Source: a virus. Taken from it: DNA of 64,000 nt. A model generated the notes under the pieces. The model was not told where the DNA came from. It ran no database searches and saw only the letters and a program-made list of their open reading frames with translations. The stretch lies in IMG/VR virus record IMGVR_UViG_3300047089_000244, positions 105,967 through 169,966 of that record. One strand, written 5' to 3'. Within the stretch, counting starts at the first letter, position 1, and every line of letters begins with the position of its first letter. A program made the position numbers and the translations under genes. Of this stretch, positions 1 through 64,000 are shown piece by piece.

Positions 1-465
1 ATCACTATCACAAGTCAAAACTATAGCATCTTGACCCTCTCCCTTCTCTTTAGATGGGAATGCCTTAATATCCTTGATCGTGACCGCATGTTGGTCTTCT
101 GGCCAACCCTGCTCTTTCTCCGAGAAAACATCACTTGTCTCAGGAGCATAAAGCATCGTGATGTGATATTCCTCAATTGGCTCAAGCTCTGTGCCCTCCG
201 GCCAATCCTGTTCTTCAGCCCAATTATGGATCTCAATGCCGATAGGCTTAGGGATACCAAGCCCTATGTGTAACTCATCCCTCTTAGCGGTCTTGATCGA
301 ATCATTGTTAGGCGTAAGTTTTTTGATACGCCATTCTTCGAGGCGCTCATCTTGAATGGCTTTAACGCGCTGCTCTTGTGGATTGAGAGTGTACGCACGC
401 TCAGATGGTGTCATCTCGATTTCACTCTTATCCCATGCACTTGCCTTGGAGGCTTGAGTCAACAT
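1..465 (-). CDS. 2H phosphoesterase (Acb1/LigT-like) domain protein, truncated by window edge
   Basis: Not in the ORF track. AGGAGG then ATG at 465, open to base 1: MLTQASKASAWDK...SIKTAKRDELHIGLGIP...EEYHITMLYAPE...DAIVLTCDSD. HIT is the first HxT motif; the second would lie outside the window. Confidence 0.6.
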   Translation of the reverse strand, partial: MLTQASKASAWDKSEIEMTPSERAYTLNPQEQRVKAIQDERLEEWRIKKLTPNNDSIKTAKRDELHIGLGIPKPIGIEIHNWAEEQDWPEGTELEPIEEYHITMLYAPETSDVFSEKEQGWPEDQHAVTIKDIKAFPSKEKGEGQDAIVLTCDSD

Positions 466-474
466 GGACGCCTC

Positions 475-1548
475 CTATGTCTTTATAATCCCAGTGCCCA
501 CCAAAAATGGAGGCATGTTTGGATGGGCTTCGCCGCCACCTGTAGCATTTGTCGTTCCGCTATTAGTCAAGATCGCGCCAGCCATCACACCACCTAGTGT
601 ACCGCTCACACTACAAGCGGGTACTCCATTGACACTTCCGGTCGCATTATTGACTCCAGCATTCCCCCAAAGAACCTCCACTTCTCCTGATGGGTCTCTT
701 GTGAGATAGCGTGGGGCAGATTCGGCCGAAAGAGCGTGCGTCATGTAAGACCAACCACCACGATTTTCTGGTGGTTGATGAGTGTGATCTGCGATGACAC
801 CTTTAAGTTCGCCGCTGACGGTACCTGAGACGCTCGCTGAGCCCCCTACAGGCGTCTGCGTGTGCGTATGAGCTTCGGTCTGTCCTGTAGTAAGTTTGAT
901 CGTCTCAGCGCCTTCTTTTGCACCAACAGAGCGCACGGTCAAACCAGGACCGGCACCTGCTCCTACAGTCACACGACCGCGTGTGTCAGGCACATTGAAA
1001 TTCGCCCCTTCACCGCCATATTTGTAGCCAATGACTTTGAACAGACGATTATATTCCGCAGTCGGATAGCTTTTGCCATCTCGCAGGAGATATCCAGCCG
1101 GAGCTACATCACCTCCGAAATCAAGAAAAGCCCCGGTGGGCACCAGAGATTCAAGAACTGATTGGGTGTCATTGAAATTTTCGTCTTTGCGCAGGTCCTT
1201 TCGATAAATGACCCCTTCCCCGACACGAGGGTTTTCAATGCCTCTTCCTGATAGTGTATCCCAGTTGTAAACGGTGGCTGCAATGAAGGGTTTGCCGCCC
1301 GTGACTGTGATCGTATATGCGCCTTCTTCTACCCAACCATTGATCTTGCCATTAGAGTCGGTAGTCGGGACAATAGCTCCCGCTTCTTTCTCAGTACCAT
1401 AGACAGTAACCGCAGATTCACTCGTGCGGCTTTTGATTGTGACTGTCGCGCCTACAACAGGGCGTGAAGCGAATTTACCCGAACTTTCAGGGTTTTCTTC
1501 GAGTGTATCGACAACAAAAGGGATTTGCACTCGGTTAGCTGGCATCAT
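475..1548 (-). CDS. Tail fibre / tail collar domain protein
   Basis: PTGAFLDFGG..AP.GYL..DG..Y..LF.VIG..YGG...FNVPDTRGRV.VG collar motif; C-terminal HPNMPPF. Confidence 0.85.
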   Translation of the reverse strand: MMPANRVQIPFVVDTLEENPESSGKFASRPVVGATVTIKSRTSESAVTVYGTEKEAGAIVPTTDSNGKINGWVEEGAYTITVTGGKPFIAATVYNWDTLSGRGIENPRVGEGVIYRKDLRKDENFNDTQSVLESLVPTGAFLDFGGDVAPAGYLLRDGKSYPTAEYNRLFKVIGYKYGGEGANFNVPDTRGRVTVGAGAGPGLTVRSVGAKEGAETIKLTTGQTEAHTHTQTPVGGSASVSGTVSGELKGVIADHTHQPPENRGGWSYMTHALSAESAPRYLTRDPSGEVEVLWGNAGVNNATGSVNGVPACSVSGTLGGVMAGAILTNSGTTNATGGGEAHPNMPPFLVGTGIIKT

Positions 1549-1582
1549 CTATTACTTCAACGGACGACACTGATTTTCTTAT

Positions 1583-2071
1583 TTACGGCAGATGCACCAC
1601 AATCTTTTCAATTAGCTTACCCGCCGGACCTTCTGGACCGAGCGGTCCTTGAGGTCCGATACCACCACGTAATCCCGGTGGTCCAGGAATCCCCGCTGGA
1701 CCCCGTGGTCCAGGAATACCTACCCCTACGCCGCTCGGCCCACGAGGACCTGGTGCTCCTGTAGCTCCAGGAGGCCCAGAAACGCCCCGTGCGCCCCTGA
1801 TTGATTGTCCTGCGGGTCCTCGCGCACCTTGAAATCCTTGAGGTCCCTGAGGCCCTCGTGGACCGCGTATCCCGACAATCGTTACATGATTGGTCTTGTT
1901 ATGAATGATCGGCTGGACGACCTTTGTGATCTTTTCAACATGCTCAATGCGAGTCTGAAGATTGTGACGTGCAGATATATCGCCTTCTAGCTTAGCAAAG
2001 GTGAGGCCAGCAATCAATGTTAGAATGGCGATGCTTGCCACGATGAATTGACGAAAACGTTTCTCGGTCAT
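1583..2071 (-). CDS. Membrane-anchored collagen-like (Gly-X-Y) protein
   Basis: N-terminal TM helix, long GXY run. Confidence 0.75.
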
Positions 2072-2247
2072 AATTCCACAAGGTTCTGATCTCCGTTAGC
2101 TAGAGCATATCGAAGAGCATCATGAATCCGGCGATCTTGCTCACTAGCTGTAAGTGCTGCTACTTCAAGCAAACGATACCAATCCTCCATATGCAAAGAT
2201 ACAGTCCTAATACTATGCCCGTTGCTGTACTGGATAATTGTCATTGC

Positions 2248-2556
2248 TTACCCACATGAGTCGCGTTGTACTTTTTCGAGTTGCCGAAGATTAAATTTTT
2301 CATGCAAAGTGCCCTCATGAATGAGCTTTATTAGCTCCTTGTGTGACAAACCAGGGAAGCTGATTTTGGCGATTATCTTTTGCGCCTCGGGGCTAGCAGC
2401 ACGCGCTACGCTTTCTCGATTGATCGCAGCGATCACCTTGATGTTGGAACAGGTGTTAGATTGCCCCGATTTGATTTCAGCAAATCCCCATCCTACGATG
2501 AGGGAGAAAACTACCACACCGATTACGAAGAAATAGCGAAATCCCCTATTGGTCAT
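2248..2556 (-). CDS. Hypothetical membrane protein
   Basis: Start reassigned to MTNRGF (GGAG upstream); N-terminal TM helix. Confidence 0.55.
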   Translation of the reverse strand: MTNRGFRYFFVIGVVVFSLIVGWGFAEIKSGQSNTCSNIKVIAAINRESVARAASPEAQKIIAKISFPGLSHKELIKLIHEGTLHEKFNLRQLEKVQRDSCG

Positions 2557-2626
2557 GAGTCTCCCTAATGAATAGCGAGGACGAGATAGGTGAAAACAGT
2601 GCCAAATGTACAACCCATTGCAAGCC

Positions 2627-2917
2627 CTATTGTATGGGTCCAGTTTTGGACGAATCGGTCGTATTTGTTCTTGAATCGTCGGAGGAATCTTGGTCCGGAA
2701 GGGGGACGCCAAGCATTCCCAGGATCAACCTTACGAACGGATTCGTGCCATCCTTCTTGTCCCCCCGCATGAACGGGACGCTGAAGATTAGGAAAAGCCC
2801 CAGGAAGATCAAAATGGGCTGGGCCGACACTACTAGAAACGCTTGCCACACCAAGATCCCTACGCCGAGTGCTAGCAAGAGCCCGTCCCTGAAGATCGCT
2901 GTTATTCTTTGTTTCAT
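2627..2917 (-). CDS. Small two-TM membrane protein (holin-like)
   Basis: Two hydrophobic helices and a polar tail. Confidence 0.5.
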   Translation of the reverse strand: MKQRITAIFRDGLLLALGVGILVWQAFLVVSAQPILIFLGLFLIFSVPFMRGDKKDGTNPFVRLILGMLGVPLPDQDSSDDSRTNTTDSSKTGPIQ

Positions 2918-2990
2918 TCATTGTTCAAAGAAGACAGGAGGGACACCATTTCATGTATTATCCCAACGTACCACCTTTTTTTGAAGTTCT

Positions 2991-3614
2991 CTAGTGGATG
3001 ATCACGGGTGTTCCAGCTTCCAAATGCCACGCGAGCCATGTAATCGCAGCATTTTCAAAGCGAATACAGCCATGAGAAGAAGCTGTTCCAATAGGTTCCG
3101 GTAGTCCTTCGCGACCATGTAAAGCAACCTGACCAGGACCTCCATCAAATTCAGTCAACACATTCGAGTAAGCCGAGGTAGCGAGCGCATAAGGTCCGGT
3201 CACTTCGCCGCGCTCAGACATGATCTCGGTTACGAAGAAATTTCCAGTGGGAGTAGGCAAACGCGGTCTTCCTACCACCACACGGTATGAGCGCAAAAGC
3301 TTGCCGCGCAAAAAAATGTGCGCCTTTCTTTGCGTTCGATTGATATAGACGGCCCATGGAGTAGTGCTAAGAGTAGTGCTAATGGCGCTAATCCATCCGG
3401 TCGCTCCATCGGGCCTGTAAGGCAGTCTAACGCGATACCAGCCATCTCGAATCGAGATGATAGGCAGCACGGTCGGCTCGCCTGTAGCTGGCTCTGTAGA
3501 CCGCACAGCACTCACGAGACGCCCACCGGGACTTGCATGAACCGGAGTGGTTCGATGCAAGCCCACAGTGGGAGTACTCGCAATAACGCTCGAAATGATG
3601 AGCGCTTTGATCAC
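2991..3614 (-). CDS. L,D-transpeptidase (YkuD family), exported
   Basis: VVVG...PTPTG.F and catalytic ALHG-x-GTASSHGCIR motif; N-terminal signal-like segment. Confidence 0.9.
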   Translation of the reverse strand: MIKALIISSVIASTPTVGLHRTTPVHASPGGRLVSAVRSTEPATGEPTVLPIISIRDGWYRVRLPYRPDGATGWISAISTTLSTTPWAVYINRTQRKAHIFLRGKLLRSYRVVVGRPRLPTPTGNFFVTEIMSERGEVTGPYALATSAYSNVLTEFDGGPGQVALHGREGLPEPIGTASSHGCIRFENAAITWLAWHLEAGTPVIIH

Positions 3615-3618
3615 TTGA

Positions 3619-4689
3619 CTAGCCGGTTACGGCTGCTTTGTGATGGACTACATGATGGTGCTTCTTGTGCTTCACAGGTGCCTTGCCTTTGTACGGCGCA
3701 GCAGTCTGCACGATTGGTCCCTGCGGACCTACCGCTCCTGCTACTCCAGCCACTCCAGCTACGCCTGCGACTCCGGTTGTTCCGGGGTTACCTACGGGAC
3801 CTTGAGGTCCTACGGGTCCTACGGAACCTTCAGGACCAGCGGGACCAGTGGGACCCGTCGCTCCAGTTGCGCCAGTGGGACCAACGCAAGTCGGGACGAC
3901 GAACTGCTCATCGAACTGCGGAACTGGCAGCCCGAGACAGTCATAGCCGACACCGTTTGTGCCGTTGGTTCCATTGGTGCCATCGGTACCATTCGTACCG
4001 GAAGCCCCTTCGGCTCCAGTCGCACCTGTGTCGCCCTTAGCGCCTTCTTTTCCTTCAGCGCCAGGTTCGCCATTCAGGCCATTGACGCCTTCTTTGCCTT
4101 CTTTGCCTTCGGCACCAGTCGCGCCGGTCGCTCCAGTTTCACCTGTGCATTTCGGCTGTTCCTCGAAGAAGAACGAGGGGAGGCCGGTGCAGTTAAACCC
4201 AATACCTTCGGGTCCAGATTCACCTTTGGTTCCTGCGGGACCTTCAGGTCCAGTCGGACCTGCGGGACCTTCGGGACCCGTCGCCCCTGTGTCTCCTGCG
4301 GGGCCTTCCTTACCTGCGGGGCCTTCTGATCCTGTAGCTCCAGTTTCGCCTGAGTCACCCTTGGGTCCCTGCGGACCTTCGGTACCAGGGTCGCCCTTGG
4401 GACCTTGAGGTCCTTCTGGTGCAGGAGCACAAGCGGGCTCAACCCACTTGACAGCACCATGGCTGTTGTCGCCATGGCCCTCTCGGTACAGCACGATCCC
4501 GACCGCTGCTTCGCCCTTGCCACAGAGATTTTCGAACTTCTGATCTCCAGGGTTCAGGTGGTCAGGTTTTTCATTGATTTCTTGTTCCGTGACTTCGGCA
4601 CCAGGGGTGTCGGTTACGGTGGCCATCGCAGGACTAGCGCTGAACGCCAATGCTCCGATAGCCATGAATCCTACGATGTACTTCTTCAT
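3619..4689 (-). CDS. Secreted collagen-like protein
   Basis: Signal peptide (A-M-A), long GXY tracts with two Cys-bracketed interruptions, K/H-rich tail ending AAVTG. Confidence 0.85.
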   Translation of the reverse strand: MKKYIVGFMAIGALAFSASPAMATVTDTPGAEVTEQEINEKPDHLNPGDQKFENLCGKGEAAVGIVLYREGHGDNSHGAVKWVEPACAPAPEGPQGPKGDPGTEGPQGPKGDSGETGATGSEGPAGKEGPAGDTGATGPEGPAGPTGPEGPAGTKGESGPEGIGFNCTGLPSFFFEEQPKCTGETGATGATGAEGKEGKEGVNGLNGEPGAEGKEGAKGDTGATGAEGASGTNGTDGTNGTNGTNGVGYDCLGLPVPQFDEQFVVPTCVGPTGATGATGPTGPAGPEGSVGPVGPQGPVGNPGTTGVAGVAGVAGVAGAVGPQGPIVQTAAPYKGKAPVKHKKHHHVVHHKAAVTG

Positions 4690-4732
4690 GCCAACCTTTC
4701 GGTTTGGGATTAGAATGTACTACTTTCCAGCC

Positions 4733-4761
4733 AATATAGCTGACATTGGCAAGCTTGTCAA
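4733..4761 (-). promoter_or_regulatory. Sigma70/SigA-type promoter for collagen-LDT pair
   Basis: TTGACA-N17-TATATT. Confidence 0.7.
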
Positions 4762-4834
4762 GGATGCTGTAGGCGATGCCACCAGCAAAGCACGAGAGCA
4801 TCAATCAGAAGCCAAATAGCTATGCCATCCAGGA

Positions 4835-5080
4835 TCATGATTCCTCCTCCGGCTCGTAGAATTCGAGAAGGATTGCCTCGCCATCGTCTACGATCTCAGT
4901 GTGGACCTTGAGGCCATAGCTTTTGGCCGTGCGGTGCGCACCGACCCTGAAAGACTTAGGTTGGCCATTAAAGTCCTCGCCTTTGAAAAGCTTATGGATC
5001 TCGCCGTCCATCCACGTCTCCCATGGATAGATGGGAGGTCGGCCTTGACGACCTGCAAAGCTGTCTACGACTTCGCTCAT
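4835..5080 (-). CDS. Hypothetical protein
   Basis: ORF with RBS, overlapping upstream stop; GRPPIYPW motif. Confidence 0.65.
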   Translation of the reverse strand: MSEVVDSFAGRQGRPPIYPWETWMDGEIHKLFKGEDFNGQPKSFRVGAHRTAKSYGLKVHTEIVDDGEAILLEFYEPEEES

Positions 5081-5376
5081 CGTTTCCCTTTCCCCACGAG
5101 CAAATGAATACGATCAGCTTGACTCAGACCCTCGGGAGCAGGAACATGGTGCTGGTCAAGGGCAGCCTGAACATCCTGCATTGCATACGCGCTATCGTTT
5201 CTTAACGTATGAAGAAGACGGATCAAGTTTGTGCCACTAATCTGAAACTCTGCGGGCCATCCGATGTTCAGTTCGTTCGATCCATACCAGATCGCTCCCT
5301 CATAAAACTTCTCCTTCATGAGATCCATCGATAGTTCCTCGCCCTCATGTACAATCGTTGTGTTTCTCTCGCTCAT
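5077..5376 (-). CDS. Hypothetical protein
   Basis: Coupled ORF in minus-strand run. Confidence 0.6.
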   Translation of the reverse strand: MSERNTTIVHEGEELSMDLMKEKFYEGAIWYGSNELNIGWPAEFQISGTNLIRLLHTLRNDSAYAMQDVQAALDQHHVPAPEGLSQADRIHLLVGKGKR

Positions 5377-5789
5377 GAGGTGTATGGCTCCTTTAACTTT
5401 TGCTTGATGTCATTCCAAACATGCCCCGCGTAGGTCTTGATCGCGCTCTCCAGTATCAATGCCCGGTTTTGCCATGAGTCAAGAAGCTGAGCCGCTATCT
5501 GAAGGTTCTCTTCGAAAATCCCACGCTCTTTTCCATGCTCTTGTTCAGTTTCAAGCAAAACGCCCATCATATCTTCGAAGAGAGACTCCCACTTGTCCGA
5601 TCTGGCCTCTGCTCGTTCAAGCTTGACTTCGAGCATCTCGCGCGTGGCTAGTGCATCGATGGATACATAGTTGAGATTGGCCTCAACCTCCATGCGTGCT
5701 TGCTCATCGGGCCGTACGGGACGTGGCGACGCGCACCAGCACTGTGGATCGTTACATGGCATCCGGGTGATTGGGTCAGATTCAGGCAC
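5373..5789 (-). CDS. Hypothetical coiled-coil protein
   Basis: Coupled ORF. Confidence 0.6.
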   Translation of the reverse strand: MPESDPITRMPCNDPQCWCASPRPVRPDEQARMEVEANLNYVSIDALATREMLEVKLERAEARSDKWESLFEDMMGVLLETEQEHGKERGIFEENLQIAAQLLDSWQNRALILESAIKTYAGHVWNDIKQKLKEPYTS

Positions 5790-6144
5790 GGGGACCTACA
5801 CAGAAGGGGCAGCTAGGGTCGTCACACTCGGGAATGCCTTTCCGGTCAAAGTAAGAACGCAGACCAGGCATATCATCCAAGCTCGGTGGTTCGTGCCAAG
5901 ACTCGCTGATCCAAGCTGCGCCCGTAGTAGCCTCATCGAAGTAAGGATCATCATCGATATTGACGCTCGGTTGCTGCACCGGACGAATAGGGAAGAGATC
6001 AAGCACGCGCGGATCATCATCGAGCACGAGATCCACGATCTCCTCCCACCAAGGATGATTGGAGTCCGCCTCGTAAGGTACACCGTCGAAGAGAACGAGG
6101 ATGCTCTTGGTGCCGATGTCGGGATGAGTGAGTGTGAATTCCAT
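5782..6144 (-). CDS. Hypothetical protein
   Basis: Start MEFTL 8 nt after TGCTACACT. Confidence 0.55.
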   Translation of the reverse strand: MEFTLTHPDIGTKSILVLFDGVPYEADSNHPWWEEIVDLVLDDDPRVLDLFPIRPVQQPSVNIDDDPYFDEATTGAAWISESWHEPPSLDDMPGLRSYFDRKGIPECDDPSCPFCVGPRA

Positions 6145-6163
6145 AGCTGCACAGTGTAGCAGA

Positions 6164-6850
6164 TTATCGCTCGGTATCTCGCACACTCCGGAGAAACTGT
6201 GCGCGCACGCTCTCCTGGCGGCCTGTTCCATCCCACTTCACGATGTATAGCGCGGGCTGAACCTCAACGATCTCTCCAATGTTGCCGCCGCCGTACCATT
6301 CGACACGATCGTTGACACCCATTTTCGGTGGGTCGTCCGGTCGCTTGCGCTCATAAGGACCCTCTCCCCATACCATCTCCTCCTCTGGTCGCTCGGTGTC
6401 CTCACCGATACTCTTCACGGCCTCAACCAGCTTCTCCATCTGCGGATCGCGCCGCTCCGGCAACGCTTCGTGACCATGTAGCGGGCACTCACGATTGACC
6501 ATGCTGCGATCCCAGCCGATCATCCCCTCGGGCGGGTGCTGGCAAGTACATGTCTCGTCTGTCTGTCGCTCGGTGTCCTCACGGGCGACGAGGCGGCGGT
6601 TGATCGTGACAGTTCCACAGATTGCACACTTAGCGCGGCCCAAATCTGAATCCGGTGCAACCGCGAACTCGTGTCCCTGTGCGCAAATAAAGAACGCCCA
6701 ATCTCCCTGTGGCTTCTCACTGGCAGTGAGAGCGGCCATATAGCCAGCTTCGAAGGGGGATCTGCTCGTCCCGAGAACAGGTAAATCTTTTCTGGCAATA
6801 ATGAACGCAGCCTCCATAGCCTCGCGCTCTTGACCGTCGAGATCAGTCAT
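6164..6850 (-). CDS. Modular hypothetical protein with repeated (ARE)DTER linkers
   Basis: Starts MTDLDGQEREA; three DTER motifs, the last at the stop; Cys/His mini-modules. Confidence 0.7.
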   Translation of the reverse strand: MTDLDGQEREAMEAAFIIARKDLPVLGTSRSPFEAGYMAALTASEKPQGDWAFFICAQGHEFAVAPDSDLGRAKCAICGTVTINRRLVAREDTERQTDETCTCQHPPEGMIGWDRSMVNRECPLHGHEALPERRDPQMEKLVEAVKSIGEDTERPEEEMVWGEGPYERKRPDDPPKMGVNDRVEWYGGGNIGEIVEVQPALYIVKWDGTGRQESVRAQFLRSVRDTER

Positions 6851-7698
6851 GGTCGCTGCTTCCTAATACGCAGGCCAGAATGCACATGGCAAATAGAAAG
6901 CATGTAAAACCAATTGATATAGCAGCTATATCACTCATCGCTCGGTGTCCTCACAGGCAGCGGCTAACTTGTCAAAAGCGTCTGCTATCGCCGCCTCAAA
7001 ACGATAAGTGCTGCTAACAGGATTCCAGCCCGTTAGCTCTCCGATCAGCTTCTCATGCGGTCGCATACGCTCCCAGAACCACTTCATCCGGGCATGGGGT
7101 GTCCCGTCGCCAATCGCACCTACCTCCTCGCGATCGGCCGTCCCCGGCCAATAGCCCGGCTTCGGTTGCGGCTCTTCACGGGCAGCACGTAGAGCATCCC
7201 CCAATTGGGCCATTTTGATCAGAAGGTTATCTGCGCGCTCCTGTTCGCGTTCAACACGTGCTTCCGATGCCAGGAGTTTGTCCCGCAAATCTACAATGGC
7301 GTCGTGCTGGGCTTGCCGCGTCTCGCTCGGCTCGCCCTTGTCCGGCTCCTGCTCGGTGTCCTGTGCGAACGGCGTTTGACCAACGGCAATAAGCAGAAAC
7401 TCCTCAGACCACGATGCTTCGGAGATGGGATCGCCCTCCCATGACAACTTATAACCACCACTCTTACCTGAGCTATAGATAGCTGCGATACGCCGAAACC
7501 GGTTCGTATCGAAGTCGAGTGCCTTGTCACCAGGCTTGGCGTCCTCTTGTCGAACCCACTGGACAATCAAGCCGTCTGGTCGCTCGGTACCCCGCACGAC
7601 CTTCCTACAGGGCTCCCCGGCCCCCGCACCACACGCGTCGCAGTCGCCACCAAGGCCACAGCGTGGGCGCTCCGGGCGCTCGGTGTCCTCACGGGCAG
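6168..7698. repeat. Seven dispersed in-frame repeats, consensus cgctcggtgtcctcacgggc
   Basis: Copies at 6168, 6390, 6567, 6939, 7351, 7581 and 7677. Confidence 0.85.
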
Positions 7699-7945
7699 CG
7701 AGACGGCCTTCTAGCTTCTCGACCTCCTCCTCCAATTGGCCGATTTGTGCGTTGGCTATTCCCTGGCTCTCAATGAGCGACTGCATACGACCGCGTTGCT
7801 CCTCACGAGCAGCGAGAGTGGCCTTAGCTATTTGCTTCGGCTGATCGCCGGGTGTTGGACGTGCTCGATCGTATAACGCAACGATATTTTCTAATGCCTC
7901 CCACGGCCCCAGTGCCTCGCGCTCTTGATTGTTGAAATCAGACAT
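6935..7945 (-). CDS. Modular hypothetical protein, paralog of 6164-6850
   Basis: Starts MSDFNNQEREA; AAREEQ, AAREDTERP, GTERP, DTEQ, AAREEPQ and EDTER-stop. Confidence 0.7.
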   Translation of the reverse strand: MSDFNNQEREALGPWEALENIVALYDRARPTPGDQPKQIAKATLAAREEQRGRMQSLIESQGIANAQIGQLEEEVEKLEGRLAAREDTERPERPRCGLGGDCDACGAGAGEPCRKVVRGTERPDGLIVQWVRQEDAKPGDKALDFDTNRFRRIAAIYSSGKSGGYKLSWEGDPISEASWSEEFLLIAVGQTPFAQDTEQEPDKGEPSETRQAQHDAIVDLRDKLLASEARVEREQERADNLLIKMAQLGDALRAAREEPQPKPGYWPGTADREEVGAIGDGTPHARMKWFWERMRPHEKLIGELTGWNPVSSTYRFEAAIADAFDKLAAACEDTER

Positions 7946-8148
7946 CAGCAATCAACCGTAATGTCCAGGTGGATACGATCGCCCTCTTCAGTCAGCGGCG
8001 TCACAGTGTAGTGATCCGGGTTGCCGCCTTTTGGGGTTTGGTACTCGCCCCAACCCATCCAGTTGAAAGCTTTGCGCTTCGCCGCCTCTCGATCGCTCGC
8101 ATAGGTCAAGACGTGGCTATTATCTTGCTCTACCATGAAGAGGATCAT
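7945..8148 (-). CDS. Hypothetical protein
   Basis: GGAGG RBS; coupled ORF. Confidence 0.6.
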   Translation of the reverse strand: MILFMVEQDNSHVLTYASDREAAKRKAFNWMGWGEYQTPKGGNPDHYTVTPLTEEGDRIHLDITVDC

Positions 8149-8346
8149 AGCGGCCTCCCTGTCGGCGAGACATCTCTTACGCGCACAACAGCCACAACCT
8201 CAGTCCCAACATAGGCGTTGTATGCCTGAGGAAGTTCGCGCATGAGTTCGAGGCGTTTCTCCATCGACATACCATGAAAGAGTCTAGCAAGTAACTGCTC
8301 CTTGTGAAACTCGGTGGGTTTAAGGCGATCCATCGATCTCGGCCTC

Positions 8347-8622
8347 CTATTCGGTAGGGTCAATCCAGACCCGGTTGTAGTCGCACCAGTCGTACAGGCC
8401 ATTCTTCACGAGGTCGTAGTACTCATCGTTATCGACCTCGGCGAACTCATCAAGGATTTCGACCAGATCCTCATCAAGCTTAGGCTCGCGCAGGTAGGGC
8501 GCGAGTTTGCGCCGCAGGATCTTGACCACATGATCGCGCATGTGCTCAAAGGTGATCTCCGCGTCGTTGTAGCGATCCTGCAACGTCGCGATGCCCTTGA
8601 TTACGATCTTCCACTCCGGCAT
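8347..8622 (-). CDS. Hypothetical protein
   Basis: Acidic ORF with RBS, ends LYDWCD.NRVWI. Confidence 0.65.
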   Translation of the reverse strand: MPEWKIVIKGIATLQDRYNDAEITFEHMRDHVVKILRRKLAPYLREPKLDEDLVEILDEFAEVDNDEYYDLVKNGLYDWCDYNRVWIDPTE

Positions 8623-8882
8623 TAGTGTCGTCCCTCCCCTAACATTGCGTCATAGGTTAGCATTTGCACAGGCTGAGCGATGATGTCGTTTAGCGTTTCC
8701 ATCCAGTCAGCTTGATCATCCTTGCCGACGACCATGCCGATGAGATTGAATGTCTCCATCTGCTCCACGTAGTCTATGCGCATCTCCTGCTGGAGGCGAG
8801 CAACGGGCGCGTTGTCCCAATTGATGGGCTGTCCGCTGACCTCGCGAGCCAGTTTGTAGAGTGGGTGTGTGCGATAGGTCAT
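8622..8882 (-). CDS. Hypothetical protein
   Basis: Coupled ORF. Confidence 0.55.
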   Translation of the reverse strand: MTYRTHPLYKLAREVSGQPINWDNAPVARLQQEMRIDYVEQMETFNLIGMVVGKDDQADWMETLNDIIAQPVQMLTYDAMLGEGRH

Positions 8883-9099
8883 CGATCCGCCTGCATTTCT
8901 GCGATCTCCACATCGAAGGCGGCGATAGCATCGATCCTTGGCGTTGCTTCGCTCATCATGAGCGAGGCCAGGGCACGTCGGTTACGGAAGGCGTCAAGCT
9001 GCTGATCTGCGTTCGCTATAGCCTCACATAGATCATTGTAACTTACAGCACTCATCGCGGTATTCCAATCTGGTCGAGGTCGCGGCTGGTCATAGATGT

Positions 9100-9129
9100 A
9101 GTCTATCAGAAGTCGTTAGCGTATGTCAA
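9100..9129 (-). promoter_or_regulatory. SigA-type promoter
   Basis: TTGACA-N18-TAGACT with extended TG; ATG 6 nt downstream. Confidence 0.65.
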
Positions 9130-9455
9130 GCGCCACAGCATCTCTTGTGCTTTTTGCCACTACCGCATGCGCACGGATCATTACGCCCTTGCTTGGCTAC
9201 AGCCTGACGGCGAGGAATGATAAGACTGCGTAGATAGATGGGATAGCGAAGCTCGCGCTCACGAAAGTCGATCTCATCACCAAATCCTTCGCACTTCGGG
9301 CACCATGTCTGAGCCTCGCCGCCAGAGAAGACCGGAGAGCCTTCCCAACCGCAGTCTATGGCGCAGCAACGAGCGATGCCATCATTGTGCCGATCCCACT
9401 CATCAAGATCAAGCATTCCGCGCTCTTGCTCAAGCTCCTCAGCGATCATAAACAA
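9126..9455 (-). CDS. SEC-C motif protein
   Basis: C-terminal GRNDPCACGSGKKHKRCCG plus an internal Zn ribbon. Confidence 0.8.
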   Translation of the reverse strand: MFMIAEELEQERGMLDLDEWDRHNDGIARCCAIDCGWEGSPVFSGGEAQTWCPKCEGFGDEIDFRERELRYPIYLRSLIIPRRQAVAKQGRNDPCACGSGKKHKRCCGA

Positions 9456-9823
9456 ATCCCCCGTCGAGTTTCCCAGCCCTTCTTGGCTCGTCTACTGCGC
9501 TCCTCTGCTGAGGCTGAGAAGTTGTCTTGCACGCGCTTTCGTTGCTCCTCGGGAGTGAGATTGGCCATGCGCGCTCTGACTGCCTTTGTCTTACGTCGGC
9601 GACCAAGCTCTTGGTTCGCCTCAAGCTGCTCCTTGTGCTGAAGGCGAAAATCGCTAGCAGCAACCCCCGCATCATGGACATCATCGAAGTACCCAAGGAA
9701 GACATGTTTCCTTTCAATGTTGACTTGGGCGCGCCATTGACCATAACGCGGATACCAGCTAACGCCGCGATAGCCAGATCGATTTAGACGCGACAAGCGC
9801 GTTGAGAGAGCTACGGCTGCCAT
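9446..9823 (-). CDS. AP2-domain DNA-binding protein
   Basis: NRSGYRGVSW...WRAQV......LGYF....DA motif. Confidence 0.8.
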   Translation of the reverse strand: MAAVALSTRLSRLNRSGYRGVSWYPRYGQWRAQVNIERKHVFLGYFDDVHDAGVAASDFRLQHKEQLEANQELGRRRKTKAVRARMANLTPEEQRKRVQDNFSASAEERSRRAKKGWETRRGICL

Positions 9824-9825
9824 GA

Positions 9826-10155
9826 CTAGGCACCGGCCTTAGTTGCTTTCTGGATCGCAGACTCACCCTGCCGTTTGGTCCAATGCGTCGCCTTCGTTGC
9901 ATAGGATTGGGCTGACTCCTTGAGGAGATGTTTGCCTGCGGCCTCACGAGTGGGAAACATCTCCTTTGAAGATTGCCGCCATCCTCCGGCATCACCGTGA
10001 GCCTTCCAGAAGCGTTTAGTCACACGCTTGCCCGTAGCCATATCAATGGAGACATACTCGTGCTTCTCGACTATGCCACAGAAGTTATCATCGCTCTTGT
10101 TCTTGAGCACTTGATATCGGTTCCGGCCTATCTCACGAAAGTGCATGTTCAACAT
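9826..10155 (-). CDS. Hypothetical protein
   Basis: ORF in minus-strand run. Confidence 0.55.
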   Translation of the reverse strand: MLNMHFREIGRNRYQVLKNKSDDNFCGIVEKHEYVSIDMATGKRVTKRFWKAHGDAGGWRQSSKEMFPTREAAGKHLLKESAQSYATKATHWTKRQGESAIQKATKAGA

Positions 10156-10481
10156 CTCCCAGGGTCATGTCTATGTACACCTGGCTCAGCCTCGTCAGCT
10201 ACGCCAAACGTCGATTGCGGCCAATTGCCTCGGGATTGCTTACCCCAAGGGACGCGCGCCCATTTGCCGCTCTTTACATCAAGAGCAAGAAGAGGATGCT
10301 CCTCATCAATCCGCAATTTTTCAAAGATACGTAAGCAAACATGAGCCTCCTCTAGGCGGCCCTCTATGTAGCCCGCTTTCCAGCGCTGCTGCCAAGGCAT
10401 ATCGGAGTCGCCGTGAGCCTTGAATTCCTCAGTCAATAGGTTGATGCGATCTTGAAGCGCCTCTTTGATAGCGATAATCAT
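10149..10481 (-). CDS. Hypothetical protein
   Basis: Coupled ORF. Confidence 0.55.
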   Translation of the reverse strand: MIIAIKEALQDRINLLTEEFKAHGDSDMPWQQRWKAGYIEGRLEEAHVCLRIFEKLRIDEEHPLLALDVKSGKWARVPWGKQSRGNWPQSTFGVADEAEPGVHRHDPGRC

Positions 10482-10768
10482 CGTTCTCTCCCTGTGAGGA
10501 TATCGCTCGCTCGCCGCCTGAGGGATGGACCTTTTGGTCCCTCGGTCAATTCGGTACGCTCTTCCTCCGTGAGGCGCTCAATGTCCTTGCGAATGGCTTT
10601 GAGCGAGATTGCTGTTTTGGTCTGAAGCTCTTCCAACATATCGCGCCGCTTGTAGCAGAACTCAATGTGTTCATTACGCCCCTGGCGCGGTAGAGGTATA
10701 CCCCCACCCTCTGTATCCGGTAGGTTCTCGATCTCGCGCAGAGCTACTGCGAACTCGTGCATATCCAT
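10478..10768 (-). CDS. Hypothetical protein
   Basis: Coupled ORF. Confidence 0.55.
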   Translation of the reverse strand: MDMHEFAVALREIENLPDTEGGGIPLPRQGRNEHIEFCYKRRDMLEELQTKTAISLKAIRKDIERLTEEERTELTEGPKGPSLRRRASDILTGRER

Positions 10769-10967
10769 TATGGACTCACCTGCGTCAGCATCGCCAGTAC
10801 ATGATCAATCTCATCCGCGCGTGCAGCGGGGCAAGTATTCCCCAACTCGTCCGGGATGGCCTTCTCATAGCGATAATTGAGATAGTATTTTCGCTGACTC
10901 AAAAACGAAATCGCTTGTTCAAGCGTAGTCGCCTCAGCCATCTTATCTGACCATACCCCAATGAAGG

Positions 10968-11231
10968 TCATGCAATCGCCTCCATATGTATCCATGAAGG
11001 CATCTCTCCGAAATCGCGCTCATACTGCTGGCGATGCTCAAGAGTCGCCCGAAGCCAGTCCGCAGCATCGTACAAGCCGAAGCGCGTAGCAAGGACATGC
11101 AGGTCTCTCAACTGATTGTCCAAGCTCTCTTGCGACTGGTTCGCCGCTACACCGCGACTTACGCGATCGGCATCTATTTGCAAGCAGATTCCGCCACCGC
11201 TCTCTTTTGAACGATATCGCATGTCATACAC
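10968..11231 (-). CDS. Hypothetical protein
   Basis: ORF in minus-strand run. Confidence 0.5.
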   Translation of the reverse strand: MYDMRYRSKESGGGICLQIDADRVSRGVAANQSQESLDNQLRDLHVLATRFGLYDAADWLRATLEHRQQYERDFGEMPSWIHMEAIA

Positions 11232-11589
11232 CTTGGGCGCTTGCAGTTAGGGAATAACGCTTATCCTCACTCTTTTCGGCCACGCCACGCGCAACGAGGG
11301 TTTTGAGATCAATGTGGACAGCCGATGAAGCGCGCCCTAAAGCGAAAGCAATGTCAGTCGCTCTCTGTCCTGGATGGGCAGCCACGTACTCCAAAACTGC
11401 TTGTCGCATAGTGGGTGCCCTCAATGTCATTGGCGTATCGCTAGCGCTCGACAAATGGTTCCTGGCACCAATCAACTTAGAACGCTCGGCTCGCAACGGC
11501 GAAAGCTTAGCTTCTAAAGGCTCCATTTCCCTGGACAACGTATCGAGCTTCGAGTTGATCTGCTTAATGAGATACGCATGCGACTTCAT
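11224..11589 (-). CDS. Coiled-coil plus winged-HTH protein
   Basis: VLEYVAAHPGQRATDIAFALGRASSAVHIDLKTLVARG wHTH pattern; GGAGG RBS. Confidence 0.7.
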   Translation of the reverse strand: MKSHAYLIKQINSKLDTLSREMEPLEAKLSPLRAERSKLIGARNHLSSASDTPMTLRAPTMRQAVLEYVAAHPGQRATDIAFALGRASSAVHIDLKTLVARGVAEKSEDKRYSLTASAQGV

Positions 11590-11629
11590 TCTTGTCCTCC
11601 AATGCTCGGTAGGGTACTCATGGATCGAT

Positions 11630-11658
11630 AGTGTAGCCTATCGAGCAACAGAAGTCAA
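11630..11658 (-). promoter_or_regulatory. SigA-type promoter
   Basis: TTGACT-N17-TACACT. Confidence 0.65.
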
Positions 11659-11788
11659 GAGCGTTAGAAGATCACTTCAAAGAGCCCGATGAACGCTAAG
11701 CAGACGAGCGTCTCAATGGCGAAGAGACGCACGCCTTCCTGCCATGTAGGCTGGGGGTTCCAGGAGTTCCAAAGCGCAATCAATCGCT

Positions 11789-13045
11789 TCATCGTCGTCT
11801 CACCGCCGGTCCCGCTGGTGGGACATCAGGGCGTAGTATAAGATCATTTGGCCAAAACCATCCGGTGACTCCATGTGGTTCCATTCTACCAGCTTCGGCT
11901 TGCGGACCGGCGAAGTAGACATTCACGAGCCCCATAGGATCGGTGCCAAGAACCTCGCCGAGGCTATTTGCAGGGATTTCCTTGGTGTCGCCTGCGTTGA
12001 GACCAACTGTCTGTCCGTGGTCTGCTCGCTTCAACTGGACCATATCGCCGTTACGGAACTGTTCCGTAGCAACACGCGAGAATGTACCGCCGGGGTTCTG
12101 CATGGGATTGAGAGGCGTCTGTGGCTTCTGTCCCGGCACCGAAACAGGATTGATGGCTGGCTGGAGAGAAGGGTCGTGTGGATATTGAGGAATCAAGCTC
12201 TGTGGTTCGGGCGCTTGACCAGGGACCGTTCCGGCAGGTTCAGGCGGGGGTGCGGTTTGATTAGGTAGTCCAGGCTTCTGTGGTCCCGGTGTACCGGCTG
12301 GTGACACCATTCCTGTACCGCCTCCCGGTACCTGCTCCATGCCCGGAGTAGGTCCCGCAGGCTGTGGAACTCCTTCTGGTGGCGCTGGAGCGCCTTCTCC
12401 GCCACCTGGTTGTGGTTCCTGCGGACCTTCAGCACCAGGTCCTATTTCTTCATCAAGCGGCGTACCCAAAGACTGCCAGTACGTAGCAAGGACGTGTGAG
12501 CATACGCGACCCTCAAGCCGCTTCCATTGGCGCGTTCGTTGCCACGCGAACTGATCCCACTTGCATTCGCATGACCACGTTGCAATAGCCTGCGAATTCG
12601 GATCGTTACGCTGGACTTCCGTGTTGTAGGTACCATGATCTCCTTCGACTACACCTGTGACGATTTCACGCGAGTTACGAGTGATCTTAACCTTCCCCGT
12701 TTTGATCAGACGTGTAGCCTTGGCCTGAATGTCCGGCCAGCCCGCTTCCTTGATCAAAGCCTCATCGGCATAATCCCAGTCAAGTGAATAAGAAGCTGGC
12801 TTAATACCGTGACCCTCTAACTGATTAGCAATGATCACATAGGCATAACGACGATCAAGTGGAGTGCCACCAGAAGCGAAGATGTGCGCGGTACCTGGGA
12901 CAGTGGGAAACCAACCAGCCTGCACAGCACCAAGACGCATCGTGCGCTCAGGGAGCTTTGGGGGTTCACAGGCTAATGCAACTCGACAGTAATCCTCGAA
13001 CCATGCCTCAGAGCTTTGTGTTGCAATAACGTTAGACCAATCCAT
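11789..13045 (-). CDS. SWIM-type Zn-finger protein with Pro-rich linker
   Basis: WSCECKW...RVCSHVLA; start reassigned to MDWSN. Confidence 0.7.
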   Translation of the reverse strand: MDWSNVIATQSSEAWFEDYCRVALACEPPKLPERTMRLGAVQAGWFPTVPGTAHIFASGGTPLDRRYAYVIIANQLEGHGIKPASYSLDWDYADEALIKEAGWPDIQAKATRLIKTGKVKITRNSREIVTGVVEGDHGTYNTEVQRNDPNSQAIATWSCECKWDQFAWQRTRQWKRLEGRVCSHVLATYWQSLGTPLDEEIGPGAEGPQEPQPGGGEGAPAPPEGVPQPAGPTPGMEQVPGGGTGMVSPAGTPGPQKPGLPNQTAPPPEPAGTVPGQAPEPQSLIPQYPHDPSLQPAINPVSVPGQKPQTPLNPMQNPGGTFSRVATEQFRNGDMVQLKRADHGQTVGLNAGDTKEIPANSLGEVLGTDPMGLVNVYFAGPQAEAGRMEPHGVTGWFWPNDLILRPDVPPAGPAVRRR

Positions 13046-13085
13046 TCTACCCATTATGACATAGATGGATGTCTGATCTACGTTT

Positions 13086-13400
13086 CTAGGCGTGATGCTT
13101 ATGGAGGCGATGGTGATGGTGCTTCTTAATCTTACGATGATGCTTAGGAGGATTAGAAGGCGTAATGGGAGTTGCAATTAGCACCGTAGGACCTTTTGTT
13201 TCGTCCGTTTCGTCAATTACTTCACTTTCTGGCGGTATCACGGTCACTTCGTTAGTCGTCCATTCTTCCATCACCGCGCACCCTTCGAGGCCACAGACTT
13301 CCTTAACGACAATTGGAGACGTTTCTTCTGCGTGCGCCGATGTAGCACCGAGAAGCAAGATGATAAGAGCAATACAAAAATAGAAGTACAAACGGGTCAT
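13086..13400 (-). CDS. Secreted protein with His/Lys-rich tail
   Basis: Signal peptide A-H-A; tail KHHRKIKKHHHHRLHKHHA. Confidence 0.65.
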   Translation of the reverse strand: MTRLYFYFCIALIILLLGATSAHAEETSPIVVKEVCGLEGCAVMEEWTTNEVTVIPPESEVIDETDETKGPTVLIATPITPSNPPKHHRKIKKHHHHRLHKHHA

Positions 13401-13595
13401 AGCTACCTTTCGTCGTCTTCTTCGAGGAGACGTAGAATCAAATCCTGACGCTCTTGCTCAGTGATCTGCTCCAACTCATCAGCGCGACGCGATGTCGTGC
13501 TGCGCCGATTGGGTCCTTCATACGGCAGTTGGACTTGACGATGCTCGCCGAGACGCTTGTCGTCACGGGTTGTTGCGTAGGTCATACTCTGTATT

Positions 13596-15284
13596 CTACA
13601 CTATGGGCTGTTCGTAGTCAAGGCCACGAACAGGGACTTCATCGTTGATCTGGCTATCCCACATAGCTTGTTGATGACCATCCCAAGCTCGTTGGTGAGC
13701 AGTGTCGTAGTCATCATGGCCTTCGGTCACGTCAAGGATCACCTGGTCGCCTTGAATCCACGAGCCCACGAACTTCTCAGGGTCCCGTAGACGATCAGCG
13801 AAGCGCTGGATAAAGGCTTCTACATCGGCTCTTTTAAAGTTATTCAACGAGAACGCCGTCTGGGTTGCAAGATCAGGAGCGAAGCCATAACGCGCATGCG
13901 GAGGTTCGCCATGAAGATTGATCGTACCCCCTGTTCCCTCGATAGCCGCCTCATAGATCCGCTGGGCCACTTGACCTACATCGATCTTGGCTTGGAAGTT
14001 CCAACGTGTATCTGGGGCATCAGCGGGTTGGATCGTAGGTGGCTCACCTATGTAACTTACCTTTGGGTCCTCGATAGCCCACTCTGGATGCAGCATGTCT
14101 CTCGGGTTTGTGAATTTGGTTCCAGGTATCGCGCGCCGTAATGCCTCCTCCGTTTTATACCCTTCATGATAACTGTGACCACCATAAGCCTCTGCGTAGC
14201 CATTCGCTCCTATAGTACCCCAAGTTGTATTTGGAGGTAGGCCTTCGCCCCATATCGGATGATATCTAAGTTGATCATGCGTAGCCTTCTCACCCTCTTC
14301 GCGCCCCATCTCGCCAAGCAAAAGATGATTGGCTGCCGGATCATATACGAACTTAGCTATCTGTCGATCATAAGGAGCGGCGGTCCTGCTCAGGGTGCCA
14401 CGCGTCTCCTTCTGGTAACTATCACAGAGTTGGTCAGCCCTTACTCCATATTCGCCATACCCCCAACACTTGCCGCGACCACCTTTGTTCTTATGATACA
14501 TCTTACAAGACAAACAGTTCTTGGTGGGTGAACCTTGACGCAGACGAGGAGGCTTAACCGGCGCGCCCGCTATCTTAGCTATATACTCACCGCTAGCCTG
14601 ACTGATCTCTGGGAAGAGTCCTCGATTGGCAAGCATCTTGTAAATAATATTGGACTCAGAGAAGTCCCCCTTTCCCTTCACCATGTCGCGCTGGCGCTTC
14701 TTGTGAATCGAATGCCAGAAGGCGATAGCCTGCTCAGGCTCGTACTTTAGTAACCTTTCCATCTTGTCAGCCATCTGTAATCCCCACGCATAGAAGCCAC
14801 CCTGCTCCTTCTGCACATCATGAACGCGACCTCGCTCAGGTGGCACGATCCATTTGTTGTTGTCGAGATTATACCCGGAGCGTAGTCCTGGCTTGTAGAG
14901 ATCACTTGGCTTGATCCCCTCACCGACTACAAAATCCTGAAGAGGGTGCGGGGTACCAGGGAGTAATACGCCATCGAGCTTCTCTACCATGAGAGCAATC
15001 ATCTCCGCGCGTGACCACTCCGGGAAGATCCTGGTATCCACAAAGAGGCTGATATCTACGTCACTGTCGTCGCTGTACTGATAAGTCGTGAGAGAGCCCG
15101 TAAGGACGAGCGTCAACCACTTCTCAACGTCCGTGTAGCCACCGTCTTCGAGAGTCTTGTAGACATGACTCTTGATCCAATGTGCATGAATAGGCTTGAG
15201 GATGGGCTTGTCTGCCGCAGGGTTGTCCCACACACGCGCATCAAGTTCAGCGTGTATAGGGTCTAAGATATTACCGAGTCGCAT
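13596..15284 (-). CDS. Pol-beta superfamily nucleotidyltransferase with three appended modules
   Basis: VLTGS.......DSDVD motif; followed by a CxxC...C...C module and two unknown domains. Confidence 0.8.
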   Translation of the reverse strand: MRLGNILDPIHAELDARVWDNPAADKPILKPIHAHWIKSHVYKTLEDGGYTDVEKWLTLVLTGSLTTYQYSDDSDVDISLFVDTRIFPEWSRAEMIALMVEKLDGVLLPGTPHPLQDFVVGEGIKPSDLYKPGLRSGYNLDNNKWIVPPERGRVHDVQKEQGGFYAWGLQMADKMERLLKYEPEQAIAFWHSIHKKRQRDMVKGKGDFSESNIIYKMLANRGLFPEISQASGEYIAKIAGAPVKPPRLRQGSPTKNCLSCKMYHKNKGGRGKCWGYGEYGVRADQLCDSYQKETRGTLSRTAAPYDRQIAKFVYDPAANHLLLGEMGREEGEKATHDQLRYHPIWGEGLPPNTTWGTIGANGYAEAYGGHSYHEGYKTEEALRRAIPGTKFTNPRDMLHPEWAIEDPKVSYIGEPPTIQPADAPDTRWNFQAKIDVGQVAQRIYEAAIEGTGGTINLHGEPPHARYGFAPDLATQTAFSLNNFKRADVEAFIQRFADRLRDPEKFVGSWIQGDQVILDVTEGHDDYDTAHQRAWDGHQQAMWDSQINDEVPVRGLDYEQPIV

Positions 15285-16432
15285 TCTATCTCATTTCCTC
15301 AGGTGCCATCCATGGACTGATAAAACGATTTCTACCATCCGCATTATGCTCAACATAGAACCCCCACGCTTCTAAGGCAGCGGCAAGGGCACTCTCCGTC
15401 TCATAAGAATCTAAACAGCAAGGCCCCATCAGAGCATTATACCGAGCTTTATTTGCAGCATCGACAACATTGGAGGGTACAACGATATGAGAGGCAAAAT
15501 GTGGCATTAATCCCTATTCACTATATAGAACTCCTCTATTACCTTCCAGGAGCCAAGAGGTTCTGATTCATGGGCGTGCTGAAAGCAAAGCAATTGCTCA
15601 CGATCATCGGGATAGCAAACACAACCCTTGTCCATCACAACTCGAACAGCAGCCTCACCATCCCCAAATCTACACTGGGGAATCACTTCTTTGCACCTTC
15701 TTTATGGAGAACGATTGTTTCAGTCGGAGTCTTGATCCCAACGCAAAGTACGCGCTTCGGGAGTTTGGTGCTGGGGATCAATAATATGGATTTGGAAGAG
15801 GTCTTCAAGGGTTCCATCCTCTCGCTTGATGAAGACGCGCTTAGGGCGCTTGACTCGATTGATATACTTGACACTAGAAGGTAAGCCTAGCATTTCTCTA
15901 TCGTCACCTTGAGTTCTGCACGGCGCTCCTCAGAGGGGGGAGCCAAAAGACCAAAGTAACCATCCCGAGCCTGTAGTTCGGCATGAGTCGGTGATACAGC
16001 GCTTACCTTGAAGACGTGGATCTCGCCCGTCTTGGGGTCCTTGCAAAGAGCAATATACTCGTCAAACTTGAGGGTCGTCATGTGTTCTCAGGGTTGATTA
16101 TTGCCTCAACATCACGTATCTTCTGTTCCTGGAGGCGCGTGACGCGCTCCTCAAAATCTTTCTTGACAGCCCGTAGAAGAAAGGTGGCGTGAGCATCGCT
16201 GAGACGCTCCACATCAGCCGCCGGAATCTCATCCTCGGGGCCGAAATAGATTTGTCCGTTCTGTTCCATCACGTCTCCGAAAGTGTGCAAAGTGTGCAGT
16301 CAGGTAGGATGCCATTCTCAACGTAATCATTCCAGATCGTAAGGATTATCGTCACGTCAATGATGATTCCCTGCGTCGATAGTGTGTCTGCTCGCTGGAT
16401 GGCTAGTTCCAACATACGTAATCTATGCTTCA

Positions 16433-19400
16433 TCATACCTCCGGTTGTGCGTTGATATACTCTTGCGCTCGCTGGAGTAACGCGCTCTTCTCATTGAGAG
16501 TCGGGTCCGCCACCACATCGTTAGTTAGCTGTCGTAGGATTGTACCAACTTGTGGTCCCGGTTTCAAGCCGAGAGCCAAGAGGTCGTTCCCGTTGACGCT
16601 AATCGCCGACTGGGTGGTAGGCGCTCCGGACTGCCGAGACTGCTCCACGAGTTCGCGCATCGTATCAACAGGCGTCTTATAGGACGTATCGATTCCTTTG
16701 CCCTCGTTATCAGCCGCACGGAGCGTTAAGAGGTCATCTGCCGCCTCTCCCGTCTTGTTCAGGAACTTACGAGCCCCCTTAGCACTAGAGAATTGCGGGA
16801 ACATGTGCTGCGAGATCAAGTTGTGAATGTTGCGAATTTTGGTGACCGGATAGTTAAAGGTCTGGCGTAGGCGAGCCTCAGTCATATCCGCTCCGACTTT
16901 GGCGTGGTCGGCTCCCACTGGGACCCCTTCCAGCATGCCCGCGTAGTAGTGTGTCACGCCCGTCGCTGGGTCTATCCATGCAGAAGCGGGCTTGCCCGTA
17001 TCATGCAAGAGAGCAGCTAGGCGCAGGTCTGGATCTTTGGAAGCGCGCGAGACATTATCGAACACATTTAGGCTATGCTCACCTAGTGAATAATTATGGT
17101 GAGGGTTTTTCTGATCATAGTCGAAGTTATTCGCTAGCTCAGGGAAGAGATGTTTGAGTACGCCTGTTTCCTGAGCCAAGCGGAATGCGCCCGCTGGATT
17201 AGCGCTCGTCAGAAGCTTCTCAAGCTGTTGCTTTAGCGCATCAGGTGACTCCTGATCCAGACGGTGAGCGTACTCTTCCATCTCCTTACGCGTCTGCTCG
17301 TCCGGAACCAGTCCGTGGCGGGAGTGCATCGTGAGGGCTCGGACCAAACGTGTTGGGTCCTCATCGAATGATCCTGGGTGAGTAGTCCGTAAAGTATGGG
17401 ACTCAATGTCTCTAGCTCCTCCGTAGGGATCAAGCAATCGCCCCGACGAGTCAAGATCAACGGCCATAGAATTGGCCGTAAAGTCTCGTCGCTGTAAGTC
17501 TTTCTCGATTGGGAGATGATGATCGACTGTGATTTTTCCTTGTCCACGGGTTCCTCCTGATTCGTATGTGTCGGTGCGAGGAAGTGCGATCTCGACCTCT
17601 TGGCCTTTGGTATGATAGCGGTAGACGCCAAAGCGCTTACCCGTAAGATCCACGCGGCCCGGTAGATGCTCCAAGATGTTATTCACGTCCTCGGGCGGAA
17701 TACCCGATACCATAAGATCAATGTCCTTAGGCTCCTTCTGAAGGAGAGCATCTCGCACGGCTCCACCAACGACATAGACCTTACCGCCAGCTTCTTTAAG
17801 AGCTTGTGAGGCCGTCCAAGCAGCACCATCAGCAGCCGTAATCGAACGGATGTATGTGCCTACGTCCGCCGAAGCAACCTTGTGCTTTTCTCCTGTCTGG
17901 CTTTCCATTTCGAGGCTCGTGATCTCTAGTCCTGGGTGACTATAGTACCACAACTGCATCATGTGATATGTGGAGAACGGGATAGTAGTCGTCGTATTGA
18001 TGACCATCTTACCCTTTGGTTCGTAGTATCCCTCCACGATGCCACCTGGTGTAAACTGCCCCATGATGTCTGGAGTACGCATACCGGGGTGGCCTACCGT
18101 GATATAGTCCTTTTCGATGTCGTAGATGAAGGGGATTGGAGCCTGAAGCAAGTCCTTTCCTTCTTTGCCGCCTGCGGCCTCGAAGTGCCACCCCGCTTCG
18201 TTCCTCCATCCAGGACCAATCGGTTGTAGGTGTTCTGGAAGTTGAGAAGTTCCGTCTCTCTGTGCCTGCACGAACTCCTTAACCCGGTTCAAGTGAGATA
18301 CGTCCTCAGGAAGATCATCCTCTGTGATGTATTGGCCCCCGTGTGCGCCTATTTCTGTAGCGTGCTTGCCACGAGGGTCATAGGAGAACGAAGCATGTGG
18401 CCAATTGTTGGGATCTCTCAAAGAGAGATTCATGTCCGCCCCCATTACATGCTGACTAGAAGGATCGTAAACCATATCGTTTTGATCCTCTGATGTGCCC
18501 ATACCTCCCCAGCAATGGTGCATCATGTCCCCCTCTCTACCAACCTCATTCCAGCTAGGCAAATGTCGAATAGTCCACCCATCAGGAAATTGATGAAGAA
18601 TCTCCGTCTGCTCTGGTCCATGTACCTCTTCGAGTTTTGTCTTAAACCGTTGTTGTTGAGGAACGGTCATTCGTCCGAAGTGCCATTTGTCTGATGAAAC
18701 AAAAGCCCCCATCACAGGAATAGCCGTAGGTGTGACGTTGCGCGGTCGCAGTGGCAATGGCTCGTCTTTGTCTTCGATGGTCGGGAAGTGTCCGTCATCG
18801 ATCGGCGCAGCTTTGGGGTCCTGGTGATCCTGCGTATGCATAACGTAGGCTTTGAAATCTGGTAGCGTCTCGTTGCAATATGGGCAGGTGAGTTGACCTT
18901 GGGGCTCGCCATCAAAAGCTTTGCCCGGTTCTGCTTCTGGATCGCCCTTGTCGTATGTGGTCGGCCACTCCTTGTTCTTGATACGATCGTTCATGTCCGT
19001 GCCACCTGGGTACTCTGCAATGCGATACCCAAAGTCATCTGCCCATTCGATTAGTCCCGGCAGAGCAAACGGATTTGGAGGACGGTTGAAACTAGCTGTA
19101 CGACCTACTATCTCGATCTCATCGTGATTACCCCAGAACGGGCGACTGCTGAGCTTAAGCTTACCCTCGCGCCATCCATACCAGTATGACTTCTTGGCTC
19201 CAAAATCATCATGAATTGGTTGACCACTGCTATCTACCAAGCCACCCCACTTCCATCCAACTTGCTTGCTGTAATCCTTCATCATTTTTACTAGCCCGCG
19301 CAAGCCGATGTTGCTCTCGACACTCCAGAGAGCATCACGTCCGCGCACATTGACATACCCAACGGCCATCGGGCCGTTATGATCGGGAGCGATCTGAGCC

Positions 19401-20140
19401 TCTTCTGCCATCTGTTCGTGGTCGTCTACGGGTGAGACTTTGAACTCGCCGTTGCCGAAGATGAACTTATACTCATGCTCAACAGGTTCCTCCATCGAGA
19501 GATTGAGGTCGTCTATCACCGGGTCGTGGAAATCGCGTTGATTGAATTCCTCTTCTGCCTGCGGGCCTTCGCCAGGATACGCGTCGGAACCCGATCCACC
19601 GGAGTCGGCTTGCTTCAGAATCTTACCCTCTAGAGCGGCATTAGCACGTTCGGCAAATAACTGTGATCGCTGAGTGATGTTTGGCGACTGTTCTAGGTCT
19701 TCCCAGTCACGTTTGTCCTGTCCTGGTTGAGGATCACTCTGAATGCGGAAGTCGCGATAGAGAGGATTGGTTGCATGCGTGTAGACAATTGGGCCTGGCC
19801 TATGGCGCATCTGTTCAGGCTCATACTCATAGGGCTCATCCTCCGCGTCTTGTGGGCGCGGCGTACCTTTGACAGGAGTGAAAGCATACTGGTCGCCTGT
19901 GAGATCCACGACGTAATTCCTATCTGGGCTCACCCAGAAGAAGTGACCTTCCTTCTGGCCAATATGTCCGCCGCCGAGCTTGCTCTGAAGCCACTTAGAT
20001 GTAACGTAACAATGTCCAGCGCTCGGCTGTGGATGACCGCGAGAGTCCTCGGGGCGTGTCTCATCTGACCATGCGTGTTCTGCTGCGCGGCGTAGCTCGT
20101 GCAGTTTCTCTTGTGTGATCGTGTCTGGATCAAATCCCAT
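16433..20140 (-). CDS. cca: Multi-module protein ending in a class II CCA-adding enzyme (tRNA nucleotidyltransferase plus HD)
   Basis: VYVVGGAVRDALL...DIDL, DLQRRDFTANSMA, DPYGG, F.EDPTRLVRA, ALLHDTGKP. About 755 aa of N-terminal modules: YunG-like, C2H2 Zn finger, PcfJ-like. Confidence 0.9.
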   Translation of the reverse strand: MGFDPDTITQEKLHELRRAAEHAWSDETRPEDSRGHPQPSAGHCYVTSKWLQSKLGGGHIGQKEGHFFWVSPDRNYVVDLTGDQYAFTPVKGTPRPQDAEDEPYEYEPEQMRHRPGPIVYTHATNPLYRDFRIQSDPQPGQDKRDWEDLEQSPNITQRSQLFAERANAALEGKILKQADSGGSGSDAYPGEGPQAEEEFNQRDFHDPVIDDLNLSMEEPVEHEYKFIFGNGEFKVSPVDDHEQMAEEAQIAPDHNGPMAVGYVNVRGRDALWSVESNIGLRGLVKMMKDYSKQVGWKWGGLVDSSGQPIHDDFGAKKSYWYGWREGKLKLSSRPFWGNHDEIEIVGRTASFNRPPNPFALPGLIEWADDFGYRIAEYPGGTDMNDRIKNKEWPTTYDKGDPEAEPGKAFDGEPQGQLTCPYCNETLPDFKAYVMHTQDHQDPKAAPIDDGHFPTIEDKDEPLPLRPRNVTPTAIPVMGAFVSSDKWHFGRMTVPQQQRFKTKLEEVHGPEQTEILHQFPDGWTIRHLPSWNEVGREGDMMHHCWGGMGTSEDQNDMVYDPSSQHVMGADMNLSLRDPNNWPHASFSYDPRGKHATEIGAHGGQYITEDDLPEDVSHLNRVKEFVQAQRDGTSQLPEHLQPIGPGWRNEAGWHFEAAGGKEGKDLLQAPIPFIYDIEKDYITVGHPGMRTPDIMGQFTPGGIVEGYYEPKGKMVINTTTTIPFSTYHMMQLWYYSHPGLEITSLEMESQTGEKHKVASADVGTYIRSITAADGAAWTASQALKEAGGKVYVVGGAVRDALLQKEPKDIDLMVSGIPPEDVNNILEHLPGRVDLTGKRFGVYRYHTKGQEVEIALPRTDTYESGGTRGQGKITVDHHLPIEKDLQRRDFTANSMAVDLDSSGRLLDPYGGARDIESHTLRTTHPGSFDEDPTRLVRALTMHSRHGLVPDEQTRKEMEEYAHRLDQESPDALKQQLEKLLTSANPAGAFRLAQETGVLKHLFPELANNFDYDQKNPHHNYSLGEHSLNVFDNVSRASKDPDLRLAALLHDTGKPASAWIDPATGVTHYYAGMLEGVPVGADHAKVGADMTEARLRQTFNYPVTKIRNIHNLISQHMFPQFSSAKGARKFLNKTGEAADDLLTLRAADNEGKGIDTSYKTPVDTMRELVEQSRQSGAPTTQSAISVNGNDLLALGLKPGPQVGTILRQLTNDVVADPTLNEKSALLQRAQEYINAQPEV

Positions 20141-20153
20141 CGCTTATTACTAC

Positions 20154-20921
20154 TTAGAAGGGTAGATCATCTTCGGGATGTGGGGTTGGGAAATGAGGAG
20201 CACCATTGTGTGGGTTCATAAAGGGGTTCTCGAACGGCAATTCCTCCAAGAGCTTTTGCCCTGCGTTACTACGAAATGCCGCTACCCCATTATGAGGTCG
20301 GCCTTGTGCATTATGCCATGTTTCTAGAGGCATCTCTTTAACATAGACTGAAGCCATACTTGTGCGATAATTGAGCAACACCAATACCCCTAAGACACCT
20401 CGAAGGCCAAGTTCTGCTGCGGCATTATTCTTTGATTCTCTCTCGTGTACTCGACCAGGAATAAAGCGATGATTCTGCGCATCGAACCCTAGAGTCTTTA
20501 CCTCGATTCCCCATTCCTTGGTAGTGCCATCAAGTGGAGAATTAGCCGCCGCGCCACCCGGATGCCACCACATAATCGGTCCGTAACCCGGAAGTCCATG
20601 TCTGGCTATAAGGTCCTCACCGATCTGTCCTTGCTCTCCCATTGAGAGGCCGATACGAGTTCCACCACCCGCAGAGAAGGACTCTAGATGATCTTCAGGT
20701 GATCCGTGCCACGGTAAATGTGACATGGTGTCATAGGTCGATCTACATTTTGGACAAGTATAATAGCCCGCGTCCTGATGCTCCTGAACTTCTTGCTGCG
20801 CTTCAGGAGAGATGAAGAAGTTACAGCCCGGCTTATAGCACTTCTCATAGCCATCCTTCGCTAGCTCTTCGGCTTCCTCAGGAGAATACGCGCGGGCTCC
20901 ATGTTCATTATCAAGCAGCAT
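20154..20921 (-). CDS. Zn-finger plus PD-(D/E)XK nuclease-like protein
   Basis: CxxxxC/CxxC; GQIGED...LDG...IEVKT. Confidence 0.6.
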   Translation of the reverse strand: MLLDNEHGARAYSPEEAEELAKDGYEKCYKPGCNFFISPEAQQEVQEHQDAGYYTCPKCRSTYDTMSHLPWHGSPEDHLESFSAGGGTRIGLSMGEQGQIGEDLIARHGLPGYGPIMWWHPGGAAANSPLDGTTKEWGIEVKTLGFDAQNHRFIPGRVHERESKNNAAAELGLRGVLGVLVLLNYRTSMASVYVKEMPLETWHNAQGRPHNGVAAFRSNAGQKLLEELPFENPFMNPHNGAPHFPTPHPEDDLPF

Positions 20922-21129
20922 CGATTTCGCGTCTCTTAGCGGTTGCTACAGAAATGGCTAGAATTGGGCCATCGCAATAACTACAAATCGCAACCGGCGC
21001 ATGATATCGCATGGTATAGCTAGGAAGCGCAACAAGAGTGATAGATGGCTTTCTCGCCTTTGCCCATCGCTCCTCACAATTCTCACAGACCTCTCCGGCC
21101 TTCTGAAACTCGAAATTGTCTTTCCTCAT
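20911..21129 (-). CDS. Small Zn-finger protein
   Basis: Two CxxC motifs. Confidence 0.55.
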   Translation of the reverse strand: MRKDNFEFQKAGEVCENCEERWAKARKPSITLVALPSYTMRYHAPVAICSYCDGPILAISVATAKRREIDAA

Positions 21130-21794
21130 TTGTTCTCATTCTTTACCTGTTGCTCGATAACGCCAGCTATCGTTGCATCCTGTAAAGAAGCAAGAAGATG
21201 AGCTAGTTGTGACTGCACAATTAAAGCATATTCAGGCTCTCGCGCAGCGTGAAAAACGCGAGGGGTAATCATAGGGAGAGCACCAGGAACCTCCATATAA
21301 TCTAAAGCAATAACCAAATATGCAGGAGCTTTAGTCAAAGCTTCACCGGCTTGCACAGCCAAATCCTCATATTTATCGGCATCCCCCGGCTCCTTTACAT
21401 CATCTTCCACAACAGACGCGTCAGATGAAGGAGCCTCAATTTGCTGGGTCGATCCTAAAGCACTAAAGATAGACTTGACGAAATTTTCAGTAATCCCTCT
21501 TACCTTATCCTCAATCTCCTCTTGGTTATTCTGTTGCGTTGGATCATCCATCTTGTTCTCCTCTACTGCTTCGAATTGACCCTCCCAGGTCCAACCATCC
21601 TCTTGCCCATTATAGGCCCAATGGTCTTTGTCCCATTCGATTAAGACTTGGGGATATCCATATTTATCTCGTTTGCGCTTTCTGATCCAGCCCTCATTCC
21701 CGACACGGCTGAATCCATTATAAAGACCTGGGTCCACCCCTTCGCGTAGCTTGACGCGCGTGTTGATCATAAATCGCTGCTCGGGCTTATTCAT
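21126..21794 (-). CDS. Hypothetical protein
   Basis: 222-aa ORF. Confidence 0.65.
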   Translation of the reverse strand: MNKPEQRFMINTRVKLREGVDPGLYNGFSRVGNEGWIRKRKRDKYGYPQVLIEWDKDHWAYNGQEDGWTWEGQFEAVEENKMDDPTQQNNQEEIEDKVRGITENFVKSIFSALGSTQQIEAPSSDASVVEDDVKEPGDADKYEDLAVQAGEALTKAPAYLVIALDYMEVPGALPMITPRVFHAAREPEYALIVQSQLAHLLASLQDATIAGVIEQQVKNENK

Positions 21795-21809
21795 GTGACT
21801 ATCTATCCA

Positions 21810-22163
21810 TTATGCTCCCGCTGGTGGATCTTGTAAAGGTTGAGGGTTTGATATACCCGCAGGCTGTGGGATTGTTTGAGAATCGAACACCCGCGCAAGC
21901 TGTGAGCCTGCTTGAGCAACTAACCGGCCCTGCTGAACGATCGCGCCATTGAGCGCATTGATCGCCTTGATTGCTGTATGTGTCAAGAAGAAAACAGCAA
22001 GCCCCGCCCACGCAGTCGTAGCATAGCCGAGGAAGAAACTACCCAACGCCATGCTTGTCAAAGTAATATCCGAAATAATCGCCAGGACCAAACCAAATAC
22101 ATAGTTAAAAGCATAGGCTGGAAATTCCTTGAAGATGGAAAGGATAGTTTGCTGTTCTTTCAT
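21810..22163 (-). CDS. Membrane protein
   Basis: Two TM segments. Confidence 0.6.
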   Translation of the reverse strand: MKEQQTILSIFKEFPAYAFNYVFGLVLAIISDITLTSMALGSFFLGYATTAWAGLAVFFLTHTAIKAINALNGAIVQQGRLVAQAGSQLARVFDSQTIPQPAGISNPQPLQDPPAGA

Positions 22164-22657
22164 GTCGTCGCCCCAATGATCGTAGTAGAAGTGTAATGCT
22201 CATCCAGGATAGCAGAACGCGATTCACGGAACTTAGTCAACATTATATTCTGAGCCTGCAATGGAACAAGCGCTGCACCAGTCCGTTGGGCATTACGATG
22301 CAAGGCTTGAGTGGGGTTATCGAAGAAGATCAAGTGCTTCTCTGCACCGTGGTAATCGGCGAGATCCGAGAGCTTCCAACGCGCCTGATAAGCCAACGAC
22401 GTGGCATCAGCAACAGCATCTTCGCCTTCTTCTAGTATCTCACCCAGATGGCGATGGAACTCAGCGAAAACTTCCCCGTTGCGTTTTGCATCATATGGCT
22501 CTCCCGGCCATTTATACTCACGAATCCGATCGCTACTAACGATTGACCACGGCGAAAAGAATGTTCGCGCCCAGGTAGACTTGCCGCTTCCTGGAATGCC
22601 TGCCAAGATGAACAAGCGAGGATTATGTCGTTCAATAGAGAAATCCATAAATTTCAT
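22160..22657 (-). CDS. P-loop kinase, polynucleotide-kinase-like (AAA_33)
   Basis: GIPGSGKST, SSDRIR, VADAT, RNAQR lid. Confidence 0.85.
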   Translation of the reverse strand: MKFMDFSIERHNPRLFILAGIPGSGKSTWARTFFSPWSIVSSDRIREYKWPGEPYDAKRNGEVFAEFHRHLGEILEEGEDAVADATSLAYQARWKLSDLADYHGAEKHLIFFDNPTQALHRNAQRTGAALVPLQAQNIMLTKFRESRSAILDEHYTSTTIIGATT

Positions 22658-22836
22658 CCTTTAAGTCTTCGAGTTCCATAAGGTGATCGTCATTCTCACA
22701 AATGTCTCGCAAAGCTTGATACCACCGCTCTAGGTCAGAGCGTTCCGGACTAGTGGCCTTAGCCTCTATGAGTTTTGTCGGTTTGTCAGGAAGGCGCTCT
22801 TGCCATTCTTTGCGCGCGTACGCCTCCTCATCAAAG

Positions 22837-23145
22837 CTACTCGTCCTCTGAAATAGGCCCCTGTGTATCGGGTTCATCCTCAGTCTCCTCATCTAATAGG
22901 CCAAGATAACCTGCCAGGGTCATGTGCGATCGATCAAGCTGTTTGGCCAACTGGCTTTCCTGTGGCATTGTCAAACCACGCCGATAGCTGTCGGCTAGAT
23001 CGGTCGCCTGAATATAACTCAACGCCATATTGACGGACCAAAGCGCCTCATGTAGATGGTGCCGCATAACCGGCAAATATTCAGTCGGATCATTCTCAGG
23101 AAGCTTAGGCTCCTCCTCGACCTCTATCTCAGACCCATCGCTCAT
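22837..23145 (-). CDS. Hypothetical protein
   Basis: Coupled ORF. Confidence 0.55.
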   Translation of the reverse strand: MSDGSEIEVEEEPKLPENDPTEYLPVMRHHLHEALWSVNMALSYIQATDLADSYRRGLTMPQESQLAKQLDRSHMTLAGYLGLLDEETEDEPDTQGPISEDE

Positions 23146-23319
23146 AACTCTTCCGCTTCTATAACAGAGGCTCCTGTGTGACCAATAATATTCTGTATAG
23201 CTTGCTCAAGGTTACCTTCAGCCTCGCTCTCAAATATATCGGCGAGACGAAGAATCTTGATAGTTGCTGTGAACTCAACCTCTACCAATTCGTCCTTCTC
23301 TATTCTATCGATGATCGAT

Positions 23320-23631
23320 TCACTCATGAGGGATCTTCCTTTCCGTAGGCTGGATGACTTGTCCGAGGAGTTGAATCCGCGCCTCAGCGTGCTCATCAAA
23401 CTCATCATCAATAGCTTCGGCCTTATCTACGTCTAGGCCATAGCCCTTGTCGAAGATGATCCCCTCCGGGTCCTCGCGAAGATCCCAGACGCCACTCAGA
23501 TGCTCTGAGCCGTCTTCCTCGCTCGTAATCTCAAGGGATAGGCCGAGAGGGTGGAAGAAGCGACGGTTAGCCTCTTGGAGGTATCCGCGCTCGCGGAACT
23601 CCTTGATGTCGATGTATTTGATGTCAGCCAT
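23320..23631 (-). CDS. Hypothetical phage protein
   Basis: EFRERGYLQEANRRFFHPLGL...D.REDPEG. Confidence 0.65.
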   Translation of the reverse strand: MADIKYIDIKEFRERGYLQEANRRFFHPLGLSLEITSEEDGSEHLSGVWDLREDPEGIIFDKGYGLDVDKAEAIDDEFDEHAEARIQLLGQVIQPTERKIPHE

Positions 23632-23646
23632 GGTGGGATTGTAGCA

Positions 23647-23982
23647 CTACAAGCGACCTTCGCGCTCTTCAACCTCGATAGCAGGAGCGTGCATGCGCAA
23701 TCCTTGATCGTCATCCCCCATGAGGCCAGTCAAGGTCAATGGCCATACATCACCATTTTCACCGCGCTTCTTATCCTCGTATGGCTTGACAACGCGCTGG
23801 ATGAAATCCAGCTTTGCGCCTTCCAAGGAACCGAGTATCTCGGCGATCTGCTGATAGCATAGACCCTCGCTCTCAAGATACCCCTTGATGAGTTGCTGAA
23901 TGGCATAGGTTAGCTCTCCCGGACTGGCCGGAGAGTGACCTCGATCCAGTTCTGCCTTTACGTCTGGTGTAATATACGGCAT
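23647..23982 (-). CDS. Hypothetical phage protein (DUF6899-like)
   Basis: MPYI...GELTY...PYEDKK..ENGDV. Confidence 0.65.
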   Translation of the reverse strand: MPYITPDVKAELDRGHSPASPGELTYAIQQLIKGYLESEGLCYQQIAEILGSLEGAKLDFIQRVVKPYEDKKRGENGDVWPLTLTGLMGDDDQGLRMHAPAIEVEEREGRL

Positions 23983-24377
23983 CAGATACCGTGCGCTCTT
24001 TGTAGATCACGACGCGACACTTTCTTGAGGCTCGGGTAATGAACGATCTCTAGGCCCAAGAGACGACCGAAGTACGTCTCCAGTTTTGCCCCTTTGGAAT
24101 ACTGCCATCCGGGCAGAACCGCAATGCCTTCAATACCTGTGTCTCCAATAAGCTTGAGGTCTTCCGACAGAAGCTCAGCCCAAGAACGTACGGACGCGCC
24201 TAGACCATCTTTGGACTTGAGGAGTTGGCGGCGCTCAGCCGGGATATCAAGATCCACCGGCAGAACAGCATCGAAGTCGCGCTCGATCAAGTCCTTTTGG
24301 GCGCTTAGGAACGCTGGAACGTTGAACTGCGGATGACCGCTCATAGGTCCTGCGATGTATATACGATGTGTCTTCAT
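23982..24377 (-). CDS. DUF4406 / nucleoside deoxyribosyltransferase-like protein
   Basis: IYIAGPMSG.PQFN...LPGW..SKGA.LE. Confidence 0.8.
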   Translation of the reverse strand: MKTHRIYIAGPMSGHPQFNVPAFLSAQKDLIERDFDAVLPVDLDIPAERRQLLKSKDGLGASVRSWAELLSEDLKLIGDTGIEGIAVLPGWQYSKGAKLETYFGRLLGLEIVHYPSLKKVSRRDLQRAHGI

Positions 24378-24541
24378 GATACCTCCTAGAGTAGCAGATA
24401 CGATTCTTCGTTATAGCAAAAGCAACGCGTTAGCAACGGCCAACATGATCGTCGCTACGCCTACCTTGTAGTTGTGTTCCGCAAATGCCACAACGCCAAT
24501 AAGCGCGAATGATGCAACGGCGATATAAGTAAAGATCAGTT

Positions 24542-25021
24542 TCACTGACTTACACCATCTGATCCGTCTCTCGTTAGATGCTGGGTGCCACTAATCGATC
24601 CCAACATAGTACCATTCCACCCTTGGCCAACTGGTTTTGTATATGGTGATCGATCATCTTTCTCCGGATACTGCTCCTCAAAGCGCATAAGTGCAAGAAG
24701 ATGAAAGATGGCTGAAGCTAAATGATGACATTGTGTCTCCTCATCAAGTGTCTCATGCTCTTGCCAAAACTTCTTCATGTGTCGCTGTGCCGATGCGTAT
24801 GAAGAAGACCAGACATACCCCTTCTCCCAATTGCGCGCCGCATACTTGAGTGCACCCTTACCATAAAGCTCAGCTACCTTGTCAAGCTGATCCCAAGGTA
24901 GTAAGTCATAGCGCTGGATCTTTTGACCCTTTTCTCCTCCAGTAGCCTCGTCTCTGACACGAATCTCGTCCTTACGGAGGTTATCAAACATTCCTCCATG
25001 ATCCGATCCATCTGCTGGCAT
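24542..25021 (-). CDS. dATP/dGTP diphosphohydrolase-like protein (DUF5664)
   Basis: RYDLLP...GA.KY..RNWEKG...RH...D.ET..HHLA. Confidence 0.8.
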   Translation of the reverse strand: MPADGSDHGGMFDNLRKDEIRVRDEATGGEKGQKIQRYDLLPWDQLDKVAELYGKGALKYAARNWEKGYVWSSSYASAQRHMKKFWQEHETLDEETQCHHLASAIFHLLALMRFEEQYPEKDDRSPYTKPVGQGWNGTMLGSISGTQHLTRDGSDGVSQ

Positions 25022-25347
25022 TATACTGTCTCCTCTTTCATAGTTGTGTAATACCCGACCGAGCGATTCGGGATTAGTTCGCCTCGATTGTTTTCTTTCG
25101 TAGGCGGCTGCGTCAAATCTTCTAGCTGCCGTAACTCCTCGCAGACCCCTCGCTTACTATGCTTCCTGCCGCATAGTTTACACCAGGCAACCGCACGGGT
25201 CTCCTTATGCGACACGGGGTGTAGAGCACGCGCAGCCTTGATCCACCAAGGGATCAAAGGATTCGTGTAGAACTCCTTCTCTTCATCCGCCGCTTGGACC
25301 TTTGCGAAATCCCCTAGAGGAATAATCGGGCTCTTACGTTTCCTCAT
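25021..25347 (-). CDS. Hypothetical protein
   Basis: ORF with CxxC..H motif. Confidence 0.5.
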   Translation of the reverse strand: MRKRKSPIIPLGDFAKVQAADEEKEFYTNPLIPWWIKAARALHPVSHKETRAVAWCKLCGRKHSKRGVCEELRQLEDLTQPPTKENNRGELIPNRSVGYYTTMKEETV

Positions 25348-25564
25348 GTCGTTGCAATACTTATCAGGAGGTTGTGATTCATTGCTACCTCCAGCATAGC
25401 ACCTTCAGCTTCGCACTGAGCAGCGGGGGAAAGTGTCTCGCCCGTCTGATCGTAGAGAACAATACAAACGGCGTTCTTCTTCTGCTGGTAGGTCTGGCGT
25501 AGTTCCTTCTTTTTAGCAGCCATGCTGGCTCCTTGTACTTGACTTTTCGCTCGCTGGACGAGCC

Positions 25565-26887
25565 TTATCGATACTGCTGGTCACGCCATAATAGCGTGCC
25601 GTTTACGTAAGTTGCGTTCTCGATACGGAAGAACCCATCCGGGTGAACCGTAACTGTCGTGAAGCCCTGCTGCCAATCAGGCAGCGGAGTGAAGTTCGGC
25701 CACTTACGTCCCTTAAGTGGCGTCTGATCCACACGACACATGCATCCTGCCTCTGCTGCCGTCAGGGTTGTGATCGCACCATCGATGTCGTGGGTCGTCT
25801 TGTAGATAATCGACTGACGATGCGTATGACCGACGATCACGCTATAGCCCAAGTGTTCGAGAGTAGCGAGCGCGGAAGCACCAGAACCTTGACGAGCAAT
25901 CCATCCATGGCGGACAGCAAGCTTATTGCTAAGATTGATCTGTGCTAGATCATATGCGCCCTTTGGGTCGATATACTCAATACCTAGCTCGTCCAGGCGA
26001 AGCAAGAATGGTAGCCCTAGAGCGACTACTCCCTCCGCCTCCGGTGAATCAGCTTGCTTCGCGCCGTAGAGGGGCTGCATCGATGGCTTGTCAAGCAGAA
26101 TGTTGCGCAAGCGCTCATCGTGATTGCCCGCAAGCTTCCTCATGCGAGCATTTGGTGCTGCTGTACGAATACCACGCAGTAAGTTGTATCCACTCTGCGT
26201 ACACTCATTAACGGTGGCGGTGTTCTCTGGGTCCAGTCGATGTCGGCTGATCTCAGGATAATCCACTGTGTCGCCAAGCAATGCAATCTCATCCGGGTCG
26301 TTCTCTTCGAGCCAAGCACAAGAGAGATAGTAAAGATTCTCGTCATAGAAGGGGGCCTGTTGGTCGCCCATAACAACAATGAGTTTGGTACCTTTGGTTG
26401 AAGCCCTATGGCGTGGAGGGGCTATCCAACCATCAGACCGCGCGGGGATAAGCTGTAGCTCGGGGTGCTTGCGTCTAAGGTTGAGCTTCGCCTGATGGTA
26501 AGTAACCATACCTTCCTCAGCGCTCGGTCCATCCCACTCGTTGATCGTGGCGCTGTCAATGACCCATTCCTCCGGGTCAAGCCCGCGCTCGCGGAGCATC
26601 GCATCGGGATCATCCATCGGGTTAGTCCTGTGAGCGGAAGAGGTAACCTCGCCCTCGTCCCCCGTGATCTTATAGCCAGCGTTAGCGGCTTTGTTGTTGA
26701 CCTCCAGACCGTGCCGTTTGCGAAACCGGCGAATCGACCCCTCGGTTGATTCAACTCGATACTCTGATGCCCAGAGCGCCTTAACTACAGAAGCATTCGT
26801 CTCTCCTCGACCAATCAGATCTTTGACGAAACCAACGATCGGCTCCTGATCAAGCGGACTTTGTTTCTGTGTCGTCTGTTGGGTCAC
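25565..26887 (-). CDS. Calcineurin-like metallophosphoesterase
   Basis: GDQQ, LGD..D, GNHDER, HG and GHTH motifs. Confidence 0.85.
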   Translation of the reverse strand: MTQQTTQKQSPLDQEPIVGFVKDLIGRGETNASVVKALWASEYRVESTEGSIRRFRKRHGLEVNNKAANAGYKITGDEGEVTSSAHRTNPMDDPDAMLRERGLDPEEWVIDSATINEWDGPSAEEGMVTYHQAKLNLRRKHPELQLIPARSDGWIAPPRHRASTKGTKLIVVMGDQQAPFYDENLYYLSCAWLEENDPDEIALLGDTVDYPEISRHRLDPENTATVNECTQSGYNLLRGIRTAAPNARMRKLAGNHDERLRNILLDKPSMQPLYGAKQADSPEAEGVVALGLPFLLRLDELGIEYIDPKGAYDLAQINLSNKLAVRHGWIARQGSGASALATLEHLGYSVIVGHTHRQSIIYKTTHDIDGAITTLTAAEAGCMCRVDQTPLKGRKWPNFTPLPDWQQGFTTVTVHPDGFFRIENATYVNGTLLWRDQQYR

Positions 26888-29435
26888 TCTTATCCTTTGA
26901 ATCGAGGTCTATATCGTAATCGATATCTGCGTGCAAATCGTCAATGATCGAATACTTCTTCGATTGTTCAATGAGAATACGGCTCTTGGTTGGAGTTTCC
27001 ATAATGATCTCATCGTTACTTGCTGTCTTCTGAAGCTCTTGGTTTCTCTTTAGTATGAATTCCTCGTCTGGCTTTGCCAGTGTAGCATCCGTCTTTGTTT
27101 CAGTGACGGAGGTCGTCAGTGTAGCAGCTATCTCATCCGCCACTTGCCTCTGGTACGTAGCCGCATACTTTGGCCACTCAACGTAAAGATCACCAATGGC
27201 CTTACGTGAGATTTTCTCTAGATCCCCTCCGTGGTAGCTGTCCTCCAGATAATCTACGAATGGCAGACCGAGATCCGGGTACTCATCAAGGAACTTGTCT
27301 AGCTCTGAACCCTCTGCCACACTTAGGCGCGTAGTACCATCGTTGGACGTGTTGTAGGTCAGTCCAGGACGACGCTCGTTACTCACTTGTGGTACGGAAC
27401 CCGCTGGACCCGGCTGCATCGGGGACGTTGCTGGTGGTCCGCCCCCTGGAGGCGCTGTACCCGGTCCTGATCCCAAACCTGGGGGTGCAGGCGGCATAAC
27501 GATAGCTTCGCCTCCTGGGCCTGCTCCTGGACCTCCTGGAGGACCTCCTGCACCAGGACCGCCCGGTGGTGGCCCACCCATGCCCTGTGTGGCCCCTTGC
27601 GGTGCTCCGCCACCTGCACCAGGACCGTGGATAAGCACAGACTCACACTCGGCCTTAAGATCGAGCGGTACCGGCAAACCTTTGATCGTGAGCGCGTAGT
27701 AGGTCTCCATCTTCGCTTCCTGCTGCGCGATCGTCTGCTCCTTCAACTCGGTGTTATACTCATTGATCTTGTCCTTGTACTTCCAGTCCACACCAATGAG
27801 CAAATCTGCATTTGGCAGCGGTACACCCATCTGACGTAGCTCCATGAGGAACTGACGCTCAGTTGCCTCATCGCGTAGGTCAAAGGTTGCGAAGGTAAGA
27901 TCCGGTACGAGAAGCTTCGGAACCTCCTTAATTTCCTTGTTGCCTTCGTCGTCATATACCACAACGCGCTCGAAAATCGGTACGCGAGTCTGACCCTTTT
28001 TCTCATAGTCCTGATGACCTTGTGCCTCAGCGACAACAAGAGCACGCTCACGGTAGTGAGCCTTGAGCATGTTCTGGAACGTCTTAAGAATCTGGTTCAT
28101 GAACTCAGCTTGGAGCGCGCTCGATGCATATGGCTGCGAATTCGAACCAGCAGATAGGAGAGACGGGTTGACGCCAAAGACCTGCATGATGCGACGCTCG
28201 ATGCGATCGAAATCATCACCAAGACGGGGCATCTGCTCCCGCCCGAAGACTGACGTGATGTCGAGACCGAAGTGATGCACCATGAGACGGAAGTCAGATG
28301 CAAGCGCAATATCAAGATCATCACGCACAGACTCAAGCTCGGCAGGCGTCGGAATCCATGGAGGTAGACCCTCGCCCATGTCCATGATACCGAGCTTGGC
28401 TAGAATGAGCGGTGAATACAAACGCTCAGCAATAGCTTCCTGAGATGCGAGAAGCTTTTCCTCATAGAGGAGCGTACGCAGGCCGCGCAGAAGGATCGGC
28501 GTGCCGTGATCATCCCAGTTGTTCATCTTGTTAGCAACCTGACGGATCATCACTGGAGAGATAGGGATATGCTCGCCCTTGAGTAAATATGGAATGAGAT
28601 CCGCGTAATTCTCCTGGAGCATGTACCACTCGCGTGCAGGGCTCTTGGTCTGAGCGATGCGACGCAGGTAATCGGGCGGAACGATCTTCAACTGCTGTGT
28701 GTTGAGGAATGGGAAGTTGTCAATCACCACGTCCTCCGGGTTAATCAACTCCTCATGCTCCCAGACGCCGAGATCCTCATCAAACGAACCGAGAGGAAAT
28801 GCCTCGCCAACACACCAATACTCGCGACCCAGCGAGACGAAGAACTCGTCATAGCTGAGGTTACGCATGAAAATCTCCTCATAGATATCTGTCAGCGCGT
28901 GATCCTTGCATTCAAACTCCATGCCGATAAGTGGAAAGCGTGTGAAAATGTCGATCAGCGTCGGAACTAGATAATGGGTGGCGTAGTACAGGCGCAGCCA
29001 CTTGTGAAGCTTGTGTCGATGTCCCTCGTCTGCGACGTTCCACGGGAGGCCCGAAAGGTCCCAATACTCAAGGGGATCATAGAAGCGCGGGATCGCGTTC
29101 TGCGCATCAGTGCCGCTCGGAGAGACGCTAGCTGCTGTGCGCTGCATTCGTCTTGAAAGAGTGCGTTTCTCACCCATAGCCTGAATCTTGGACTGGTTCT
29201 CCTTGAGCATACGCTGAACCTCCGGAGAATTCAAGTTATCTGCCGTGATCGATTTACCGACGCTATATGACAAATTATCTAGACTTACTCCAGCGGCCTT
29301 CTGAATCGCGCGTGTTTGTGTTACCGCCTCTCCGTATGACTGCGCAGCCCGACCAGAGTGACGTGGCATAACAAGTCCATTACGACGCAGCCGCGCCAAC
29401 TCTGCATCCAATTTTTGCTGATCAAGATCGGCCAT
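26850..29435 (-). CDS. Portal protein with long G/P-rich C-terminal extension
   Basis: IDIFTRFP, GEAF, HGTPILLR.LR.L..E..L and IMQVFGV..SLL portal-like core; near terminase. Confidence 0.75.
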   Translation of the reverse strand: MADLDQQKLDAELARLRRNGLVMPRHSGRAAQSYGEAVTQTRAIQKAAGVSLDNLSYSVGKSITADNLNSPEVQRMLKENQSKIQAMGEKRTLSRRMQRTAASVSPSGTDAQNAIPRFYDPLEYWDLSGLPWNVADEGHRHKLHKWLRLYYATHYLVPTLIDIFTRFPLIGMEFECKDHALTDIYEEIFMRNLSYDEFFVSLGREYWCVGEAFPLGSFDEDLGVWEHEELINPEDVVIDNFPFLNTQQLKIVPPDYLRRIAQTKSPAREWYMLQENYADLIPYLLKGEHIPISPVMIRQVANKMNNWDDHGTPILLRGLRTLLYEEKLLASQEAIAERLYSPLILAKLGIMDMGEGLPPWIPTPAELESVRDDLDIALASDFRLMVHHFGLDITSVFGREQMPRLGDDFDRIERRIMQVFGVNPSLLSAGSNSQPYASSALQAEFMNQILKTFQNMLKAHYRERALVVAEAQGHQDYEKKGQTRVPIFERVVVYDDEGNKEIKEVPKLLVPDLTFATFDLRDEATERQFLMELRQMGVPLPNADLLIGVDWKYKDKINEYNTELKEQTIAQQEAKMETYYALTIKGLPVPLDLKAECESVLIHGPGAGGGAPQGATQGMGGPPPGGPGAGGPPGGPGAGPGGEAIVMPPAPPGLGSGPGTAPPGGGPPATSPMQPGPAGSVPQVSNERRPGLTYNTSNDGTTRLSVAEGSELDKFLDEYPDLGLPFVDYLEDSYHGGDLEKISRKAIGDLYVEWPKYAATYQRQVADEIAATLTTSVTETKTDATLAKPDEEFILKRNQELQKTASNDEIIMETPTKSRILIEQSKKYSIIDDLHADIDYDIDLDSKDKSDPTDDTETKSA

Positions 29436-29487
29436 TACTCTTTATCTCTTTGATCGACTCCTGAATGGAGCCCATCCGAGATTTACA

Positions 29488-30504
29488 CTATAACAGATGA
29501 GAAACGCGCTTGATGGTGGCGACTGAGATAAACCCGTCTCTGTCAGCGCTTCCTGCAACTTCTTTGTGTTTGCGTTTAGTGCATTCACCGCAAACACCAT
29601 GTGTGTTAGATACCATAGCTTCAACCGGATTCATTGGTTTACCACAATCCTGGCACTTCTCTTCATCGGCAGCAACCTTGCTGTTTACAACAGGAATTTG
29701 TACACCCTCGGTGTTTTGACCTTCCTGTGTTCGTTTCATCATTTCACCCTGTTTTTCCTGTGCTGCCGCCATTGCCGCTTGCGGGGCTGCTCCCTGTGCC
29801 ACAGCACGTTGATAGGTGTACTGGGCAGCAGGGTGCATACTCTCAACTTCACCCTCATATGCACCCGGATTGTAAGGAAGAGCCGTTTCTTTCTGCTCAT
29901 AAGGAACACCCTGAGGTGGCATAGATATCTCAGCCACCTTCGCCTGAGCCATGATTGCTTCCTCGTGCCCACAGTTAGGGCACATAGCTCCGCGTTGTCC
30001 ATTGAATGCCTGCATACCATGACCACACTGACGACAAGGCTGCACAGCGCCCCATCCTTGCTCCGCCTCATTCGGGTGCGTATGTTGTTCGACTAGAGGA
30101 GCAAATTGCTGCTCCGGGAAAATCGGGGAGGCCGTATGTACAGAACCCATAACGCCCTCCCAGCGAATCGGTTGCTGTTTGTTACCGCAATGCGGGCAAT
30201 TTAACCGATGCTCAACGACAAACGGAGCAAGAGAAGCACCACAATGTGTACAAGGGGCCGTCTTTGGGTCTGCGGATGGAGGTACGATCAAATCTGGATT
30301 TTGCTGCGCCGGAATTGACAATACGTCTGCGGTCTTGCTTTCAAGTGCGTCGAGTACGCTCGCGCCCTTGCTCCCGTGACAATCAGAGCAGTCACAGGTG
30401 CCCTTGCAATCCTCGCAGTTACCTTCGCAACATGCTGCACAAGTATGAGACTTACCCGATGCAAGCCATTCATCGCGTGTGGCTTTTTCGAAACGGAGAG
30501 GCAT
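29488..30504 (-). CDS. Multi-Zn-ribbon head-region protein
   Basis: Four Cys clusters separated by KTA/HTA/KVA motifs. Confidence 0.65.
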   Translation of the reverse strand: MPLRFEKATRDEWLASGKSHTCAACCEGNCEDCKGTCDCSDCHGSKGASVLDALESKTADVLSIPAQQNPDLIVPPSADPKTAPCTHCGASLAPFVVEHRLNCPHCGNKQQPIRWEGVMGSVHTASPIFPEQQFAPLVEQHTHPNEAEQGWGAVQPCRQCGHGMQAFNGQRGAMCPNCGHEEAIMAQAKVAEISMPPQGVPYEQKETALPYNPGAYEGEVESMHPAAQYTYQRAVAQGAAPQAAMAAAQEKQGEMMKRTQEGQNTEGVQIPVVNSKVAADEEKCQDCGKPMNPVEAMVSNTHGVCGECTKRKHKEVAGSADRDGFISVATIKRVSHLL

Positions 30505-31464
30505 CTACGCCTCCAAGGACTCAGACTTGACAGGATCAGTCTGTCCACCGTCACCAAAGGTTTTTGTGTGCGGGGCCATATCTTGGTTGTTACCCGCAAA
30601 ACCAGCATCGTCTAGACCCGTGCCTGTAGGAAGCGTCTCAACAGTCGTAAGCGCATTAATCTCATCCATATCATGCGCGGGTCCTGTAAGATTCTCTTTA
30701 GGCATGATCTCCATCACGTCCTTTTGTACCGTGGGGTGGCGCTCACTTGGTACGTCAATCGGCTTTACGCTTTTCGGCGTCCAGCGCTTCTTATCCATCT
30801 TGGGAGAAGGTCCGGAGAGCCCAGTGTTACCTTTATCGGCTATATGCAGAGACGACTTCTTACCCGGAGGTGTGTGCATATCAGGGTTGATCAACTGAAA
30901 AATGCCATTTGGTCCTATCTTGGCCCTTCCTGCCTGAATCAGTTGACGCTCATGCTCGGTAAGATTATCCTCACCGCTACCACTTGCTGGCTCAATATAT
31001 GCTGCTTGAACTAAAGGGACAGCATCAGCGGTCTTTGCCGCAAACTCAAGTGAATCATCATCATCATCGTCAGAATCATCAGAGTCCTTATCCTTCTTAT
31101 CCTTCTTCTTATCCTTCTTGGACTTTGGCTTCTCTGAATCATCACCGTCGTTATCACTATCGTCATCGTCCTCTAGCCACGGGGGCTTGCCTGCTGTGCG
31201 GTAATGATCGTGGAGTGTAACGATTAAGCTATCTGGGTCATCATGACCAATTTCGTCAGCCGCTACTCGAACGATGCCCGCGAAATCCTCTGCGACTAGA
31301 TCGTAGCGCGCGTCAAATTCCTCAGCGCTCTTAGAAGCAGCAAGGAACTTACCGAGGCGAGCGTCGATGCGATCACGCGAGAGCACGAGGGCCTTACGTG
31401 ATGCCAAACGAGCGTCACTCTGGTCTGATGCGAGTACTTCAAAGATTCCTGCGAACTCAGTCAT
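30505..31464 (-). CDS. Head-region hypothetical protein
   Basis: Between terminase and portal; D/K low-complexity tract. Confidence 0.7.
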   Translation of the reverse strand: MTEFAGIFEVLASDQSDARLASRKALVLSRDRIDARLGKFLAASKSAEEFDARYDLVAEDFAGIVRVAADEIGHDDPDSLIVTLHDHYRTAGKPPWLEDDDDSDNDGDDSEKPKSKKDKKKDKKDKDSDDSDDDDDDSLEFAAKTADAVPLVQAAYIEPASGSGEDNLTEHERQLIQAGRAKIGPNGIFQLINPDMHTPPGKKSSLHIADKGNTGLSGPSPKMDKKRWTPKSVKPIDVPSERHPTVQKDVMEIMPKENLTGPAHDMDEINALTTVETLPTGTGLDDAGFAGNNQDMAPHTKTFGDGGQTDPVKSESLEA

Positions 31465-31472
31465 AAAATCTC

Positions 31473-32480
31473 CTAAAGGAAGAGGCTATCGTCAGGGAGC
31501 TTCTTCGCCTTCTTCTCTTTCTTTGCCGTCTTCTCAGCCTTCTTCTTTGCAGACTTGTTGCGATCCTTCAACTCGTCACGACGTGCCTGCTCAACTTTAG
31601 CCAAGAACTGCTCACGGTATGTGTCTACCGCCTCTCCCTGGTAACCAGCGGTCTTAGAGACAATATGTGAGAGTGCCATCTCGCGTGTGATACCTTGATC
31701 AGCTAGCGCGCCTGTATCGAGTCCGGCAACGAATTGAGCAGGCTCCTCAATCAATATACGGTCGAAATCTTGGCTTGCGCTTTCCGCGATCATGTCGCTG
31801 ACGGTCTCATCGAGCCATGAGCCAGATCCAGGACCAAGATCAGCCTGCTCAACCGCACCCGTCTTGAACGGTGCTGGTGGAGCGAAGGCTTCTGCGTCCG
31901 ATAGCTCTAGGTGAGCCAGTGCGTCACGAACCTCGCGCTTCTCGTGCTCAGCGTTTATCACGATCTCGCTAGCCTTACGCTGCTCCTCGTAAGATGCATG
32001 ACGTTGGAACTCTGTCGCTGCAACAACTAGATTGTCTAGACTGTCGATGCGTGCTGCCAACGACTCCTTAGTGCCCTCAGGGGTCTCATTGAGCGTTCCT
32101 TCGAGATACTCAAGTGCGCTCTCTGGCGCTGCGGCCTCAATTGTCTGATACTCGATATCCTTGTCATTCCCAGCGTGTGCCTCAAGGCGAATAATTCGAT
32201 TGTTCTCTAGACGTACGGTAACAAGCTTCTCACCCCACTGCCCATCATGATGCCCCAGGATTTCTCCTTTGAGTCCACTAGGCGTAACAATATGCGTAGC
32301 ACTTGACTTCTTGTGCTCTATCGCCTTGGCACTACGATCTGAAGATAGGCCCTCAAGATACTCTAGAGCCGACTCCTCGACCTTTGCGAAGACGGTACCC
32401 TGAGCGATAAGCTGATCCTCAAAAAAGGCAAGGACCTGGTTGCCTTCGCGTACAAAAGTGGGTGCGAGTGTAGCCATCAC
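31473..32480 (-). CDS. Head-region hypothetical protein
   Basis: 335-aa ORF after terminase. Confidence 0.7.
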   Translation of the reverse strand: MMATLAPTFVREGNQVLAFFEDQLIAQGTVFAKVEESALEYLEGLSSDRSAKAIEHKKSSATHIVTPSGLKGEILGHHDGQWGEKLVTVRLENNRIIRLEAHAGNDKDIEYQTIEAAAPESALEYLEGTLNETPEGTKESLAARIDSLDNLVVAATEFQRHASYEEQRKASEIVINAEHEKREVRDALAHLELSDAEAFAPPAPFKTGAVEQADLGPGSGSWLDETVSDMIAESASQDFDRILIEEPAQFVAGLDTGALADQGITREMALSHIVSKTAGYQGEAVDTYREQFLAKVEQARRDELKDRNKSAKKKAEKTAKKEKKAKKLPDDSLFL

Positions 32481-32516
32481 CCGTTATGAAGCAGAAGCTA
32501 GACTTTTGTAAGCCCA

Positions 32517-34649
32517 TTACCAACGGGCTCTATTACTTCCACGCCTACCCCGTCCACGTCCTAGTGCTCCACGAGTTGGGCTATTGTACTCCTGTTGTGC
32601 CTTGCGCTCTTTGCTGAAGGTGTAGGTCTCCAAGTTAGGAGGTGCTCCACCAGGTCTTAGACCAGTTCCACTGAAGCCAATTCCATATCCTCCCTCGGCA
32701 CCCCCAAGGACGGCGCTACTGGATAAACGTTCGCGAGTTCTATTGGCGATTCGATTACCGATAAGGGTATTAACACACTCAGCTACACAATCAGCCATAT
32801 CCTTTGTCTGCACAGGCCCAATTTCCTGTCTATCTACGCGCGGGAACTTACTTGTGCCGCCCTGAATCTGAAGGAACTTCAACTCCTGTGAGCACCAGCG
32901 CGTGTCCTCTGTGTCATTTGGAGCGTGCACCAATTTAGCATAGATCGAGGTCTTGCAAACCTCCCAGCGATGCCAGTTGAGTTCTGCCGTCGCGGGCTTG
33001 ATATACACGCGCGTAGGAATATTTCGTTCGTTGAGTTTCTCCGCGAGTTCCTGGACGGGTTGTGTGGACTCATGCTGATCAAAGGTAATCTCGAACGGAA
33101 AGAAGAATTCGGCATATTTCATGACCTCATCGAGAATCGTTGGCCAAACAATAACCCGTCCAGGGAATTTTTTTGGCTCCCATCGCTTAATGAGATCAAA
33201 AATTACATGTTCCTCCTGTGCGCCCTTCCAGTCCTCGATCATCTCTGTATGAGCAATGGCAAATCCGAATCCCGCCGTTGTGCTCGATGGATCTAGATGA
33301 AACTTATAACGGAACATATTCGTGGCGTCCTTACCCGTGTTAGATGAGAATGGCATCAACACTAGTCTTGGAATCTCAGGGTGGTCGCTCTCCTCCTCAT
33401 AAAGCCATTCGGATGGTAAACCTGCAAACATCTCATCGATACGACGCGGTTCCATATACGCATCTGTTACCTCGGCGAATTTGCCACGGTACTCAACCTT
33501 GAATCCCTCGGGATTACCCTGCTCTTCCGCGCGTGCCGTGCGTGAGAGTTGCTTGTCTTTGTCAGTCCATAAGTTCTCACCGTTCTCATCTTTCTCATCT
33601 AGGTCCCAATCAGGCGACGCCATGAGCACAGATTTAAGCTTAGCGCGATTTTTGGCTTTCTGGTAGCCTTCATATAGTGCCCATGAGGGAAATTGAAAGA
33701 TGAGTAGGCGAGGTTCACCATTGCGAGCACTCAAGTCAATACCATCCTCCAGAAGTGGTGCGGGCTCATCGACAGGACTAGTGGAATCAAACGGAAGGAG
33801 ACCCTCAACGTACTTTTCATAGAAGAGCCCGATCTTGGTATATGGAGAACTGTTAAGGAACGCCAATCCATCAACACCAAACTGTCCGAGAGATGGGTTC
33901 GCGGCTTCGTAAATCTTGTTTGGTGAGGACTTAGACTCACCGGGGAGCATGTGCGCGATCTCGTCAATACAATAGGCCATCATGGCGAGTCCACGAATCG
34001 TTCCCGAGTTAGCCGCCATGGCGTTACCGCGCAAGCGTGCAATATCTTTCTGAATACGGTTGCCGCGACTTTTCTCCTGCGAGATGCGCTGAAGATCAAT
34101 ATTAGTCGCTACGCGGATTTCTGTCTCCAGAGACTTTACGATATACGGATCGAACGCCTTGCACGTCTCAATAGTAGAAGAGAAATCAGCATATTGTCGC
34201 CCCTGAGACTGTTCCTGAGAACCAGCAATGCAGGAGAAATAGATTTCCTTCTCAGGCGCGATCCCATAATGCGCGCCCGGATCTTGAAGCTGAAGCGTAG
34301 ACCACATGACCTTGCCCATTGCTAGTCCGGTGCAGAATCCCTTGGAGCTACGACGACCACCAACCAGGGCGATCTCACGGAAGTGTGGATAGCCAGCATC
34401 GCGGAGCCATTGTACGCGCTCGCGTACATTAGGGGAGATAGTGATCTCCGTGCCGTTACGACCACCCGCAATCCAGTATGAGAGGATGTCCTCCTCTGGG
34501 CCGGTAAGCTCCTCCAAGAACATCGTCTTGAGCAATACCGCCTGCGCCGGATAGAGATTTTTACCGCAGTAATCCGATGATTCCGCAAACTCTTGAATGC
34601 CCGTATCTTTCGGAGCAAGCTGATTAAGCGCTTGCGCTAGCAGATCCAT
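32517..34649 (-). CDS. terL: Terminase large subunit
   Basis: Walker A-like GGRRSSKG, Walker B AYCIDE, coupling motif SSP, nuclease HLDPS...TFDQ...KDMAD. Confidence 0.85.
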   Translation of the reverse strand: MDLLAQALNQLAPKDTGIQEFAESSDYCGKNLYPAQAVLLKTMFLEELTGPEEDILSYWIAGGRNGTEITISPNVRERVQWLRDAGYPHFREIALVGGRRSSKGFCTGLAMGKVMWSTLQLQDPGAHYGIAPEKEIYFSCIAGSQEQSQGRQYADFSSTIETCKAFDPYIVKSLETEIRVATNIDLQRISQEKSRGNRIQKDIARLRGNAMAANSGTIRGLAMMAYCIDEIAHMLPGESKSSPNKIYEAANPSLGQFGVDGLAFLNSSPYTKIGLFYEKYVEGLLPFDSTSPVDEPAPLLEDGIDLSARNGEPRLLIFQFPSWALYEGYQKAKNRAKLKSVLMASPDWDLDEKDENGENLWTDKDKQLSRTARAEEQGNPEGFKVEYRGKFAEVTDAYMEPRRIDEMFAGLPSEWLYEEESDHPEIPRLVLMPFSSNTGKDATNMFRYKFHLDPSSTTAGFGFAIAHTEMIEDWKGAQEEHVIFDLIKRWEPKKFPGRVIVWPTILDEVMKYAEFFFPFEITFDQHESTQPVQELAEKLNERNIPTRVYIKPATAELNWHRWEVCKTSIYAKLVHAPNDTEDTRWCSQELKFLQIQGGTSKFPRVDRQEIGPVQTKDMADCVAECVNTLIGNRIANRTRERLSSSAVLGGAEGGYGIGFSGTGLRPGGAPPNLETYTFSKERKAQQEYNSPTRGALGRGRGRRGSNRARW

Positions 34650-35105
34650 CTACTTCTTCTTCCTATGTTTCCCCTTTTGCCCGTAGTAGTCCTCGTCGCG
34701 TTCGGTTGCGTGCTGGACCTCCCACGTCTTCTTCTCATGATCAAAACCATGCTTGGCAACGGAGTGCGATGGTAGAGCACCTGCGAACTCCACGATCGGA
34801 GGTTCACCCTCAAAAACAGGCGTGGCATCCACGGTGGCGAAAACATGTAGCGTGGTGGCAAGTTCGTACTTCAACTCCTCTTCGAATTCATCGAGGGCCT
34901 CTAGCGCCTCCTCAGGAGTGAAAATGCTATGGGGTCCAAATCGACTAAGGAATTTTCTGTGCCACTTATTACTGATGCGCACGGTCATCTCGAAGGCGCG
35001 CTTAATTTCATCATCAGTAAGCTCCTGTGTGAGTACGTCAGAGAACTCCTTGGCGGAAGAGACAATGCCGTCATCGACGGGTAGTTGCGGTGAAGTTGCA
35101 GACAT
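34650..35105 (-). CDS. Hypothetical protein immediately upstream of terL
   Basis: Abuts terL start. Confidence 0.65.
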   Translation of the reverse strand: MSATSPQLPVDDGIVSSAKEFSDVLTQELTDDEIKRAFEMTVRISNKWHRKFLSRFGPHSIFTPEEALEALDEFEEELKYELATTLHVFATVDATPVFEGEPPIVEFAGALPSHSVAKHGFDHEKKTWEVQHATERDEDYYGQKGKHRKKK

Positions 35106-35169
35106 TTCACCAATTATAGCAAACGGAGTGTCCTGTTACAGACACTCCGTTTGACAATTGCGATTTAGA

Positions 35170-35751
35170 TTAGGCGAATTGGCGCTCGTCTACAATGACC
35201 GGAGGGGCCGTGTTTTTGTTTTTGCTCGTCACTTGATAGAGCAAGTACGTACCCGCCGCCAATGCCGGAGCTACTGATTTGCCCACAACAGCTTCTACAC
35301 CTTCGACCGCAGTAATGACGCCGGTAGTCTCTGAGACGACAACGTTATCGGTGCGCTCTTTTGTGGTCGCTGGTTCTTTCAATGTTACGGTTGTCGCTGC
35401 CGACTGGATATGTTTACCAGTGCTGCGCTGTATCAATTCACCAAGAGCAACTATGACTTCAGTTTCTTCTTCTTTACCGCCTTTAGCTTTTGTCTCAGTG
35501 TATCCATTTTTTACAACCCAATCGGAGTTACTACCTGTAATCGGGCCAACAACAATAACTGCGCCAATGGCCAAATGGTTCTGAAGCTCCTTAAAAGGGG
35601 AATATGGGAGCGTGCTGCCTGCTTTGATGCCGCCTGATTCAACCTGCGAAGCTAGATCGACATATGTGGTCGTTCCAGTCTTGACAGTCTGTTTGCCGAT
35701 TCGTACGGACTGTGAGCGAGAAATCGCTCGGATGGGAAGGAATGGTGCCAT
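35170..35751 (-). CDS. Putative virion structural protein
   Basis: Beta-rich T/V composition; tail-gene context. Confidence 0.55.
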   Translation of the reverse strand: MAPFLPIRAISRSQSVRIGKQTVKTGTTTYVDLASQVESGGIKAGSTLPYSPFKELQNHLAIGAVIVVGPITGSNSDWVVKNGYTETKAKGGKEEETEVIVALGELIQRSTGKHIQSAATTVTLKEPATTKERTDNVVVSETTGVITAVEGVEAVVGKSVAPALAAGTYLLYQVTSKNKNTAPPVIVDERQFA

Positions 35752-35870
35752 GATATTTGAGGCTCTTTCGTGTAGTGATTCGTTGTGGTCCTAATAACGC
35801 CGCCTACTTCCTTATCAAGGGTTCGGAGACTTCGGTATCCATCTATTCACCAACGGCGACCATCCGTTTT

Positions 35871-36887
35871 CTAGCGCACGCGCATAATAAAACAAAGACC
35901 CACGAAAGGCGGAGTCACGGAAACACCAGAGAGTTGAGTGTCCGTCGCTATAGAACCAGAGAGAGAGCTTCCCCCTGTCGAATAGGCTGCGCTCAAACCT
36001 GTGCTACCACCATGATTGTGTTCCCCGCCTTGATCCATGGAAGCGCTGGCAGATTCGCCACCTTCATTGAATTCCTGCAAATAAGCAGATTGCAAAGTAG
36101 CCGTATGTCCTTCGAGCGTTAAATGGTTGACAAACGCATTGCGTCGAGACCCAAGTTGAAAACCACCTTCAAATGTGTGATGGTGTTTACCATCCATAGC
36201 TATACCGTGATTATGAGCGCCAATGGTATGCGAATGTTCAAGCGAGACGGCCGTGACAGCATGGTGGTGCGTCAGGTCAACCGAGGAAGACCCTCCCACT
36301 TCACCCGTGTGAGTCAAATCGGTACCGCGCACAAAGCGTTCACGTAAATCCGGAATGAATCCTGAGCTAAGTCCTAGAGCATTAGGAATAGCGGACCAGG
36401 CGGTACCATCACAAACATGCCAGAGATTACCTGGTTCAGCACCAGATGAGTATTTGAACCAGAGAATAACACTTCCAAGAGTGAGAATGTTCGGGTCCAA
36501 CTTGTCGATCGTGATTGTTTCCTGCTTAATCGTTCTGTCATCAACGGCTTCCTCATCAATATGCTTGTTCAGAACGCTCTCTTCAGCGATATTTTCCGAT
36601 ATAACACCTTCAATATCTATCTGTTTAGATCCGACTGCGCGTTGCTTGAGTAAGTAGCGCTTGATTGCACTCGGTTCGATGGCCGAAGTCTGGATCGCGA
36701 GTCCGAGCCCCAGATTAGTCCAATGACCAGCACCAGGAAGTTCGTCGTGTGCATTGAGCGCTTCAGAAAGTCCACCTAAGTGGCTATGAGCATCGATGCG
36801 AACGAAATTATTCGCCAATTGCGAGTGTTCAAAGTCATCTTCCTCACTGTCCCAAACAGTGAGCCCAAGGTTAGCTGTCGTTATCAT
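35871..36887 (-). CDS. Tail fibre-like protein
   Basis: Collar-like WHVCDG...PDLRERFVRG; HxH repeats. Confidence 0.75.
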   Translation of the reverse strand: MITTANLGLTVWDSEEDDFEHSQLANNFVRIDAHSHLGGLSEALNAHDELPGAGHWTNLGLGLAIQTSAIEPSAIKRYLLKQRAVGSKQIDIEGVISENIAEESVLNKHIDEEAVDDRTIKQETITIDKLDPNILTLGSVILWFKYSSGAEPGNLWHVCDGTAWSAIPNALGLSSGFIPDLRERFVRGTDLTHTGEVGGSSSVDLTHHHAVTAVSLEHSHTIGAHNHGIAMDGKHHHTFEGGFQLGSRRNAFVNHLTLEGHTATLQSAYLQEFNEGGESASASMDQGGEHNHGGSTGLSAAYSTGGSSLSGSIATDTQLSGVSVTPPFVGLCFIMRVR

Positions 36888-37435
36888 GCGACTCTCCAGA
36901 TTGAGATGCGCCCATTAGTGAATGTGCACGAATGGCCTGAGCCATGACATCCCACTGTAAGAGTATCTTTTTCTTTCAGTTCTGCGCGCGCAAAATTCGT
37001 CGTGGTGACCGCTGCTTCTTTGGTAGATGACGCCCAATTGAAGAGCGTCAAGGTAGGAGTACCATTAACACGCACGAGACCTGTTAGGGCCGTATGTTCG
37101 TTAACATTTACCGCGCCTGTCAGTAAAAGACCAATTTCATATTTCCCCGTTGCAGACACTTCGAGTGATGGGCCGCCTGCTAGAGTTTTTTCTTCGGCGG
37201 CTGCAATCGTAAGTTCGCCACCTGTAGCGCTAACTTCAGGGAAAATTGAAGAGGCAATCAATGGGAAATTGATGGCTTCGGAAGCAATTCCCTCCGTGGG
37301 AATTAGAACGCCGCGCCCTGGCGAATGGTCGTGGGCATCCACCTTAGCCCAGTTATCCGCTAACTGTTCGTGATCGTAGGGGTCAAGGAGTAGGTTCCAG
37401 ATCCTAAGCCCCATCTTTGCTGAAGTACGCATCAC
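36884..37435 (-). CDS. Minor tail protein
   Basis: N-terminus paralogous to 35871-36887 (GL..W....D...H.QLA.N...DAH.H). Confidence 0.6.
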   Translation of the reverse strand: MMRTSAKMGLRIWNLLLDPYDHEQLADNWAKVDAHDHSPGRGVLIPTEGIASEAINFPLIASSIFPEVSATGGELTIAAAEEKTLAGGPSLEVSATGKYEIGLLLTGAVNVNEHTALTGLVRVNGTPTLTLFNWASSTKEAAVTTTNFARAELKEKDTLTVGCHGSGHSCTFTNGRISIWRVA

Positions 37436-37460
37436 TCATTATACGACCGAACGAAGCTAT

Positions 37461-37487
37461 GAAAAAGACCCACCAAAAGGCGGGTCT
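37461..37487 (-). terminator. Intrinsic terminator
   Basis: AAGACCCGCC-TTTT-GGTGGGTCTT followed by TTT. Confidence 0.65.
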
Positions 37488-37514
37488 TGATCAAACTTAC
37501 TTGGATTCCGTTGA

Positions 37515-37742
37515 CTATGCTCCAGTGATCTTCTCAACCACTGCCGCAACGGTACCGACCGCAGCAACGATAGCTACTAGCGTAGGGCTAGTAATTCCGG
37601 TGCCCGGAACCAACGTAATGATGAAAGCTGCAACCGCAGCAGCCGTAACAGGGTTCTCCAGTTTTATGAGGTCCGCAAAGACTTCATGTAGAGAGATCCC
37701 TACCTTAGCAACGGTGCTCTTTCCTGCTAGATCTGTCCTCAT
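37515..37742 (-). CDS. Holin-like membrane protein
   Basis: Two TM helices directly after the lysin. Confidence 0.6.
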   Translation of the reverse strand: MRTDLAGKSTVAKVGISLHEVFADLIKLENPVTAAAVAAFIITLVPGTGITSPTLVAIVAAVGTVAAVVEKITGA

Positions 37743-37799
37743 GTGTTCCTTTCCTATCGATAGAAATACTACTACTCTACAAAGTATAGCACGAGGTTG

Positions 37800-38510
37800 C
37801 TATTTTGATCGTTTCTGAAGCTGTTCATAGCGGTAAAGACGATTCTCGATCTTCCAGCCGCTTTTCTTTGCCAAGTTTGTGATCAATTTGCGACGGCGAA
37901 GCATCTGCGCTCGCAAGAATAGGCGACGTAGATGCGCGGCAAGTGTCTTGCGCGCAACAATACGATCCCACTCGATGCACCAATTGTGCTCATCTGATGG
38001 CTGCCATGTATTTGGCTTAGGAGGCGTTGTAGTGAAGAAGTCGTCATCGAGAAGGCTGACATCGAGATTTTTACTCAATGCTTTGTCATAGTACTGAGTG
38101 CCGTCAGCAACCGTAGAAATACCCTCAGATGGACCACAAAGATGGGGGCGTCCTGTGTAATGGGCTGACCACAACCGATACTGGTGACGCTGAATGTTAT
38201 GGCGCTCAAGTTCTGCAACAAGGGCATCGACATTACTCAGACTCGTATAGAAGCCGGGGAGCTTGACCCCACGCTTGATCTGACGCACAAACCATGCTGG
38301 AGCGTCTGCAACAGTCGCGTCGCCGTTCTCGATATCGAGGATATCTGCATCCTCGCCAGAGTTAACAGCAATCGAGAGATGATGAGCCTTAGGCCATTTC
38401 TTAACATCCTCGTTATAGTTAGGCCAAGCTCCACCAACATACCCTGCGACCGCCTGTGCATTAGAAGGGATCTGACTGAGGTCGGTGCTGTCATACATGG
38501 TTATAGCCAT
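37800..38510 (-). CDS. Endolysin, GH25-like glycoside hydrolase with basic C-terminal tail
   Basis: MYDS, AGYV, LDIENGD, FYTS, LWSAHY, QY, LDVS. Confidence 0.75.
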   Translation of the reverse strand: MAITMYDSTDLSQIPSNAQAVAGYVGGAWPNYNEDVKKWPKAHHLSIAVNSGEDADILDIENGDATVADAPAWFVRQIKRGVKLPGFYTSLSNVDALVAELERHNIQRHQYRLWSAHYTGRPHLCGPSEGISTVADGTQYYDKALSKNLDVSLLDDDFFTTTPPKPNTWQPSDEHNWCIEWDRIVARKTLAAHLRRLFLRAQMLRRRKLITNLAKKSGWKIENRLYRYEQLQKRSK

Positions 38511-38703
38511 AACTATTTATCCTTCCCTAATGAGCGTACCTTATGGCAGCGCGAACAGATAAGGAACCAGTCGCCATGATATGCCTCAAAGGCTTCCCAT
38601 GAGTGACGTTTGAGGATCTTGCATACGAGTGCAAACATTTGGCGGGTTCAGTCTCCATAATTGTTCACTCATTAGGGACCCGATCTCGCAAATAACCCAT
38701 ACT

Positions 38704-39150
38704 TTAATCCTCAATTGGCTCAAGACGAATACCGCCGACTAACGCATCGAACTCTTTACATCGACGGACAACGTAATGCAGAAGGTCATTGCAATTAGCG
38801 CTTCCTACTTCTATCTCCACGAGTTCCCCACGATAGTGGCCACATGCCTTATATTTGCTTCCCCGTATGTAAATCGTCAGATCAGGGATCGATAATCCCA
38901 GACAATATAAAAGCTGTTCAAAATCCAAAGCCTTAACCGATTGCTCGGCTGCCGCCGGAACTCGTAAATCGACTGCTATTGGCTTACGCCCAACAACGTA
39001 TGCATCATCAGTGCTCACGAGGAAACCGTTTTGAATCGGAGCGACTTCGTATTGGCCTCCGGATGGAATCGGGAAATGCTCCGAATGGTGGCGCTTGTGC
39101 TTATGGTGGCTCATCATCCTCATCCTTTCAGGGTAGAGATCGATTATCAC
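38704..39150 (-). CDS. Hypothetical protein
   Basis: ORF; start uncertain. Confidence 0.5.
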   Translation of the reverse strand: MIIDLYPERMRMMSHHKHKRHHSEHFPIPSGGQYEVAPIQNGFLVSTDDAYVVGRKPIAVDLRVPAAAEQSVKALDFEQLLYCLGLSIPDLTIYIRGSKYKACGHYRGELVEIEVGSANCNDLLHYVVRRCKEFDALVGGIRLEPIED

Positions 39151-39197
39151 CTATTCTCTACCAGGATGATCCTGGATTATCGCGCCCGTAAGTAAAG

Positions 39198-39266
39198 TCG
39201 CTCGTGCAGGAATCGAACCTGCGCCTGAAGATTATGATTCTCCTTGGCACCCATAGCCTACGAGCG
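39198..39266 (-). tRNA. tRNA-Met/Ile2 (CAT), reduced D-arm
   Basis: CGCTCGT/ACGAGCG acceptor; loop ATCATAA; TTCGATT. Confidence 0.65.
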
Positions 39267-39412
39267 TGGATTTCACCTACCGCTTGCACGGATCATCGGC
39301 TACTCAATGTAACACGCCGTCTACGTACTCCCTAATCCGGGGTGCGGTACGTAGCAAGGACAACGTGAGTTAGGTTCGATCCTCCGCTGTCGCAAAGCGG
39401 TACGTAACCATA

Positions 39413-39484
39413 AGCGTATAGCCGGGCTCGAACCGGCGACCCAAGCTTGGAAGGCTTGTGTGTTACCAACTACACTATACACGC
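39413..39484 (-). tRNA. tRNA-Gly (TCC)
   Basis: Full cloverleaf. Confidence 0.9.
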
Positions 39485-39489
39485 ATAAA

Positions 39490-39936
39490 CTACTTACGCA
39501 AGAAAAACTTGTGCCTTTTAGACCCTCTGTAACCCGTATCTGGGAGACCACCAGGGGTCATTTTCATCTCAGGATTTTTCTCTCGGTAGAGTTTGAACTC
39601 CTGAAACGTCGCTGCCGTGTGAGGATCGTCGCGATCTACAACCTCGACGCCAAGCGCTGTGACTGAGTGAGGGCGGATCTCCGTGTGACCCTCATCGATG
39701 ATGAGCTTCGTCTTGAAGCCTCGCTCCTCGATATAGTGCTTGATTACCATCAGGTGCATGTCATCCTCTGCCAGCATCACGAGCTTGCAGTAGTGACCGC
39801 CCTTGTACCAATCTGCAAGCAGATTGGGGTCGCTGATCCGGTACGCCTCGACGGCTGCATGCTGCCCCTGAGCAGTCATCTTGCCCGAGGTCATTCCGAG
39901 ACTTCTATTGATGAAGCTATACATGGCTGTTCGCAT
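39490..39936 (-). CDS. pth2: Peptidyl-tRNA hydrolase, Pth2 type
   Basis: M..GK..AQ..HA, KLV, IDEGHTEI...S.TALG; ATG 6 nt after TGATAGACT. Confidence 0.9.
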   Translation of the reverse strand: MRTAMYSFINRSLGMTSGKMTAQGQHAAVEAYRISDPNLLADWYKGGHYCKLVMLAEDDMHLMVIKHYIEERGFKTKLIIDEGHTEIRPHSVTALGVEVVDRDDPHTAATFQEFKLYREKNPEMKMTPGGLPDTGYRGSKRHKFFLRK

Positions 39937-40157
39937 GCACATAGTCTATCACAGAGGCTTGCGCGGTGGGAACACTTCGGACTTTGGTCCTACTGACCGC
40001 AGTCTCACTCGCGTTCACCGCGCAAGCTGTCTCCGAGCAGGGTCTCCGCTGAACGAACGTAGTGTATCACAAGTGCGCCCGCCCAGTTTGACCCAGACGC
40101 GCGCATGAGGACCCGAGGTCACCCAGCCGAACTGAATATGCCCGAAGCTAAGGTCCA

Positions 40158-40229
40158 AGCCTACACTCAGAATCGAACTGAGTTCTCTAGTTTACAAGAC
40201 TAGCGCGTCACCACTTACGCTTTGCAGGC
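40158..40229 (-). tRNA. tRNA-Thr (TGT)
   Basis: Full cloverleaf. Confidence 0.9.
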
Positions 40230-40235
40230 ACATCA

Positions 40236-40579
40236 TGTAGTCGATAAGCCGGATTCTGTCGTTGGACGATCATCCTTCTCAGTGGCGTGCCGACTAGGCC
40301 CAACGACCCTTTGGCGCTTGAGCTAACCCGAGGTCTCACACGATTCCACTGGTCCCCATGTTACCGGGGACTGCTCCCACCAGCTAATGCCATAGGCAGA
40401 GCCCTTAGGCTTCGACACTTGGGATTGCATCTCTCGGCTTCGTATGCGGTCATAGCGGCCTAAGCCTCCCGCCATCCACGTCACCTATCCAGCACCCCTT
40501 GTGAGGGATCTGAGTTTCCCCAGACGAGATGTCCGGACTTTCCTCGGAGGGATCGGACCTCCGCGATCGTCTGACTACA
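40236..40579 (-). ncRNA. rnpB: RNase P RNA (divergent)
   Basis: CR-I GAGGAAAGUCCGG (40545-40533), CR-V ACAGAAUCCGGCUUAU (40259-40244), P1 UGUAGUC/GACUACA, P2 GACGAUC/GAUCGUC, P3 GGAGG/CCUCC, P5-like CAUCUC/GAGAUG-CAA. Confidence 0.92.
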
Positions 40580-40679
40580 GGATCATGATGGGATTCGAAC
40601 CCACACCTGGGCACTCGCCTCTGCCAATTGATCCACTTACAGAGTTCCGTACGCTTCTGCAAGCAGGCCCTACATGATC
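40580..40679 (-). ncRNA. tRNA-like RNA with acceptor and T arms only
   Basis: GATCATG/CATGATC and GTGGG-TTCGAAT-CCCAT; no canonical D or anticodon arm. Confidence 0.6.
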
Positions 40680-40827
40680 ACCAAGCTTTCTCAGTCGCAC
40701 CCTGACACAACTCGACCCGCCAGAGGCGGGCCGGAAGTGAGGGAACGACCCTCGAACGACTTTCAAGCACTTGTTATATAGCAGGAATCGAACCCGCTAA
40801 GGGATATCCTTAGATAATCTTTAGAAA

Positions 40828-40917
40828 CGGTACCGTGGGGATTCGAACCCAACCGCCTCGTTAGAGCGATTTCCCGCTTGAAAGGCGTTCTGCACTCCAA
40901 AGTGCTTTCATGGTACC
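40828..40917 (-). tRNA. allo-tRNA/tRNA-Sec-like fold, anticodon TTC
   Basis: 9-bp acceptor with one mismatch, 3-bp T stem, GCACT-TTGG-AGTGC D arm, long V arm, G73. Confidence 0.5.
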
Positions 40918-40934
40918 CTGTGGTCGAACAGGTG

Positions 40935-41297
40935 TCAAGAGCCGTGTGTACGCTCCCGGTGGCAGTTCGAGCAAACGACCTCGCACTTGTCGATCTCCTC
41001 CTGGATAACTTCCAGGCGATATCGTTGTGCTACGAGCCAATTGACACTGCCAAACTTCTCCCCACGTACATGATCGAAGTCCATGACGTAGGGCGGATAC
41101 TGGACCCCGCAGTCGGCACAAGGAACTTCCTTTTGCGCGTTGATGTGCGCCATGATCTCAGCACGTTTGTTTGCCGCCCAGGTGTTGCGCTTGATCTTCC
41201 ACTCGGATAGCTGGTGCTCCGCGAGGTAGCGATCCTTGTTGCGCTGGTAACTCCGTTGTTGAGCGGCGCGCTGCTTGCCTTTGTCCTTGTACGGCAT
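40935..41297 (-). CDS. HNH endonuclease
   Basis: CADC...MDFDH...KCEVVCSNCHRERT. Confidence 0.9.
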   Translation of the reverse strand: MPYKDKGKQRAAQQRSYQRNKDRYLAEHQLSEWKIKRNTWAANKRAEIMAHINAQKEVPCADCGVQYPPYVMDFDHVRGEKFGSVNWLVAQRYRLEVIQEEIDKCEVVCSNCHRERTHGS

Positions 41298-41329
41298 GCA
41301 CATTACACACCAGGATGGGTTCACTTCCA

Positions 41330-41402
41330 AGCAGCAGATGGGACTCGAACCCACAACCTCCACCTTGGCAAGGTGGCGCTCTAGCCATTGAGCTACTACT
41401 GC
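41330..41402 (-). tRNA. tRNA-Gly (GCC)
   Basis: Full cloverleaf. Confidence 0.92.
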
Positions 41403-41606
41403 GCGTGCGACTCGTTTCTTCGCGAGGAGAGTCACCATCCCCGTCCATTTTTATCCGCCCTACGCTTCGCTTGTCCCCGGAGGGGCGGGTTTCAAACCGC
41501 GCTTATCGTGTATATGGGCCTTCTACGAAGTGAGTAGCTCATCACGAACGGGACGCGCGAAGGTCGTCGTGAACTTCCTCCAGCAATGACCGCATTATGA
41601 GCTAAG

Positions 41607-41631
41607 TCCCCCGTGCTGGAGTCGAACCAGC
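41607..41631 (-). pseudogene. tRNA 3' remnant (T arm plus acceptor strand), Arg-like
   Basis: GCTGGTTCGACTCCAGCACGGGGGA, near-copy of the 3' end of the tRNA at 42108. Confidence 0.6.
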
Positions 41632-41634
41632 CTA

Positions 41635-42189
41635 CTATGAGCTTCCACGATGCCATCTCATTGTAAGTCCAGGCACCGAAGAAATGCAAGCTCGCCAGTA
41701 ACCACCCACAAAGGCCGTTCGTTTCCGATGGCAGTTCGAACAGAGCACATCGCACTTGGCAATCTCAGTTTCTATCGTTGGCACATCGTAACCTGATGCA
41801 GTCATGTCAGACACCGCAGCAACCTTCTGACTGGGGTCGCGATGATCAAAGTCAAGCACAACCGGATCAGACTCGCCACAATTGATACAGGGATGCTTTT
41901 GAAGGTAGTCCCAAATCCATGCTTGCGCGCGCTCCTGAACAATCCTTTTGCGAGCTTTCGTCCTTGCTTTGATACGATCCTTGTTCCGTAAATAGTGCGC
42001 GTCTGAAACGATCTTCTGACATGCTTTACAGTGAGCTTGATGTTTGTCGCCTTTGGTAGCAAACTCTTTGAGTGGCTTCTCAAGTTCGCATTTACCGCAG
42101 ATCTTAGTCCCCCCGGCTGGAATCGAACCAGCGACGGTCGTGGATTCGAAGTCCACCGCTCTGTCCTCTGAGCTACGAAGGGTTGTCAT
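41635..42189 (-). CDS. HNH endonuclease whose 5' end contains a tRNA gene in frame
   Basis: KICGKC...CKAC, CINCG...LDFDH...CDVLCSNCHRKRT; no in-frame start between tRNA and first CxxC. Confidence 0.75.
   Translation of the reverse strand: MTTLRSSEDRAVDFESTTVAGSIPAGGTKICGKCELEKPLKEFATKGDKHQAHCKACQKIVSDAHYLRNKDRIKARTKARKRIVQERAQAWIWDYLQKHPCINCGESDPVVLDFDHRDPSQKVAAVSDMTASGYDVPTIETEIAKCDVLCSNCHRKRTAFVGGYWRACISSVPGLTMRWHRGSS
42108..42182 (-). tRNA. tRNA-Arg (TCG)
   Basis: Full cloverleaf, 75 nt. Confidence 0.88.
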
Positions 42190-42218
42190 ACCTATTATCA
42201 TCGCGTATTGACTTCGAA

Positions 42219-42401
42219 TCAGGCATGAGGTTCGAAGTCCCACCAACGTCGCATAGTTTCAAGAGCGACCTCGGCAATATCTCGATATTCGTCACGGACC
42301 TCTTCGTGCGCTTCGAGCCAAGGTATAGCTCGCGCAGAAAAGTCTTTCTCCTCAGCCTCATAAATGGCTTGAGCTACTCGCTCTATCAATTTCGTCTCCA
42401 T
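42219..42401 (-). CDS. Small hypothetical protein
   Basis: IERVAQAIYE...W......RDEYRDIA..AL pattern typical of small phage proteins. Confidence 0.6.
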   Translation of the reverse strand: METKLIERVAQAIYEAEEKDFSARAIPWLEAHEEVRDEYRDIAEVALETMRRWWDFEPHA

Positions 42402-42442
42402 TTAGATTCGAAGTCTCAGGTCCTCATCCGTAGGACAGGGGA
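42402..42442 (-). pseudogene. tRNA-Arg(TCG) 5' half remnant
   Basis: TCCCCTG, D-like GTCC..GGAC, loop CTTCGAA; no T arm. Confidence 0.45.
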
Positions 42443-42444
42443 AG

Positions 42445-42520
42445 GACTCCTGGCTGTTTGCGACAGCATCTCCCACTTAAAAGGCGGGGCTCTATTGCAG
42501 GCACTTTGAGCTACAGGAGG
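42445..42520 (-). tRNA. Atypical tRNA-Lys (TTT)
   Basis: Loop CTTTTAA; 15-nt D loop; T arm GCTGT-CGCAA-ACAGC lacks TTC. Confidence 0.55.
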
Positions 42521-42522
42521 AG

Positions 42523-42595
42523 TGGGTCGTCCCGGACTCGAACCGGGAATTGTCTCCTTAAGAGGGAGGTGCTCTTACCATTTAGCTAACGACCC
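42523..42595 (-). tRNA. tRNA-Lys (CTT)
   Basis: Full cloverleaf. Confidence 0.9.
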
Positions 42596-42704
42596 AAAAA
42601 CCCCGGCTCTCACGGTCACGCACACGAGCCGCTTATCAGGCGACGCTCGCATACCATCCCGGTTCCACCGGGTCTGGGAACCGCATTTCGGTTCCGAGGC
42701 TTAG

Positions 42705-42777
42705 TCCCCTTGACTGGATTTGAACCAGTGACTTCCTCCTTCGCAGGGAGGCACTCTATCCACTGAGCTACAAGGAG
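42705..42777 (-). tRNA. tRNA-Arg (GCG)
   Basis: Loop CTGCGAA, A20. Confidence 0.9.
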
Positions 42778-42844
42778 AGGTAAAGCGAGTATTTAGCGCC
42801 CTCGCTCACGGCTGTCTCTAGCATGGCCAATGGCCAAAGCCAGA

Positions 42845-43450
42845 TCATCTTGAAAACTTGTTTTCCTGCCAATCATGCAAGAGCGTATACTCATACGAGC
42901 TTGGATCACCACCGATAATCAAATCAAAGAGGACTGGTCTTACGTCCTTCAAGCTTTCGATCAGATGGTCAGCAATATCGCACTCCGCCTTTGTGAGATA
43001 TGGAGCAATAGATTTGTTGCTCTGCCCGTCTCGGAGATGTAAGGCTCGGTGCCAGCCGATACAGGCCGGGATCGTGCAATAGGACCGAGGTGCATAGTTG
43101 ATGTAGTCCGGAAGCTCCAGCATCAACCAACGTGGCACAAAATGGTGCCGTGTGATGGCACCTTCGCAATCCTTCGGCTCGTCGTGGTAGCGACAAACTA
43201 AAGGGCGCTGCGTAGCTAGGGCGCGAGCCTTCTTCTGTTCGATGATCTTGTGCGGTATCAGTCCGCTATTGTGATTGAGTCGCCAGAGTACAGCACGGGT
43301 AGAGAGACGTTCATCAAGAAGATCATCGATCTCCGCGTCCTCCATTTCCGCAAGCACTTCTAGCTGCTCAACAGTAGCTTCTGAGTCATAGGAATCGAAC
43401 CAAAAGACCTCTCCCGTGACAGGATGTGTCCAGTCTCGTGCTCGTGACAT
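42845..43450 (-). CDS. Hypothetical protein with HNH-like motif
   Basis: C...C...TRHHFVP...C..WH..LH. Confidence 0.6.
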   Translation of the reverse strand: MSRARDWTHPVTGEVFWFDSYDSEATVEQLEVLAEMEDAEIDDLLDERLSTRAVLWRLNHNSGLIPHKIIEQKKARALATQRPLVCRYHDEPKDCEGAITRHHFVPRWLMLELPDYINYAPRSYCTIPACIGWHRALHLRDGQSNKSIAPYLTKAECDIADHLIESLKDVRPVLFDLIIGGDPSSYEYTLLHDWQENKFSR

Positions 43451-43487
43451 ACCTATAGTATACAGGGTATGTCAAGGTTCGAAAAAG

Positions 43488-43562
43488 TAGCCCGTGCGGG
43501 ATTCGAACCCGCGTTCACGCGGCCTGAGAAGCCGGTATCCTAAACCACTAGACCAACGGGCC
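43488..43562 (-). tRNA. tRNA-Glu (CTC)
   Basis: Full cloverleaf. Confidence 0.88.
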
Positions 43563-43623
43563 ATAAAGCTATCTGGGCGAGGTACGGATCTATTGAGAAT
43601 CCGCTGTCATTCCAGATAGCAAG

Positions 43624-43696
43624 TACTCCTCCCAGGACTCGAACCTGGAACCATTCGCATATAAGACGAAAGCTCTAACCATTGAGCTAGAGGAGC
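43624..43696 (-). tRNA. tRNA-Ile (TAT)
   Basis: Loop CTTATAT. Confidence 0.88.
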
Positions 43697-43706
43697 ATGC
43701 GGCCCC

Positions 43707-44066
43707 TCACAAGGAGGGACCGTTAATTGCTTCACAGGTGCTAGACAGCAAACGGGGCGTTTGTTCCTTGAACTTTTCGCCTCCGTAAGATGTTTCATTG
43801 TGAGACTGACTCGACCAGGTTATTTCACCACCCCGATACGGTTTTCTCTGATACCATTCTTCCCAGTACCACGGATACCGGCGGGCCGGGATGGGTACAG
43901 AATAGGGCTGAGGTACTGGCCTTGAAGCCAACTCCGCCTTGAGTAAACGAATACAGTCATCGGTTGTCGGGTCCTTGCCGTGACTATGCCACGAGAGCCC
44001 ACAAATAGAGCAAATCGTTGAAACGGCGATTGGCTCAGGTTTTGTTAATTTCTTTCGTGCTGCCAT
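43707..44066 (-). CDS. Hypothetical Zn-binding protein
   Basis: CSIC...H...C. Confidence 0.55.
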   Translation of the reverse strand: MAARKKLTKPEPIAVSTICSICGLSWHSHGKDPTTDDCIRLLKAELASRPVPQPYSVPIPARRYPWYWEEWYQRKPYRGGEITWSSQSHNETSYGGEKFKEQTPRLLSSTCEAINGPSL

Positions 44067-44301
44067 GATTTTCTACAGAGAGGCCCGAAGACATTTCACC
44101 GCGATTGACTCGTTTTTCGGTCATTCCACCCCAAACATGACCTCGTGCAGAATCGAGTGCTTTACCCGCTGACGAAGTGGTCATATTCAATGCTTGACCA
44201 ATCTGGGGAACCGTATTACCATCAAAGTACATCTTGAAGGCTTCGTATTCCGTCGCGTTGAGACAGTACACAGCTTCTATGTCTTGCCTCCCCATTTTCA
44301 T
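44035..44301 (-). CDS. Small HTH (sigma region 4/LuxR-like) protein
   Basis: LNATEYEAF...G.TVPQIGQALNMTTSSAGKAL; AGGAGG RBS. Confidence 0.6.
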   Translation of the reverse strand: MKMGRQDIEAVYCLNATEYEAFKMYFDGNTVPQIGQALNMTTSSAGKALDSARGHVWGGMTEKRVNRGEMSSGLSVENHGSTKEINKT

Positions 44302-44335
44302 CCTCCTTTAGGACGTTTTGGTTTGAGTACTACAG

Positions 44336-44408
44336 GGTGGCCAGAGGGAATCGAACCCTCATCGCCGGGATCACAACCCGGAGTTCTAACCGTTGAACTA
44401 TGGTCACC
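44336..44408 (-). tRNA. tRNA-His (GTG)
   Basis: G-1:C73; full cloverleaf. Confidence 0.92.
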
Positions 44409-44412
44409 ATGA

Positions 44413-44506
44413 TGCGCCAGAGAAGACGCGACCCTCCTGTCCTTCGGCTCGGGGGCCTGTGCTAGCACAACCCACTGTCCGCTGCTCCGCTCTGAGCTAC
44501 TGGCGC
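44413..44506 (-). ncRNA. tRNA-like RNA with elongated anticodon arm
   Basis: GCGCCAG/CTGGCGC-A and GCTC/GAGC D arm; long interrupted stem capped by CTAG; non-canonical T loop. Confidence 0.6.
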
Positions 44507-44507
44507 A

Positions 44508-44581
44508 TATCCCCTCTCGGATTCGAACCGAGACTGTACTGGGCTTAAACCAGTTCCCTCTGCCAGTTGGAGTAAGGGGAC
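44508..44581 (-). tRNA. tRNA-Leu (TAA), short variable loop
   Basis: Loop TTTAAGC. Confidence 0.82.
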
Positions 44582-44588
44582 AAGATAG

Positions 44589-44659
44589 ATGGAGAACAGG
44601 GATTCGAACCCCGATTGAGAGCTTCAAAGGCTCCGGTCTTGCCATTAGACGATTCTCCA
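44589..44659 (-). tRNA. tRNA-Gln (TTG)
   Basis: Full cloverleaf. Confidence 0.9.
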
Positions 44660-44736
44660 AAGTAATCGGCGCGGATATCCACGGGTTAGGGGGCGAGAAC
44701 CTAATCTCTTGCGCTAAACCGCCTTGTACCGATTAG

Positions 44737-44807
44737 CTGGAGAACAGGGACTCGAACCCCAATGACAACGCTCAGAACGTTGCATCTTGCCATTAGATGA
44801 TTCTCCA
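44737..44807 (-). tRNA. tRNA-Gln (CTG)
   Basis: Full cloverleaf. Confidence 0.9.
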
Positions 44808-44814
44808 AAGTACA

Positions 44815-44887
44815 TAGCAGACCCGAGAATCGAACTCGGCTCTCAAGCTTATGGGGCTCGAATGGTCGTCCAGACCACCTGTCTGCA
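44815..44887 (-). tRNA. tRNA-Met (CAT), 1:72 mismatch (initiator-like)
   Basis: Loop CCCATAA, U1.U72, 5-bp D stem. Confidence 0.7.
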
Positions 44888-44889
44888 AA

Positions 44890-44973
44890 TGCCCACCGGG
44901 AGATTCGAACTCCCACACCTTTTCAGATAGCGCCTTTTGAGGACGCCGCGTCTACCATTCCAGCCAGGTGGGC
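44890..44973 (-). tRNA. tRNA-Leu (CAA)
   Basis: Long V arm. Confidence 0.9.
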
Positions 44974-45040
44974 GTATTTATGATAATTGCCTTGTGCACG
45001 CGAGGCAAATTTTTCCGAGGCGGGACTTCCTTCCTCAGAA

Positions 45041-45112
45041 TTGGAATACTAGGACTCGAACCTAGAATACCACCGTATCAGAGTGGCGTGATAACCATTT
45101 CACTATATTCCA
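45041..45112 (-). tRNA. tRNA-Ile (GAT)
   Basis: Full cloverleaf. Confidence 0.88.
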
Positions 45113-45113
45113 G

Positions 45114-45185
45114 CGGATCTGAGAGGAATCGAACCTCTGACGCGCGGTTCTTCAAACCGCCGCTCTACCCCTGAGCTACAGATCC
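45114..45185 (-). tRNA. tRNA-Phe (GAA)
   Basis: Full cloverleaf. Confidence 0.92.
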
Positions 45186-45189
45186 AGGG

Positions 45190-45441
45190 TTACTTCTTGA
45201 CACGAGTAATCTCCTCAAGGTCGTCATAAAGCTTAGGTAGGTTCTCCTCGAACGCACACTCTAAGCATTTGCCAATCTTGGGCAAAGCTCTCTTTGTACA
45301 ACCCGATTCACTACAAACGCCGGGCCTCATGAATTGTGGGATGTTAATATCTTCTTCATTCATTTTGCGTATCCTGAAAAGGTAAAAAAGTAAGATAGCC
45401 CCTCCTAGAAGGAGCCCTTGTTTCATATACCCAGTCATCAC
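45190..45441 (-). CDS. Small membrane-anchored Zn-binding protein
   Basis: TM segment then C4 motif. Confidence 0.5.
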   Translation of the reverse strand: MMTGYMKQGLLLGGAILLFYLFRIRKMNEEDINIPQFMRPGVCSESGCTKRALPKIGKCLECAFEENLPKLYDDLEEITRVKK

Positions 45442-45473
45442 TCGTTATACAACGGGTGATGCAAGAAAATGAG

Positions 45474-45492
45474 CGGAAGGTGAAGGAGTCAA
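45474..45492 (-). pseudogene. tRNA-Ser-like 3' remnant
   Basis: GACTCCTTCACCTTCCG overlapping the HNH stop. Confidence 0.45.
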
Positions 45493-45845
45493 GGATTAGG
45501 AGAACGACTACTATTGCAACGCAAGTGAGAGAAAGCAATGTTCTCCATATCCCAAAACAAATCCGCATCGACACCCAACCAAGATTGCTTATGCTCAATA
45601 CTTAAATCAGATTCATTCTCAATGATCCCTCCGCAATGAAAGCAAACATTCCGATCGGTATCACAAACGAGCATAAAAAGAACCTTCTTGCGCAATCTAT
45701 GCGCTGCGGTGCCCCATGGCATACCCAACTGTTCCGCCTTCTTCAGGTGGCTTTTCGACGGAATCACCGTCCCGTCAGCCTTACGTTCCTTGTAACGACG
45801 TGCATTATATTTACGCACGGCCTCTTTATCCCTGGATACGGGCAT
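45489..45845 (-). CDS. HNH endonuclease
   Basis: CFHCG...LSIEH.....ENIAFSHLRCN. Confidence 0.85.
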   Translation of the reverse strand: MPVSRDKEAVRKYNARRYKERKADGTVIPSKSHLKKAEQLGMPWGTAAHRLRKKVLFMLVCDTDRNVCFHCGGIIENESDLSIEHKQSWLGVDADLFWDMENIAFSHLRCNSSRSPNP

Positions 45846-45864
45846 ACGGAATAGTATATCATAA

Positions 45865-45948
45865 CGGAAGCGTAGAGAGTCGAACTCTAGAGGGCTCATC
45901 ACCCCAGGCGGGTTCAAACCGCTGTCCTCAGCCAACCGGATCACTTCC
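45865..45948 (-). tRNA. tRNA-Ser (TGA)
   Basis: Long V arm, G73. Confidence 0.82.
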
Positions 45949-46006
45949 AAGGGGGTCCGTCCGAGAGCCTTGTTCAGGCCGGGGACGGCTGCCCCGTTGA
46001 GTTGAG

Positions 46007-46077
46007 ACGCGACGGCGAGAATTGAACTCGCGTAGGCGGGTTTGCAATCCGCTGGATGGCCTCTATCCTACGTCGCG
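46007..46077 (-). tRNA. tRNA-Cys (GCA)
   Basis: U73; full cloverleaf. Confidence 0.88.
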
Positions 46078-46083
46078 ATGAAG

Positions 46084-46154
46084 CTGGAAGGCTCGGACTC
46101 GAACCGAGAATACCTGGTTAACGGCCAGGTGTGATGCCATTTCACTACCAACCA
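46084..46154 (-). tRNA. tRNA-Asn (GTT)
   Basis: Loop CCGTTAA; two U.U in acceptor. Confidence 0.8.
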
Positions 46155-46313
46155 ATGTTGTACTGGTACGCCTCGGCTACTTATTGTCGGTTTCGTGTAG
46201 GTACGAGATCCGAGTTGACCGACCTCTCGGTCGAGCTATCGACTTACCACCCGTCACCCGTGTACACATCCAGCTTGGGCCGGGAATGACCTACGACCAG
46301 TACGGTACTACAG

Positions 46314-46399
46314 CGGAAGGGGTGGGATTCGAACCCACGGTGGCTCTCGCCACACTGCCTTAGCGGGGCAGCACAATAATCCATCTCTGCCACCCTTCC
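46314..46399 (-). tRNA. tRNA-Ser (GCT)
   Basis: Long V arm; loop CCGCTAA. Confidence 0.9.
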
Positions 46400-46482
46400 A
46401 GGTGCGCCAGTGTCAGTTGATCCATAGCCTGGCGCATCCACAGTTATGGCCGCTTGCTTTCCCTGCATGCTGGTACTTGCAA

Positions 46483-46557
46483 AGCCCCTAGCGGGATTCG
46501 AACCCACGCAGTGCATCGCTTAGGAAGCGACCGCTCTATCCTCTGAGCTATAAGGGC
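46483..46557 (-). tRNA. tRNA-Arg (CCT)
   Basis: Full cloverleaf. Confidence 0.9.
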
Positions 46558-46733
46558 ATACTATCGGCGAGGGAAACGAGGAGCACCCGTATCTTTAGTA
46601 ATTGACTTAAAGATTTTCGCCACAAATGTTAAAACTATAAATAGCCAAAGAAAATAGAACACTAGGCATGTGATACCTACTATTAGTAGTATCAAAAAAG
46701 CGACATGTTTTCCTTTGGTTGGGGTGCAAAAAG

Positions 46734-47079
46734 TGGACCATCCCGGAATCGAACCGGGGTCTTGTTGTGATTATCGATCTAGCTATCTAGCATCTTGGGA
46801 CAGGCTTGGCCCGTCTCCACCACTCGGTTTATGTCCGAGAACATACTGCTTTCGCGGGGTGCTACCATGAGCACTTTCTGTTCCTAGGTATGTGCTCCTA
46901 CCCGGCGCTGGCGATTAAGCCAGAGCGAGATGTGTCTCGCGTGCCGTGAAGCTTCCATCAAGGAAGCTTGCCGGAATAGCGAGAGTATCATCATTGCCAG
47001 TTATGGCTTGTGCGATTTAGGTGTCGCAACCGATGCACTAGAGGGACTCTCGGGCAACAATCGAATACCCATATGGCCC
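46734..47079 (-). ncRNA. ssrA: tmRNA
   Basis: GGGCCAU/AUGGUCC-A acceptor with G3.U70; T arm CCCGG-UUCGAUU-CCGGG; AUAACU then tag ORF 46998-46915 GNDDTLAIPASFLDGSFTARETHLALA*. Confidence 0.92.
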
Positions 47080-47323
47080 ATGTACCTGCCACGAATCGGG
47101 CAACAATCCCTATCCGCAGGTCCTACAGGGGAGGGAATCCCATCCTGTAGCTGATGCTTGCGGGCGAGGCTAGATAGCACCTCGCCCGCCGACATTACTC
47201 GACTGACTCAGTACTGCTGGATCACCCCCTAAGTTGAAAGGACAAGACACCTAAGGCAGGTACGCCTCCTCGGTTCTAGAAACCGAGCACCCTTACATCT
47301 TGTGGTGACGTTTAAGGTGTCAG

Positions 47324-47395
47324 TGGACGATCAGGGTATCGATCCCCGTACCTCCCGCCTGTCAAACGGGTGCTCTCCCATTGAGCTAATCGTCC
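47324..47395 (-). tRNA. tRNA-Val (GAC)
   Basis: Cloverleaf; T loop ATCGATA. Confidence 0.88.
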
Positions 47396-47534
47396 TAGCC
47401 CCCATCGCGTCTGTTCGCTCCCATGGAGCTACTAAGACCATAGGTACTAGGGCAAACCCCAGGACTACTAATGATATACTAATGATGGACCGACATGATG
47501 GGCCTTACCCCACCCGGCCTAGACATCCACCAAG

Positions 47535-47608
47535 TGCTCGATGAAGGAATCGAACCTTCGACACGTTGGGTGTAAACCAACTGCTCTAAACCACTGAGCT
47601 AATCGAGC
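47535..47608 (-). tRNA. tRNA-Val (TAC)
   Basis: Full cloverleaf. Confidence 0.92.
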
Positions 47609-47773
47609 ATACAAAAACCGCCCTCTCCTTGCTTCAAAAAGCTCAGAGAGTATTGTCATCTCCGCTGCTCACGGAGTTTGCAGGGCTGAGCAGTTCCCCT
47701 GGCGATAGTGAGTTGGCAGTCAGTCCACAACCCTAACAAGGGTGTGCTGTACCTAGCTGTTCACCACAGCTAG

Positions 47774-47845
47774 CGATTCCACGGGGGATCGAACCCCGAC
47801 TTGCTCCTGGACAGGGAGCCGTGATGGCCATTTCACTATGGAACC
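47774..47845 (-). tRNA. tRNA-Asp (GTC)
   Basis: Full cloverleaf, G73. Confidence 0.9.
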
Positions 47846-47937
47846 AAGGGTCTGGCATTGCGGGAGTCTATCCACCGGAAGCCAGACAGTAACGTCTACA
47901 GGTCATGACTCCCGTAGTTTGCGAGACTAATTCGCAG

Positions 47938-48006
47938 CGGGGCGAGAAGGAATTGAACCCTCGCCTGCGGGTTTGGAATCCGCTTGGTCACCATGACCTT
48001 CACCCC
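47938..48006 (-). tRNA. tRNA-Trp (CCA)
   Basis: Loop TTCCAAA; short D arm. Confidence 0.82.
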
Positions 48007-48206
48007 ATGTGTACTAAAGCTTTTCTCCTTTGCAGATCCCGATACAGTGCTGTCCGGAACTTTGTAAACCAGTTCGGATCATCAGGATCGTAAGCTTCGA
48101 GCGCCGCTTGGTTCGCGGCAGCGAAAACGTGCGGTTGTAGCTCCTCCTGCTTGAGAGGACGGTTCAAATATCTCAACGGTAGTAGTTCCGATACCATGCG
48201 AATCAC
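48000..48206 (-). CDS. Small hypothetical protein
   Basis: ORF filling the spacer between tRNAs. Confidence 0.45.
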   Translation of the reverse strand: MIRMVSELLPLRYLNRPLKQEELQPHVFAAANQAALEAYDPDDPNWFTKFRTALYRDLQRRKALVHMG

Positions 48207-48214
48207 TATACCAA

Positions 48215-48286
48215 AGCCAACACTCGGAGTCGAACCGAGTTTCCACGCTTACGAAGCGCGTGCATCGCCGTCAATGCTTTGCTGGC
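48215..48286 (-). tRNA. tRNA-Thr (CGT)
   Basis: Full cloverleaf. Confidence 0.88.
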
Positions 48287-48374
48287 ACAAGAAGCAACCC
48301 GTCCTGAGGACGCCGAAGGGACTCAGCCGCGTCCACGACAGGACTCACGTCCCTTTATTCGTGTGTTACTTCTA

Positions 48375-48446
48375 AGCCTACACTCAGAATCGAACTGAGG
48401 ATGCTCGCATACCAAGCGAGTGTGATACCACTTACACTATGTAGGC
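48375..48446 (-). tRNA. tRNA-Thr (GGT)
   Basis: Full cloverleaf. Confidence 0.9.
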
Positions 48447-48580
48447 ACGAAGGTCCGGTAGCATACCCACTGTCGTCACAGTATAGGGCAGAGGCTTGAC
48501 CGGACCGTACAACAGCCTCTCTATGAGAGGGCGCTCCGTCCGCGATCCCTCTACCGGGGGCCGACCGAGCAATCTTTGAG

Positions 48581-48654
48581 TCAGGATAGGAGGATTTGAA
48601 CCTCCGACCTCTCCCATCCGAGGGGAGCGCTCTACCAAGCTGAGCCATACCCTG
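48581..48654 (-). tRNA. tRNA-Pro (CGG)
   Basis: Full cloverleaf. Confidence 0.92.
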
Positions 48655-48743
48655 ATGCGACCGGCTGCGATCTACTGGTTGTTACACCAGGTCTGCACGG
48701 TCACGCGACCAAGACAGGGCATTGCCGAAGTCCAAATCGCTAG

Positions 48744-48838
48744 TGCGCCTGATGGGATTTGAACCCACATCCGTCGGTGTGAAAAACCGATGCTGGGGAC
48801 AGGTTATGAAGCTGCCTCTACCATTCAGCTACAGACGC
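48744..48838 (-). tRNA. tRNA-Glu (TTC) with hairpin inserted in D loop
   Basis: GCGTCTG/CAGGCGC; TCGGT-TTTTCAC-ACCGA; about 20 extra nt in D region. Confidence 0.65.
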
Positions 48839-48938
48839 TAGTTGTGCTCCCTACCGTTTGAGCCGGAAAACCGATCGCAGAACGGCTCGCCTGGGTTTAC
48901 CCTAATCTCCGGAAGCACAGAGAGATGGCGAAACTACA

Positions 48939-49013
48939 TCGGGATGGCCGGATTCGAACCGACGATCGCCCGCTTCCAAGGCGGCCATGTTAACCAGACT
49001 ACACCACATCCCG
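48939..49013 (-). tRNA. tRNA-Pro (TGG)
   Basis: Full cloverleaf. Confidence 0.9.
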
Positions 49014-49048
49014 TGGTTCCCTAGTCCGTGCTGAGCGGACGAAGGGAG

Positions 49049-49120
49049 TGGAGGACAGGGGAGTCGAACCCCTAACTCTGCCGTGCAAAAGCAGTGTGTT
49101 CCCATTAGCACCAGTCCCCC
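49049..49120 (-). tRNA. tRNA-Ala (TGC)
   Basis: G3.U70. Confidence 0.9.
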
Positions 49121-49219
49121 TGGTGAAATCCGCAGGCTCGGCTCGCGGACTGAGTACAATCTGGGCGCTCTCATCCCATCTCATATGTTTACGGGCTGCC
49201 GATTCAGACCGTCCTACAG

Positions 49220-49291
49220 TGCCTCCGTGGGGAATCGAACCCCAGCTTACCGATTAAAAGTCGGTGGGTCTACCACTAACCATACGGAGAC
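49220..49291 (-). tRNA. tRNA-Lys (TTT)
   Basis: Full cloverleaf. Confidence 0.85.
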
Positions 49292-49408
49292 AAGACCCAG
49301 AACAGAGCGCAGACGCTTCAAAGCGGTAAGGCTCCACATCTGCGATTACTCTGGGGTACTACCCTTCATTCATATGTGGTTTATCAAGTGCCGGAGTCAT
49401 GTCCGGAG

Positions 49409-49491
49409 TGCTGTCCGGGGGAGTCGAACCCCCATGCTCTTACGAGCGGCCGGTTCTAAGCCGACTGCGTATACCATTCCACCAGGACAGC
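49409..49491 (-). tRNA. tRNA-Leu (TAG)
   Basis: Long V arm. Confidence 0.9.
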
Positions 49492-49577
49492 AAATTGTCG
49501 GTCGCGATTCCTGCATCCACCGACGGTATCTCTTGAACGTGATCAAATCGCTCTCACTACCGTACTTCTTACAGGAG

Positions 49578-49661
49578 TGCGCCAGGAGGGACTTGAACCC
49601 TCACGCCCTTGCGGGCACACGGATCTGAACCGTGCTCGTCTACCGATTCCGACACTAACGC
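49578..49661 (-). tRNA. tRNA-Leu (CAG)
   Basis: Long V arm. Confidence 0.9.
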
Positions 49662-49810
49662 AAATGGTTGTCCACGAGGGTTGATTATTCCCCCACTTCG
49701 CATCCACTACTAACACCAAGATCAGGTGTACTCGGGCTCTACTTGGTTACCCGTACCCAATTGCTTTCGCTTCAACTCCTCTTTCTTCCCTATCGGAAGA
49801 AGATGGACAG

Positions 49811-49893
49811 TGCGCTGAGTGGGATTCGAACCCACACGGGCCGAAGCCCACTGCCTCCTCAAGGCAGCACGTCTACCTTTCCATCACCAGCGC
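49811..49893 (-). tRNA. tRNA-Leu (GAG)
   Basis: Long V arm. Confidence 0.9.
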
Positions 49894-50071
49894 GGGATGT
49901 TTATGATAAAGTCCCGCATACGCGAGACCAATTTTTCTGAAAGACAAAGCCCTTTGGTAGGCCGGTTATGTTTGCTCCGCTGCTCAGCCAGACGCAAATT
50001 TAATCCCTGGACAATCTGAGAACTGATGCTCCCCGCGCCCCTTACCTGGAGGTCACGACCAAAAGACTTAG

Positions 50072-50157
50072 TGCGTGCCGAGAGATTCGAACTCCCATTC
50101 CAGAGACTGGAGGGTGGGTTACAGCCACCTGCGACAAACCGTATTCGCGTGACACGC
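50072..50157 (-). tRNA. tRNA-Tyr (GTA)
   Basis: Long V arm. Confidence 0.88.
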
Positions 50158-50380
50158 ATGATACATCAGGTCCTTGATTCCGGGCGCGATCCGACGAGCA
50201 ACTTGATCCCACGACCTTACTCGTTTCGGGACCATGCGGTATGGTTACCGCTGCACTCAAGGGTTTTGCCCTGATGTGGAGGCGTTGGGTATGTCCTACA
50301 GCTATGAGGGACTATGTACGGTGCCTTCTGTGCCGTTCGGCAGGTACTATAGCAGATCCGAAAACCCACTTCCTGCTTAG

Positions 50381-50453
50381 AGCCCCTGGCGGGATTCGAA
50401 CCCGCGACCATCGGGGTAGAAATCCGATGCTCTGTCCTCTGAGCTACAAGGGC
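50381..50453 (-). tRNA. tRNA-Arg (TCT)
   Basis: Full cloverleaf. Confidence 0.92.
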
Positions 50454-50484
50454 TTGTGCTGCTATGTCGTGCTGCTGGAGAGCT

Positions 50485-50513
50485 ACTATACCACACTTCA
50501 AACGGGACTTCAA
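50485..50513 (-). promoter_or_regulatory. Promoter heading the RNA array
   Basis: TTGAAG-N17-TATAGT with extended TG. Confidence 0.7.
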
Positions 50514-50542
50514 ACAAGAAAGGCTCCGATCTTCTCGGAGCC
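50512..50542 (-). terminator. Intrinsic terminator
   Basis: GGCTCCGA-GAAGA-TCGGAGCC-TTTCTTGTTT. Confidence 0.7.
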
Positions 50543-50645
50543 CCTAGAACTCGGCCTGATGTTGGCGTTGTCTAGGGGTTAGCTCACGGTTTTCCCGTGG
50601 GCCTGTTCCTCATTCTGCTTAGGGGATAGATACACCATCTCATGT

Positions 50646-50675
50646 ATTGTAGCAACGGAGGAACCTAAGTTTCAA
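50646..50675 (-). promoter_or_regulatory. SigA-type promoter
   Basis: TTGAAA-N18-TACAAT with extended TG. Confidence 0.6.
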
Positions 50676-50695
50676 GGGTCCTTTCAAAAGATTTT

Positions 50696-51079
50696 CTAGC
50701 CGGAGCAATCACGACTGCGGACGAAGGTCGCGCTGACTCTCGTTGAGTCATATGCTTCGATCTCTTGACGCTTAGCATCTGACTTAGCGCAAAGCTTGCA
50801 AAGCTTTGCCTTCAGCTTGTCGATGGCTTCTTGTGGAGTCTTGCCTTTGGCTGTCCGGTCCAAAGAATCACTCCAGTCACCGAGATAAGGAATATAGGCG
50901 TGTGTTCTAGCCTCCCACTTCCATCTGAAACTAATGGCCTCGACATTGTAGACTTCAATATTCATCGTCTCCGAGTGTCGCCGATATGTTTTCCCTTCAG
51001 ACATCAGATCTCCAGGCGCGATGAAGCTTCTCCAAAGCATCCGGCTCCCGGACCTCCTGATAGCCAGTAGCCTCGTCAA
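50696..51079 (-). CDS. Hypothetical protein (likely start MSEGK)
   Basis: ORF in minus-strand run. Confidence 0.5.
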   Translation of the reverse strand: MTRLLAIRRSGSRMLWRSFIAPGDLMSEGKTYRRHSETMNIEVYNVEAISFRWKWEARTHAYIPYLGDWSDSLDRTAKGKTPQEAIDKLKAKLCKLCAKSDAKRQEIEAYDSTRVSATFVRSRDCSG

Positions 51080-51171
51080 CCAAGGCGATGGTCCCTACCT
51101 TAGCCATCGCGATCACATCCTTCAGTGGCATACACCATTCGCATGTGCAATTGTCTTCATGTGGGGATGGC

Positions 51172-51918
51172 TCAGGCACCATGTTCCTTTCCCTTGTCGT
51201 CATTCTTGATCGTGGTCTTGAAGAGTGAGTTGCTGTGCTTGTGGTAGGTTACGATCCCCTCCGGGTCCATGAACCCAGGTGCCGCCGATGATCCACGCAC
51301 CTTGAGGGTCGAGAGGACGCCCTTGATGGCGGCCGTATCGAACTCCTCTAGTTCCGCGAGCACTGGTACAACGTGGCAGCAGTCTGGGCGACGAGTCCCG
51401 TTGTCGTTGTACTCGCCGTTCCATCGCGCCGTGTTGAAGAGGCTGAATCGCTTCTCCTCCAATCCGTATTTGCGCTGGATACCTGCGCCCCACCACTCGC
51501 CGAAGTGAACGCCGACTCCAAGGCCCATCGCCAGTTCGCGTGCGTGCTCGCGTACCCATTTGGCGAAGCCGAAGTTGTCCTGTTCCGGAGAGAGGACCTG
51601 CTTGCGCGACTGCGCGTAAACGAAGACTGGCTCCCAGCCATCCAGCTTGTGGCCGTCCGTGTTGATCACGATGCCCGGACCAACGACCTCCTCATCGCCG
51701 TAGTTGTAGGGAACCATGTCGCTCACCACGACAGCGGCGTTGGTACCATCGATCTTCTCGGTGATGACGACCGGGCGGAAGAGCCTCCCGATCTTCGGGA
51801 AGGGAGTGAAGTCTGCCTGTGGAATGAATGCGTCCTCCGGTATACGTACCTGCGCGTTGAGATCCATGTCCTCAAGACCCATCCCACTCAACCTCCATGT
51901 ATCCGTTCTCATTGCCAC
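51172..51918 (-). CDS. RNA ligase (Rnl2-like adenylyltransferase domain)
   Basis: Motif I EKIDGTN, QSR, GEWWG, F, EGIV, FK; true start may be downstream. Confidence 0.85.
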   Translation of the reverse strand: MAMRTDTWRLSGMGLEDMDLNAQVRIPEDAFIPQADFTPFPKIGRLFRPVVITEKIDGTNAAVVVSDMVPYNYGDEEVVGPGIVINTDGHKLDGWEPVFVYAQSRKQVLSPEQDNFGFAKWVREHARELAMGLGVGVHFGEWWGAGIQRKYGLEEKRFSLFNTARWNGEYNDNGTRRPDCCHVVPVLAELEEFDTAAIKGVLSTLKVRGSSAAPGFMDPEGIVTYHKHSNSLFKTTIKNDDKGKEHGA

Positions 51919-52372
51919 GATATCCTACAGCAAGACTCTCGATCAATTGCCATGCTGATATGACTCTCGTTACACCGCCATATCCTCTCATTTGTTCGAT
52001 CACATCCCCTGGAGTTGGGTCCTCCGGCGCATCTCCATCCGGCCAAACCTCATCAACAGATAGCTCCACATCGGGGAATGAAATAAGAAACTTGCGCTGC
52101 TCAGAAGTGGGTGTCTGTCCTGTGCGGTCCATGATACTGTCATAAAGTTTCTCAAGTTGCTCCGGCCCATACTCGTCCGATGTCTCCTCAGATTTGAACG
52201 CGACGAGAGGCATCTGTATGACAGAACTATCAACCAAACGTTCAATAGCATTTGCTAATAGATGGATTGCGCATTCAATCTCCGTTGTATTAGAGAATTG
52301 TTTAGGTAACACGCGGCGGGCTTGAACTACCAAGTCCTTGACCGCGCGCTCCCTTGTAGAGTCTTCCATCAA
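51872..52372 (-). CDS. Hypothetical protein
   Basis: GAGGT RBS. Confidence 0.6.
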   Translation of the reverse strand: MMEDSTRERAVKDLVVQARRVLPKQFSNTTEIECAIHLLANAIERLVDSSVIQMPLVAFKSEETSDEYGPEQLEKLYDSIMDRTGQTPTSEQRKFLISFPDVELSVDEVWPDGDAPEDPTPGDVIEQMRGYGGVTRVISAWQLIESLAVGYRGNENGYMEVEWDGS

Positions 52373-52373
52373 C

Positions 52374-53087
52374 CTACCTCACCTCGTCAATGAAACCATA
52401 GCCGAGCGCTGTATCAGCGGTCATCCACCAATCCTTACGACTCCAACTACGTTTGATGAATCCCTTGGTGGTCTTTTTGTTGATCAATTCTGCTCGGGAG
52501 GCGAAGAGATTCAGGATACGCTCGTGCATGATCTCCACAAATTTGACCTGATCCTCGATCTTACCGAAGGAACCGACTGCTCCGAATTGCGCCTCGTGGA
52601 TAAGAAGGAAAGCGTTCTCACCCATAATACGCTTGTTGCCTGTCTGAAGAAGGACGCCAGCCATTGATGCCGCAGCACCCAAAGCCCTCGTGTTGATCGT
52701 GTGTCCTTTGGCGCGAAGATCGAAGATGAAATCGACTAGCGCAAAGCCATCGATAACCGCCCCCCCAGGAGAGTTAATCTGAAGCTCGATCTCGCAGTTG
52801 TCCTTCTGCCTAGTCCAAAGTACCAACTGATTGATGCACGCCTTGACTGAATCTTCATCAACCGGCCTGTCGAAAACGTACACGGAGTTGTGCTGGTTCT
52901 TTGCAAGCTCATCTAACTCAGCACGTTTCTTTGCGGCCAGCAAGATCTCTGCTTGCTTTGCTTCGGCAGTTACTTTGCGAGCCTCGGCTCTGTGAAGCTG
53001 AGCTTCCTCGTGAGCGGCCTCGGCCTCGGCCGTAAACTTGTTACGCTCCTCGATAGTTGTCTCCTTATCTTCTTTTCTGGCGGGCAT
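52374..53087 (-). CDS. clpP: ClpP-family serine protease
   Basis: INSPGG, AASMA (Ser), LIH (His), DWWMTA..A...GFID. Confidence 0.9.
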   Translation of the reverse strand: MPARKEDKETTIEERNKFTAEAEAAHEEAQLHRAEARKVTAEAKQAEILLAAKKRAELDELAKNQHNSVYVFDRPVDEDSVKACINQLVLWTRQKDNCEIELQINSPGGAVIDGFALVDFIFDLRAKGHTINTRALGAAASMAGVLLQTGNKRIMGENAFLLIHEAQFGAVGSFGKIEDQVKFVEIMHERILNLFASRAELINKKTTKGFIKRSWSRKDWWMTADTALGYGFIDEVR

Positions 53088-53351
53088 CGCATTCCTCCTC
53101 GGAATCTTTACATTTAGTTATGGAAGTTCTATGGCCAGTGTAGCAAGACTACTTCTTTGGTTTCTTTGTCGCACACTTCACGATCACGCCATCCTCATCT
53201 GCAAGCTTTTCAAGGATAGCTTCATCGATCGTGCCACTCATACCGAGAGCACCGGCCTCTCCATAGATCGCAATCACCGAGCAACGTCCATCGTTGTTTG
53301 CCATCACCGGAATACGGATCGGGCCGATACGAAATTCGTCTCCGCGTCGTA

Positions 53352-53633
53352 TCACTTTAATGGCACAGTCTTCATCGCCGCGATCTCACGCCTGCGCTTG
53401 AGACGATCGGCCGTTGCCTTTTCCTGAGCCTTCTCAACGGCCTGCATCTCAGAGTCGGCAGAACCGCTCCCTATCTGTATATTCTGACTCCAGCGCTCTC
53501 CCGCGCGGGTAGATGCAAAGACGTAGAAGTTCCAGCGAAAGTTTTCAAGCTCATAAAGCTTGACCTCATAACGGATAGAATCTAAAATCCCCATCCGCCG
53601 TCCTTCCCGCGCGGATGACGAAGAGGCTCGCAC
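53352..53633 (-). CDS. Hypothetical protein
   Basis: ORF; likely start MGILD. Confidence 0.5.
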   Translation of the reverse strand: MRASSSSAREGRRMGILDSIRYEVKLYELENFRWNFYVFASTRAGERWSQNIQIGSGSADSEMQAVEKAQEKATADRLKRRREIAAMKTVPLK

Positions 53634-53769
53634 TCTGCTAGAGGACGCCCCGCAGGTAGACGACGATACGCTGGATGGCGGTCGTCACGTTCGCGGGTCT
53701 TGTCCGACTTTTTCTTTGGTAGTGCTTGCGGTGTTGGCGTCTTCTTCATACAACGCAGTGTAGCACGAA

Positions 53770-55581
53770 TTAGACTCCGCAGGCACCCGACCTACATTGT
53801 GCTGTGCGAGCGGCATCCTCCTCGAAGGTGACCCCGGTCTGCCCAAGAGCTACCTCGTAAGGTACACCCTCAAGAGGCTGACCTGCACGAGCACCGTTCG
53901 GATAGCACGTCACGCCACGCAGGCGCGGAAGGTATGGATAGAGCGTGTCCGCGAAATCACGAGCCTCACTCGGGTCCGTAATCGGGTACGGTAAGTTGAT
54001 CGTGGATGCAATACCATGGTCCACGTACTCCTGGAGGTCGGCCTGGAATTTGATACGGCGCTCGACATTGTAACTGAGTGCATAGGCATCCTCGATGTCG
54101 TCTGGTGCCACTCCGCTTTCGATCAAACGATGAGCGGTGGGATCAATCACATACTGATACTTCCACTTACCATCAGTGCTATCTAGGAACCGACGCTTAT
54201 ACGCCACGCAGAAGATAGGCTCGGCAGAGGTTGTCGTCTCACCAATGATCCCAATAGTTCCGTTCGGAGCGATGGCTCTCGTCTTAACCGGATGACTGAG
54301 CTTGTGCTTGTCTGCCCATTCACCCGCGATCTCTGTTGATTCTGCATACACCTCCAACCAATCCTGTAACTCTGGCACAATCTCGTATCGGTAACCGCGC
54401 ACAAGTAGCCACTCATGCAGACCCATCAAACCAAGACCAAGACGACGGTTCTTTGAACGGATCTGCTTTACCTTCTCATATGGCACATCCGAGTAGACAG
54501 TACCCGCAAGAAGGAAGAGAGTGCCGAGTCGCACTACCTCAGCAAGCTCCTCGTGACTGTGAATGCGAGCCATGTTGATTGAGCCAAGGTTACATACATC
54601 TGAATCGTCTTCTGATGTGATCTCAGTGCAAGCATTTCGCAAGTTCTCTTGGTTGTTATCTCCTGTATCAATACTGAACCCAGGCTCACCTGTTCCAACC
54701 ATATGCTCGCAAGTGGTGTAGTAGACAGTCTTCGCCAATTCGTGCTGAGGATGATCAGGATTCTCGAACGCCAAGAAGAAATCATCGTCAAGGATGACGG
54801 ATATATTTGTCATGTCGAGAGGAGCCGGAGCTTCTCCGCCAGTCTCAACCGCCGCCTTCTTTGCTGCGACGATCTCAGGTGACCAATCCTTTGCCTCGAT
54901 CCATCTAAACACATCGCCATGGTTCCAATGTAGACCAGCCCAGATAGCTGAACGTCGATGTCCACCCTGCATCACATGACGCGCGATCTCATTAACCATC
55001 TTCGCCGGAGAGAGAGGACCAGTAGCAAAACCACCTGTCTTTTGGATCAACGTGCCGTAGGGGCGTACGTCTGAATAGACAGATCCAATACCACCACCTG
55101 CTGAGAGCGACATGACCGCCTTATGTGTCAAATCAGCCCATCCCTCACGAGAATCTTCACAGCGGAAGAGGAAGCAGTTGTTGGTCTGGTGTACGACCCT
55201 ACCTGACGACGCCAAGTAACGACCGCCCGGTATAAACTTGCGCTGGACGATCAATTGGACCAGAGCTTGGAACTCTGGGTCCTTGTCTGTGTATCCAAGT
55301 GCGCCAAGTACATTCCGCACGACCCGATAGGCAGTGTCGGGCCAGACCTCGATCGGATCTTCGTTCTCATCCTTCCACGAATACTTATCCATGTACTGAA
55401 GAAGAGCCCAAGGACCCATCTCTTCATTGCTAGCTACTACAAAGGGATTCGGTTGTTCATCACTCTCATCATCGAACAAGGGTTCGTCGCCTTGTAGTCC
55501 AAGGGGTTCATCGTTGATAGCTTTGCACGCTATCTCTCCAAAATCGAAACCCGCCTGAGCGGGTAGTGTCGCTGCTTCCAT
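53770..55581 (-). CDS. nrdJ: Ribonucleotide reductase, probably class II (B12-dependent)
   Basis: PGGR, NNCF, QGG.RRSA, GEPG, NACTE finger loop, CNLGSIN, APNGT, C-terminal C...AC; no beta subunit in window. Confidence 0.85.
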   Translation of the reverse strand: MEAATLPAQAGFDFGEIACKAINDEPLGLQGDEPLFDDESDEQPNPFVVASNEEMGPWALLQYMDKYSWKDENEDPIEVWPDTAYRVVRNVLGALGYTDKDPEFQALVQLIVQRKFIPGGRYLASSGRVVHQTNNCFLFRCEDSREGWADLTHKAVMSLSAGGGIGSVYSDVRPYGTLIQKTGGFATGPLSPAKMVNEIARHVMQGGHRRSAIWAGLHWNHGDVFRWIEAKDWSPEIVAAKKAAVETGGEAPAPLDMTNISVILDDDFFLAFENPDHPQHELAKTVYYTTCEHMVGTGEPGFSIDTGDNNQENLRNACTEITSEDDSDVCNLGSINMARIHSHEELAEVVRLGTLFLLAGTVYSDVPYEKVKQIRSKNRRLGLGLMGLHEWLLVRGYRYEIVPELQDWLEVYAESTEIAGEWADKHKLSHPVKTRAIAPNGTIGIIGETTTSAEPIFCVAYKRRFLDSTDGKWKYQYVIDPTAHRLIESGVAPDDIEDAYALSYNVERRIKFQADLQEYVDHGIASTINLPYPITDPSEARDFADTLYPYLPRLRGVTCYPNGARAGQPLEGVPYEVALGQTGVTFEEDAARTAQCRSGACGV

Positions 55582-55861
55582 ATCTTCCTATCTCTGTTTG
55601 TTCCGTACGGGTTATCGTTCGCCCAACCATATCAGATAGTGGGAACCCAGGCTACTCACGAGTCTAAAAAATCTGCGCACTTCAAAGTTGCAGACAGCCG
55701 TGCTATGATCGCGCACCCGCGCGCGAAAAGCCTATTATGTAGTTATACTTCTCGCTATTCATCTCGTACACAGACAGACACTAAGTACTTCACGCAATAC
55801 TTGGGCCTGTTAAGCACGAATAATCGCCAAAACACGCGCGAGGCTCGCTTGCTACTTGGCC

Positions 55862-55871
55862 GTGATAGACT
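55862..55871 (+). promoter_or_regulatory. Extended -10 promoter starting the rightward replication arm
   Basis: GTGATAGACT 7 nt before ATG 55879, at the strand switch. Confidence 0.55.
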
Positions 55872-55878
55872 GCAAGCA

Positions 55879-56190
55879 ATGTCAATCATCCTGACACAAC
55901 GCTGTGTATCTGCGGAACCTTGGTTCATCATGTGGATACCCTCCGCTTCCGAAGATGACAAGGAGTACCGTGTGTTAGTGCCTTGGCCTGATGATAAGGC
56001 AGAGGATCTGACTTGCGAATGTATGTCGTTTGTCCATCGAGGACACTGCCGCCACCAACAAGAGGCTTTCGATTTGCTCTGTCGTTGGACCTCCGTAAAC
56101 GGACCTGAGGAACAGACCAAGGAACAGCACTATCGTCAGGAATGTCCTCGGTGCGGAGAAACGACGATCTTGCAGGCAGAGTTCGAATGA
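55879..56190 (+). CDS. SWIM Zn-finger protein
   Basis: TCECMSF..RGHCRH; C-terminal CPRC. Confidence 0.75.
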   Translation: MSIILTQRCVSAEPWFIMWIPSASEDDKEYRVLVPWPDDKAEDLTCECMSFVHRGHCRHQQEAFDLLCRWTSVNGPEEQTKEQHYRQECPRCGETTILQAEFE

Positions 56191-56203
56191 TAGGATAGGA
56201 GAC

Positions 56204-56794
56204 ATGGCTAACCAACTTCAGCAAATCACCAAGCAACTTGGAACGGCTCACAAAAAGAAGTCGGAGGGCGAGAGGGAACTCAAGGAGTCCCGAAGTAAGT
56301 TCTTTAAAGCGATCGATGAGGAGATCCTGAGCACCGAGACACTAGCTCAGCAAACCATCGAGGTTCCAGAGACAGTCGTTGATGAGGAGACGCTGATCCA
56401 ACACGTCGCAGTCTTCTATCCTGGTTGGCAAGTGGGAGAGGTCGTGTCTTTGGTCTGGGCAGACGAAGCACCCACAGAGATCATCATCGAAGAGAATCCC
56501 GCCTTCAAGAAGTTCGTATATGTCAACCACGAAGACGGCTTCGTCTACAGACGCAATGTCTCGGAGGGTGGTCCATCATTGGATGATGAGCGTCTTAAGG
56601 TTGAGGACCCGGAGTTGTGGAAGCGCATTACTGAGGTCAAGGTTGTGCCAAGGCAACAAGTTCGCGTGCTCAAGGATATGGAAACACTCCCTGACAAGGA
56701 CCTTGCTGCCATGCAGGAGTACTTCGTACCTGGTTCGATGACTGTCAAACTTGACGCTCCTCGTAAAGCGAAACCGGATGAGTTGGATGCGTAG
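56204..56794 (+). CDS. Hypothetical protein
   Basis: AGGAG RBS; 196 aa. Confidence 0.7.
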   Translation: MANQLQQITKQLGTAHKKKSEGERELKESRSKFFKAIDEEILSTETLAQQTIEVPETVVDEETLIQHVAVFYPGWQVGEVVSLVWADEAPTEIIIEENPAFKKFVYVNHEDGFVYRRNVSEGGPSLDDERLKVEDPELWKRITEVKVVPRQQVRVLKDMETLPDKDLAAMQEYFVPGSMTVKLDAPRKAKPDELDA

Positions 56795-57085
56795 ATGCGC
56801 ACGACAACCCGAGTCAATTGGCGATTTACTTTCACGATCTCAGACTTGGGACGACTACTTGGAAAGTCTCCAGTTACTCTCCGAGGCTGGGATGATAAAG
56901 GACTGGTCGATATCCCTCGGGACCCCTCAGGGGACCGCAAGCTTGCCTGTGCAGATATCCGTACGATTGCCGATCGAGCTTACGAGCTTGGTCGTATCAA
57001 TCGTCGCCGTGCCAATCTAGTGCATGCTACTATGACACTCATAGAGCAGATCGAAGCAGAGAATAACTGGAAGGCAAAACAATGA
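56795..57085 (+). CDS. MerR-type HTH protein
   Basis: TISDLGRLLGKSPVTLRGWDDKGL...RDPSGDR. Confidence 0.75.
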   Translation: MRTTTRVNWRFTFTISDLGRLLGKSPVTLRGWDDKGLVDIPRDPSGDRKLACADIRTIADRAYELGRINRRRANLVHATMTLIEQIEAENNWKAKQ

Positions 57086-57729
57086 CCGATCTACGTATTG
57101 GCATCCTTGGAGCACCGGGGTCAGGCAAGAGCGCGTTTGCGAAATCTCTAGCTACGGCAGTTCGCAAAGAGAGAGGTAAGTTCCCCGTCCTTCAGCCAGT
57201 CAACGTTGTGGATGGCTACATGGATAGCCTCACCAAGCGTACCGGCTACGCATTTGACATCTTTGCCACCTATCCGCAGAATCTACAGATCCTCTTTGAG
57301 CGATGGACTCGTGAGCAGGAGGTAGAAAAATCAGGGTGCCACACCTTGATCTCCGTCGGCTCTCTCTACGAAACGATTCTGTACACCGGCCTGCGTGTCA
57401 ACTCTGGGCTTGCGCTGAAATCTGACAAAACGATTCAGATGCAAGGTCGTGTCAGCATGGAAATGCTTGGCGTCACTCAATCTCTGATTGCCACCCACGA
57501 CCTGCTATTGTTCCTACCATACACGAGCAAGACACTCGCGGAGAAGGGTCGCTCCTACGATGTAGCTATCAATGAGAAGCTACCTGAAGTAGTAGCTGGG
57601 TACTTCCGTCCGCTCACCACACTTACAGGTACGACAAAGACAAAGGTAACGGATGCCCTCACCGCCATCAAGTCCATCGAAGAGTGGAAGGCCACGCTCC
57701 CTTCCGTGGATGAGCAACTCCCAGTTTGA
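57082..57729 (+). CDS. P-loop NTPase / nucleotide kinase-like protein
   Basis: GAPGSGKS. Confidence 0.7.
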   Translation: MTDLRIGILGAPGSGKSAFAKSLATAVRKERGKFPVLQPVNVVDGYMDSLTKRTGYAFDIFATYPQNLQILFERWTREQEVEKSGCHTLISVGSLYETILYTGLRVNSGLALKSDKTIQMQGRVSMEMLGVTQSLIATHDLLLFLPYTSKTLAEKGRSYDVAINEKLPEVVAGYFRPLTTLTGTTKTKVTDALTAIKSIEEWKATLPSVDEQLPV

Positions 57730-58504
57730 AGAAGTCGAGAGGTTGATCAAAGCATCACCTACGAAGACCAATCAATGCCCAACGTGTGGAGCTAAAGCCG
57801 ATGAGGTAGCTCCGGGTGTAACGGAGTGGGGCAACAGCACGTATCGTTACCTGGATGAGGATCATCCTTGCGATTGCGAGGAACAAGAGGCACTGTTCCG
57901 TCACTACCTCCTCGCGCATATTCCTCAGGAGTACATGAACCTTGGGCTTGACAACTACTATGGCGATGAGGATGCTTTGGCTGCCGCCTCTGCATATTTG
58001 GAAAAATGGTCCAACTTCCGCAAGCACGGAATGGGTCTAGGCTTCTATTCTAAGGCCCAAGGGACAGGTAAGACCTTCCTTGCTTGTTACCTCGCGCGTG
58101 AGCTAGTCAAACGAGGGGAGTCGGTCTACTACGTCTACTTCCGGAATGTCGTGAACACCTATGAGCTATCGCATGAGAATCGTAAAGACGAGGAGGATCG
58201 TCTGCGAGACTGCACCGTACTCATCCTGGATGAGGTAGCTCGCCCTGTGTCTGAGGCGCAGCGTACACTCTTTGCTGAGAAGTTCGAGGAGTTGATCCGG
58301 CATCGGAGCAACTACAACAAAATCACGATACTTACAACGAACTTAACCCCAACAGAGCTTGATGAAATCTACCCCCGCACATACTCACTCCTCGCCGCGA
58401 AGGAGCAATCCATTAAAGTGGCTGGCAACGACGCGCGCAAGGAAGGGGTCTGGAGCGTCAACAAGGAACTCGTAGAAAATGGCGAAGTCCGACCAATCAT
58501 TTAG
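57710..58504 (+). CDS. DnaC/IstB-like helicase loader
   Basis: CxxC..CDC Zn motif, GTGKT, LILDE, TTNL. Confidence 0.85.
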   Translation: MSNSQFEEVERLIKASPTKTNQCPTCGAKADEVAPGVTEWGNSTYRYLDEDHPCDCEEQEALFRHYLLAHIPQEYMNLGLDNYYGDEDALAAASAYLEKWSNFRKHGMGLGFYSKAQGTGKTFLACYLARELVKRGESVYYVYFRNVVNTYELSHENRKDEEDRLRDCTVLILDEVARPVSEAQRTLFAEKFEELIRHRSNYNKITILTTNLTPTELDEIYPRTYSLLAAKEQSIKVAGNDARKEGVWSVNKELVENGEVRPII

Positions 58505-58512
58505 GAGGCATT

Positions 58513-59130
58513 ATGTGGTTTGTAGTCAGTAAGAAGCGGTATGAGAGGCAAGTTAAATTAGCCAAAGCCCGTCGCGAGCAAATACTAGCTCAAGACCTGG
58601 CGCTTGCCGCTAGACAACGATACCTGGATCAAGCTCAAGCGATCCTGAAAAGTACTGAACGCGAGAAGGTGTTAACTGATCTAGAGGAAGCATTAAATCT
58701 TGTGCAGGCATACCAACGTGCGTTAGACACCCTGTCGGCTGCCGATCCTAATATCACACGCGCTAATGATTTACTCCGGGCATGGGATAAGGTTCCGGAG
58801 AGCAAAACTTATCTTGGCATGCGAACACATGCCGATTGGAACGAGCACATGGGCGAGCCGCCCCCTCAAGTCAAAACATTCATGGGGCCTCGGCCCGAGG
58901 CAGTTGATCGTTGGAAACACGAGGAGAAGGAATGGGGCGACGAGGCGTATGGCACAGCCTATGTTCGCATCGAGGCCGAGGCTGTCGAGGAGGGCAATAA
59001 GAAGGAGCCTGGCTACACACGCGCACATCTGCGCTTCGTGGACTTAGACGCAGAGGACCCACCCATCCTAGCCGCAGCTAAGGCAACAACCGAGGAAGCC
59101 GGTTTTCCTGAGCCTGATACCCTCGACTAA
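58513..59130 (+). CDS. Hypothetical protein
   Basis: AGGAGG RBS. Confidence 0.65.
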   Translation: MWFVVSKKRYERQVKLAKARREQILAQDLALAARQRYLDQAQAILKSTEREKVLTDLEEALNLVQAYQRALDTLSAADPNITRANDLLRAWDKVPESKTYLGMRTHADWNEHMGEPPPQVKTFMGPRPEAVDRWKHEEKEWGDEAYGTAYVRIEAEAVEEGNKKEPGYTRAHLRFVDLDAEDPPILAAAKATTEEAGFPEPDTLD

Positions 59131-60347
59131 TGGCTGTAGACCCTGACATCGAGCTACTATCACATTTGCCGGACCCTGATGCGTGGGTTGTCCTGCGTGG
59201 TGAGGGGTTTCGAGATACCCTGATTGAGGACGATGCTGTCTGCACGATCTATCAGTGGGCTGACCAGCACTACCGTGAGCACGGACAGGTAGCGACGGCT
59301 GCTGTTCTGGACGAGGAGTTTGAGATCGATTTCACGGAGCCAGAAACGGCGATCGGTGATCTCATTGACCGCATGCGCCAGCGGTACATGAAGAATCAGG
59401 GGCGCGATGCTATGCGAGCCATTGGGGAGCAGTTCAAAGAGGACCCATCGGGTGTTCCTAAGCTTCTTCTCCAGCAAGGCAAGGAGCTAACTGATCTACT
59501 CAGCCGACACGGCGAAATGTATGGCACGGGCGATGTCGATCGCACGCTCAAGGGATATCTTGACAAGGCAACTAAAGGACCCGGCCCTAGCCTTGGCTTC
59601 AAGACTCTGGACGATTACTTCTATGGACAGCGTGGCATCACCGTCTACGCAGGCCCACCAAAGACATGGAAGTCCTGGTTCATGGTCAAGGGCGTCATTG
59701 AAAACATCTTCCAGGGCAGCTATCCGTGGCTCTATCCACTGGAGCTTCCTGCTGAAGAAACCAACATGCGATTGATTTGCATGATCTCTGACATCCCTTG
59801 GCATAAGTACATTCACAACACTATCTCTCGCGACGAGCAGAAGATGATGAAAGAAGTCTCCAAAGACTTGGACGAAATGGGTGTATACAAGATCGTCCAA
59901 CCTCCACAGGGTGAACGCTCAGCCGATGAACTAATTGGGAAAGCTCAGGATGCCGGTGCCGGTTCGATCTGGGTCGATCAGCTTCAGTATGTAGAGGTAG
60001 AAGGCAAGTCTCTGGGTGCGTGGAATGAGACGGGTAAGTACTGGGAGGTCCTTGACCGCTCACGCAACTTGACTGATAATATCTGCTACGCTCATCAGTT
60101 CAATCGCTCTGTGATGAACGCAGATAAAATGCCATCGGTGCAGCAACTCAAGGGATCGTCTGCTATTGAGGAGACGGCGACCTTAGCTCTTGGATTGTGG
60201 GCCAGCAAAGAGATGCGCAAGTCTAAGCGCTTAGAAGTTGGTACACTCATCTCTCGTAACCACGATTTCCGTAGCTGGGAAGTAGAGGTAGACCTGACCC
60301 ATCGCTGTAACTTTGAGATCACCGGGGTGGTAGAGGACGATGAGTAG
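59130..60347 (+). CDS. DnaB-like (SF4) replicative helicase
   Basis: GPPKTWKS, LE, IWVDQLQ, QFNR, KGSSAIEE. Confidence 0.85.
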   Translation: MAVDPDIELLSHLPDPDAWVVLRGEGFRDTLIEDDAVCTIYQWADQHYREHGQVATAAVLDEEFEIDFTEPETAIGDLIDRMRQRYMKNQGRDAMRAIGEQFKEDPSGVPKLLLQQGKELTDLLSRHGEMYGTGDVDRTLKGYLDKATKGPGPSLGFKTLDDYFYGQRGITVYAGPPKTWKSWFMVKGVIENIFQGSYPWLYPLELPAEETNMRLICMISDIPWHKYIHNTISRDEQKMMKEVSKDLDEMGVYKIVQPPQGERSADELIGKAQDAGAGSIWVDQLQYVEVEGKSLGAWNETGKYWEVLDRSRNLTDNICYAHQFNRSVMNADKMPSVQQLKGSSAIEETATLALGLWASKEMRKSKRLEVGTLISRNHDFRSWEVEVDLTHRCNFEITGVVEDDE

Positions 60348-60636
60348 CATGAGGATTGTGCGTCGAGGCCGACGGCCCAAGGACATCATGCCTGATCCCG
60401 ACCCTACCCCTATCCCCAACTGGTTGGATGACCCAAAGGAGGTTGCGCCATGCCCTTGCGGTCAGCCACCTGATGACAATTGTATGTTGATCGAGGGAGA
60501 CGTACCTCTTAGTCGGTGGTTCCATATGGGTTGCCTCGATTTTCTGGAGAAAGAGATGGACGAGGAGGAAATCGCAGAAAAGCGCGAGTGGGAACAGTAC
60601 ATGCGACGCATGAAAGAAGGAGATGACGATGAGTAA
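60340..60636 (+). CDS. Small Zn-finger protein
   Basis: CPCG...WFHMGC. Confidence 0.55.
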   Translation: MSSMRIVRRGRRPKDIMPDPDPTPIPNWLDDPKEVAPCPCGQPPDDNCMLIEGDVPLSRWFHMGCLDFLEKEMDEEEIAEKREWEQYMRRMKEGDDDE

Positions 60637-61726
60637 ACATAAACTGGAGTACAAAGACTTTGTAGACTCGATCGATCTTGATGCTTTTGAGGAGGCTATT
60701 GAGTTTGACCCTATCGAACATAAGAACGGCGAGGACATTGGCTACTGTCCTGACCTATGGGGACTTCATAAGCATGGAGATTCGACGGGTAAGTTTGCCA
60801 TCAATCGAGAGAAGCGCGTCTACCATTGCTTTGTGTGTGGAGGCGGCACTTTGCTTTCTTTAGCGATGGAGTTCTGTGACTGTGAGGAAGAGACGGCAAC
60901 TGAGTGGATCTATCAGTTCGCTCACGGAGATGTACGTACCGACACAGAGTTCGTAGAGGACTTCATGAAGCTGTTGGATGTCTACAAGGAGAAGAAGGGT
61001 GATCGTATGCCCTACTTCAACGAGCATGTCCTGAGCCAGTTCGACTCTCGTTACCACGCCCCTGATCGAGAACATACCTCAACCCCTTGGTACGCGGATC
61101 GATGCATCTCTGAAGAGGTACAACAGGAATTCCGACTTAGCTATGGCAGGGAGCATAAGAAGGTAGCACCCATCCGAGGGGGCGAGAAGATCGACGTGGA
61201 TTATCACGGCCCGTGCATAGTGTTCCCTCACTTCTGGGAAGGAAGACTGGTGGGCTGGCAGCACCGCTGGCTTAATCACGGCAAGGATACACCCAAGTGG
61301 CTACCTAAGTACACCAATACGAGTGACTTTCCGAAATCGCACACGCTCTATAACTACGACCGAGCTATCAAAAATCTTGATAACCGCGTAATTGTGGTTG
61401 AGTCGGTACCCACAGTCCTCTTCCTTGCCAGCATGGGGCTTACGGCAGTTGCCACGTTCGGTTCAGGCGCAGTAGAGAGTCAGCTATGTCTCTTACGGAG
61501 ATTTCAAGGGGGCGTCATCATCTCCCCGGACAACGATGCTCCAGGTGAGAAGTTCGCCAAGGCTGCGCGAGATTATCTAGAGCGCTATGTTGATGTGACC
61601 GTGCTGTTTCCTGTAGAGCTAGGTGAGGGAGCAGATCTCGGAGATTACGCACAAACGCGCGATCCCGTAGGCAATCTTTATGACCATATAGAAGAAGGTG
61701 GCCAGGATAATTTAGGGCTATCCTGA
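60623..61726 (+). CDS. DnaG-like primase
   Basis: CHC2 Zn domain (C..H...HCFVC), KY.N, TOPRIM VVES...DNDAPG. Confidence 0.85.
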   Translation: MTMSKHKLEYKDFVDSIDLDAFEEAIEFDPIEHKNGEDIGYCPDLWGLHKHGDSTGKFAINREKRVYHCFVCGGGTLLSLAMEFCDCEEETATEWIYQFAHGDVRTDTEFVEDFMKLLDVYKEKKGDRMPYFNEHVLSQFDSRYHAPDREHTSTPWYADRCISEEVQQEFRLSYGREHKKVAPIRGGEKIDVDYHGPCIVFPHFWEGRLVGWQHRWLNHGKDTPKWLPKYTNTSDFPKSHTLYNYDRAIKNLDNRVIVVESVPTVLFLASMGLTAVATFGSGAVESQLCLLRRFQGGVIISPDNDAPGEKFAKAARDYLERYVDVTVLFPVELGEGADLGDYAQTRDPVGNLYDHIEEGGQDNLGLS

Positions 61727-61980
61727 AACATAATAAGTGATGGGATTCACGAAGACACAGAGTGTTGAGAAGGTGGAGGTCTTGACCCCCGACGAGCATC
61801 AACGTATCTCTAAGGGTCTTCGTAAACTTGGTAAGGCAAATATGCAAGACCTCTCTGAGGACGAGCGTAGGCGTCTGCTAGACTCATCTGAGTAATCAAG
61901 TAAGGTCCATTAGAGGGCCTGCTACACTCACAAATAGAACGACGGCCATAGGGGTAACCCGGCCAAAGGAGATAGACTAG

Positions 61981-63075
61981 ATGTCTGAGATTCGTAGAGG
62001 TTCCGCAGCAATCCAGGAGGCCGCAAAGTCTTCTGGCAAGGGTGGAGAGTTCCATCCTTTCCTTCCGGCAATCTACTGGAAGGATGATCAAGAGGAGCGA
62101 TACATTCTCTTCCTCAATGAGATCGAGGATACACCGCTCTTCGACATGCTCCAGTATATTCCTGTGGAGGGAGGTTACTTTCAGGAAACGGTATCGAAGA
62201 CCGATCAGTTCTTCGGCGAAAAGTCCGATGTGTTCGAGAAGGATTGGGATGCAACACCTCGCAAAACCAACGTCGCCATCGCGGTCGAGCTTGAGCCGGT
62301 GGTAGAGGTCGTCAACAAACGTCGTAAGCCGCGAGGCTTCGAGGTCAAGACGATCGAGTATGAGCGTCGCGTCTTTGATGATGACGGCGAGGCAACGGAT
62401 GAGACAGAGGAGGTCACGGCTCCGGCTGTGGGTTATGTGGCGCAGAGCCCAAACAACTTCTTCAACCAGATCAGCAACTACGATGCGAACGAGGCTCCGG
62501 TTACTGAGACAGCGCTGAAGGTTACTCGTATTGGCAAGGACAAGACCACTGTCTACCAGATCGTTGGGTACGACGAATTGCCTATCGATCTCACCAACTT
62601 GGTCGGCTATGTAGATGGCATTAGCTATCTCGGTGACGATCTTGATCCTCTTCTCGATAAGATCGAGGAGCTTACGCCGGAGGAGGCTGCATTGGTCATC
62701 GGCAAGACGCTTCTTGACAAACGCGAAGAGGAACTGATTGACGACGACCGCTATCAGGAGTTGCTTGATGGTGTTATTGAGCGCGGCGAGTCCTTGGACA
62801 AGTTCGGTAACAAGAAAAACAAGAAAAAGGAAAAAGATCCCCCGAGGAGTCGTGCGGCTCAGCGTCGAACGACTAGGGAAGAGCGTGTCACGCGCGAGGA
62901 GACAGTTGATTCTGGCGATGAGCCGGATGAGCCTGCCTCTGATCCCGAGCCTGTCGAGGAGGTCAAGTCTGCTCGGAAAACCAAAGCCAAGAAAACAACT
63001 GCCAAACAGAACCCTGAGGTTCGTATGGCAGAGTTGCGCGCGAAGGCTGCCGAGAGAGCAAAAGCGCGAAAGTAA
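61981..63075 (+). CDS. Putative ssDNA-binding protein
   Basis: Position in replication module; K.TR.G....T.Y OB-like strand; charged tail. Confidence 0.5.
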   Translation: MSEIRRGSAAIQEAAKSSGKGGEFHPFLPAIYWKDDQEERYILFLNEIEDTPLFDMLQYIPVEGGYFQETVSKTDQFFGEKSDVFEKDWDATPRKTNVAIAVELEPVVEVVNKRRKPRGFEVKTIEYERRVFDDDGEATDETEEVTAPAVGYVAQSPNNFFNQISNYDANEAPVTETALKVTRIGKDKTTVYQIVGYDELPIDLTNLVGYVDGISYLGDDLDPLLDKIEELTPEEAALVIGKTLLDKREEELIDDDRYQELLDGVIERGESLDKFGNKKNKKKEKDPPRSRAAQRRTTREERVTREETVDSGDEPDEPASDPEPVEEVKSARKTKAKKTTAKQNPEVRMAELRAKAAERAKARK

Positions 63076-63080
63076 CGCGC

Positions 63081-63557
63081 ATGCTCGATCCCAAGAAAGG
63101 CATTGCTCTATTCACCGATGGGTCATCCTGGTATAAGGATGGCTCCGGTGGATGGGCATGGTGTGCCATCGATTGTTTTGGCGGCGAAGAGATTGGCTCT
63201 GGCTATGTCTCTGATACCACGAACAATCGTATGGAGATGTTGGCATGGGTCAAGGGTCTGAACTATTTGGTCGGAACCCTTGGCCCGTGTGATGTCCTTC
63301 TTTACAGCGACAGTCAGTACGTAGGATATGGAGCTATGAGCCCCGCTCGAACCCGCAAAAAGAACCAAGATCTATGGAAAGAGATCGATGAAGCTATCGA
63401 TCAGCATCTCTCAGTGGAGTTCGTCTGGGTCAAGGGGCATCACGAGAGCCATTACAACAAACTAGTCGATGAGTTAGCAGGGAATGCCAGGAAGATGGGA
63501 CCCAATAGAGACCAAACTTGGAGTGATTGGATCAAAGATGAGCCTGCATGTACATAG
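63081..63557 (+). CDS. rnhA: Ribonuclease HI
   Basis: FTDGS, TNNRMEM, SDSQY, KNQDLW, WVKGH...N..VDELA. Confidence 0.92.
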   Translation: MLDPKKGIALFTDGSSWYKDGSGGWAWCAIDCFGGEEIGSGYVSDTTNNRMEMLAWVKGLNYLVGTLGPCDVLLYSDSQYVGYGAMSPARTRKKNQDLWKEIDEAIDQHLSVEFVWVKGHHESHYNKLVDELAGNARKMGPNRDQTWSDWIKDEPACT

Positions 63558-64000
63558 CGAGTACTCTTCCTTAGATGGGTGGTCCACGGTCGATGAGATC
63601 GCGGAGCGCATGCTGGAGATCAAGTGCCCGTTTTGCGGGCTCACTGATCACGGCGTGGTAGCTGGCCACATTGAGTTTGATAAGGCCATGCGCAGCCGAG
63701 GGCTCAACCCTGTGTTCGGCGCAGAGCTATATCATGGTGTTAAGTTTGACAATCTCGCGAAAAAGGAGCGAGATCAAGCCCATCTTATTGCGTTAGCTAT
63801 GACAGACGAGGGGCTCAAGAACCTCTGGCGGCTCACCAATGCCACATCTGATAAGGACCACTTCCATCACGTCGGACGTGTGACTAATGAGGACATTGTG
63901 AAGTACAAGGAGGGGATCAAGTTCACATCTGCTTGTCCACTTGGTCTCGTTCCAATGGGTCTACGTAAAGGCGACACTACGATGCTCAATTGGAACGAGA
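63538..64000 (+). CDS. dnaE: DNA polymerase III alpha subunit (PHP domain), truncated by window edge
   Basis: Not in the ORF track: MSLHVHSEYSSLDG...LTDHG...PVFGAELY...HLIALA...GLKNL; GTG at 63523 is an alternative start. Confidence 0.88.
   Translation, partial: MSLHVHSEYSSLDGWSTVDEIAERMLEIKCPFCGLTDHGVVAGHIEFDKAMRSRGLNPVFGAELYHGVKFDNLAKKERDQAHLIALAMTDEGLKNLWRLTNATSDKDHFHHVGRVTNEDIVKYKEGIKFTSACPLGLVPMGLRKGDTTMLNWNE

Follow-up and report, generated by a model that had tools for sequence, protein, structure and literature searches.

The 1235-aa open reading frame P0001, on the minus strand of the window (the whole 64,000-nucleotide stretch of viral DNA that was analyzed), is best read as encoding a modular phage protein of the polyvalent type that carries a predicted CCA-adding enzyme completing or repairing tRNA 3′ ends; we consider this overall reading likely. 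In the proposed mechanism, the C-terminal 480 residues would supply the CCA tail that is missing from 37 array tRNAs, a plus-strand tRNA, and the tmRNA, and the HD phosphohydrolase site of the same enzyme probably heals damaged tRNA 3′ ends as well. The 756 upstream residues form separable modules that are shuffled between related phages, with module D as the constant companion of the enzyme. The features of the locus are collected in Table 1.

Table 1. Features of the P0001 locus and related genes, with positions in the window.
Feature	Position	Strand	Basis or remark
Whole ORF P0001, modules A-B-Zn-PcfJ-D-CCA	16433..20140	-	1235 aa
Module A, YunG-like, residues 1-150	19691..20140	-	Pfam YunG, triad conservation, predicted fold
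Module B, two predicted alpha/beta sub-domains, residues about 215-380	19001..19498	-	Predicted model, pLDDT 80-90
C2H2-type zinc finger, residues 412-443	18812..18907	-	Conservation of C419, C422, and H435; beta-beta-alpha model
PcfJ-like module, residues 485-630	18251..18688	-	Weak Pfam PcfJ match and alignment to relatives
Module D, conserved 100-aa alpha/beta domain, residues 660-756	17873..18163	-	Alignment A4; model pLDDT above 90
K-V-A junction, K754-V755-A756	17873..17881	-	Stops, HNH insertions, or extra modules here in relatives
Predicted CCA-adding enzyme (class II, HD-containing), residues 757-1235	16433..17872	-	Pfam, PHROG, and NCBIfam models; motifs
Pnk-like P-loop kinase (AAA_33)	22160..22657	-	Precedes the ORF within one uninterrupted run of genes
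Portal protein gene, 6.7 kb upstream of the ORF as transcribed	26850..29435	-	Synteny conserved
37 tRNA genes and tmRNA gene (46733-47079), presumed substrates	39197..50453	-	None with an encoded CCA

The ORF is free of internal stops, and its chain runs from the YunG-like module through two alpha/beta modules, the C2H2 finger, and the PcfJ-like module to module D and the enzyme. Its source is a large soil phage of actinobacteria. An assembly or frameshift artifact as the origin of the 1235-aa fusion was rejected because the same architecture recurs across hundreds of independent assemblies. Scanning of positions 13000-30500 for promoters and terminators gave counts not above those of shuffles, and no Shine-Dalgarno-like internal start that might yield a free CCA enzyme was found in the ORF near the D/CCA junction.

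The preliminary description placed a class II CCA/HD enzyme of about 480 aa at the end of the ORF, and this assignment was borne out by intact domains and motifs in the C-terminal part. Pfam models detected the PolyA_pol head (residues 788-918, 90 bits), PolyA_pol_RNAbd (residues 946-1004), HD (residues 1020-1117, 30.5 bits against a cut-off of 22), and the tRNA_NucTran2_2 tail domain (residues 1176-1223). Motif A (GGAVRD, 792-797) and its carboxylates D806-x-D808 are invariant across 69 homologs, as are the R, R, D, N, D, R, and R residues of motifs B (RRDFTAN, 884-890) and D (EDPTRLVR, 927-934). Between motifs A and B, a PRTD element with a 14-residue flexible loop aligns with the loop of 1MIV; its P and R are invariant and RTD is conserved in the 69 sequences. 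Such a flexible loop with its basic/acidic element is required for terminal A addition. The HD site (H1015, H1022, H1046-D1047, H1079, H1112, and D1144) is likewise invariant, and the GGxVRD, DxD, RTD, RRDxxxN, D..R..R, and H/HD/H/D residues are kept in all 69 family members. The best solved relatives are the CCA enzymes of T. maritima and B. stearothermophilus, with which motifs A-D and the full-length flexible loop align. Among the NCBIfam models, those for CCA enzymes scored highest (TIGR02692, 198 bits over the full length; pcnB, 130 bits), and the curated equivalog cut-offs were missed (198 versus 438.8 bits for TIGR02692; 143 versus 290 for NF009814). Since 198 bits lies far under the TIGR02692 cut-off, specificity cannot be read from the family model. 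From the sequence, we conclude that residues 757-1235 are a predicted class II CCA-adding enzyme with the head-neck-HD-tail layout of actinobacterial enzymes, and we infer that it adds CCA and not A, CC, or poly(A).

The presumed substrates lie in the same window. A full CCA had been reported as lacking from the array tRNAs and the tmRNA, and a check of all of these genes agreed: CCA is encoded by 0 of 38 tRNA genes (37 in the minus-strand array and one on the plus strand) and by 0 of 1 tmRNA genes, the 3′ ends of most of the tRNA genes reading discriminator-C-T. The expectation that the phage tRNAs and tmRNA need maturation stands, as CCA must be added after transcription. The 32-tRNA array of a Solirubrobacter-borne relative is also devoid of encoded CCA. 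The single host lineage identified carries a CCA-type enzyme of its own, and the phage copy is therefore not obviously needed.

About 755 aa of unrelated modules had been described upstream of the enzyme, of which the YunG-like and C2H2 labels were upheld and the PcfJ-like label fell below the Pfam cut-off in P0001 itself. Pfam YunG (PF24585) matched residues 13-108 with 28.2 bits in the whole protein and 31.4 bits in residues 1-210, above the cut-off of 27. Across 41 sequences, the Cys44-His66-Asp79 triad of module A shows no variation at H66 or D79 and at least 90% conservation at C44. The predicted fold of this module matched 2hly (Z 7.0), arylamine N-acetyltransferase (5.2), SseI (5.1), protein-glutaminase (4.9), and LapG (4.7), all within the papain/transglutaminase-like superfold, with Z scores of just 4.7-7.0. 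By its model, module A thus resembles transglutaminase/papain-like thiol enzymes and is a putative Cys-His-Asp thiol enzyme. The finger has classical spacing (C419-x2-C422-x12-H435-x3-H439), with C419, C422, and H435 invariant in 41 homologs, and Pfam zinc-finger matches to residues 412-443 were below significance. Pfam PcfJ (PF14284) matched P0001 weakly (15.9 bits, E 0.012; cut-off 25 bits), whereas the modules of relatives aligned to this stretch, in P0110 and the L013 protein, reached 35.5-35.9 bits, above the cut-off; kinship of the stretch to PcfJ is thus probable, though by an indirect route. The module is 34% identical to residues 770-916 of the 1390-aa polyvalent protein of this genome and is rarely inserted, being found in 3 of the full-length architectures that were counted. 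Nothing in the N-terminal modules matched PHROGs or NCBIfam, and module B had no Pfam match either; its model gave weak gelsolin/ADF-like topology matches only (Z about 4). Any role ascribed to these modules is a putative one.

Module D ends in K754-V755-A756, immediately N-terminal to the CCA domain. The KVA that the preliminary description noted at this junction is indeed located there, with K754 at least 90% conserved, and in the predicted model it forms the final beta-strand of the folded module. No confident fold relative of module D was found, the best match being VIA-align Z 5.2 with a gelsolin/ADF-like topology, and Foldseek at E ≤ 0.001 returned no matches for both models against the PDB or for module D against BFVD. 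Modules B and D showed no sequence similarity to each other by BLASTP or profile search, and the repeats of the 1390-aa protein were not picked up by a jackhmmer profile of module D. Complex prediction for module D with the CCA domain gave a score of 0.01 and returned no verdict.

Comparison of homolog architectures, which had been proposed as a check, showed that the CCA fusion is recurrent and its modules shuffled. On metagenomic phage contigs of up to 172 kb, over 300 protein clusters carried the fusion, as did one Solirubrobacter genome. The N-terminal 770 aa matched 233 representative proteins and the whole protein 301 proteins of 679-2162 aa. More than 60 architectures occur in the family, including A-B-Z-D-C (52), B-Z-D-C (34), and D-C (9), and modules are gained, lost, and swapped among relatives, with GNAT, 2H, or PcfJ inserts and post-CCA modules. 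Module D stands ahead of nearly every CCA domain tallied, directly or across an insert; many relatives consist of D-CCA only (about 633-700 aa), and the B-Zn-D-CCA core is retained over 35-85% identity. In four relatives (L010, L047, L048, and L011) the breaks in the gene coincide exactly with module junctions; in three of them the break is due to an inserted HNH endonuclease gene, PHROG-confirmed in L010 and L011 and weakly matched by Pfam HNH_3 in L047. The CCA enzyme therefore also exists free-standing, and in close relatives it is a free protein of 486-497 aa. Neither a megablast search with the gene nor a tblastn search with residues 1-770 matched any of 50,697 phage records, and the N-terminal modules occurred in none of the 386 cultured or deposited phage records that match the enzyme. 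By sequence, the CCA-bearing polyvalent chain appears as a common design among uncultivated relatives.

The locus lies downstream of the portal gene, between the portal and prohead protease/capsid genes, in a conserved order, with TerL 12 kb upstream of the ORF on the same strand. The succession of portal, phosphoesterase, Pnk-like kinase, and polyprotein is kept in three relatives (L010, L011, and L013). Besides the Pnk-like kinase, the genome encodes a metallophosphoesterase and an RNA ligase, which fits the role in tRNA maturation or repair put forward in the preliminary description. A second polyvalent protein in the genome, the sister protein P0002, combines Acb1/2H, cREC, and a PcfJ-like module.

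The conserved position of the gene, together with the packaging predicted for portal-linked multi-domain proteins in the polyvalent literature (PMC5512222), invites the explanation that P0001 is virion cargo. It would be a polyprotein made late, packed in the head, and cut at junctions such as K-V-A by the prohead protease or module A, the freed CCA/HD enzyme being injected with the DNA and mending toxin-hit tRNA 3′ ends before phage gene expression. The protease-like triad of module A and the conserved junction motif fit this account, and defenses that block the tRNA CCA end do exist (CapRel/toxSAS, PMC9712102; MenT, PMC10435456). We nevertheless regard it as unlikely. No MuF, portal, or capsid-targeting fusion was present in any family member checked, close relatives have the free enzyme without any N-terminal chain, and the Rhodococcus phage E3 genes in this interval, LigT and gp76, are not annotated as structural. 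No protease is needed to explain why K-V-A is conserved, since these residues form the closing beta-strand of the module D fold. That P0001 is delivered by the virion or processed by a protease is doubtful in itself, and so is the wider proposal of a head-packaged "cargo train" that is cut at conserved junctions and injects the tRNA 3′-end repair enzyme together with a thiol enzyme and a PcfJ-like effector against defenses blocking or trimming CCA ends (toxSAS/CapRel, MenT-type toxins), which we think improbable.

The constancy of module D could instead mean that the chain stays uncut in the cytoplasm as an integrated tRNA-processing machine, in which the N-terminal modules, D in particular, and the CCA enzyme cooperate in cis to bind tRNA or to exert regulation or quality control. 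The position of D before nearly every CCA domain, the D-CCA-only relatives, and the maintained B-Zn-D-CCA core all argue for it. Even so, it seems a rather poor prospect, as the D-CCA junction accepts inserts of 100-1000 aa, a gene boundary parts the two in L010, L047, and L048, D also adjoins other modules without CCA, and it has no recognizable RNA-binding fold. A need for the fusion is also mildly contradicted by the free CCA enzymes, the host-lineage enzyme, and the failure to find MuF, portal, or capsid-targeting modules in the family members examined. Least probable is that the nucleotidyltransferase works on other RNAs, as a poly(A) polymerase or as an enzyme adding A only or CC only. 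Its motifs are all common to class II enzymes of differing specificity, the pcnB model also scores 130 bits, and the relatives of solved structure include several A-adding enzymes or poly(A) polymerases; yet the CCA models score highest with full-length coverage, the enzyme has the conserved flexible loop and RTD element that the C-to-A switch requires, the tRNA_NucTran2_2 tail is present, and 39 CCA-less substrates are encoded nearby.

Under the preferred reading of a modular chain bearing a CCA enzyme, the family of hundreds of clusters defines several unnamed domains (B and D) and a YunG-like putative thiol enzyme, all tied by fusion to tRNA 3′-end chemistry. CCA enzymes and polyvalent proteins are each known from phages, and a CCA enzyme as a standard module is not described in PMC5512222 (Iyer, Burroughs, Anand, de Souza, and Aravind, 2017), whose main text is without the terms CCA, YunG, and PcfJ. 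The repeated HNH-mediated splits would indicate the sites at which the chain tolerates cutting, offering a ready-made domain map. If virion delivery were true, phages would pre-arm themselves against tRNA-end-targeting immunity, and a cargo train would hold the first injected tRNA-repair enzyme.

The enzyme shares its head-neck-HD-tail order, catalytic motifs, flexible loop, and HD metal ligands with bacterial class II CCA enzymes with HD (TIGR02692, E. coli multifunctional Cca, 3H37 of T. maritima, and 1MIV of B. stearothermophilus). Unlike these, P0001 has 756 extra N-terminal residues and scores under every equivalog cut-off; identity with the host lineage's own CCA-type enzyme is only 26%. 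The split nrd genes of T4-like phages are genes-in-pieces made by homing endonucleases. Similarly, a free-standing HNH gene within the coding region of relatives leaves two expressed halves, but in this family the protein is multi-modular, the cuts coincide with domain junctions, and the halves need not reassemble. Stand-alone phage tRNA nucleotidyltransferases (PMC7824862), grouped in PHROG 2244 (for example, from Vibrio, Escherichia rV5-like, Cronobacter, and jumbo phages), are likewise CCA enzymes in tRNA-rich large phages and are 22-33% identical to P0001; similarity is confined to the enzyme (at most 39% of the query) in every one of the 386 matching records from cultured or deposited phages. 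The MuF, zincin-like peptidase, ART, methylase, SNF2, and ParB domains that are hallmarks of polyvalent proteins were found in neither P0001 nor the five long relatives scanned. With polyvalent proteins (PMC5512222), P0001 has in common a long chain of unrelated enzymatic modules, six in number and shuffled among relatives, and a portal/TerL context, and its family shares with them the 2H and GNAT modules, present as inserts in relatives, and a peptidase-like module.

The polyprotein is encoded by one ORF of 1235 codons without interruption, in an IMG/VR virus record of 169,966 bp that CheckV rates as complete and of which the window covers positions 105967-169966. Within residues 788-1223, Pfam recognizes four domains, the PolyA_pol head, the RNA-binding neck of PolyA_pol, an HD domain, and the tRNA_NucTran2_2 tail, and the polyprotein matches PHROG 2244 (tRNA nucleotidyltransferase) with an E-value of 1e-62. 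The class II signatures are complete (GGAVRD, D806-x-D808, the RTD element, RRDFTAN, and EDPTRLVR), and the flexible loop after RTD has the same length as in the B. stearothermophilus enzyme. In an alignment of 69 family members (41-91% identity), neither the signature residues nor the HD-domain ligands (H/HD/H/D) vary. The top curated models are CCA enzymes (actinobacterial TIGR02692, 198 bits, positions 19-452 of 466; the pcnB model obtained 130 bits), with every curated-model score below the equivalog cut-off, and the nearest solved structures are the CCA-adding enzymes of T. maritima and B. stearothermophilus. Because signatures, top curated models, and closest structures all point there, we read the C-terminal module as a true CCA-adding enzyme, with a specificity predicted from sequence.

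The N-terminal modules named in the preliminary description were borne out. The YunG-like module (A) scores above the Pfam cut-off, and the zinc finger (Zn), with the spacing C-x2-C-x12-H-x3-H, has three invariant ligands. Residues 485-630 are only weakly PcfJ-like (E 0.012), but they align with modules of relatives that pass the PcfJ cut-off; they also share 34% identity with one module of the second giant protein that this genome encodes, where Acb1/2H and cREC domains are found as well. An AlphaFold model of residues 1-480, based on 41 homologs, comprises three confident blocks. In block 1-135, Cys44 is at least 90% conserved and His66 and Asp79 are invariant, and the best structural neighbours (2hly, arylamine N-acetyltransferase, SseI, protein-glutaminase, and LapG) all have the papain/transglutaminase superfold. 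Since their Z-scores reach only 4.7-7.0, assignment of this block to the thiol hydrolases or transferases is no more than probable. Two alpha/beta sub-domains make up block 220-375 (within module B), and their only structural matches are generic, gelsolin-like ones. Module D (residues 660-756; pLDDT >90) has only weak, gelsolin/ADF-like matches and none among viral structures; K-V-A ends its last beta-strand, and model confidence falls directly thereafter.

Coordinates of the polyprotein gene and associated features (window positions unless a locus or contig is named)
Feature	Position	Strand
562-aa gene	13596-15284	-
Polyprotein ORF	16433-20140	-
255-aa gene	20154-20921	-
Portal gene, upstream	26850-29435	same as polyprotein
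Large terminase gene, upstream	32517-34649	same as polyprotein
tRNA genes (mostly discriminator-C-T)	39197-50453; L030-L045	
RNA_ligase gene	51172-51918	-
ClpP-family protease gene	52374-53087	
Prohead protease and major capsid homologs	G000:C1 43012-47383	
1832-aa ORF	C1:49420-54918	
Portal region of L010	L010:1-1470 / 1442-3718	
198-aa HNH/EndoVII gene	L010:12408-13004	
172-aa HNH gene	L011:9475-9993	
240-aa ORF	L047:4288-5010	
Host 455-aa CCA-type enzyme	L014:1480-2847	-

When residues 1-770 were compared with 1.84 billion representatives without a profile, 233 proteins matched, and a word-indexed search returned 301 clusters of 679-2162 aa. Most family proteins have CCA domains, and their contigs reach 172 kb; the N-terminal modules were absent from every record of the phage collection searched. 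Counting by module profiles gave A-B-Zn-D-CCA (52), B-Zn-D-CCA (34), A-B-Zn-x-D-CCA (22), D-CCA (9), and the window's own A-B-Zn-PcfJ-D-CCA (3). Inserts around the core include GNAT acetyltransferases, a LigT-like 2H domain, and PcfJ, and extra modules between D and CCA enter exactly at residues 754-759. Close relatives include free CCA enzymes (~470-510 aa), D-CCA proteins (~600-700 aa), and long fusions. Additional modules lie behind 12 of the 139 full CCA domains; among them are the N-terminal ~245 aa of the next large gene (562 aa), which other phages have fused straight to the end of CCA (e.g., P0091, P0099, and P0133). CCA can thus occupy a position other than the C-terminus, and the polyprotein and 562-aa genes shuffle as a single unit.

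In four relatives, the polyprotein gene is broken at module junctions. The L010 chain terminates with HKVA-stop, followed by a 198-aa HNH/EndoVII gene (PHROG E 4e-17) and a 497-aa free CCA gene with 83% identity to the window's CCA domain. At the same junction, L047 has another ORF (240 aa), which Pfam HNH_3 matches weakly, and L048 has only a scar-like gap of 38 nt between the chain and CCA genes. In L011/L012, a 172-aa HNH gene (PHROG E 1e-21) separates the part up to the zinc finger from the rest. From these splits it is evident at which points the polyprotein can be broken and that its CCA enzyme is able to stand alone. Three distinct free-standing HNH-type endonuclease genes lie exactly at polyprotein junctions, two of them PHROG-confirmed. 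The L010 portal product (1557 aa) contains intein/LAGLIDADG domains and the L010 phosphoesterase gene is ~300 aa longer than its window counterpart, so selfish elements are dense in that region.

The earlier claim that the array tRNAs and tmRNA lack a fully encoded CCA also held: it is found in none of the 38 tRNA genes, nor in the tmRNA gene. A discriminator-C-T continuation occurs in most phage tRNA genes and sampled host tRNA genes; this C possibly serves as a templated first CCA nucleotide, and the T possibly as a mark of the 3' processing site. An RNA_ligase gene (PF09414, 45 bits) adjoins the tRNA array, and a ClpP-family protease gene adjoins that for ribonucleotide reductase. The relative L013, within a 602-kb contig of Candidatus Solirubrobacter pratensis, encodes a 1534-aa polyprotein homolog, a PcfJ-bearing protein of >2258 aa, and 32 arrayed tRNAs, none with an encoded CCA; CCA is absent in 23/23 sampled chromosomal tRNA genes of this bacterium. 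The bacterium itself encodes a CCA-type enzyme of 455 aa (26% identity to the phage domain). The phage enzyme thus supplies an essential function that the host already has, which suggests a role in capacity, host independence, or counter-defence. In the host enzyme, the flexible loop that would join motifs A and B is missing, and genome G001 has a second, 412-aa paralog (L016); CC addition and A addition may be divided between the two.

The polyprotein ORF is the last of a gap-free gene run that includes a Pnk-like kinase, and the order portal, metallophosphoesterase, kinase, orf222, orf255, polyprotein, orf562, orf462 is conserved in L010, L011, and L013. The 255-aa gene immediately upstream is present in all relatives (45-70% identity), and its product weakly matches IBR/zinc-ribbon (E 7.5e-4). 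The portal linkage, the protease-like module in the chain, and the known defences attacking the CCA end (PMC9712102, PMC10435456) would fit delivery of the polyprotein into the host, but relatives have free-standing CCA genes and a packaging-linked module was sought and not found in the family members examined, making injection rather unlikely. Action of D in cis with the CCA enzyme would agree with their nearly constant pairing but appears improbable, as both inserts and gene boundaries between them are tolerated. We consider it fairly likely that the polyprotein represents the phage polyvalent design in a CCA-bearing form, which would serve tRNA 3'-end completion and repair, the remaining modules being putative separable accessories.

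The terms CCA, YunG, and PcfJ do not occur in the main text of the polyvalent-protein paper (PMC5512222), and the jumbo-phage survey reports CCA enzymes solely as stand-alone repair genes (PMC7824862). Portals of Bxz1-like mycobacteriophages and Rhodococcus phages E3 and Finch are 39-41% identical to that of the window. In E3, the LigT, LysM-like protein, prohead protease, and capsid genes all follow the portal within 3 kb, whereas here the prohead protease and major capsid homologs are ~86 kb from the portal; the polyprotein genes therefore occupy a greatly expanded portal-to-protease interval, which contains polyvalent proteins, including the 1832-aa ORF.

Follow-up and report, generated by a model that had tools for sequence, protein, structure and literature searches.

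A full phage tRNA set with a remodelled RNase P RNA and a predicted CCA-adding enzyme in a Bxz1-like actinobacterial phage

The stretch of viral DNA analysed here (64,000 nucleotides, hereafter the window) carries a dense tRNA array together with elements for tRNA end maturation, tRNA repair and ribosome rescue (Table 1), which raises the question of whether these parts form one system and how far that system could stand on its own. An earlier note, made from the letters alone, had read positions 16433–53087 as a near-complete phage system of tRNA maturation, repair and ribosome rescue, a translation back-up that would still work once host tRNAs and ncRNAs are destroyed. As a single locus this span does not hold, since the kinase and CCA enzyme genes lie 17–23 kb from the array and are separated from it by the portal/terminase block.

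Table 1. Features of the tRNA region and its surroundings, in window positions
Feature	Position	Strand	Basis or remark
Modular protein, 1235 aa, CCA/HD enzyme last	16433..20140	-	Pfam
Pnk-like 5′-kinase, kinase domain alone, 165 aa	22160..22657	-	AAA_33; PHROG polynucleotide kinase
Metallophosphoesterase-like protein, candidate 3′-end healer	25565..26887	-	Metal-ligand motifs by inspection
Portal, three unassigned genes, terminase	26850..34649	-	PHROG portal and terminase; context, outside the tRNA machinery
tRNA array: 38 tRNAs, 20 amino acids, CCA encoded in none	39197..50453	-	
Pth2 peptidyl-tRNA hydrolase, catalytic Lys/Asp/Thr	39490..39942	-	PF01981 E 1e-17 (above cut-off); PDB alignments
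RNase P RNA: type-A-like catalytic domain, reduced specificity domain	40236..40579	-	RF00010
tRNA-like body: acceptor stem and T-arm, anticodon not clear	40580..40679	-	RF00005 26.8 bits
tRNA-Ser(UGA)	45865..45948	-	Relaxed ARAGORN; overlooked by default scans
tmRNA, G3-U70 pair, CCA not encoded, 27-aa tag ending -LALA	46733..47079	-	ARAGORN
tRNA-Glu(UUC), D-loop insert (extra hairpin)	48744..48838	-	Rfam 60.9 bits
Structured non-coding RNA candidate, ~190 nt	50158..50340	-	Conserved; no Rfam match
Two extended -10 promoter-like sites and terminator-like hairpin, array head	50485..50675	-	Consensus matches only
ATP-grasp RNA ligase, motifs I, III, IIIa, IV, V	51172..51918	-	PF09414; PHROG
ClpP-like protease, Ser-His-Asp triad, extra ~65-aa N-terminal segment	52374..53087	-	PF00574 above cut-off

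The window is part of a complete, circular 170-kb genome, with an end overlap of ~120 bp, even GC and a CheckV completeness of 100%. Judged by a major capsid protein homologous to those of the cluster C mycobacteriophages (Ceeclamvirinae, such as Nappy), Finch and Stormageddon (52–55% identity) and by a genome size within 135–170 kb, the phage is a Bxz1-like myovirus of actinobacteria and a relative of the Ceeclamvirinae. One relative is a prophage in the isolate genome of Ca. Solirubrobacter pratensis (strain URHD0082); G001 can only be called a putative member of the clade, since it was located via its ClpP. The GC content is 52% in the phage, 62% in this prophage and 69–76% in loci of the likely host group. 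The metagenomic source and the IMG/VR class of the record ('linear') would fit an assembly chimera or captured host DNA, a danger that the earlier note had itself named, but the tRNA order and the RNase P slot are the same in ten other assemblies, the prophage among them, and a canonical rnpB of the host itself, scoring 247 bits, lies at another place in the Ca. Solirubrobacter pratensis genome. This synteny in independent assemblies rules out the chimera, to which we assign almost no probability; by the same comparison, the genes of the tRNA machinery are phage genes and not host contamination.

The array itself serves all 20 amino acids, as had been stated, although with 38 tRNAs and not about 39. 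Default ARAGORN gave 36 minus-strand tRNAs and one spurious plus-strand match, a tRNA-Val(CAC) at 51695 that was rejected because it falls within the ligase gene and Rfam does not back it; the total is completed by two further real tRNAs, Ser(UGA) and Glu(UUC). The tRNA-Ser(UGA) is present in six relatives too, and with it we dropped a reading in which the UCN serine box had no tRNA. The tRNA-Glu(UUC), the sole reader of GAA in the array, has a D-loop insert (a hairpin in the relatives) whose design recurs in the related genomes G002, G003 (two copies), G005 and G007; looked for as a host feature, the five-armed form was not found in Ca. S. pratensis, where this tRNA has the canonical shape. 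Degenerate tRNA-like bodies are present beyond the 38 tRNAs, one of which abuts the RNase P RNA 5′ end at a position where most relatives have a tRNA-Gly(GCC). A cognate phage tRNA exists for 14 of the 14 A-ending sense codons, and several G/C-ending codons have none. An encoded CCA was seen in 0 of 38 tRNAs in the window, where the tails were checked by eye, and in 1 of 228 in six relatives, where they were located by a T-loop offset heuristic. Since the array tRNAs come without an encoded CCA, a CCA enzyme is needed. Near the array head, the non-coding RNA candidate is 95% identical over 133 nt to G003 and occurs in G002 and the prophage as well; a hammerhead assignment was dropped, its stem II register being wrong and Rfam giving no match. 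The count of promoter-like sites is not above that of shuffles (14 versus 10.4 ± 3.4).

RNase P RNA is regarded as a cellular housekeeping ribozyme. The candidate in the array, which ends 6 nt before tRNA-Thr(UGU), matched RF00010 with 56.9 bits (E 8e-17), short of the 100 bits that the family sets as its gathering score; at gathering scores Rfam overlooked both this RNA and the tmRNA, which were recovered only under an E-value threshold. A clade model built without the window copy scores it at 127 bits (E 7e-38). The P4 pseudoknot, formed from CR-I and CR-V with its bulged U, is present, and so are P1, P2, P3, P5, P15, J5/15, CR-IV and the L15 GGU of type A RNAs; the GGU is found in 11 of 11 copies and CR-IV in 10 of 11, and CR-I, CR-V and J5/15 are visible in the alignment. 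Over ten aligned clade copies, P4 has 80 of 80 cells paired with double changes in four of its eight pairs, P2 and P4 are 100% paired, and 30 of 54 pairs show double changes. None of 500 shuffles matched this and slid controls had 32–44% pairing, figures that are not probabilities, because the structure derives from the window's copy itself and the aligned relatives have a common ancestry. Counts for P11 and P18, affected by misalignment in alignment A1, were left out of the case.

The specificity (S) domain is where the copies depart from the cellular form. It measures 102 nt in the window against 167 nt in the host copy (86 to 144 nt across copies), and large inserts are tolerated. In the window's RNA an additional helix follows P18, and P6, P13 and P14 are absent by inspection. 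CR-II was sought in 11 copies and found in none within 2 mismatches, and most copies retain just a T-loop-like J12/11 remnant of the CR-II/CR-III interleaved T-loops. From these scores and the covariation in the core, we conclude that the RNase P RNA proposed in the earlier note is real and that its catalytic core is intact and under structural selection; its activity may be weak or altered, since the S-domain has no CR-II. A C-domain without S-domain retains cleavage, at lower efficiency (PMC5839562).

This RNA is present in 10 of 10 relatives with a large array and a covered slot. It was not found, clade model included, in G001, G010 and G011 (2, 3 and 0 tRNAs), BLASTn against cultured phages gave no real match, and none was found in the three cultured genomes tested (Nappy, Finch and Stormageddon). 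The searched literature yielded no paper describing a phage-encoded RNase P RNA, in line with the earlier remark that few, if any, had been characterised. Because an RF00010 search of the Ca. Solirubrobacter pratensis genome returned the cellular gene alone and not the prophage copy, annotation by standard means overlooks the phage form.

For the 3′ end, the CCA enzyme of the earlier note was confirmed by its Pfam match and catalytic motifs, but only as the last ~480 aa of a 1235-aa protein (residues ~757–1235, window ~16436–17872). It is preceded by YunG-like, unknown and C2H2-like modules, a PcfJ-like variable slot and a conserved ~100-aa domain, and nearly all 88 homologues are fused. Motif A, the flexible loop with its basic/acidic pair, motif B, motif D and the HD domain are intact, and the poly(A) polymerase signature is presumably absent, as judged by eye; the module is thus predicted to be a class II CCA-adding enzyme. 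The loop indicates that it is not a CC-only enzyme, in contrast to a loop-less host enzyme; the sampled host has split CC-type and A-type enzymes, to which the module is 25–35% identical. Its best NCBIfam match, TIGR02692, reaches 198 bits, below the equivalog cut-off of 439. The N-terminal 770 aa had no cultured-phage match, weak PcfJ-like matches were all that Foldseek could offer as a fold when the 757-aa N-terminal model was compared with PDB and BFVD, and the ESM Atlas had nothing for residues 655–757.

The remaining components named earlier are also encoded, with some qualification. The tmRNA was borne out by ARAGORN, a tRNA-like domain with G3-U70, a resume signal and a tag with a small hydrophobic end, though its RF00023 score (34.8 bits, E 7.6e-11) is below the gathering score of 47; two clade orthologues pass with 49–51 bits. 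The tags in G003 and the prophage are akin, and the host tag ends in -ALAL. Under relaxed settings ARAGORN returned many spurious permuted tmRNAs, which were disregarded. Pth2, the RNA ligase and ClpP stand on family matches and catalytic residues or motifs; the best cultured-phage matches are mostly in 41–56-kb actinophages for the ligase and in ~75-kb mycobacteriophages for ClpP. Pfam, PHROG and PDB matches (the kinase domain of 4gp7, E 1.7e-9; T4 Pnk) identify the Pnk-like protein as a kinase, but it has no phosphatase domain. The metallophosphoesterase-like protein, not named in the earlier note and without a Pfam or NCBIfam match, is a candidate 3′-end healer.

Do all these parts belong together? 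The strong version of the idea, in which eight components form one maturation, repair and ribosome-rescue system and the phage ClpP degrades tmRNA-tagged proteins, can point to components that are all present, intact and on the same strand, to a ligase and a ClpP that flank the array with Pth2 inside it, and to a hydrophobic -LA tag end as in host tags. The distribution among relatives makes it improbable. ClpP occurs in G000, G002 and the array-less G001, yet is missing from the complete G005 and from the prophage, both of which have tmRNA; the ligase follows the same pattern, Pth2 is missing from G002 and G009, and the ORFs scanned did not include a recognisable ClpX/ClpC-type partner. Overall, the occurrence of ClpP, ligase, Pth2 and kinase is patchy and does not track the array or the tmRNA, and ClpP, ligase and kinase occur also without an array. 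A co-occurrence of ClpP with tmRNA, tested across the relatives, is not seen, nothing ties the phage ClpP to tmRNA tags, and a dedicated link between the two is improbable. By contrast, across the clade the array goes together with the RNase P RNA, the tmRNA and the CCA enzyme and, on this pattern, the four are inherited as a set; the CCA enzyme is found in 4 of 4 near-complete array genomes and is absent from the tRNA-less G011. The idea of one system is thus only partly right: outside this core, the kinase, ligase and Pth2 are real genes but widespread among phages, ordinary and optional aids to repair that are loosely tied to it.

Nor is the set an autonomous back-up, as far as its gene content tells. 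Over the whole phage genome neither RnpA nor SmpB was found, as the earlier note had observed for the window, and synthetases were not found in searches for three major Pfam families or in scans of ~50 ORFs; the phage therefore depends on the host, which encodes RnpA. The explanation we hold to be the best, and on balance probable, is that the phage has its own complete tRNA set with both ends finished by phage parts, and that this core is inherited as a set and keeps the tRNA supply up. The tRNAs would be made from long minus-strand transcripts, from which processing of the flanking tRNAs would also release the RNase P RNA; host 3′ nucleases would trim the precursors and the phage CCA/HD enzyme would add or repair the CCA. 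The RNase P RNA would bind host RnpA, base-pair through the L15 GGU with the newly made CCA end and cut the 5′ leaders, while synthetases, SmpB and ribosomes would be the host's throughout. Such a core most likely maintains tRNA supply when host tRNAs or their processing are limiting or attacked. The CCA-less array, the covariation, the co-occurrence and the host RnpA all speak for it, and T4 precursors without CCA are cleaved better once CCA is present (PMC11143913). Against it count Nappy, which runs a similar array without RNase P RNA, the CCA fusion of G010 with only 3 tRNAs, and the missing CR-II.

The same mechanism might be selected for capacity and codon supply rather than defence: at 52% GC, against ~70% in the host, the phage would need tRNAs for A/U-ending codons, and the extra RNase P RNA and CCA enzyme would raise the throughput for ~40 CCA-less precursors. 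This is a live rival, since Nappy has an array without RNase P RNA and phage and host differ in GC; the coverage of A-ending codons fits it, and in the sampled host the division of CCA synthesis between a CC-type and an A-type enzyme could make de novo addition a bottleneck. We nevertheless regard it as possible and not as probable, as the 62%-GC prophage keeps the same kind of array, a sister modular protein has Acb1-like and cREC counter-defence domains, and phage tRNAs are reported to rescue infection from tRNA-cutting defences (PMC10264068, PMC11464382, PMC11555353). Alternatively, the RNase P RNA could be a decoy or an altered-specificity ribozyme, which binds to the RnpA of the host or to the 3′ ends of tRNAs, or cleaves short substrates other than tRNAs, and so shifts processing away from the host. 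The S-domain variation and loss of CR-II described above would suit this, as would the canonical S-domain kept on other viral contigs, but a pure protein decoy would not need the catalytic nucleotides, P4 bulge and L15 GGU that are kept, and the RNA sits among its presumed substrates; we consider it unlikely. Possible, though not probable, is the proposal that a slimmed, active RNase P works with the host's protein subunit and that the CCA/HD enzyme, as the last module of a polyprotein, travels inside the capsid, is released by the head protease and is then injected. A basic-hydrophobic-Ala motif lies at the CCA border in 80 of 84 homologues (~8% expected) and at predicted domain ends 176, 373 and 754; AlphaFold gives separate domains with low-confidence linkers between them, and the genome has a head maturation protease (PHROG). 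The motif is possibly a cut site for virion cargo; its enrichment across head proteins is weak (5.1 versus 2.6 per 1000 aa, ~2-fold, in hand-picked sets). If true, a tRNA-maturing enzyme would be delivered along with the DNA and could act on tRNA 3′ ends, by maturation or repair, as soon as infection begins.

Taken together, what sets this phage of a soil bacterium apart is the carriage of a full tRNA set with a remodelled RNase P ribozyme and a predicted CCA-adding enzyme, for both tRNA ends; tRNAs, tmRNA, Pth2, ligase, kinase and ClpP were already known in large phages. The clade is a natural deletion series of the specificity domain and bears on the minimal ribozyme needed. One member, unusually for a metagenomic case, resides as a prophage in the genome of an isolate, which may make expression and function testable.

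Compared with bacterial type A RNAs (RF00010; E. coli M1 RNA, rnpB), the phage RNA shares P1–P5, the P4 pseudoknot with bulged U, J5/15, P15 with L15 GGU, a P18-like hairpin, CR-I, CR-IV and CR-V, and differs in being phage-borne, embedded among tRNAs and without a cognate RnpA, with its short S-domain, added helix and score below the family cut-off. The CCA module has the motifs, loop and HD of class II enzymes (the actinobacterial type of TIGR02692; E. coli Cca), but as the last module of a long protein. In Mycobacterium austroafricanum and M. sp. YC-RL4, additional copies of RNase P RNA that are suspected of horizontal acquisition likewise combine an altered specificity domain with retained key residues; the accessible text assigns them to no phage or tRNA array, and the likeness is by description alone (PMC9569102). 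Jumbo-phage kits contain tRNAs, ATP-grasp ligases, polynucleotide kinases, a CCA-adding enzyme and Pth2 (Iyer et al. 2021, PMC7824862), which together with T4 Pnk/Rnl match much of the present inventory; neither RNase P nor tmRNA is mentioned in that survey. T4 Pnk joins 5′-kinase and 3′-phosphatase in one protein, whereas the window's phage has a kinase without phosphatase, and its CCA enzyme stands behind ~755 aa of other modules. Nappy, finally, combines an array of 27 mostly CCA-less tRNAs with tmRNA, Pth and an HNH gene, and differs, as do Finch and Stormageddon, from the present clade, whose large arrays carry the RNase P RNA.

Judging from the presence and absence of components across near-complete genomes and from the best cultured-phage matches, the tRNA kit is a coupled core (array, RNase P RNA, tmRNA and CCA enzyme) with a loose fringe (Pth2, ClpP, ligase and kinase). 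The RNase P RNA, tmRNA and CCA enzyme are all present in the four genomes with arrays (the source genome G000, G002, G005 and the prophage G009) and all absent from G011, which has zero tRNAs; in G010, despite its three tRNAs, only the CCA fusion was found. G002 and G009 lack Pth2, G009 also lacks the kinase, and G005 and G009 lack ClpP and the ligase, both of which the array-less G001 has. Among cultured phages, ClpP has its best matches in mycobacteriophages of ~75 kb, and the ligase mostly in small actinophages. The earlier note had described one maturation, repair and rescue system; this holds for the co-occurring core components, and not for the four patchy ones.

The RNase P RNA is missed at the Rfam cut-off. 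Its RF00010 match runs over the full length (56.9 bits, E 8e-17) and aligns the catalytic domain, leaving the specificity domain (S-domain) unaligned; it reaches 127 bits under a sequence model built from six relatives with the window's own copy left out. Ten distinct RNase P RNAs were found in relatives, all between tRNA-Gly(GCC) and tRNA-Thr(UGU) and usually abutting a tRNA. Pairing in the ten-sequence alignment is 100% for P2 and P4 and 97.5% for P3, with two-sided changes at 4/8 P4 pairs and 30/54 pairs overall; the covariation controls gave 0/500 for shuffles and 32-44% pairing for slid alignments, shared ancestry not being corrected for. Without selection on the fold, the double changes in the P4 pseudoknot would be difficult to account for. 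The L15 GGU is kept in 11/11 copies and CR-IV in 10/11, CR-II is absent from all 11, and the S-domain measures 86-144 nt in the clade versus 167 nt in the host copy. Two clade RNAs (L047, L067) mark the extreme of this reduction: P12 and the two T-loop segments have apparently been deleted, so that a short capped helix remains.

The host genome, Ca. Solirubrobacter pratensis, carries a canonical rnpB (247 bits) plus the prophage copy, detectable by the clade model only, and encodes RnpA. The earlier note saw neither RnpA nor SmpB and proposed looking for rnpA, smpB and aaRS genes; searches of the whole phage genome likewise gave no RnpA, no SmpB and no match to the three main synthetase families. 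RNase P RNA in phage arrays is recurrent, since canonical copies (181-280 bits) occur in tRNA arrays of other IMG/VR contigs. Array-borne loci there include five that are canonical or near-canonical (L004/L011, L005, L020, L022, L023) and one, L031, that is reduced similarly to the window's clade.

The CCA enzyme, which scores under the NCBIfam cut-offs, forms the C-terminal ~480 aa of a 1235-aa ORF, and its motifs A, B and D, flexible loop and HD domain are intact in the window copy and most homologues. Going by enzyme signatures, the sampled host, Ca. Solirubrobacter pratensis, apparently splits the work between an enzyme with an A-adding-type loop (412 aa) and a CC-adding-type enzyme that lacks the loop (478 aa; L080, L082), whereas the phage has a single enzyme. 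The N-terminal part has 88 homologues, nearly all enzyme-fused and with a swappable middle slot; by its sequence relatives, the fusion is a family trait. It lies in open frames of 2163 aa in G010 (L078), where RNase P RNA is lacking, and of 1560 aa in the prophage (L079).

A basic-hydrophobic-Ala motif stands directly ahead of the enzyme in 80/84 (~8% expected); in the AlphaFold model, linkers of low confidence connect distinct domains, with the motif falling at the ends of three of them; one module is common to the fusion and a 1390-aa protein that has an Acb1-like and a cREC domain; and eight motifs of this type occur in the head protease itself. It is therefore plausible that the CCA fusion is protease-processed virion cargo, although motif enrichment genome-wide is only about two-fold. 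The 1390-aa protein (G000:102259-106431; L030:2259-6431, minus strand), whose Acb1-like part is a 2H domain, also shares modules with 545-aa and 1832-aa proteins.

ARAGORN finds 36 minus-strand tRNAs in the window; with Ser(UGA), seen at a relaxed threshold and also in six relatives, and a 95-nt Glu(UUC) with a D-loop insert, a design found in four relatives, the total is 38 for 20 amino acids. The earlier figure of about 39 was thus slightly high, and its coverage of all 20 amino acids correct. CCA is encoded in none of the 38, nor in the tmRNA, and in 1/228 tRNAs of six relatives by a heuristic count. Arg(GCG) and Arg(UCG) replace Arg(ACG), and Ile(UAU) is also present, a choice that would make inosine and lysidine modification unnecessary; these anticodons are rare in bacteria and occur in most clade members. 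The Glu(UUC), whose body is not Glu-like, is the sole GAA reader; the insert design recurs in G002, G003 (two copies), G005 and G007, in contrast to the ordinary Glu tRNAs of the prophage, G015 and the sampled host. Block 40585-40934, which comes after an HNH gene, matched nothing in the fetched relatives.

Features in and around the array (window coordinates)
Feature	Position	Strand	Remark
Metallophosphoesterase-like gene	25565-26887
Ser(UGA) tRNA	45865-45948
Glu(UUC) tRNA	48744-48838	-
Arg(GCG), Arg(UCG), Ile(UAU) tRNAs	42107-42777, 43623-43696
Degenerate or rearranged tRNA-like bodies	40580-40934, 42402-42522, 44408-44507	-
Paralogous HNH-like genes	40935-41300, 41650-42083	-	Within array; 37% identical
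Structured RNA candidate	50158-50340	-	~190 nt; conserved; also in the prophage and three further viral contigs
Array spacers	39267-39412, 41403-41649, 46155-46313, 47080-47323, 48447-48580, 49292-49408, 50454-50695		Kept in relatives, 70-93% identity

The structured RNA candidate, without a match in Rfam, shows seemingly compensatory changes and comes with an extended -10 promoter-like site of its own. The seven conserved spacers are possibly small RNAs or promoters.

Catalytic residues are present in Pth2, ClpP, the ligase and the kinase. The kinase comes without a phosphatase, and 3'-end healing could be done by the HD domain or the metallophosphoesterase-like product. In the tmRNA, the G3-U70 pair is present and the tag ends in -LALA, much like the -ALAL of the host tag.

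The source is a single contig (169,966 bp, the window being its final 64 kb) whose ends share a ~120 bp overlap; CheckV completeness is 100%, GC is even at ~52%, and portal, terminase, major capsid and head-maturation protease are all encoded (PHROG matches). A small antisense gene (G000:16212-16580, L025, plus strand) resembles a portal-protein fragment (39% over 92 aa). An assembly chimera with host DNA, the alternative to the phage-encoded inventory of the earlier note, is ruled out because independent assemblies show the identical tRNA order. The phage host is probably a member of Solirubrobacterales, since a related 152.6-kb provirus (terminase 45% identical) sits in Ca. Solirubrobacter pratensis URHD0082; this prophage within an isolate genome offers a test system.

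Promoter-like sites, as consensus matches only, lie ahead of the array, and long transcripts would start there. By analogy with CCA-less T4 precursors, in which CCA addition precedes 5' leader cutting by RNase P (PMC11143913), the array most likely works by host nucleases trimming the 3' ends, the phage enzyme then adding CCA and RNase P cutting the 5' leaders afterwards; the RNase P RNA itself would be freed by cutting of the neighbouring tRNAs. The benefit may lie in evading defence (PMC10264068) or, in a host of 70% GC, in throughput and codon supply.

No paper on a phage RNase P RNA was found in the literature searched, which included few subscription papers. A large-phage survey (PMC7824862) covers tRNAs, ligases, kinases, CCA enzyme and Pth2 and does not mention RNase P. 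The covariation of the RNase P RNA in the clade and the core-versus-fringe distribution are new here. The nearest published case is the extra RPR copies of two mycobacteria (PMC9569102), in which the S-domain is altered. Cluster C mycobacteriophages, Rhodococcus phage Finch and Gordonia phage Stormageddon resemble G000 in a homologous major capsid protein (52-55% identity). The cluster C phage Nappy shares the array, tmRNA and Pth and is likewise nearly CCA-less (encoded in 1/27 tRNAs), but no RNase P RNA was found in its genome; since its array runs without one, the phage ribozyme is an extra rather than a necessity.

Follow-up and report, generated by a model that had tools for sequence, protein, structure and literature searches.

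The window, that is, the whole stretch of 64,000 nucleotides analysed here, comes from a virus record of 169,966 bp that is rated 100% complete, shows an end overlap (122/127 nt) and carries both portal and large terminase genes. The source is a near-complete 170-kb tailed soil phage, whose nearest cultured phages, the Bxz1-like mycobacteriophages, share merely 34% terminase identity with it. Between 39197 and 50453, on the minus strand, lies an array of 36 tRNAs predicted by ARAGORN and one more detected by Rfam, with a tmRNA and several small ORFs without family. None of the array tRNAs encodes a full CCA tail upon inspection, and 25 of the 36 leaders carry U at position -1 (against a background of 23%; p = 6e-9), which shows that the array is shaped for RNase P; this U fits any RNase P, host or phage.

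The phage also encodes a protein of 1235 aa that includes a tRNA nucleotidyltransferase (CCA-adding) module (16433–20140, minus strand; PHROG 2244, E = 1e-61; Pfam PolyA_pol and HD), a peptidyl-tRNA hydrolase Pth2 (39490–39942, minus strand; PF01981, E = 1e-17) and an RNA ligase. The first of these is a fusion in which a YunG-like N terminus and about 670 unassigned residues precede the CCA-adding enzyme and the HD domain. The tmRNA (46733–47079, minus strand) specifies a 27-residue tag ending in LALA, and a ClpP gene is found at 52374–53087. Two HNH endonuclease genes interrupt the array (40935–41297 and 45489–45950, both on the minus strand). ARAGORN missed a 95-nt tRNA whose variable arm is long and whose anticodon arm is irregular (48744–48838, minus strand; Rfam 60.9 bits), and both ARAGORN and Rfam missed a tRNA-like RNA at 40830–40917 (minus strand) with an acceptor of about 9 bp, a canonical T loop on a 3-bp stem, a 5-bp D stem with a 4-nt loop and a long variable arm, a shape that we take to recall allo-tRNA (9/3) or tRNA-Sec.

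The predicted RNase P RNA gene and its homologues

Inside the array, the minus strand at 40579–40236 carries a gene of 344 nt for RNase P RNA, which the initial annotation had proposed from the letters alone, leaving its strand unstated, as a phage-encoded ribozyme. The covariance-model search suggested there was carried out with cmscan and matched RF00010 at 56.9 bits (E = 1.6e-16, E-value scan), with model positions 1–367 aligned to 40582–40229. This is also the best-scoring Rfam family within its clan. The score does not reach the RF00010 gathering cut-off of 100 bits, so that routine annotation misses the gene: a default Rfam scan listed only tRNAs at the locus and no RNase P RNA. A loose pattern covering both P4 regions occurred once in the phage genome and in only one of 200 shuffled genomes. 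The minimum free energy fold of the 344-nt RNA was not exceptional on its own (z = -0.83), which is unsurprising because the RNA is pseudoknotted.

A search among IMG/VR terminase relatives (43–87% identity), the kind of viral-database check that the initial annotation had called for, recovered seven distinct homologues at the same tRNA-array position in related phages. RF00010 detected four of them at 25–63 bits and missed three, which were identified by hand (L011, L015 and L022). In a MAFFT alignment of seven sequences, pairs were counted in helices P2, P3, P4, P5 and the GNRA helix: 96% of the 231 cells pair, 19 of 33 pairs show two-sided changes, none of 500 shuffles reached the observed pairing and slid registers paired at 26–45%. 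Such statistics come from few related sequences (7–8) and from a structure drawn from the window, which biases them in favour, and the shuffle counts are not probabilities. RNA-core identity and terminase identity gave rho = 0.56 (p = 0.19, n = 7). Together, the model match and the covariation confirmed, at the level of sequence, that this is an RNase P RNA gene, and the portal and terminase genes on the same contig of a complete record bore out its attribution to a phage; its catalysis would follow from conservation.

One homologue (L015) belongs to a provirus in Candidatus Solirubrobacter pratensis URHD0082, a strain that has its own normal rnpB (247 bits, on a contig other than that of the prophage) and rnpA. 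The prophage, which also carries a tmRNA, hints that the host of the clade is an actinobacterium. A search of 401 genomes of the class of this strain returned nothing beyond the known prophage, an RNR query for host assignment found no match and a P3-loop pattern searched in GTDB found no cellular match. Likewise, blastn of the window RNA and the prophage homologue against 50,697 GenBank phages produced no real match, and RF00010 plus a P4 pattern found nothing in five cultured distant relatives (Bxz1, Myrna, ScoobyDoobyDoo, CherryTomatoes and E3), a result that leaves absence unproven, as three true clade members likewise escaped RF00010 and the P4 pattern is narrow in spacing. From these sequences, the gene may be dispensable in the cultured tRNA-array phages or too diverged to be detected there. 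With a looser pattern, complementary P4 strands turned up in about 14 more viral contigs; many of these lie amid tRNAs and some look nearly cellular. Separately, dense tRNA arrays of metagenome contigs of putative viral origin (L031, L045, L061, L070, L081, L086, L094 and L104) hold another group of RNase P RNAs, which are compact (~260–280 nt). Taken together, these searches point to a widespread class.

A conserved catalytic core and a remodelled specificity domain

All the elements listed in the initial annotation (P1, P2, P3, both P4 strands, P5 and CR-IV) were found on the minus strand, with P1, P2, P3 and P5 in the order and nesting of the universal RNase P RNA core. The 5′ strand of P1 (40573–40579) pairs with 40236–40242 (7/7 bp) and that of P2 (40565–40571) with 40265–40271 (7/7 bp); in the seven-sequence alignment, 49 of 49 P2 cells are paired, with two-sided changes in two pairs. 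The P3 hairpin (40545–40563, 6/6 bp) is 97.6% paired in the same alignment, with two-sided changes in four of its six pairs. CR-I and the P4 5′ strand (GAGGAAAGUCCGGA, 40532–40545) and CR-V with the P4 3′ strand (40245–40260, the strand itself being 40253–40246) follow the RF00010 alignment and form eight of eight base pairs around a bulged U at 40537. This helix is paired in 56 of 56 aligned cells, two-sided changes occur in four of its pairs, and the bulged U is invariant. P5 and P7 form a single helix (40526–40531 with 40428–40433, 6/6 bp) without J5/6 or a P6 strand; this helix measures 5–7 bp in all eight clade members versus 4 bp in the Solirubrobacter host RNA.

Next to it, J5/15 (40425–40427) reads CAA in seven of eight members and AAA in the other. 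P15, P16, P17 and L15 occupy 40375–40424 (P15 being 40424–40421 with 40378–40375), and the GGU of L15 (40381–40379) is kept in 8/8 members; the L15 of the window RNA is one spacer base shorter than that of most relatives, a shortening common to its near relatives. CR-IV, or J18/2 (AGAAGGAUG, 40271–40279), lies in a string spanning 40280–40265, just before the P2 3′ strand, and its AGnnnGAU motif occurs in all eight members and in the host RNA. CR-I, CR-IV, CR-V, J5/15 (C/A)AA and L15 GGU are thus present throughout the clade (8/8). We take the bulged U at 40537 to be the equivalent of E. coli U69, the J5/15 AA that of A248/A249 and the L15 GGU that of G292–U294, presumably the pairing site for the tRNA 3′-RCCA. 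In E. coli, U69, A248 and G292–U294 serve in metal binding, stacking on the first tRNA pair and pairing with the tRNA 3′ end, respectively (PMC11143913). The catalytic domain is, judging from these residues and helices, intact. Near relatives recovered from soil runs have cores 95–99% alike, whereas their P12, P15.1-like hairpin and P18 differ in sequence, and the replacement sequences that were folded again form hairpins. Constant core residues with swapped P12, P15.1 and P18 are the pattern that purifying selection on catalysis would leave.

The specificity domain, in turn, is predicted to be strongly remodelled across the clade, a feature absent from the initial annotation. It measures 104 nt in the window RNA versus 169 in the Solirubrobacter host RNA: P6, P13 and P14 are absent, P5 continues straight into P7 and L17 has 3 nt. 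Its first element is a GNRA-capped, P9-like hairpin (40509–40524), with two-sided changes in five of six pairs and a GAAA or GCAA loop in six of eight members. A second short hairpin follows (40495–40507), probably P8-like, with a GUAAC loop in L006 and L009. Clade comparison then delimits a predicted elbow-reading module (40446–40472) made, in this order, of P11 (GCGG/CCGC), GA, the P12 hairpin, a 7-nt loop (GCUAUGA) and P11 again. Seven of the eight members have this combination of GA and 7-nt loop, and so do four distant viral RNAs (0–1 of 100 shuffles each). Canonical CR-II (J11/12), present in the host RNA and in 69 of 77 control RNAs (mostly cellular rnpB genes returned by a metagenome scan), is found in none of the eight members, and just its terminal GA remains in the phage RNA; Pyrobaculum RNAs likewise do without CR-II (PMC3790967). 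At the CR-III (J12/13) position, the UGAAA consensus is not kept and the 7-nt loop occurs in seven of eight members; in the prophage RNA it reads GUUCGAA and resembles a tRNA T-loop. One of the two interdigitated T-loops has probably been lost in the phage RNA. Among other viral contigs, we observed minimal RNase P RNAs (L156, L167, L174, L182, L196, L207, L209 and L230), several with the GA/7-nt-loop module.

Two additions lie outside this domain. Folding places an extra 6-bp hairpin after P15 (40352–40371), P15.1-like, which has a counterpart of other sequence in another contig (X9), and P18 (6 bp; 40280–40351) holds a 60-nt insertion at 40345–40286, recognized by comparison with near relatives, which have a short hairpin in its place (with a GCAA loop in X1). 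The homologue L011 (inside 1890–2263) has an insertion related to that of the window (minus strand): short motifs are shared in the same order and a stem in both changes on both sides (GACCU/GGGUC vs GGCUC/GAGCC). The insertion had no Rfam match and, on this comparison, is possibly a small mobile RNA module. Insertions occur elsewhere in this family of RNAs: ~95 nt in P17 of a homologue in L008 (4178–4566), ~110 nt in P18 plus a P19-like arm in L023 (561–1057) and several hundred nucleotides in the S-domain region of L171. In L048 (933–1506, minus strand), inspection by eye showed an HNH-like ORF between the two P4 strands of an RNase P RNA in a phage-like tRNA array.

With type A RNAs (E. coli M1 RNA/rnpB and T. 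maritima; RF00010), the phage RNA shares P1–P5, the P4 pseudoknot with its bulged U, CR-I, CR-IV, CR-V, the J5/15 AA, P15–P17 with GGU, P18 and a GNRA hairpin in the S-domain. It differs from them in being viral and located in a tRNA array, in the absence of P6, P13 and P14, the fusion of P5 and P7 and the loss of canonical CR-II, and in having the GNRA hairpin first, an extra hairpin after P15 and the 60-nt P18 insertion. Type B RNAs lack P6, P13 and P14 and bear a P15.1 hairpin after P15. The P15.1-like hairpin of the phage RNA and its lack of the same helices recall type B (B. subtilis) and type C (Chloroflexi) RNAs; however, unlike type B (RF00011), the phage RNA has no P5.1 to make the L5.1–L15.1 contact, there being no hairpin between P5 and P7, and has P16/P17, and the likeness would more likely reflect convergence than descent. 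The phage RNA would therefore work like type A and yet belongs, by its predicted structure, to neither type A nor type B. Reduced relatives are known among cellular RNAs: the S-domain is nearly absent in Pyrobaculum-type RNase P RNA (PMC4919922), and CPR RNase P RNAs are diverged and fall under the Rfam cut-offs (PMC8172020). These share with the phage RNA an intact catalytic domain, a shrunken S-domain and their invisibility at default thresholds, but they are the sole essential copies of their cells, whereas the phage RNA is a second, viral copy with P11, P12 and the GA/7-nt-loop module.

Junctions with flanking tRNAs and proposed release of the RNA

Upstream of the gene lies a tRNA-like RNA (40580–40679, minus strand; Rfam tRNA, 26.8 bits) whose 7-bp acceptor and T arm are intact and whose D and anticodon arms are aberrant. 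Its discriminator C directly adjoins nucleotide 1 of the RNase P RNA, the abutment at 40580 that had been noticed initially. The relative X1 keeps this tRNA-like RNA; in its T stem, at 40588, G-U is replaced by G-C, which preserves pairing. The element has probably been retained as a 3′-processing signal and would fix where the RNase P RNA begins. Downstream, six bases (40235–40230, minus strand), the predicted 5′ leader of tRNA-Thr with U at -1, separate the end of P1 from +1 of tRNA-Thr(UGU) (40158–40229, minus strand; ARAGORN, +1 at 40229), the 6-nt spacing claimed before.

These junctions recur in the clade. P1 starts 0–1 nt past the discriminator of a tRNA or tRNA-like RNA in six of eight members, with an upstream neighbour that varies (tRNA-Gly, tRNA-Thr or a degenerate tRNA), and ends 3–6 nt ahead of tRNA-Thr(UGU) in five of eight. 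In the two others of eight that lack an upstream tRNA, the RNase P RNA is preceded by an ORF; therefore, tRNA punctuation is not obligatory. The ends thus lie at tRNA processing sites in most relatives, in agreement with the earlier idea that tRNA processing would excise the RNA, and the arrangement points to release by tRNA punctuation. A precedent exists in yeast mitochondria, where the RNase P RNA RPM1 sits between tRNAfMet and tRNAPro and is released via tRNase Z and RNase P (PMC3866640, PMC3790967). RPM1 differs in being organellar and AU-rich and in needing Rpm2p and further trimming, whereas the phage P1 starts 0–1 nt after the discriminator. As for the 3′ end, which the initial annotation thought that the RNA could generate itself, cleavage in trans of the pre-tRNA-Thr leader by host or phage RNase P is more plausible than cleavage in cis, which seems unlikely over a 3–6-nt linker because the leader must gain access to both the P4 centre and the RnpA cleft.

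In three soil RNA libraries, each from a different study, there are contigs that cover the counterpart of this RNA in near relatives; one of 347 nt spans 40572–40221 and another enters from the 3′ end of an upstream tRNA. Given that these contigs carry no strand, end or level information, that DNA carry-over is possible and that the runs were chosen for holding the locus, they give a weak hint of expression of the RNA in near relatives. A promoter scan performed at chance level (12 vs 9.4). One promoter-like site (40938–40910) overlaps the 5′ end of the tRNA-like RNA at 40830–40917.

A proposed phage ribozyme for phage tRNAs and competing explanations

The reading that we favour, with a probability of roughly 0.7, is that the gene specifies an active RNase P RNA that borrows the host RnpA and matures the phage tRNAs. 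It would be part of a tRNA-supply kit with the about 37 tRNAs, the tmRNA, the CCA-adding enzyme, Pth2 and the RNA ligase. The RNase P RNA would be co-transcribed with the array; its 5′ end would come from a cut by a host tRNase Z-type enzyme past the discriminator of the upstream tRNA-like RNA, and RNase P, likely in trans and initially the host enzyme, would cut at +1 of tRNA-Thr, leaving a 6-nt tail. A family search detected no RnpA, HARP-type PIN or RNase Z-type protein in the phage genome, and RnpA (PF00825) was detected in neither the phage nor its seven relatives and is present in the host of the prophage, so that the protein subunit must come from elsewhere, a point that the initial annotation did not raise. 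Host RnpA, which is interchangeable between bacteria (PMC4919922), is therefore the proposed partner and would bind the conserved surface made of P2/P3/P4, CR-IV and CR-V. The P4 metal centre, the J5/15 adenosine and the L15 GGU would then remove the 5′ leaders of phage pre-tRNAs. With a single T-loop-like element kept instead of two interdigitated ones, the rebuilt S-domain would probably grip the tRNA elbow differently or more loosely; RNase P C-domains are known to be active without the S-domain (PMC11143913). The phage might gain added processing capacity at a time of its own choosing, or no longer depend on a host RNA that is limiting or degraded. A bolder version, for which we see an even chance, is that this is an undescribed structural type in large phages that combines host RnpA, pure tRNA punctuation and a single T-loop-like GA/7-nt elbow module. 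If true, this RNA would be the first functional RNase P known from a virus genome and could act on atypical tRNA-like RNAs that are poor substrates for the host enzyme.

An active ribozyme might also work with another partner, a phage protein unrelated to RnpA, or mainly on targets other than tRNAs: the array's odd tRNA-like RNAs, for example, or polycistronic RNAs of the phage, or RNAs of the host. The similar rebuilding of the elbow module across the clade and in distant viral RNAs, the atypical tRNA-like RNAs (40580–40679 and about 40830–40917), the family-less small ORFs and the preference of S-domain-less RNase P for substrates such as pre-4.5S RNA (PMC11143913) would all suit this explanation. 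We nevertheless consider it unlikely, since the RnpA-binding surface (CR-IV, CR-V, P2 and P3) is host-like, the GGU for tRNA CCA is found in 8/8 members and the gene lies amid tRNAs in every relative.

The divergent S-domain could instead belong to a catalytically weak decoy that sequesters host RnpA or tRNA precursors and disturbs host tRNA maturation. The sole viral precedent that we found in the literature is of this kind: the RNase P-like RNA of camelpox and other orthopoxviruses has partial structural likeness to RNase P RNA, showed no activity in vitro and has been put forward as a decoy (PMC3001073). Both RNAs are viral and resemble RNase P RNA, but the phage one has the full bacterial core, covariation and a location among its predicted substrates. 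A decoy would have no need to keep the bulged U, the J5/15 adenosines and the L15 GGU in 8/8 members, and RNase P activity is a necessity for a phage whose tRNAs, about 37 in number, bear leaders, which makes a decoy role decidedly improbable.

Capture of a host rnpB that now decays as a passenger, or persists as the remnant of an integration site, might account for the low Rfam score and for the resemblance of P3 to P5 to the Solirubrobacter rnpB (81% identity over 48 core positions). Compensatory changes largely refute decay, and capture of this kind is very hard to reconcile with a full-length, syntenic and covarying RNA in phages with terminases as divergent as 43–86% identity, with a clade-wide architecture unlike that of the host and with the position of the prophage gene, mid-array and distant from the prophage ends, in a strain that retains its own rnpB. 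Finally, despite the score under the gathering level and the unremarkable folding z-score, a chance match is ruled out by the E-value, the homologues and the covariation, and an assembly chimera by independent contigs from other samples that repeat the tRNA-RNase P junctions, so that the probability left to both is negligible.

RNase P RNA is regarded as a cellular housekeeping ribozyme, and it serves as a marker of complete cellular genomes (PMC8172020). Our literature search found no phage RNase P RNA, within a coverage that is thin for subscription journals, so that one may have been reported before; recent reviews and the huge-phage survey are silent on it, and Bcheck does not mention viruses. 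The translation-support kits of that survey, with tRNAs, tmRNA and a CCA-adding enzyme, provide the same genomic setting as that of the phage RNA, and RNase P is mentioned zero times there (Al-Shayeb 2020, PMC7162821). This locus contributes an elbow module that is rebuilt, tRNA punctuation that is exact to the base across a clade and a homologue carried by the prophage of a named host. The system is tractable, with an RNA of 344 nt, predicted substrates adjoining it and a Solirubrobacter prophage strain with its own rnpB and rnpA for comparison, and its natural variants lend themselves to the question of how much of the specificity domain, and which parts, an RNase P RNA requires. It also bears on how phages with large tRNA arrays mature their tRNAs during host shut-off. 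A conserved phage version of RNase P RNA would add ribozyme-based RNA processing to what phages bring into cells.

Follow-up and report, generated by a model that had tools for sequence, protein, structure and literature searches.

We found that an HNH endonuclease gene in the tRNA array of a soil phage carries a complete tRNA-Arg(TCG) gene between its start codon and the body of the nuclease, and that the two halves of a displaced resident tRNA-Arg(TCG) gene flank this arrangement. Comparison with related phages indicates that a cassette made up of a putative promoter, a replacement tRNA and the HNH gene interrupts the resident tRNA-Arg(TCG) gene. The best explanation, to which we assign a probability of roughly 0.7, is this anatomy combined with ribosome read-through of the tRNA, such that a given transcript would give rise to either the tRNA or the nuclease. 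A preliminary description of the same DNA had recognized the nested tRNA and missed the mobile cassette that replaces the resident tRNA gene.

The window, by which we mean the whole stretch of 64,000 nucleotides analysed here, corresponds to the final 64 kb of a virus record 170 kb long, and about 38 tRNAs together with a tmRNA form a minus-strand array within it (ARAGORN). Pth2 and an RNA ligase (51172-51918) are also encoded in the window, while a search for a sigma-70 region 2 or WhiB gene as a clue to the host found none. The features of the HNH locus are collected in the table below.

Features of the HNH locus and of a candidate processing gene (positions in the window)
Feature	Position	Strand	Basis
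HNH endonuclease gene, 184 aa, start ATG at 42189	41635..42189	(-)	PHROG 2255, E 1e-37; conserved Cys/His/Asn; dN far below dS
-10-like promoter element (GATAAT + 4 nt) directly 5' of the ATG; putative leaderless start	42190..42199	(-)	motif statistics
7-nt segment, pre-tRNA 5' leader and first codons (ATG ACA A)	42183..42189	(-)	allele comparison
In-frame replacement tRNA-Arg(TCG), 75 nt including discriminator, 7-nt variable loop, no encoded CCA	42108..42182	(-)	ARAGORN; Rfam 58 bits
Possible alternative start, a GTG within the tRNA that follows AGAGGA; 2 of 4 alleles (window, L023)	42154..42156	(-)	allele comparison
N-terminal zinc finger (C31, C34, C54, C57), directly 3' of the tRNA	42019..42099	(-)	conservation, model, dN/dS
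HNH core (C101, C104, D115-H116, C150, N152, C153, H154)	41728..41889	(-)	profile match, conserved residues
5' remnant (acceptor strand to anticodon loop) of displaced resident tRNA-Arg(TCG)	42405..42441	(-)	allele comparison
3' remnant (T arm, acceptor strand) of displaced resident tRNA-Arg(TCG), behind the HNH stop codon	41607..41631	(-)	allele comparison
60-aa ORF, secondary insertion between 5' remnant and cassette, flanked by a 9-nt direct repeat; absent from L024 and L025	42219..42401	(-)	
Conserved inverted repeat (anticodon-loop remnant and invariant 12-mer at 42223-42212); left end of cassette	42210..42239	(-)	
RNase P RNA-like gene of the phage, which might make the 5' cut	40229..40582	(-)	E 2e-15; 57 bits against a gathering score of 100

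The PHROG 2255 profile covers residues 27-167 of the protein (E 1e-37), that is, the zinc finger and the HNH core, whereas a Pfam search gave no HNH match. Across a 59-sequence comparison H116 is invariant and D115, N152, H154 and the cysteines are nearly so, and all of them are present in the window protein. In the predicted structure residues 1-27 are coil with a pLDDT of about 62, followed by a confidently modelled zinc finger, a long helix and the HNH core; matches of this model to HNH folds are weak (Hpy99I, Z 5.7 with 39 aligned residues; Gme HNH 4h9d, Z 4.0 with 59 aligned), and we found no solved structure related to the protein by sequence. If translated, the tRNA-coded residues are predicted to form a disordered 25-residue N-terminal extension. 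Since most single-domain relatives start 2-5 residues ahead of the first CxxC, this segment would be a tolerated tail.

Three close relatives, L023, L024 and L025, carry HNH bodies 65-70% identical to one another and to that of the window, giving four alleles in total. Among these the zinc finger has a dN of 0.11-0.17 with dS ranging from 1.2 to saturated, and the HNH gene a dN of 0.11-0.23 with dS above 1 in nearly all pairwise comparisons; none of the four diverged copies contains a stop or a frameshift, and the catalytic and zinc-binding residues are intact. By these rates the zinc finger is under purifying selection, which argues that it is translated and that translation must therefore begin upstream of it. 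All four alleles come from assemblies and share one origin, with L025 cut at a contig end, and we found no further HNH-bearing allele in viral contigs (DNA patterns, which gave two false matches), profile scans, cultured phages or genome contigs. One DNA sequencing run agreed with the window almost to the letter, but it is probably the sample from which the window derives and hence no independent allele.

The tRNA-Arg(TCG) begins at the second base of codon 3, its first nucleotide lying 7 nt past the A of the start codon, and covers codons 3-28. As the preliminary description had stated, it is complete at 75 nt, lies in frame without a stop on what proved to be the minus strand, and yields MTTKICGKC upon its deletion. 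It was equally borne out that no ATG, GTG or TTG separates the zinc finger from the end of the tRNA; the first to follow is codon 111, and codon 30 is ATC. The genome has no intact Arg(TCG) gene other than the nested tRNA. Its stems covary across the four sequences, with 8 of 21 pairs compensated and 97.6% of cells paired, a level reached by 0 of 500 shuffles, and judged by comparison of the alleles it is under selection as a tRNA.

The stop-free passage through the tRNA had itself been offered as support for translation, and here we depart from the preliminary description. Stop-free frames make up 50 of the 111 tRNA frames in the window (45%), and the same frame through tRNA-Arg(TCG) is open in all nine distinct alleles that lack the HNH gene; because the frame is just as open where no nuclease follows, the open frame alone is what chance would give. 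The frames of the two other HNH genes in the window are indeed open through an upstream tRNA-Gly and tRNA-Ser, as had been noted, but they lend no support, since each has its own ATG downstream of its tRNA (41297 and 45845) with a -10-like motif, and we rejected both as parallel nested cases. It is where the ATG sits in the homologs, and the context in which it is found, that goes beyond chance.

In all four alleles a tRNA-Arg(TCG) occupies the same place and is fused in frame to the same first nuclease residues, and the distance from the conserved TAATAGGT to the tRNA is 7 nt throughout. Within those 7 nt the start codon shifts with the length of the tRNA: the ATG lies at -7 in the window and at -4 in L023, both with a 75-nt tRNA, at -4 in L024 with a 72-nt tRNA, and at -6 in L025 with a 73-nt tRNA, and in every case it is in frame with the nuclease. 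Whether homologs keep the frame through the tRNA had been proposed as a check, and all four do so even across these changes in length (75/75/72/73 nt). By comparison, an in-frame ATG is found within 12 nt of the tRNA in 0 of 9 alleles without the nuclease and would occur in 3.4% of random 7-mers; the resulting contrast (4 of 4 against 0 of 9, Fisher p 0.0014) is overstated, since the four alleles share one origin. Of the 434 distinct tRNAs in the loci compared, no others have both a -10-like motif and an ATG upstream together with a frame that runs more than 100 codons past the tRNA. The three nested tRNA types are 65-75% identical to one another, and because the tRNAs of L024 and L025 are nearest to tRNAs of empty alleles (L063, 72%, and L050, 78%, respectively), exchange of the nested tRNA is suggested.

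The context of the ATG points to a promoter. A TAAT motif lies 4 nt ahead of the ATG in the window, an arrangement present at 20 of the phage's 171 genes versus 3 of 585 internal ATGs (p 2e-9), and a looser form of the motif precedes 21 of 29 other nuclease-like frames in the phage family versus 7.8% of all ATGs. Across the four alleles the spacing from the -10-like motif to the ATG is 4 to 7 nt. Together, motif and ATG would constitute a promoter with a leaderless start. No ribosome-binding site was found at a usable spacing before the leader ATG; an AGGT was considered and rejected for this role, its distance to the ATG being an inconsistent 0, 3, 3 and 1 nt. The leader ATG is the only start common to all four homologs, and immediately 5' of the leader the frame of L025 is blocked by stop codons.

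Translation could instead begin inside or just after the tRNA, either at the GTG behind the D-loop purines or at codon 30 with the G-rich acceptor strand as ribosome-binding site, which would make the leader ATG incidental. The preliminary description had presented this GTG as the sole alternative start; it is real (codon 12, 7 nt behind AGAGGA, in the window and L023), but an in-frame ATG at 42201 and a TTG/GTG at 42246/42243 also lie upstream of the leader, neither conserved. L024 likewise offers an in-frame ATG in the tRNA D loop and L025 a GTG two codons past the tRNA, and gene callers on L023 picked the internal GTG. None of these internal starts is shared by the four alleles, however, codon 30 reading ATC, GTC or GTT outside L025, and the sites within the tRNA would be buried in its fold and still be lost by 3' processing. 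Internal initiation would also leave the shift of the leader ATG with tRNA length unexplained, and we regard it as unlikely. That the HNH gene is an untranslated relic whose start has been lost would fit the lack of a start between tRNA and zinc finger and of a usable ribosome-binding site before the ATG, but is very improbable given a dN far below dS, intact residues and uninterrupted frames in four diverged copies. Least credible is a role of the tRNA as an intron, excised with ligation of its flanks to leave a short natural N-terminus: three alleles would then begin with MTTKIC or MTKVC, and the phage encodes the RNA ligase mentioned above, yet removal of the 73-nt tRNA in L025 would shift the reading frame. 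Excision-ligation was rejected on this ground, since any one way of cutting fails for at least one of the four alleles, whereas read-through suits them all.

Related phages without the nuclease, which we found via a neighbouring gene for a 201-aa protein, have an uninterrupted Arg gene in the order Lys-Arg(TCG)-Gly, and presence at the locus is patchy, with four alleles that carry the HNH gene and nine distinct ones that do not. In the HNH-bearing alleles a 5' remnant of the resident tRNA lies upstream, and in the window and L023 a 3' remnant follows the stop codon, the acceptor strands of the two remnants still pairing at 7 of 7 positions. The junctions are imprecise and have been interrupted again by small ORFs, which marks the resident gene as a split relic and not an intron; consistent with this, an Rfam search matched no intron family, and the nuclease counts as free-standing, inside neither a self-splicing intron nor an intein. 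Two further observations concern the flanks of the cassette. The 3' remnant is identical at 24 of 25 positions between the window and L023 (5480-5504 in the latter) although synonymous sites of the HNH gene are saturated, and it may have a function as a processing signal or binding site. The inverted repeat at 42239-42210, with 9 bp, sits just 5' of the promoter in all four alleles and is, by analogy with that of I-TevI, a candidate operator for autorepression.

We propose that a free-standing HNH homing-endonuclease cassette entered a resident tRNA-Arg(TCG) gene and resupplied the tRNA that it destroyed; homing by the cassette is probable. A single promoter would drive both tRNA and nuclease, with transcription beginning at or just 5' of the ATG, so that the first 4-7 nt would serve as both pre-tRNA leader and leaderless start. 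A ribosome loading at the leader ATG would read the tRNA as a floppy N-terminal tail of 25 residues and continue into the nuclease, a passage to which the covariation of the start codon with the frame points. If the transcript folded first, it would be cut 5' of the tRNA by RNase P and also 3' of it, the 5' cut stripping the ATG and the 3' cut releasing a nuclease body without a start codon. An initiating ribosome must cover the 5' acceptor strand and the D arm, and RNase P requires a folded tRNA, so initiation and processing would exclude each other; and because one cut would remove the ATG while the other freed the body, each transcript would yield either tRNA or nuclease. Nuclease output would probably be low. 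The preliminary description had held that maturation of the tRNA destroys the nuclease mRNA, making output inversely dependent on RNase P. The mutual exclusion is favored by the shared upstream ATG, its leaderless context and selection on the tRNA, but RNase P would be one of two cuts, as 3' cleavage would also separate the nuclease body from every upstream start.

The same anatomy could have been shaped by selection for the exclusion itself, with tRNA maturation, possibly through the phage RNase P RNA, acting as a brake that caps a toxic nuclease, and we consider this possible, though the less probable view. Elsewhere in the family, nuclease genes located behind a tRNA readily have a promoter and an ATG of their own, and these four stayed nested while their synonymous sites saturated; the phage family encodes an RNase P RNA; and homing endonucleases of T4 are restrained in many ways, cleavage of segB during tRNA-Arg maturation having been proposed (PMC2988022, PMC2330249). 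Constraint explains the retention equally well, however, since the tRNA needs a promoter and there is no room for another between tRNA and zinc finger, and one promoter serving two products accounts for the layout just as well. Only tentatively, then, might the nested tRNA be viewed as a selected either-or switch, in which leaderless ribosome loading competes with tRNA folding as the transcript emerges and the nuclease dose is set by maturation, perhaps through the phage-encoded RNase P RNA. Such selection would go beyond the reading we prefer, read-through of a replacement tRNA under a shared promoter.

Several neighbouring elements of the array were observed alongside this locus. The RNase P RNA-like gene shows a P4 signature and blastn matches in at least 10 relatives (L023, L046-L048, L053-L060), and we found no paper on a phage-encoded RNase P RNA in the literature searched. 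Abutting its 5' end is a tRNA-like element (40679-40580, minus strand; Rfam 26.8 bits, below threshold) that is conserved in L058. Another tRNA-like element, at about 42518-42445 on the minus strand and 3' of tRNA-Lys(CTT), has a Lys(TTT)-type anticodon arm, an odd D arm and a short T loop; it was missed by ARAGORN, and related elements occur in L046, L050, L053, L062 and L063. Default ARAGORN also missed tRNA-Ser(TGA) (45949-45863) and a 95-nt tRNA (48838-48744), both on the minus strand; a lowered threshold or Rfam recovers them. A 130-nt non-coding element 5' of tRNA-Gly(GCC) (41535-41405, minus strand) is 80-89% identical in L023, L047, L053, L058 and L060 and has no Rfam match. The tmRNA (47079-46733, minus strand) specifies an unusually long tag peptide of 27 residues, a length class conserved across the family. 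The 201-aa protein (43450-42845, minus strand), which contains two HH(F)VPRW/HR-type His motifs and has no Pfam, PHROG or NCBIfam match, marks the family's tRNA array and has 152 relatives. Finally, many nuclease ORFs of the family (HNH, PD-(D/E)XK_5) end inside the next tRNA gene, as seen in L047, L050, L053, L054 and L055, a 3' counterpart of the overlap described here.

The nearest precedent is selC (tRNA-Sec), also a complete sense-strand tRNA gene kept in frame with the surrounding ORF. It is nested at the 3' end of selB in Alphaproteobacteria, mostly with a length that is a multiple of 3, and repression of the protein by tRNA processing has been proposed (Mukai 2021, PMC8124441). In that case the tRNA extends a housekeeping factor at its C-terminus, whereas here it lies between the start codon and the body of a selfish phage nuclease, processing would remove initiation itself, and the start codon shifts with tRNA length. 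Free-standing nucleases of the T4 SegB and T5 F-TflI type similarly reside in phage tRNA arrays and are absent in related phages (PMC2330249, PMC2988022). SegB cuts tRNA genes, and cleavage as tRNA-Arg matures has been proposed to impair its mRNA (PMC2330249). SegB, however, is a GIY-YIG enzyme encoded between tRNA genes, and the proposed cleavage would fall at its last codon; in the present case an HNH gene with its own putative promoter has an entire tRNA at its 5' end and splits the resident tRNA gene. In the archaeal suicidal integrases of SSV1 and pTN3, part of a mobile element's enzyme likewise comes from translation of tRNA-derived sequence, and the element's promoter can drive the tRNA once it is restored (PMC8371274), but the integrase gene holds a partial tRNA serving as att site in a tyrosine recombinase, as opposed to a complete tRNA in an HNH nuclease with no recombinase.

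HNH genes are common in the tRNA arrays of actinobacterial phages and plasmids (PMC5966550). The PHROG 2255 relatives Finemlucis 109, Lewan 109 and Specks 159, at about 40-45% identity, also lie directly behind a tRNA gene, yet the cultured relatives checked have their own ATG or GTG after the tRNA, unlike the window gene. A tblastn match in Finemlucis that ran over tRNA-Pro proved to be an alignment extension, the gene having its own ATG after a stop, and JonJames, Lewan, Specks and Felixounavirus were rejected as nested cases likewise. We found no report of a whole tRNA between the start codon and the body of a nuclease in the literature searched, which left out most subscription papers.

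Bacterial ORF-nested tRNAs have so far rested on one bioinformatic case, selB-selC, and we found no test of its regulatory idea. The present cassette is a compact natural test object, comprising about 600 bases, four variants, one putative promoter and two products that would be mutually exclusive. It could show whether ribosomes initiate on a pre-tRNA leader of 4-7 nt and unfold the tRNA, and whether tRNA processing sets protein dose. Genes of this kind are truncated by the annotation rule against overlap of tRNAs and coding sequences. For the phages that carry it, the cassette illustrates how a selfish nuclease can seize an essential-type gene by bringing its replacement.
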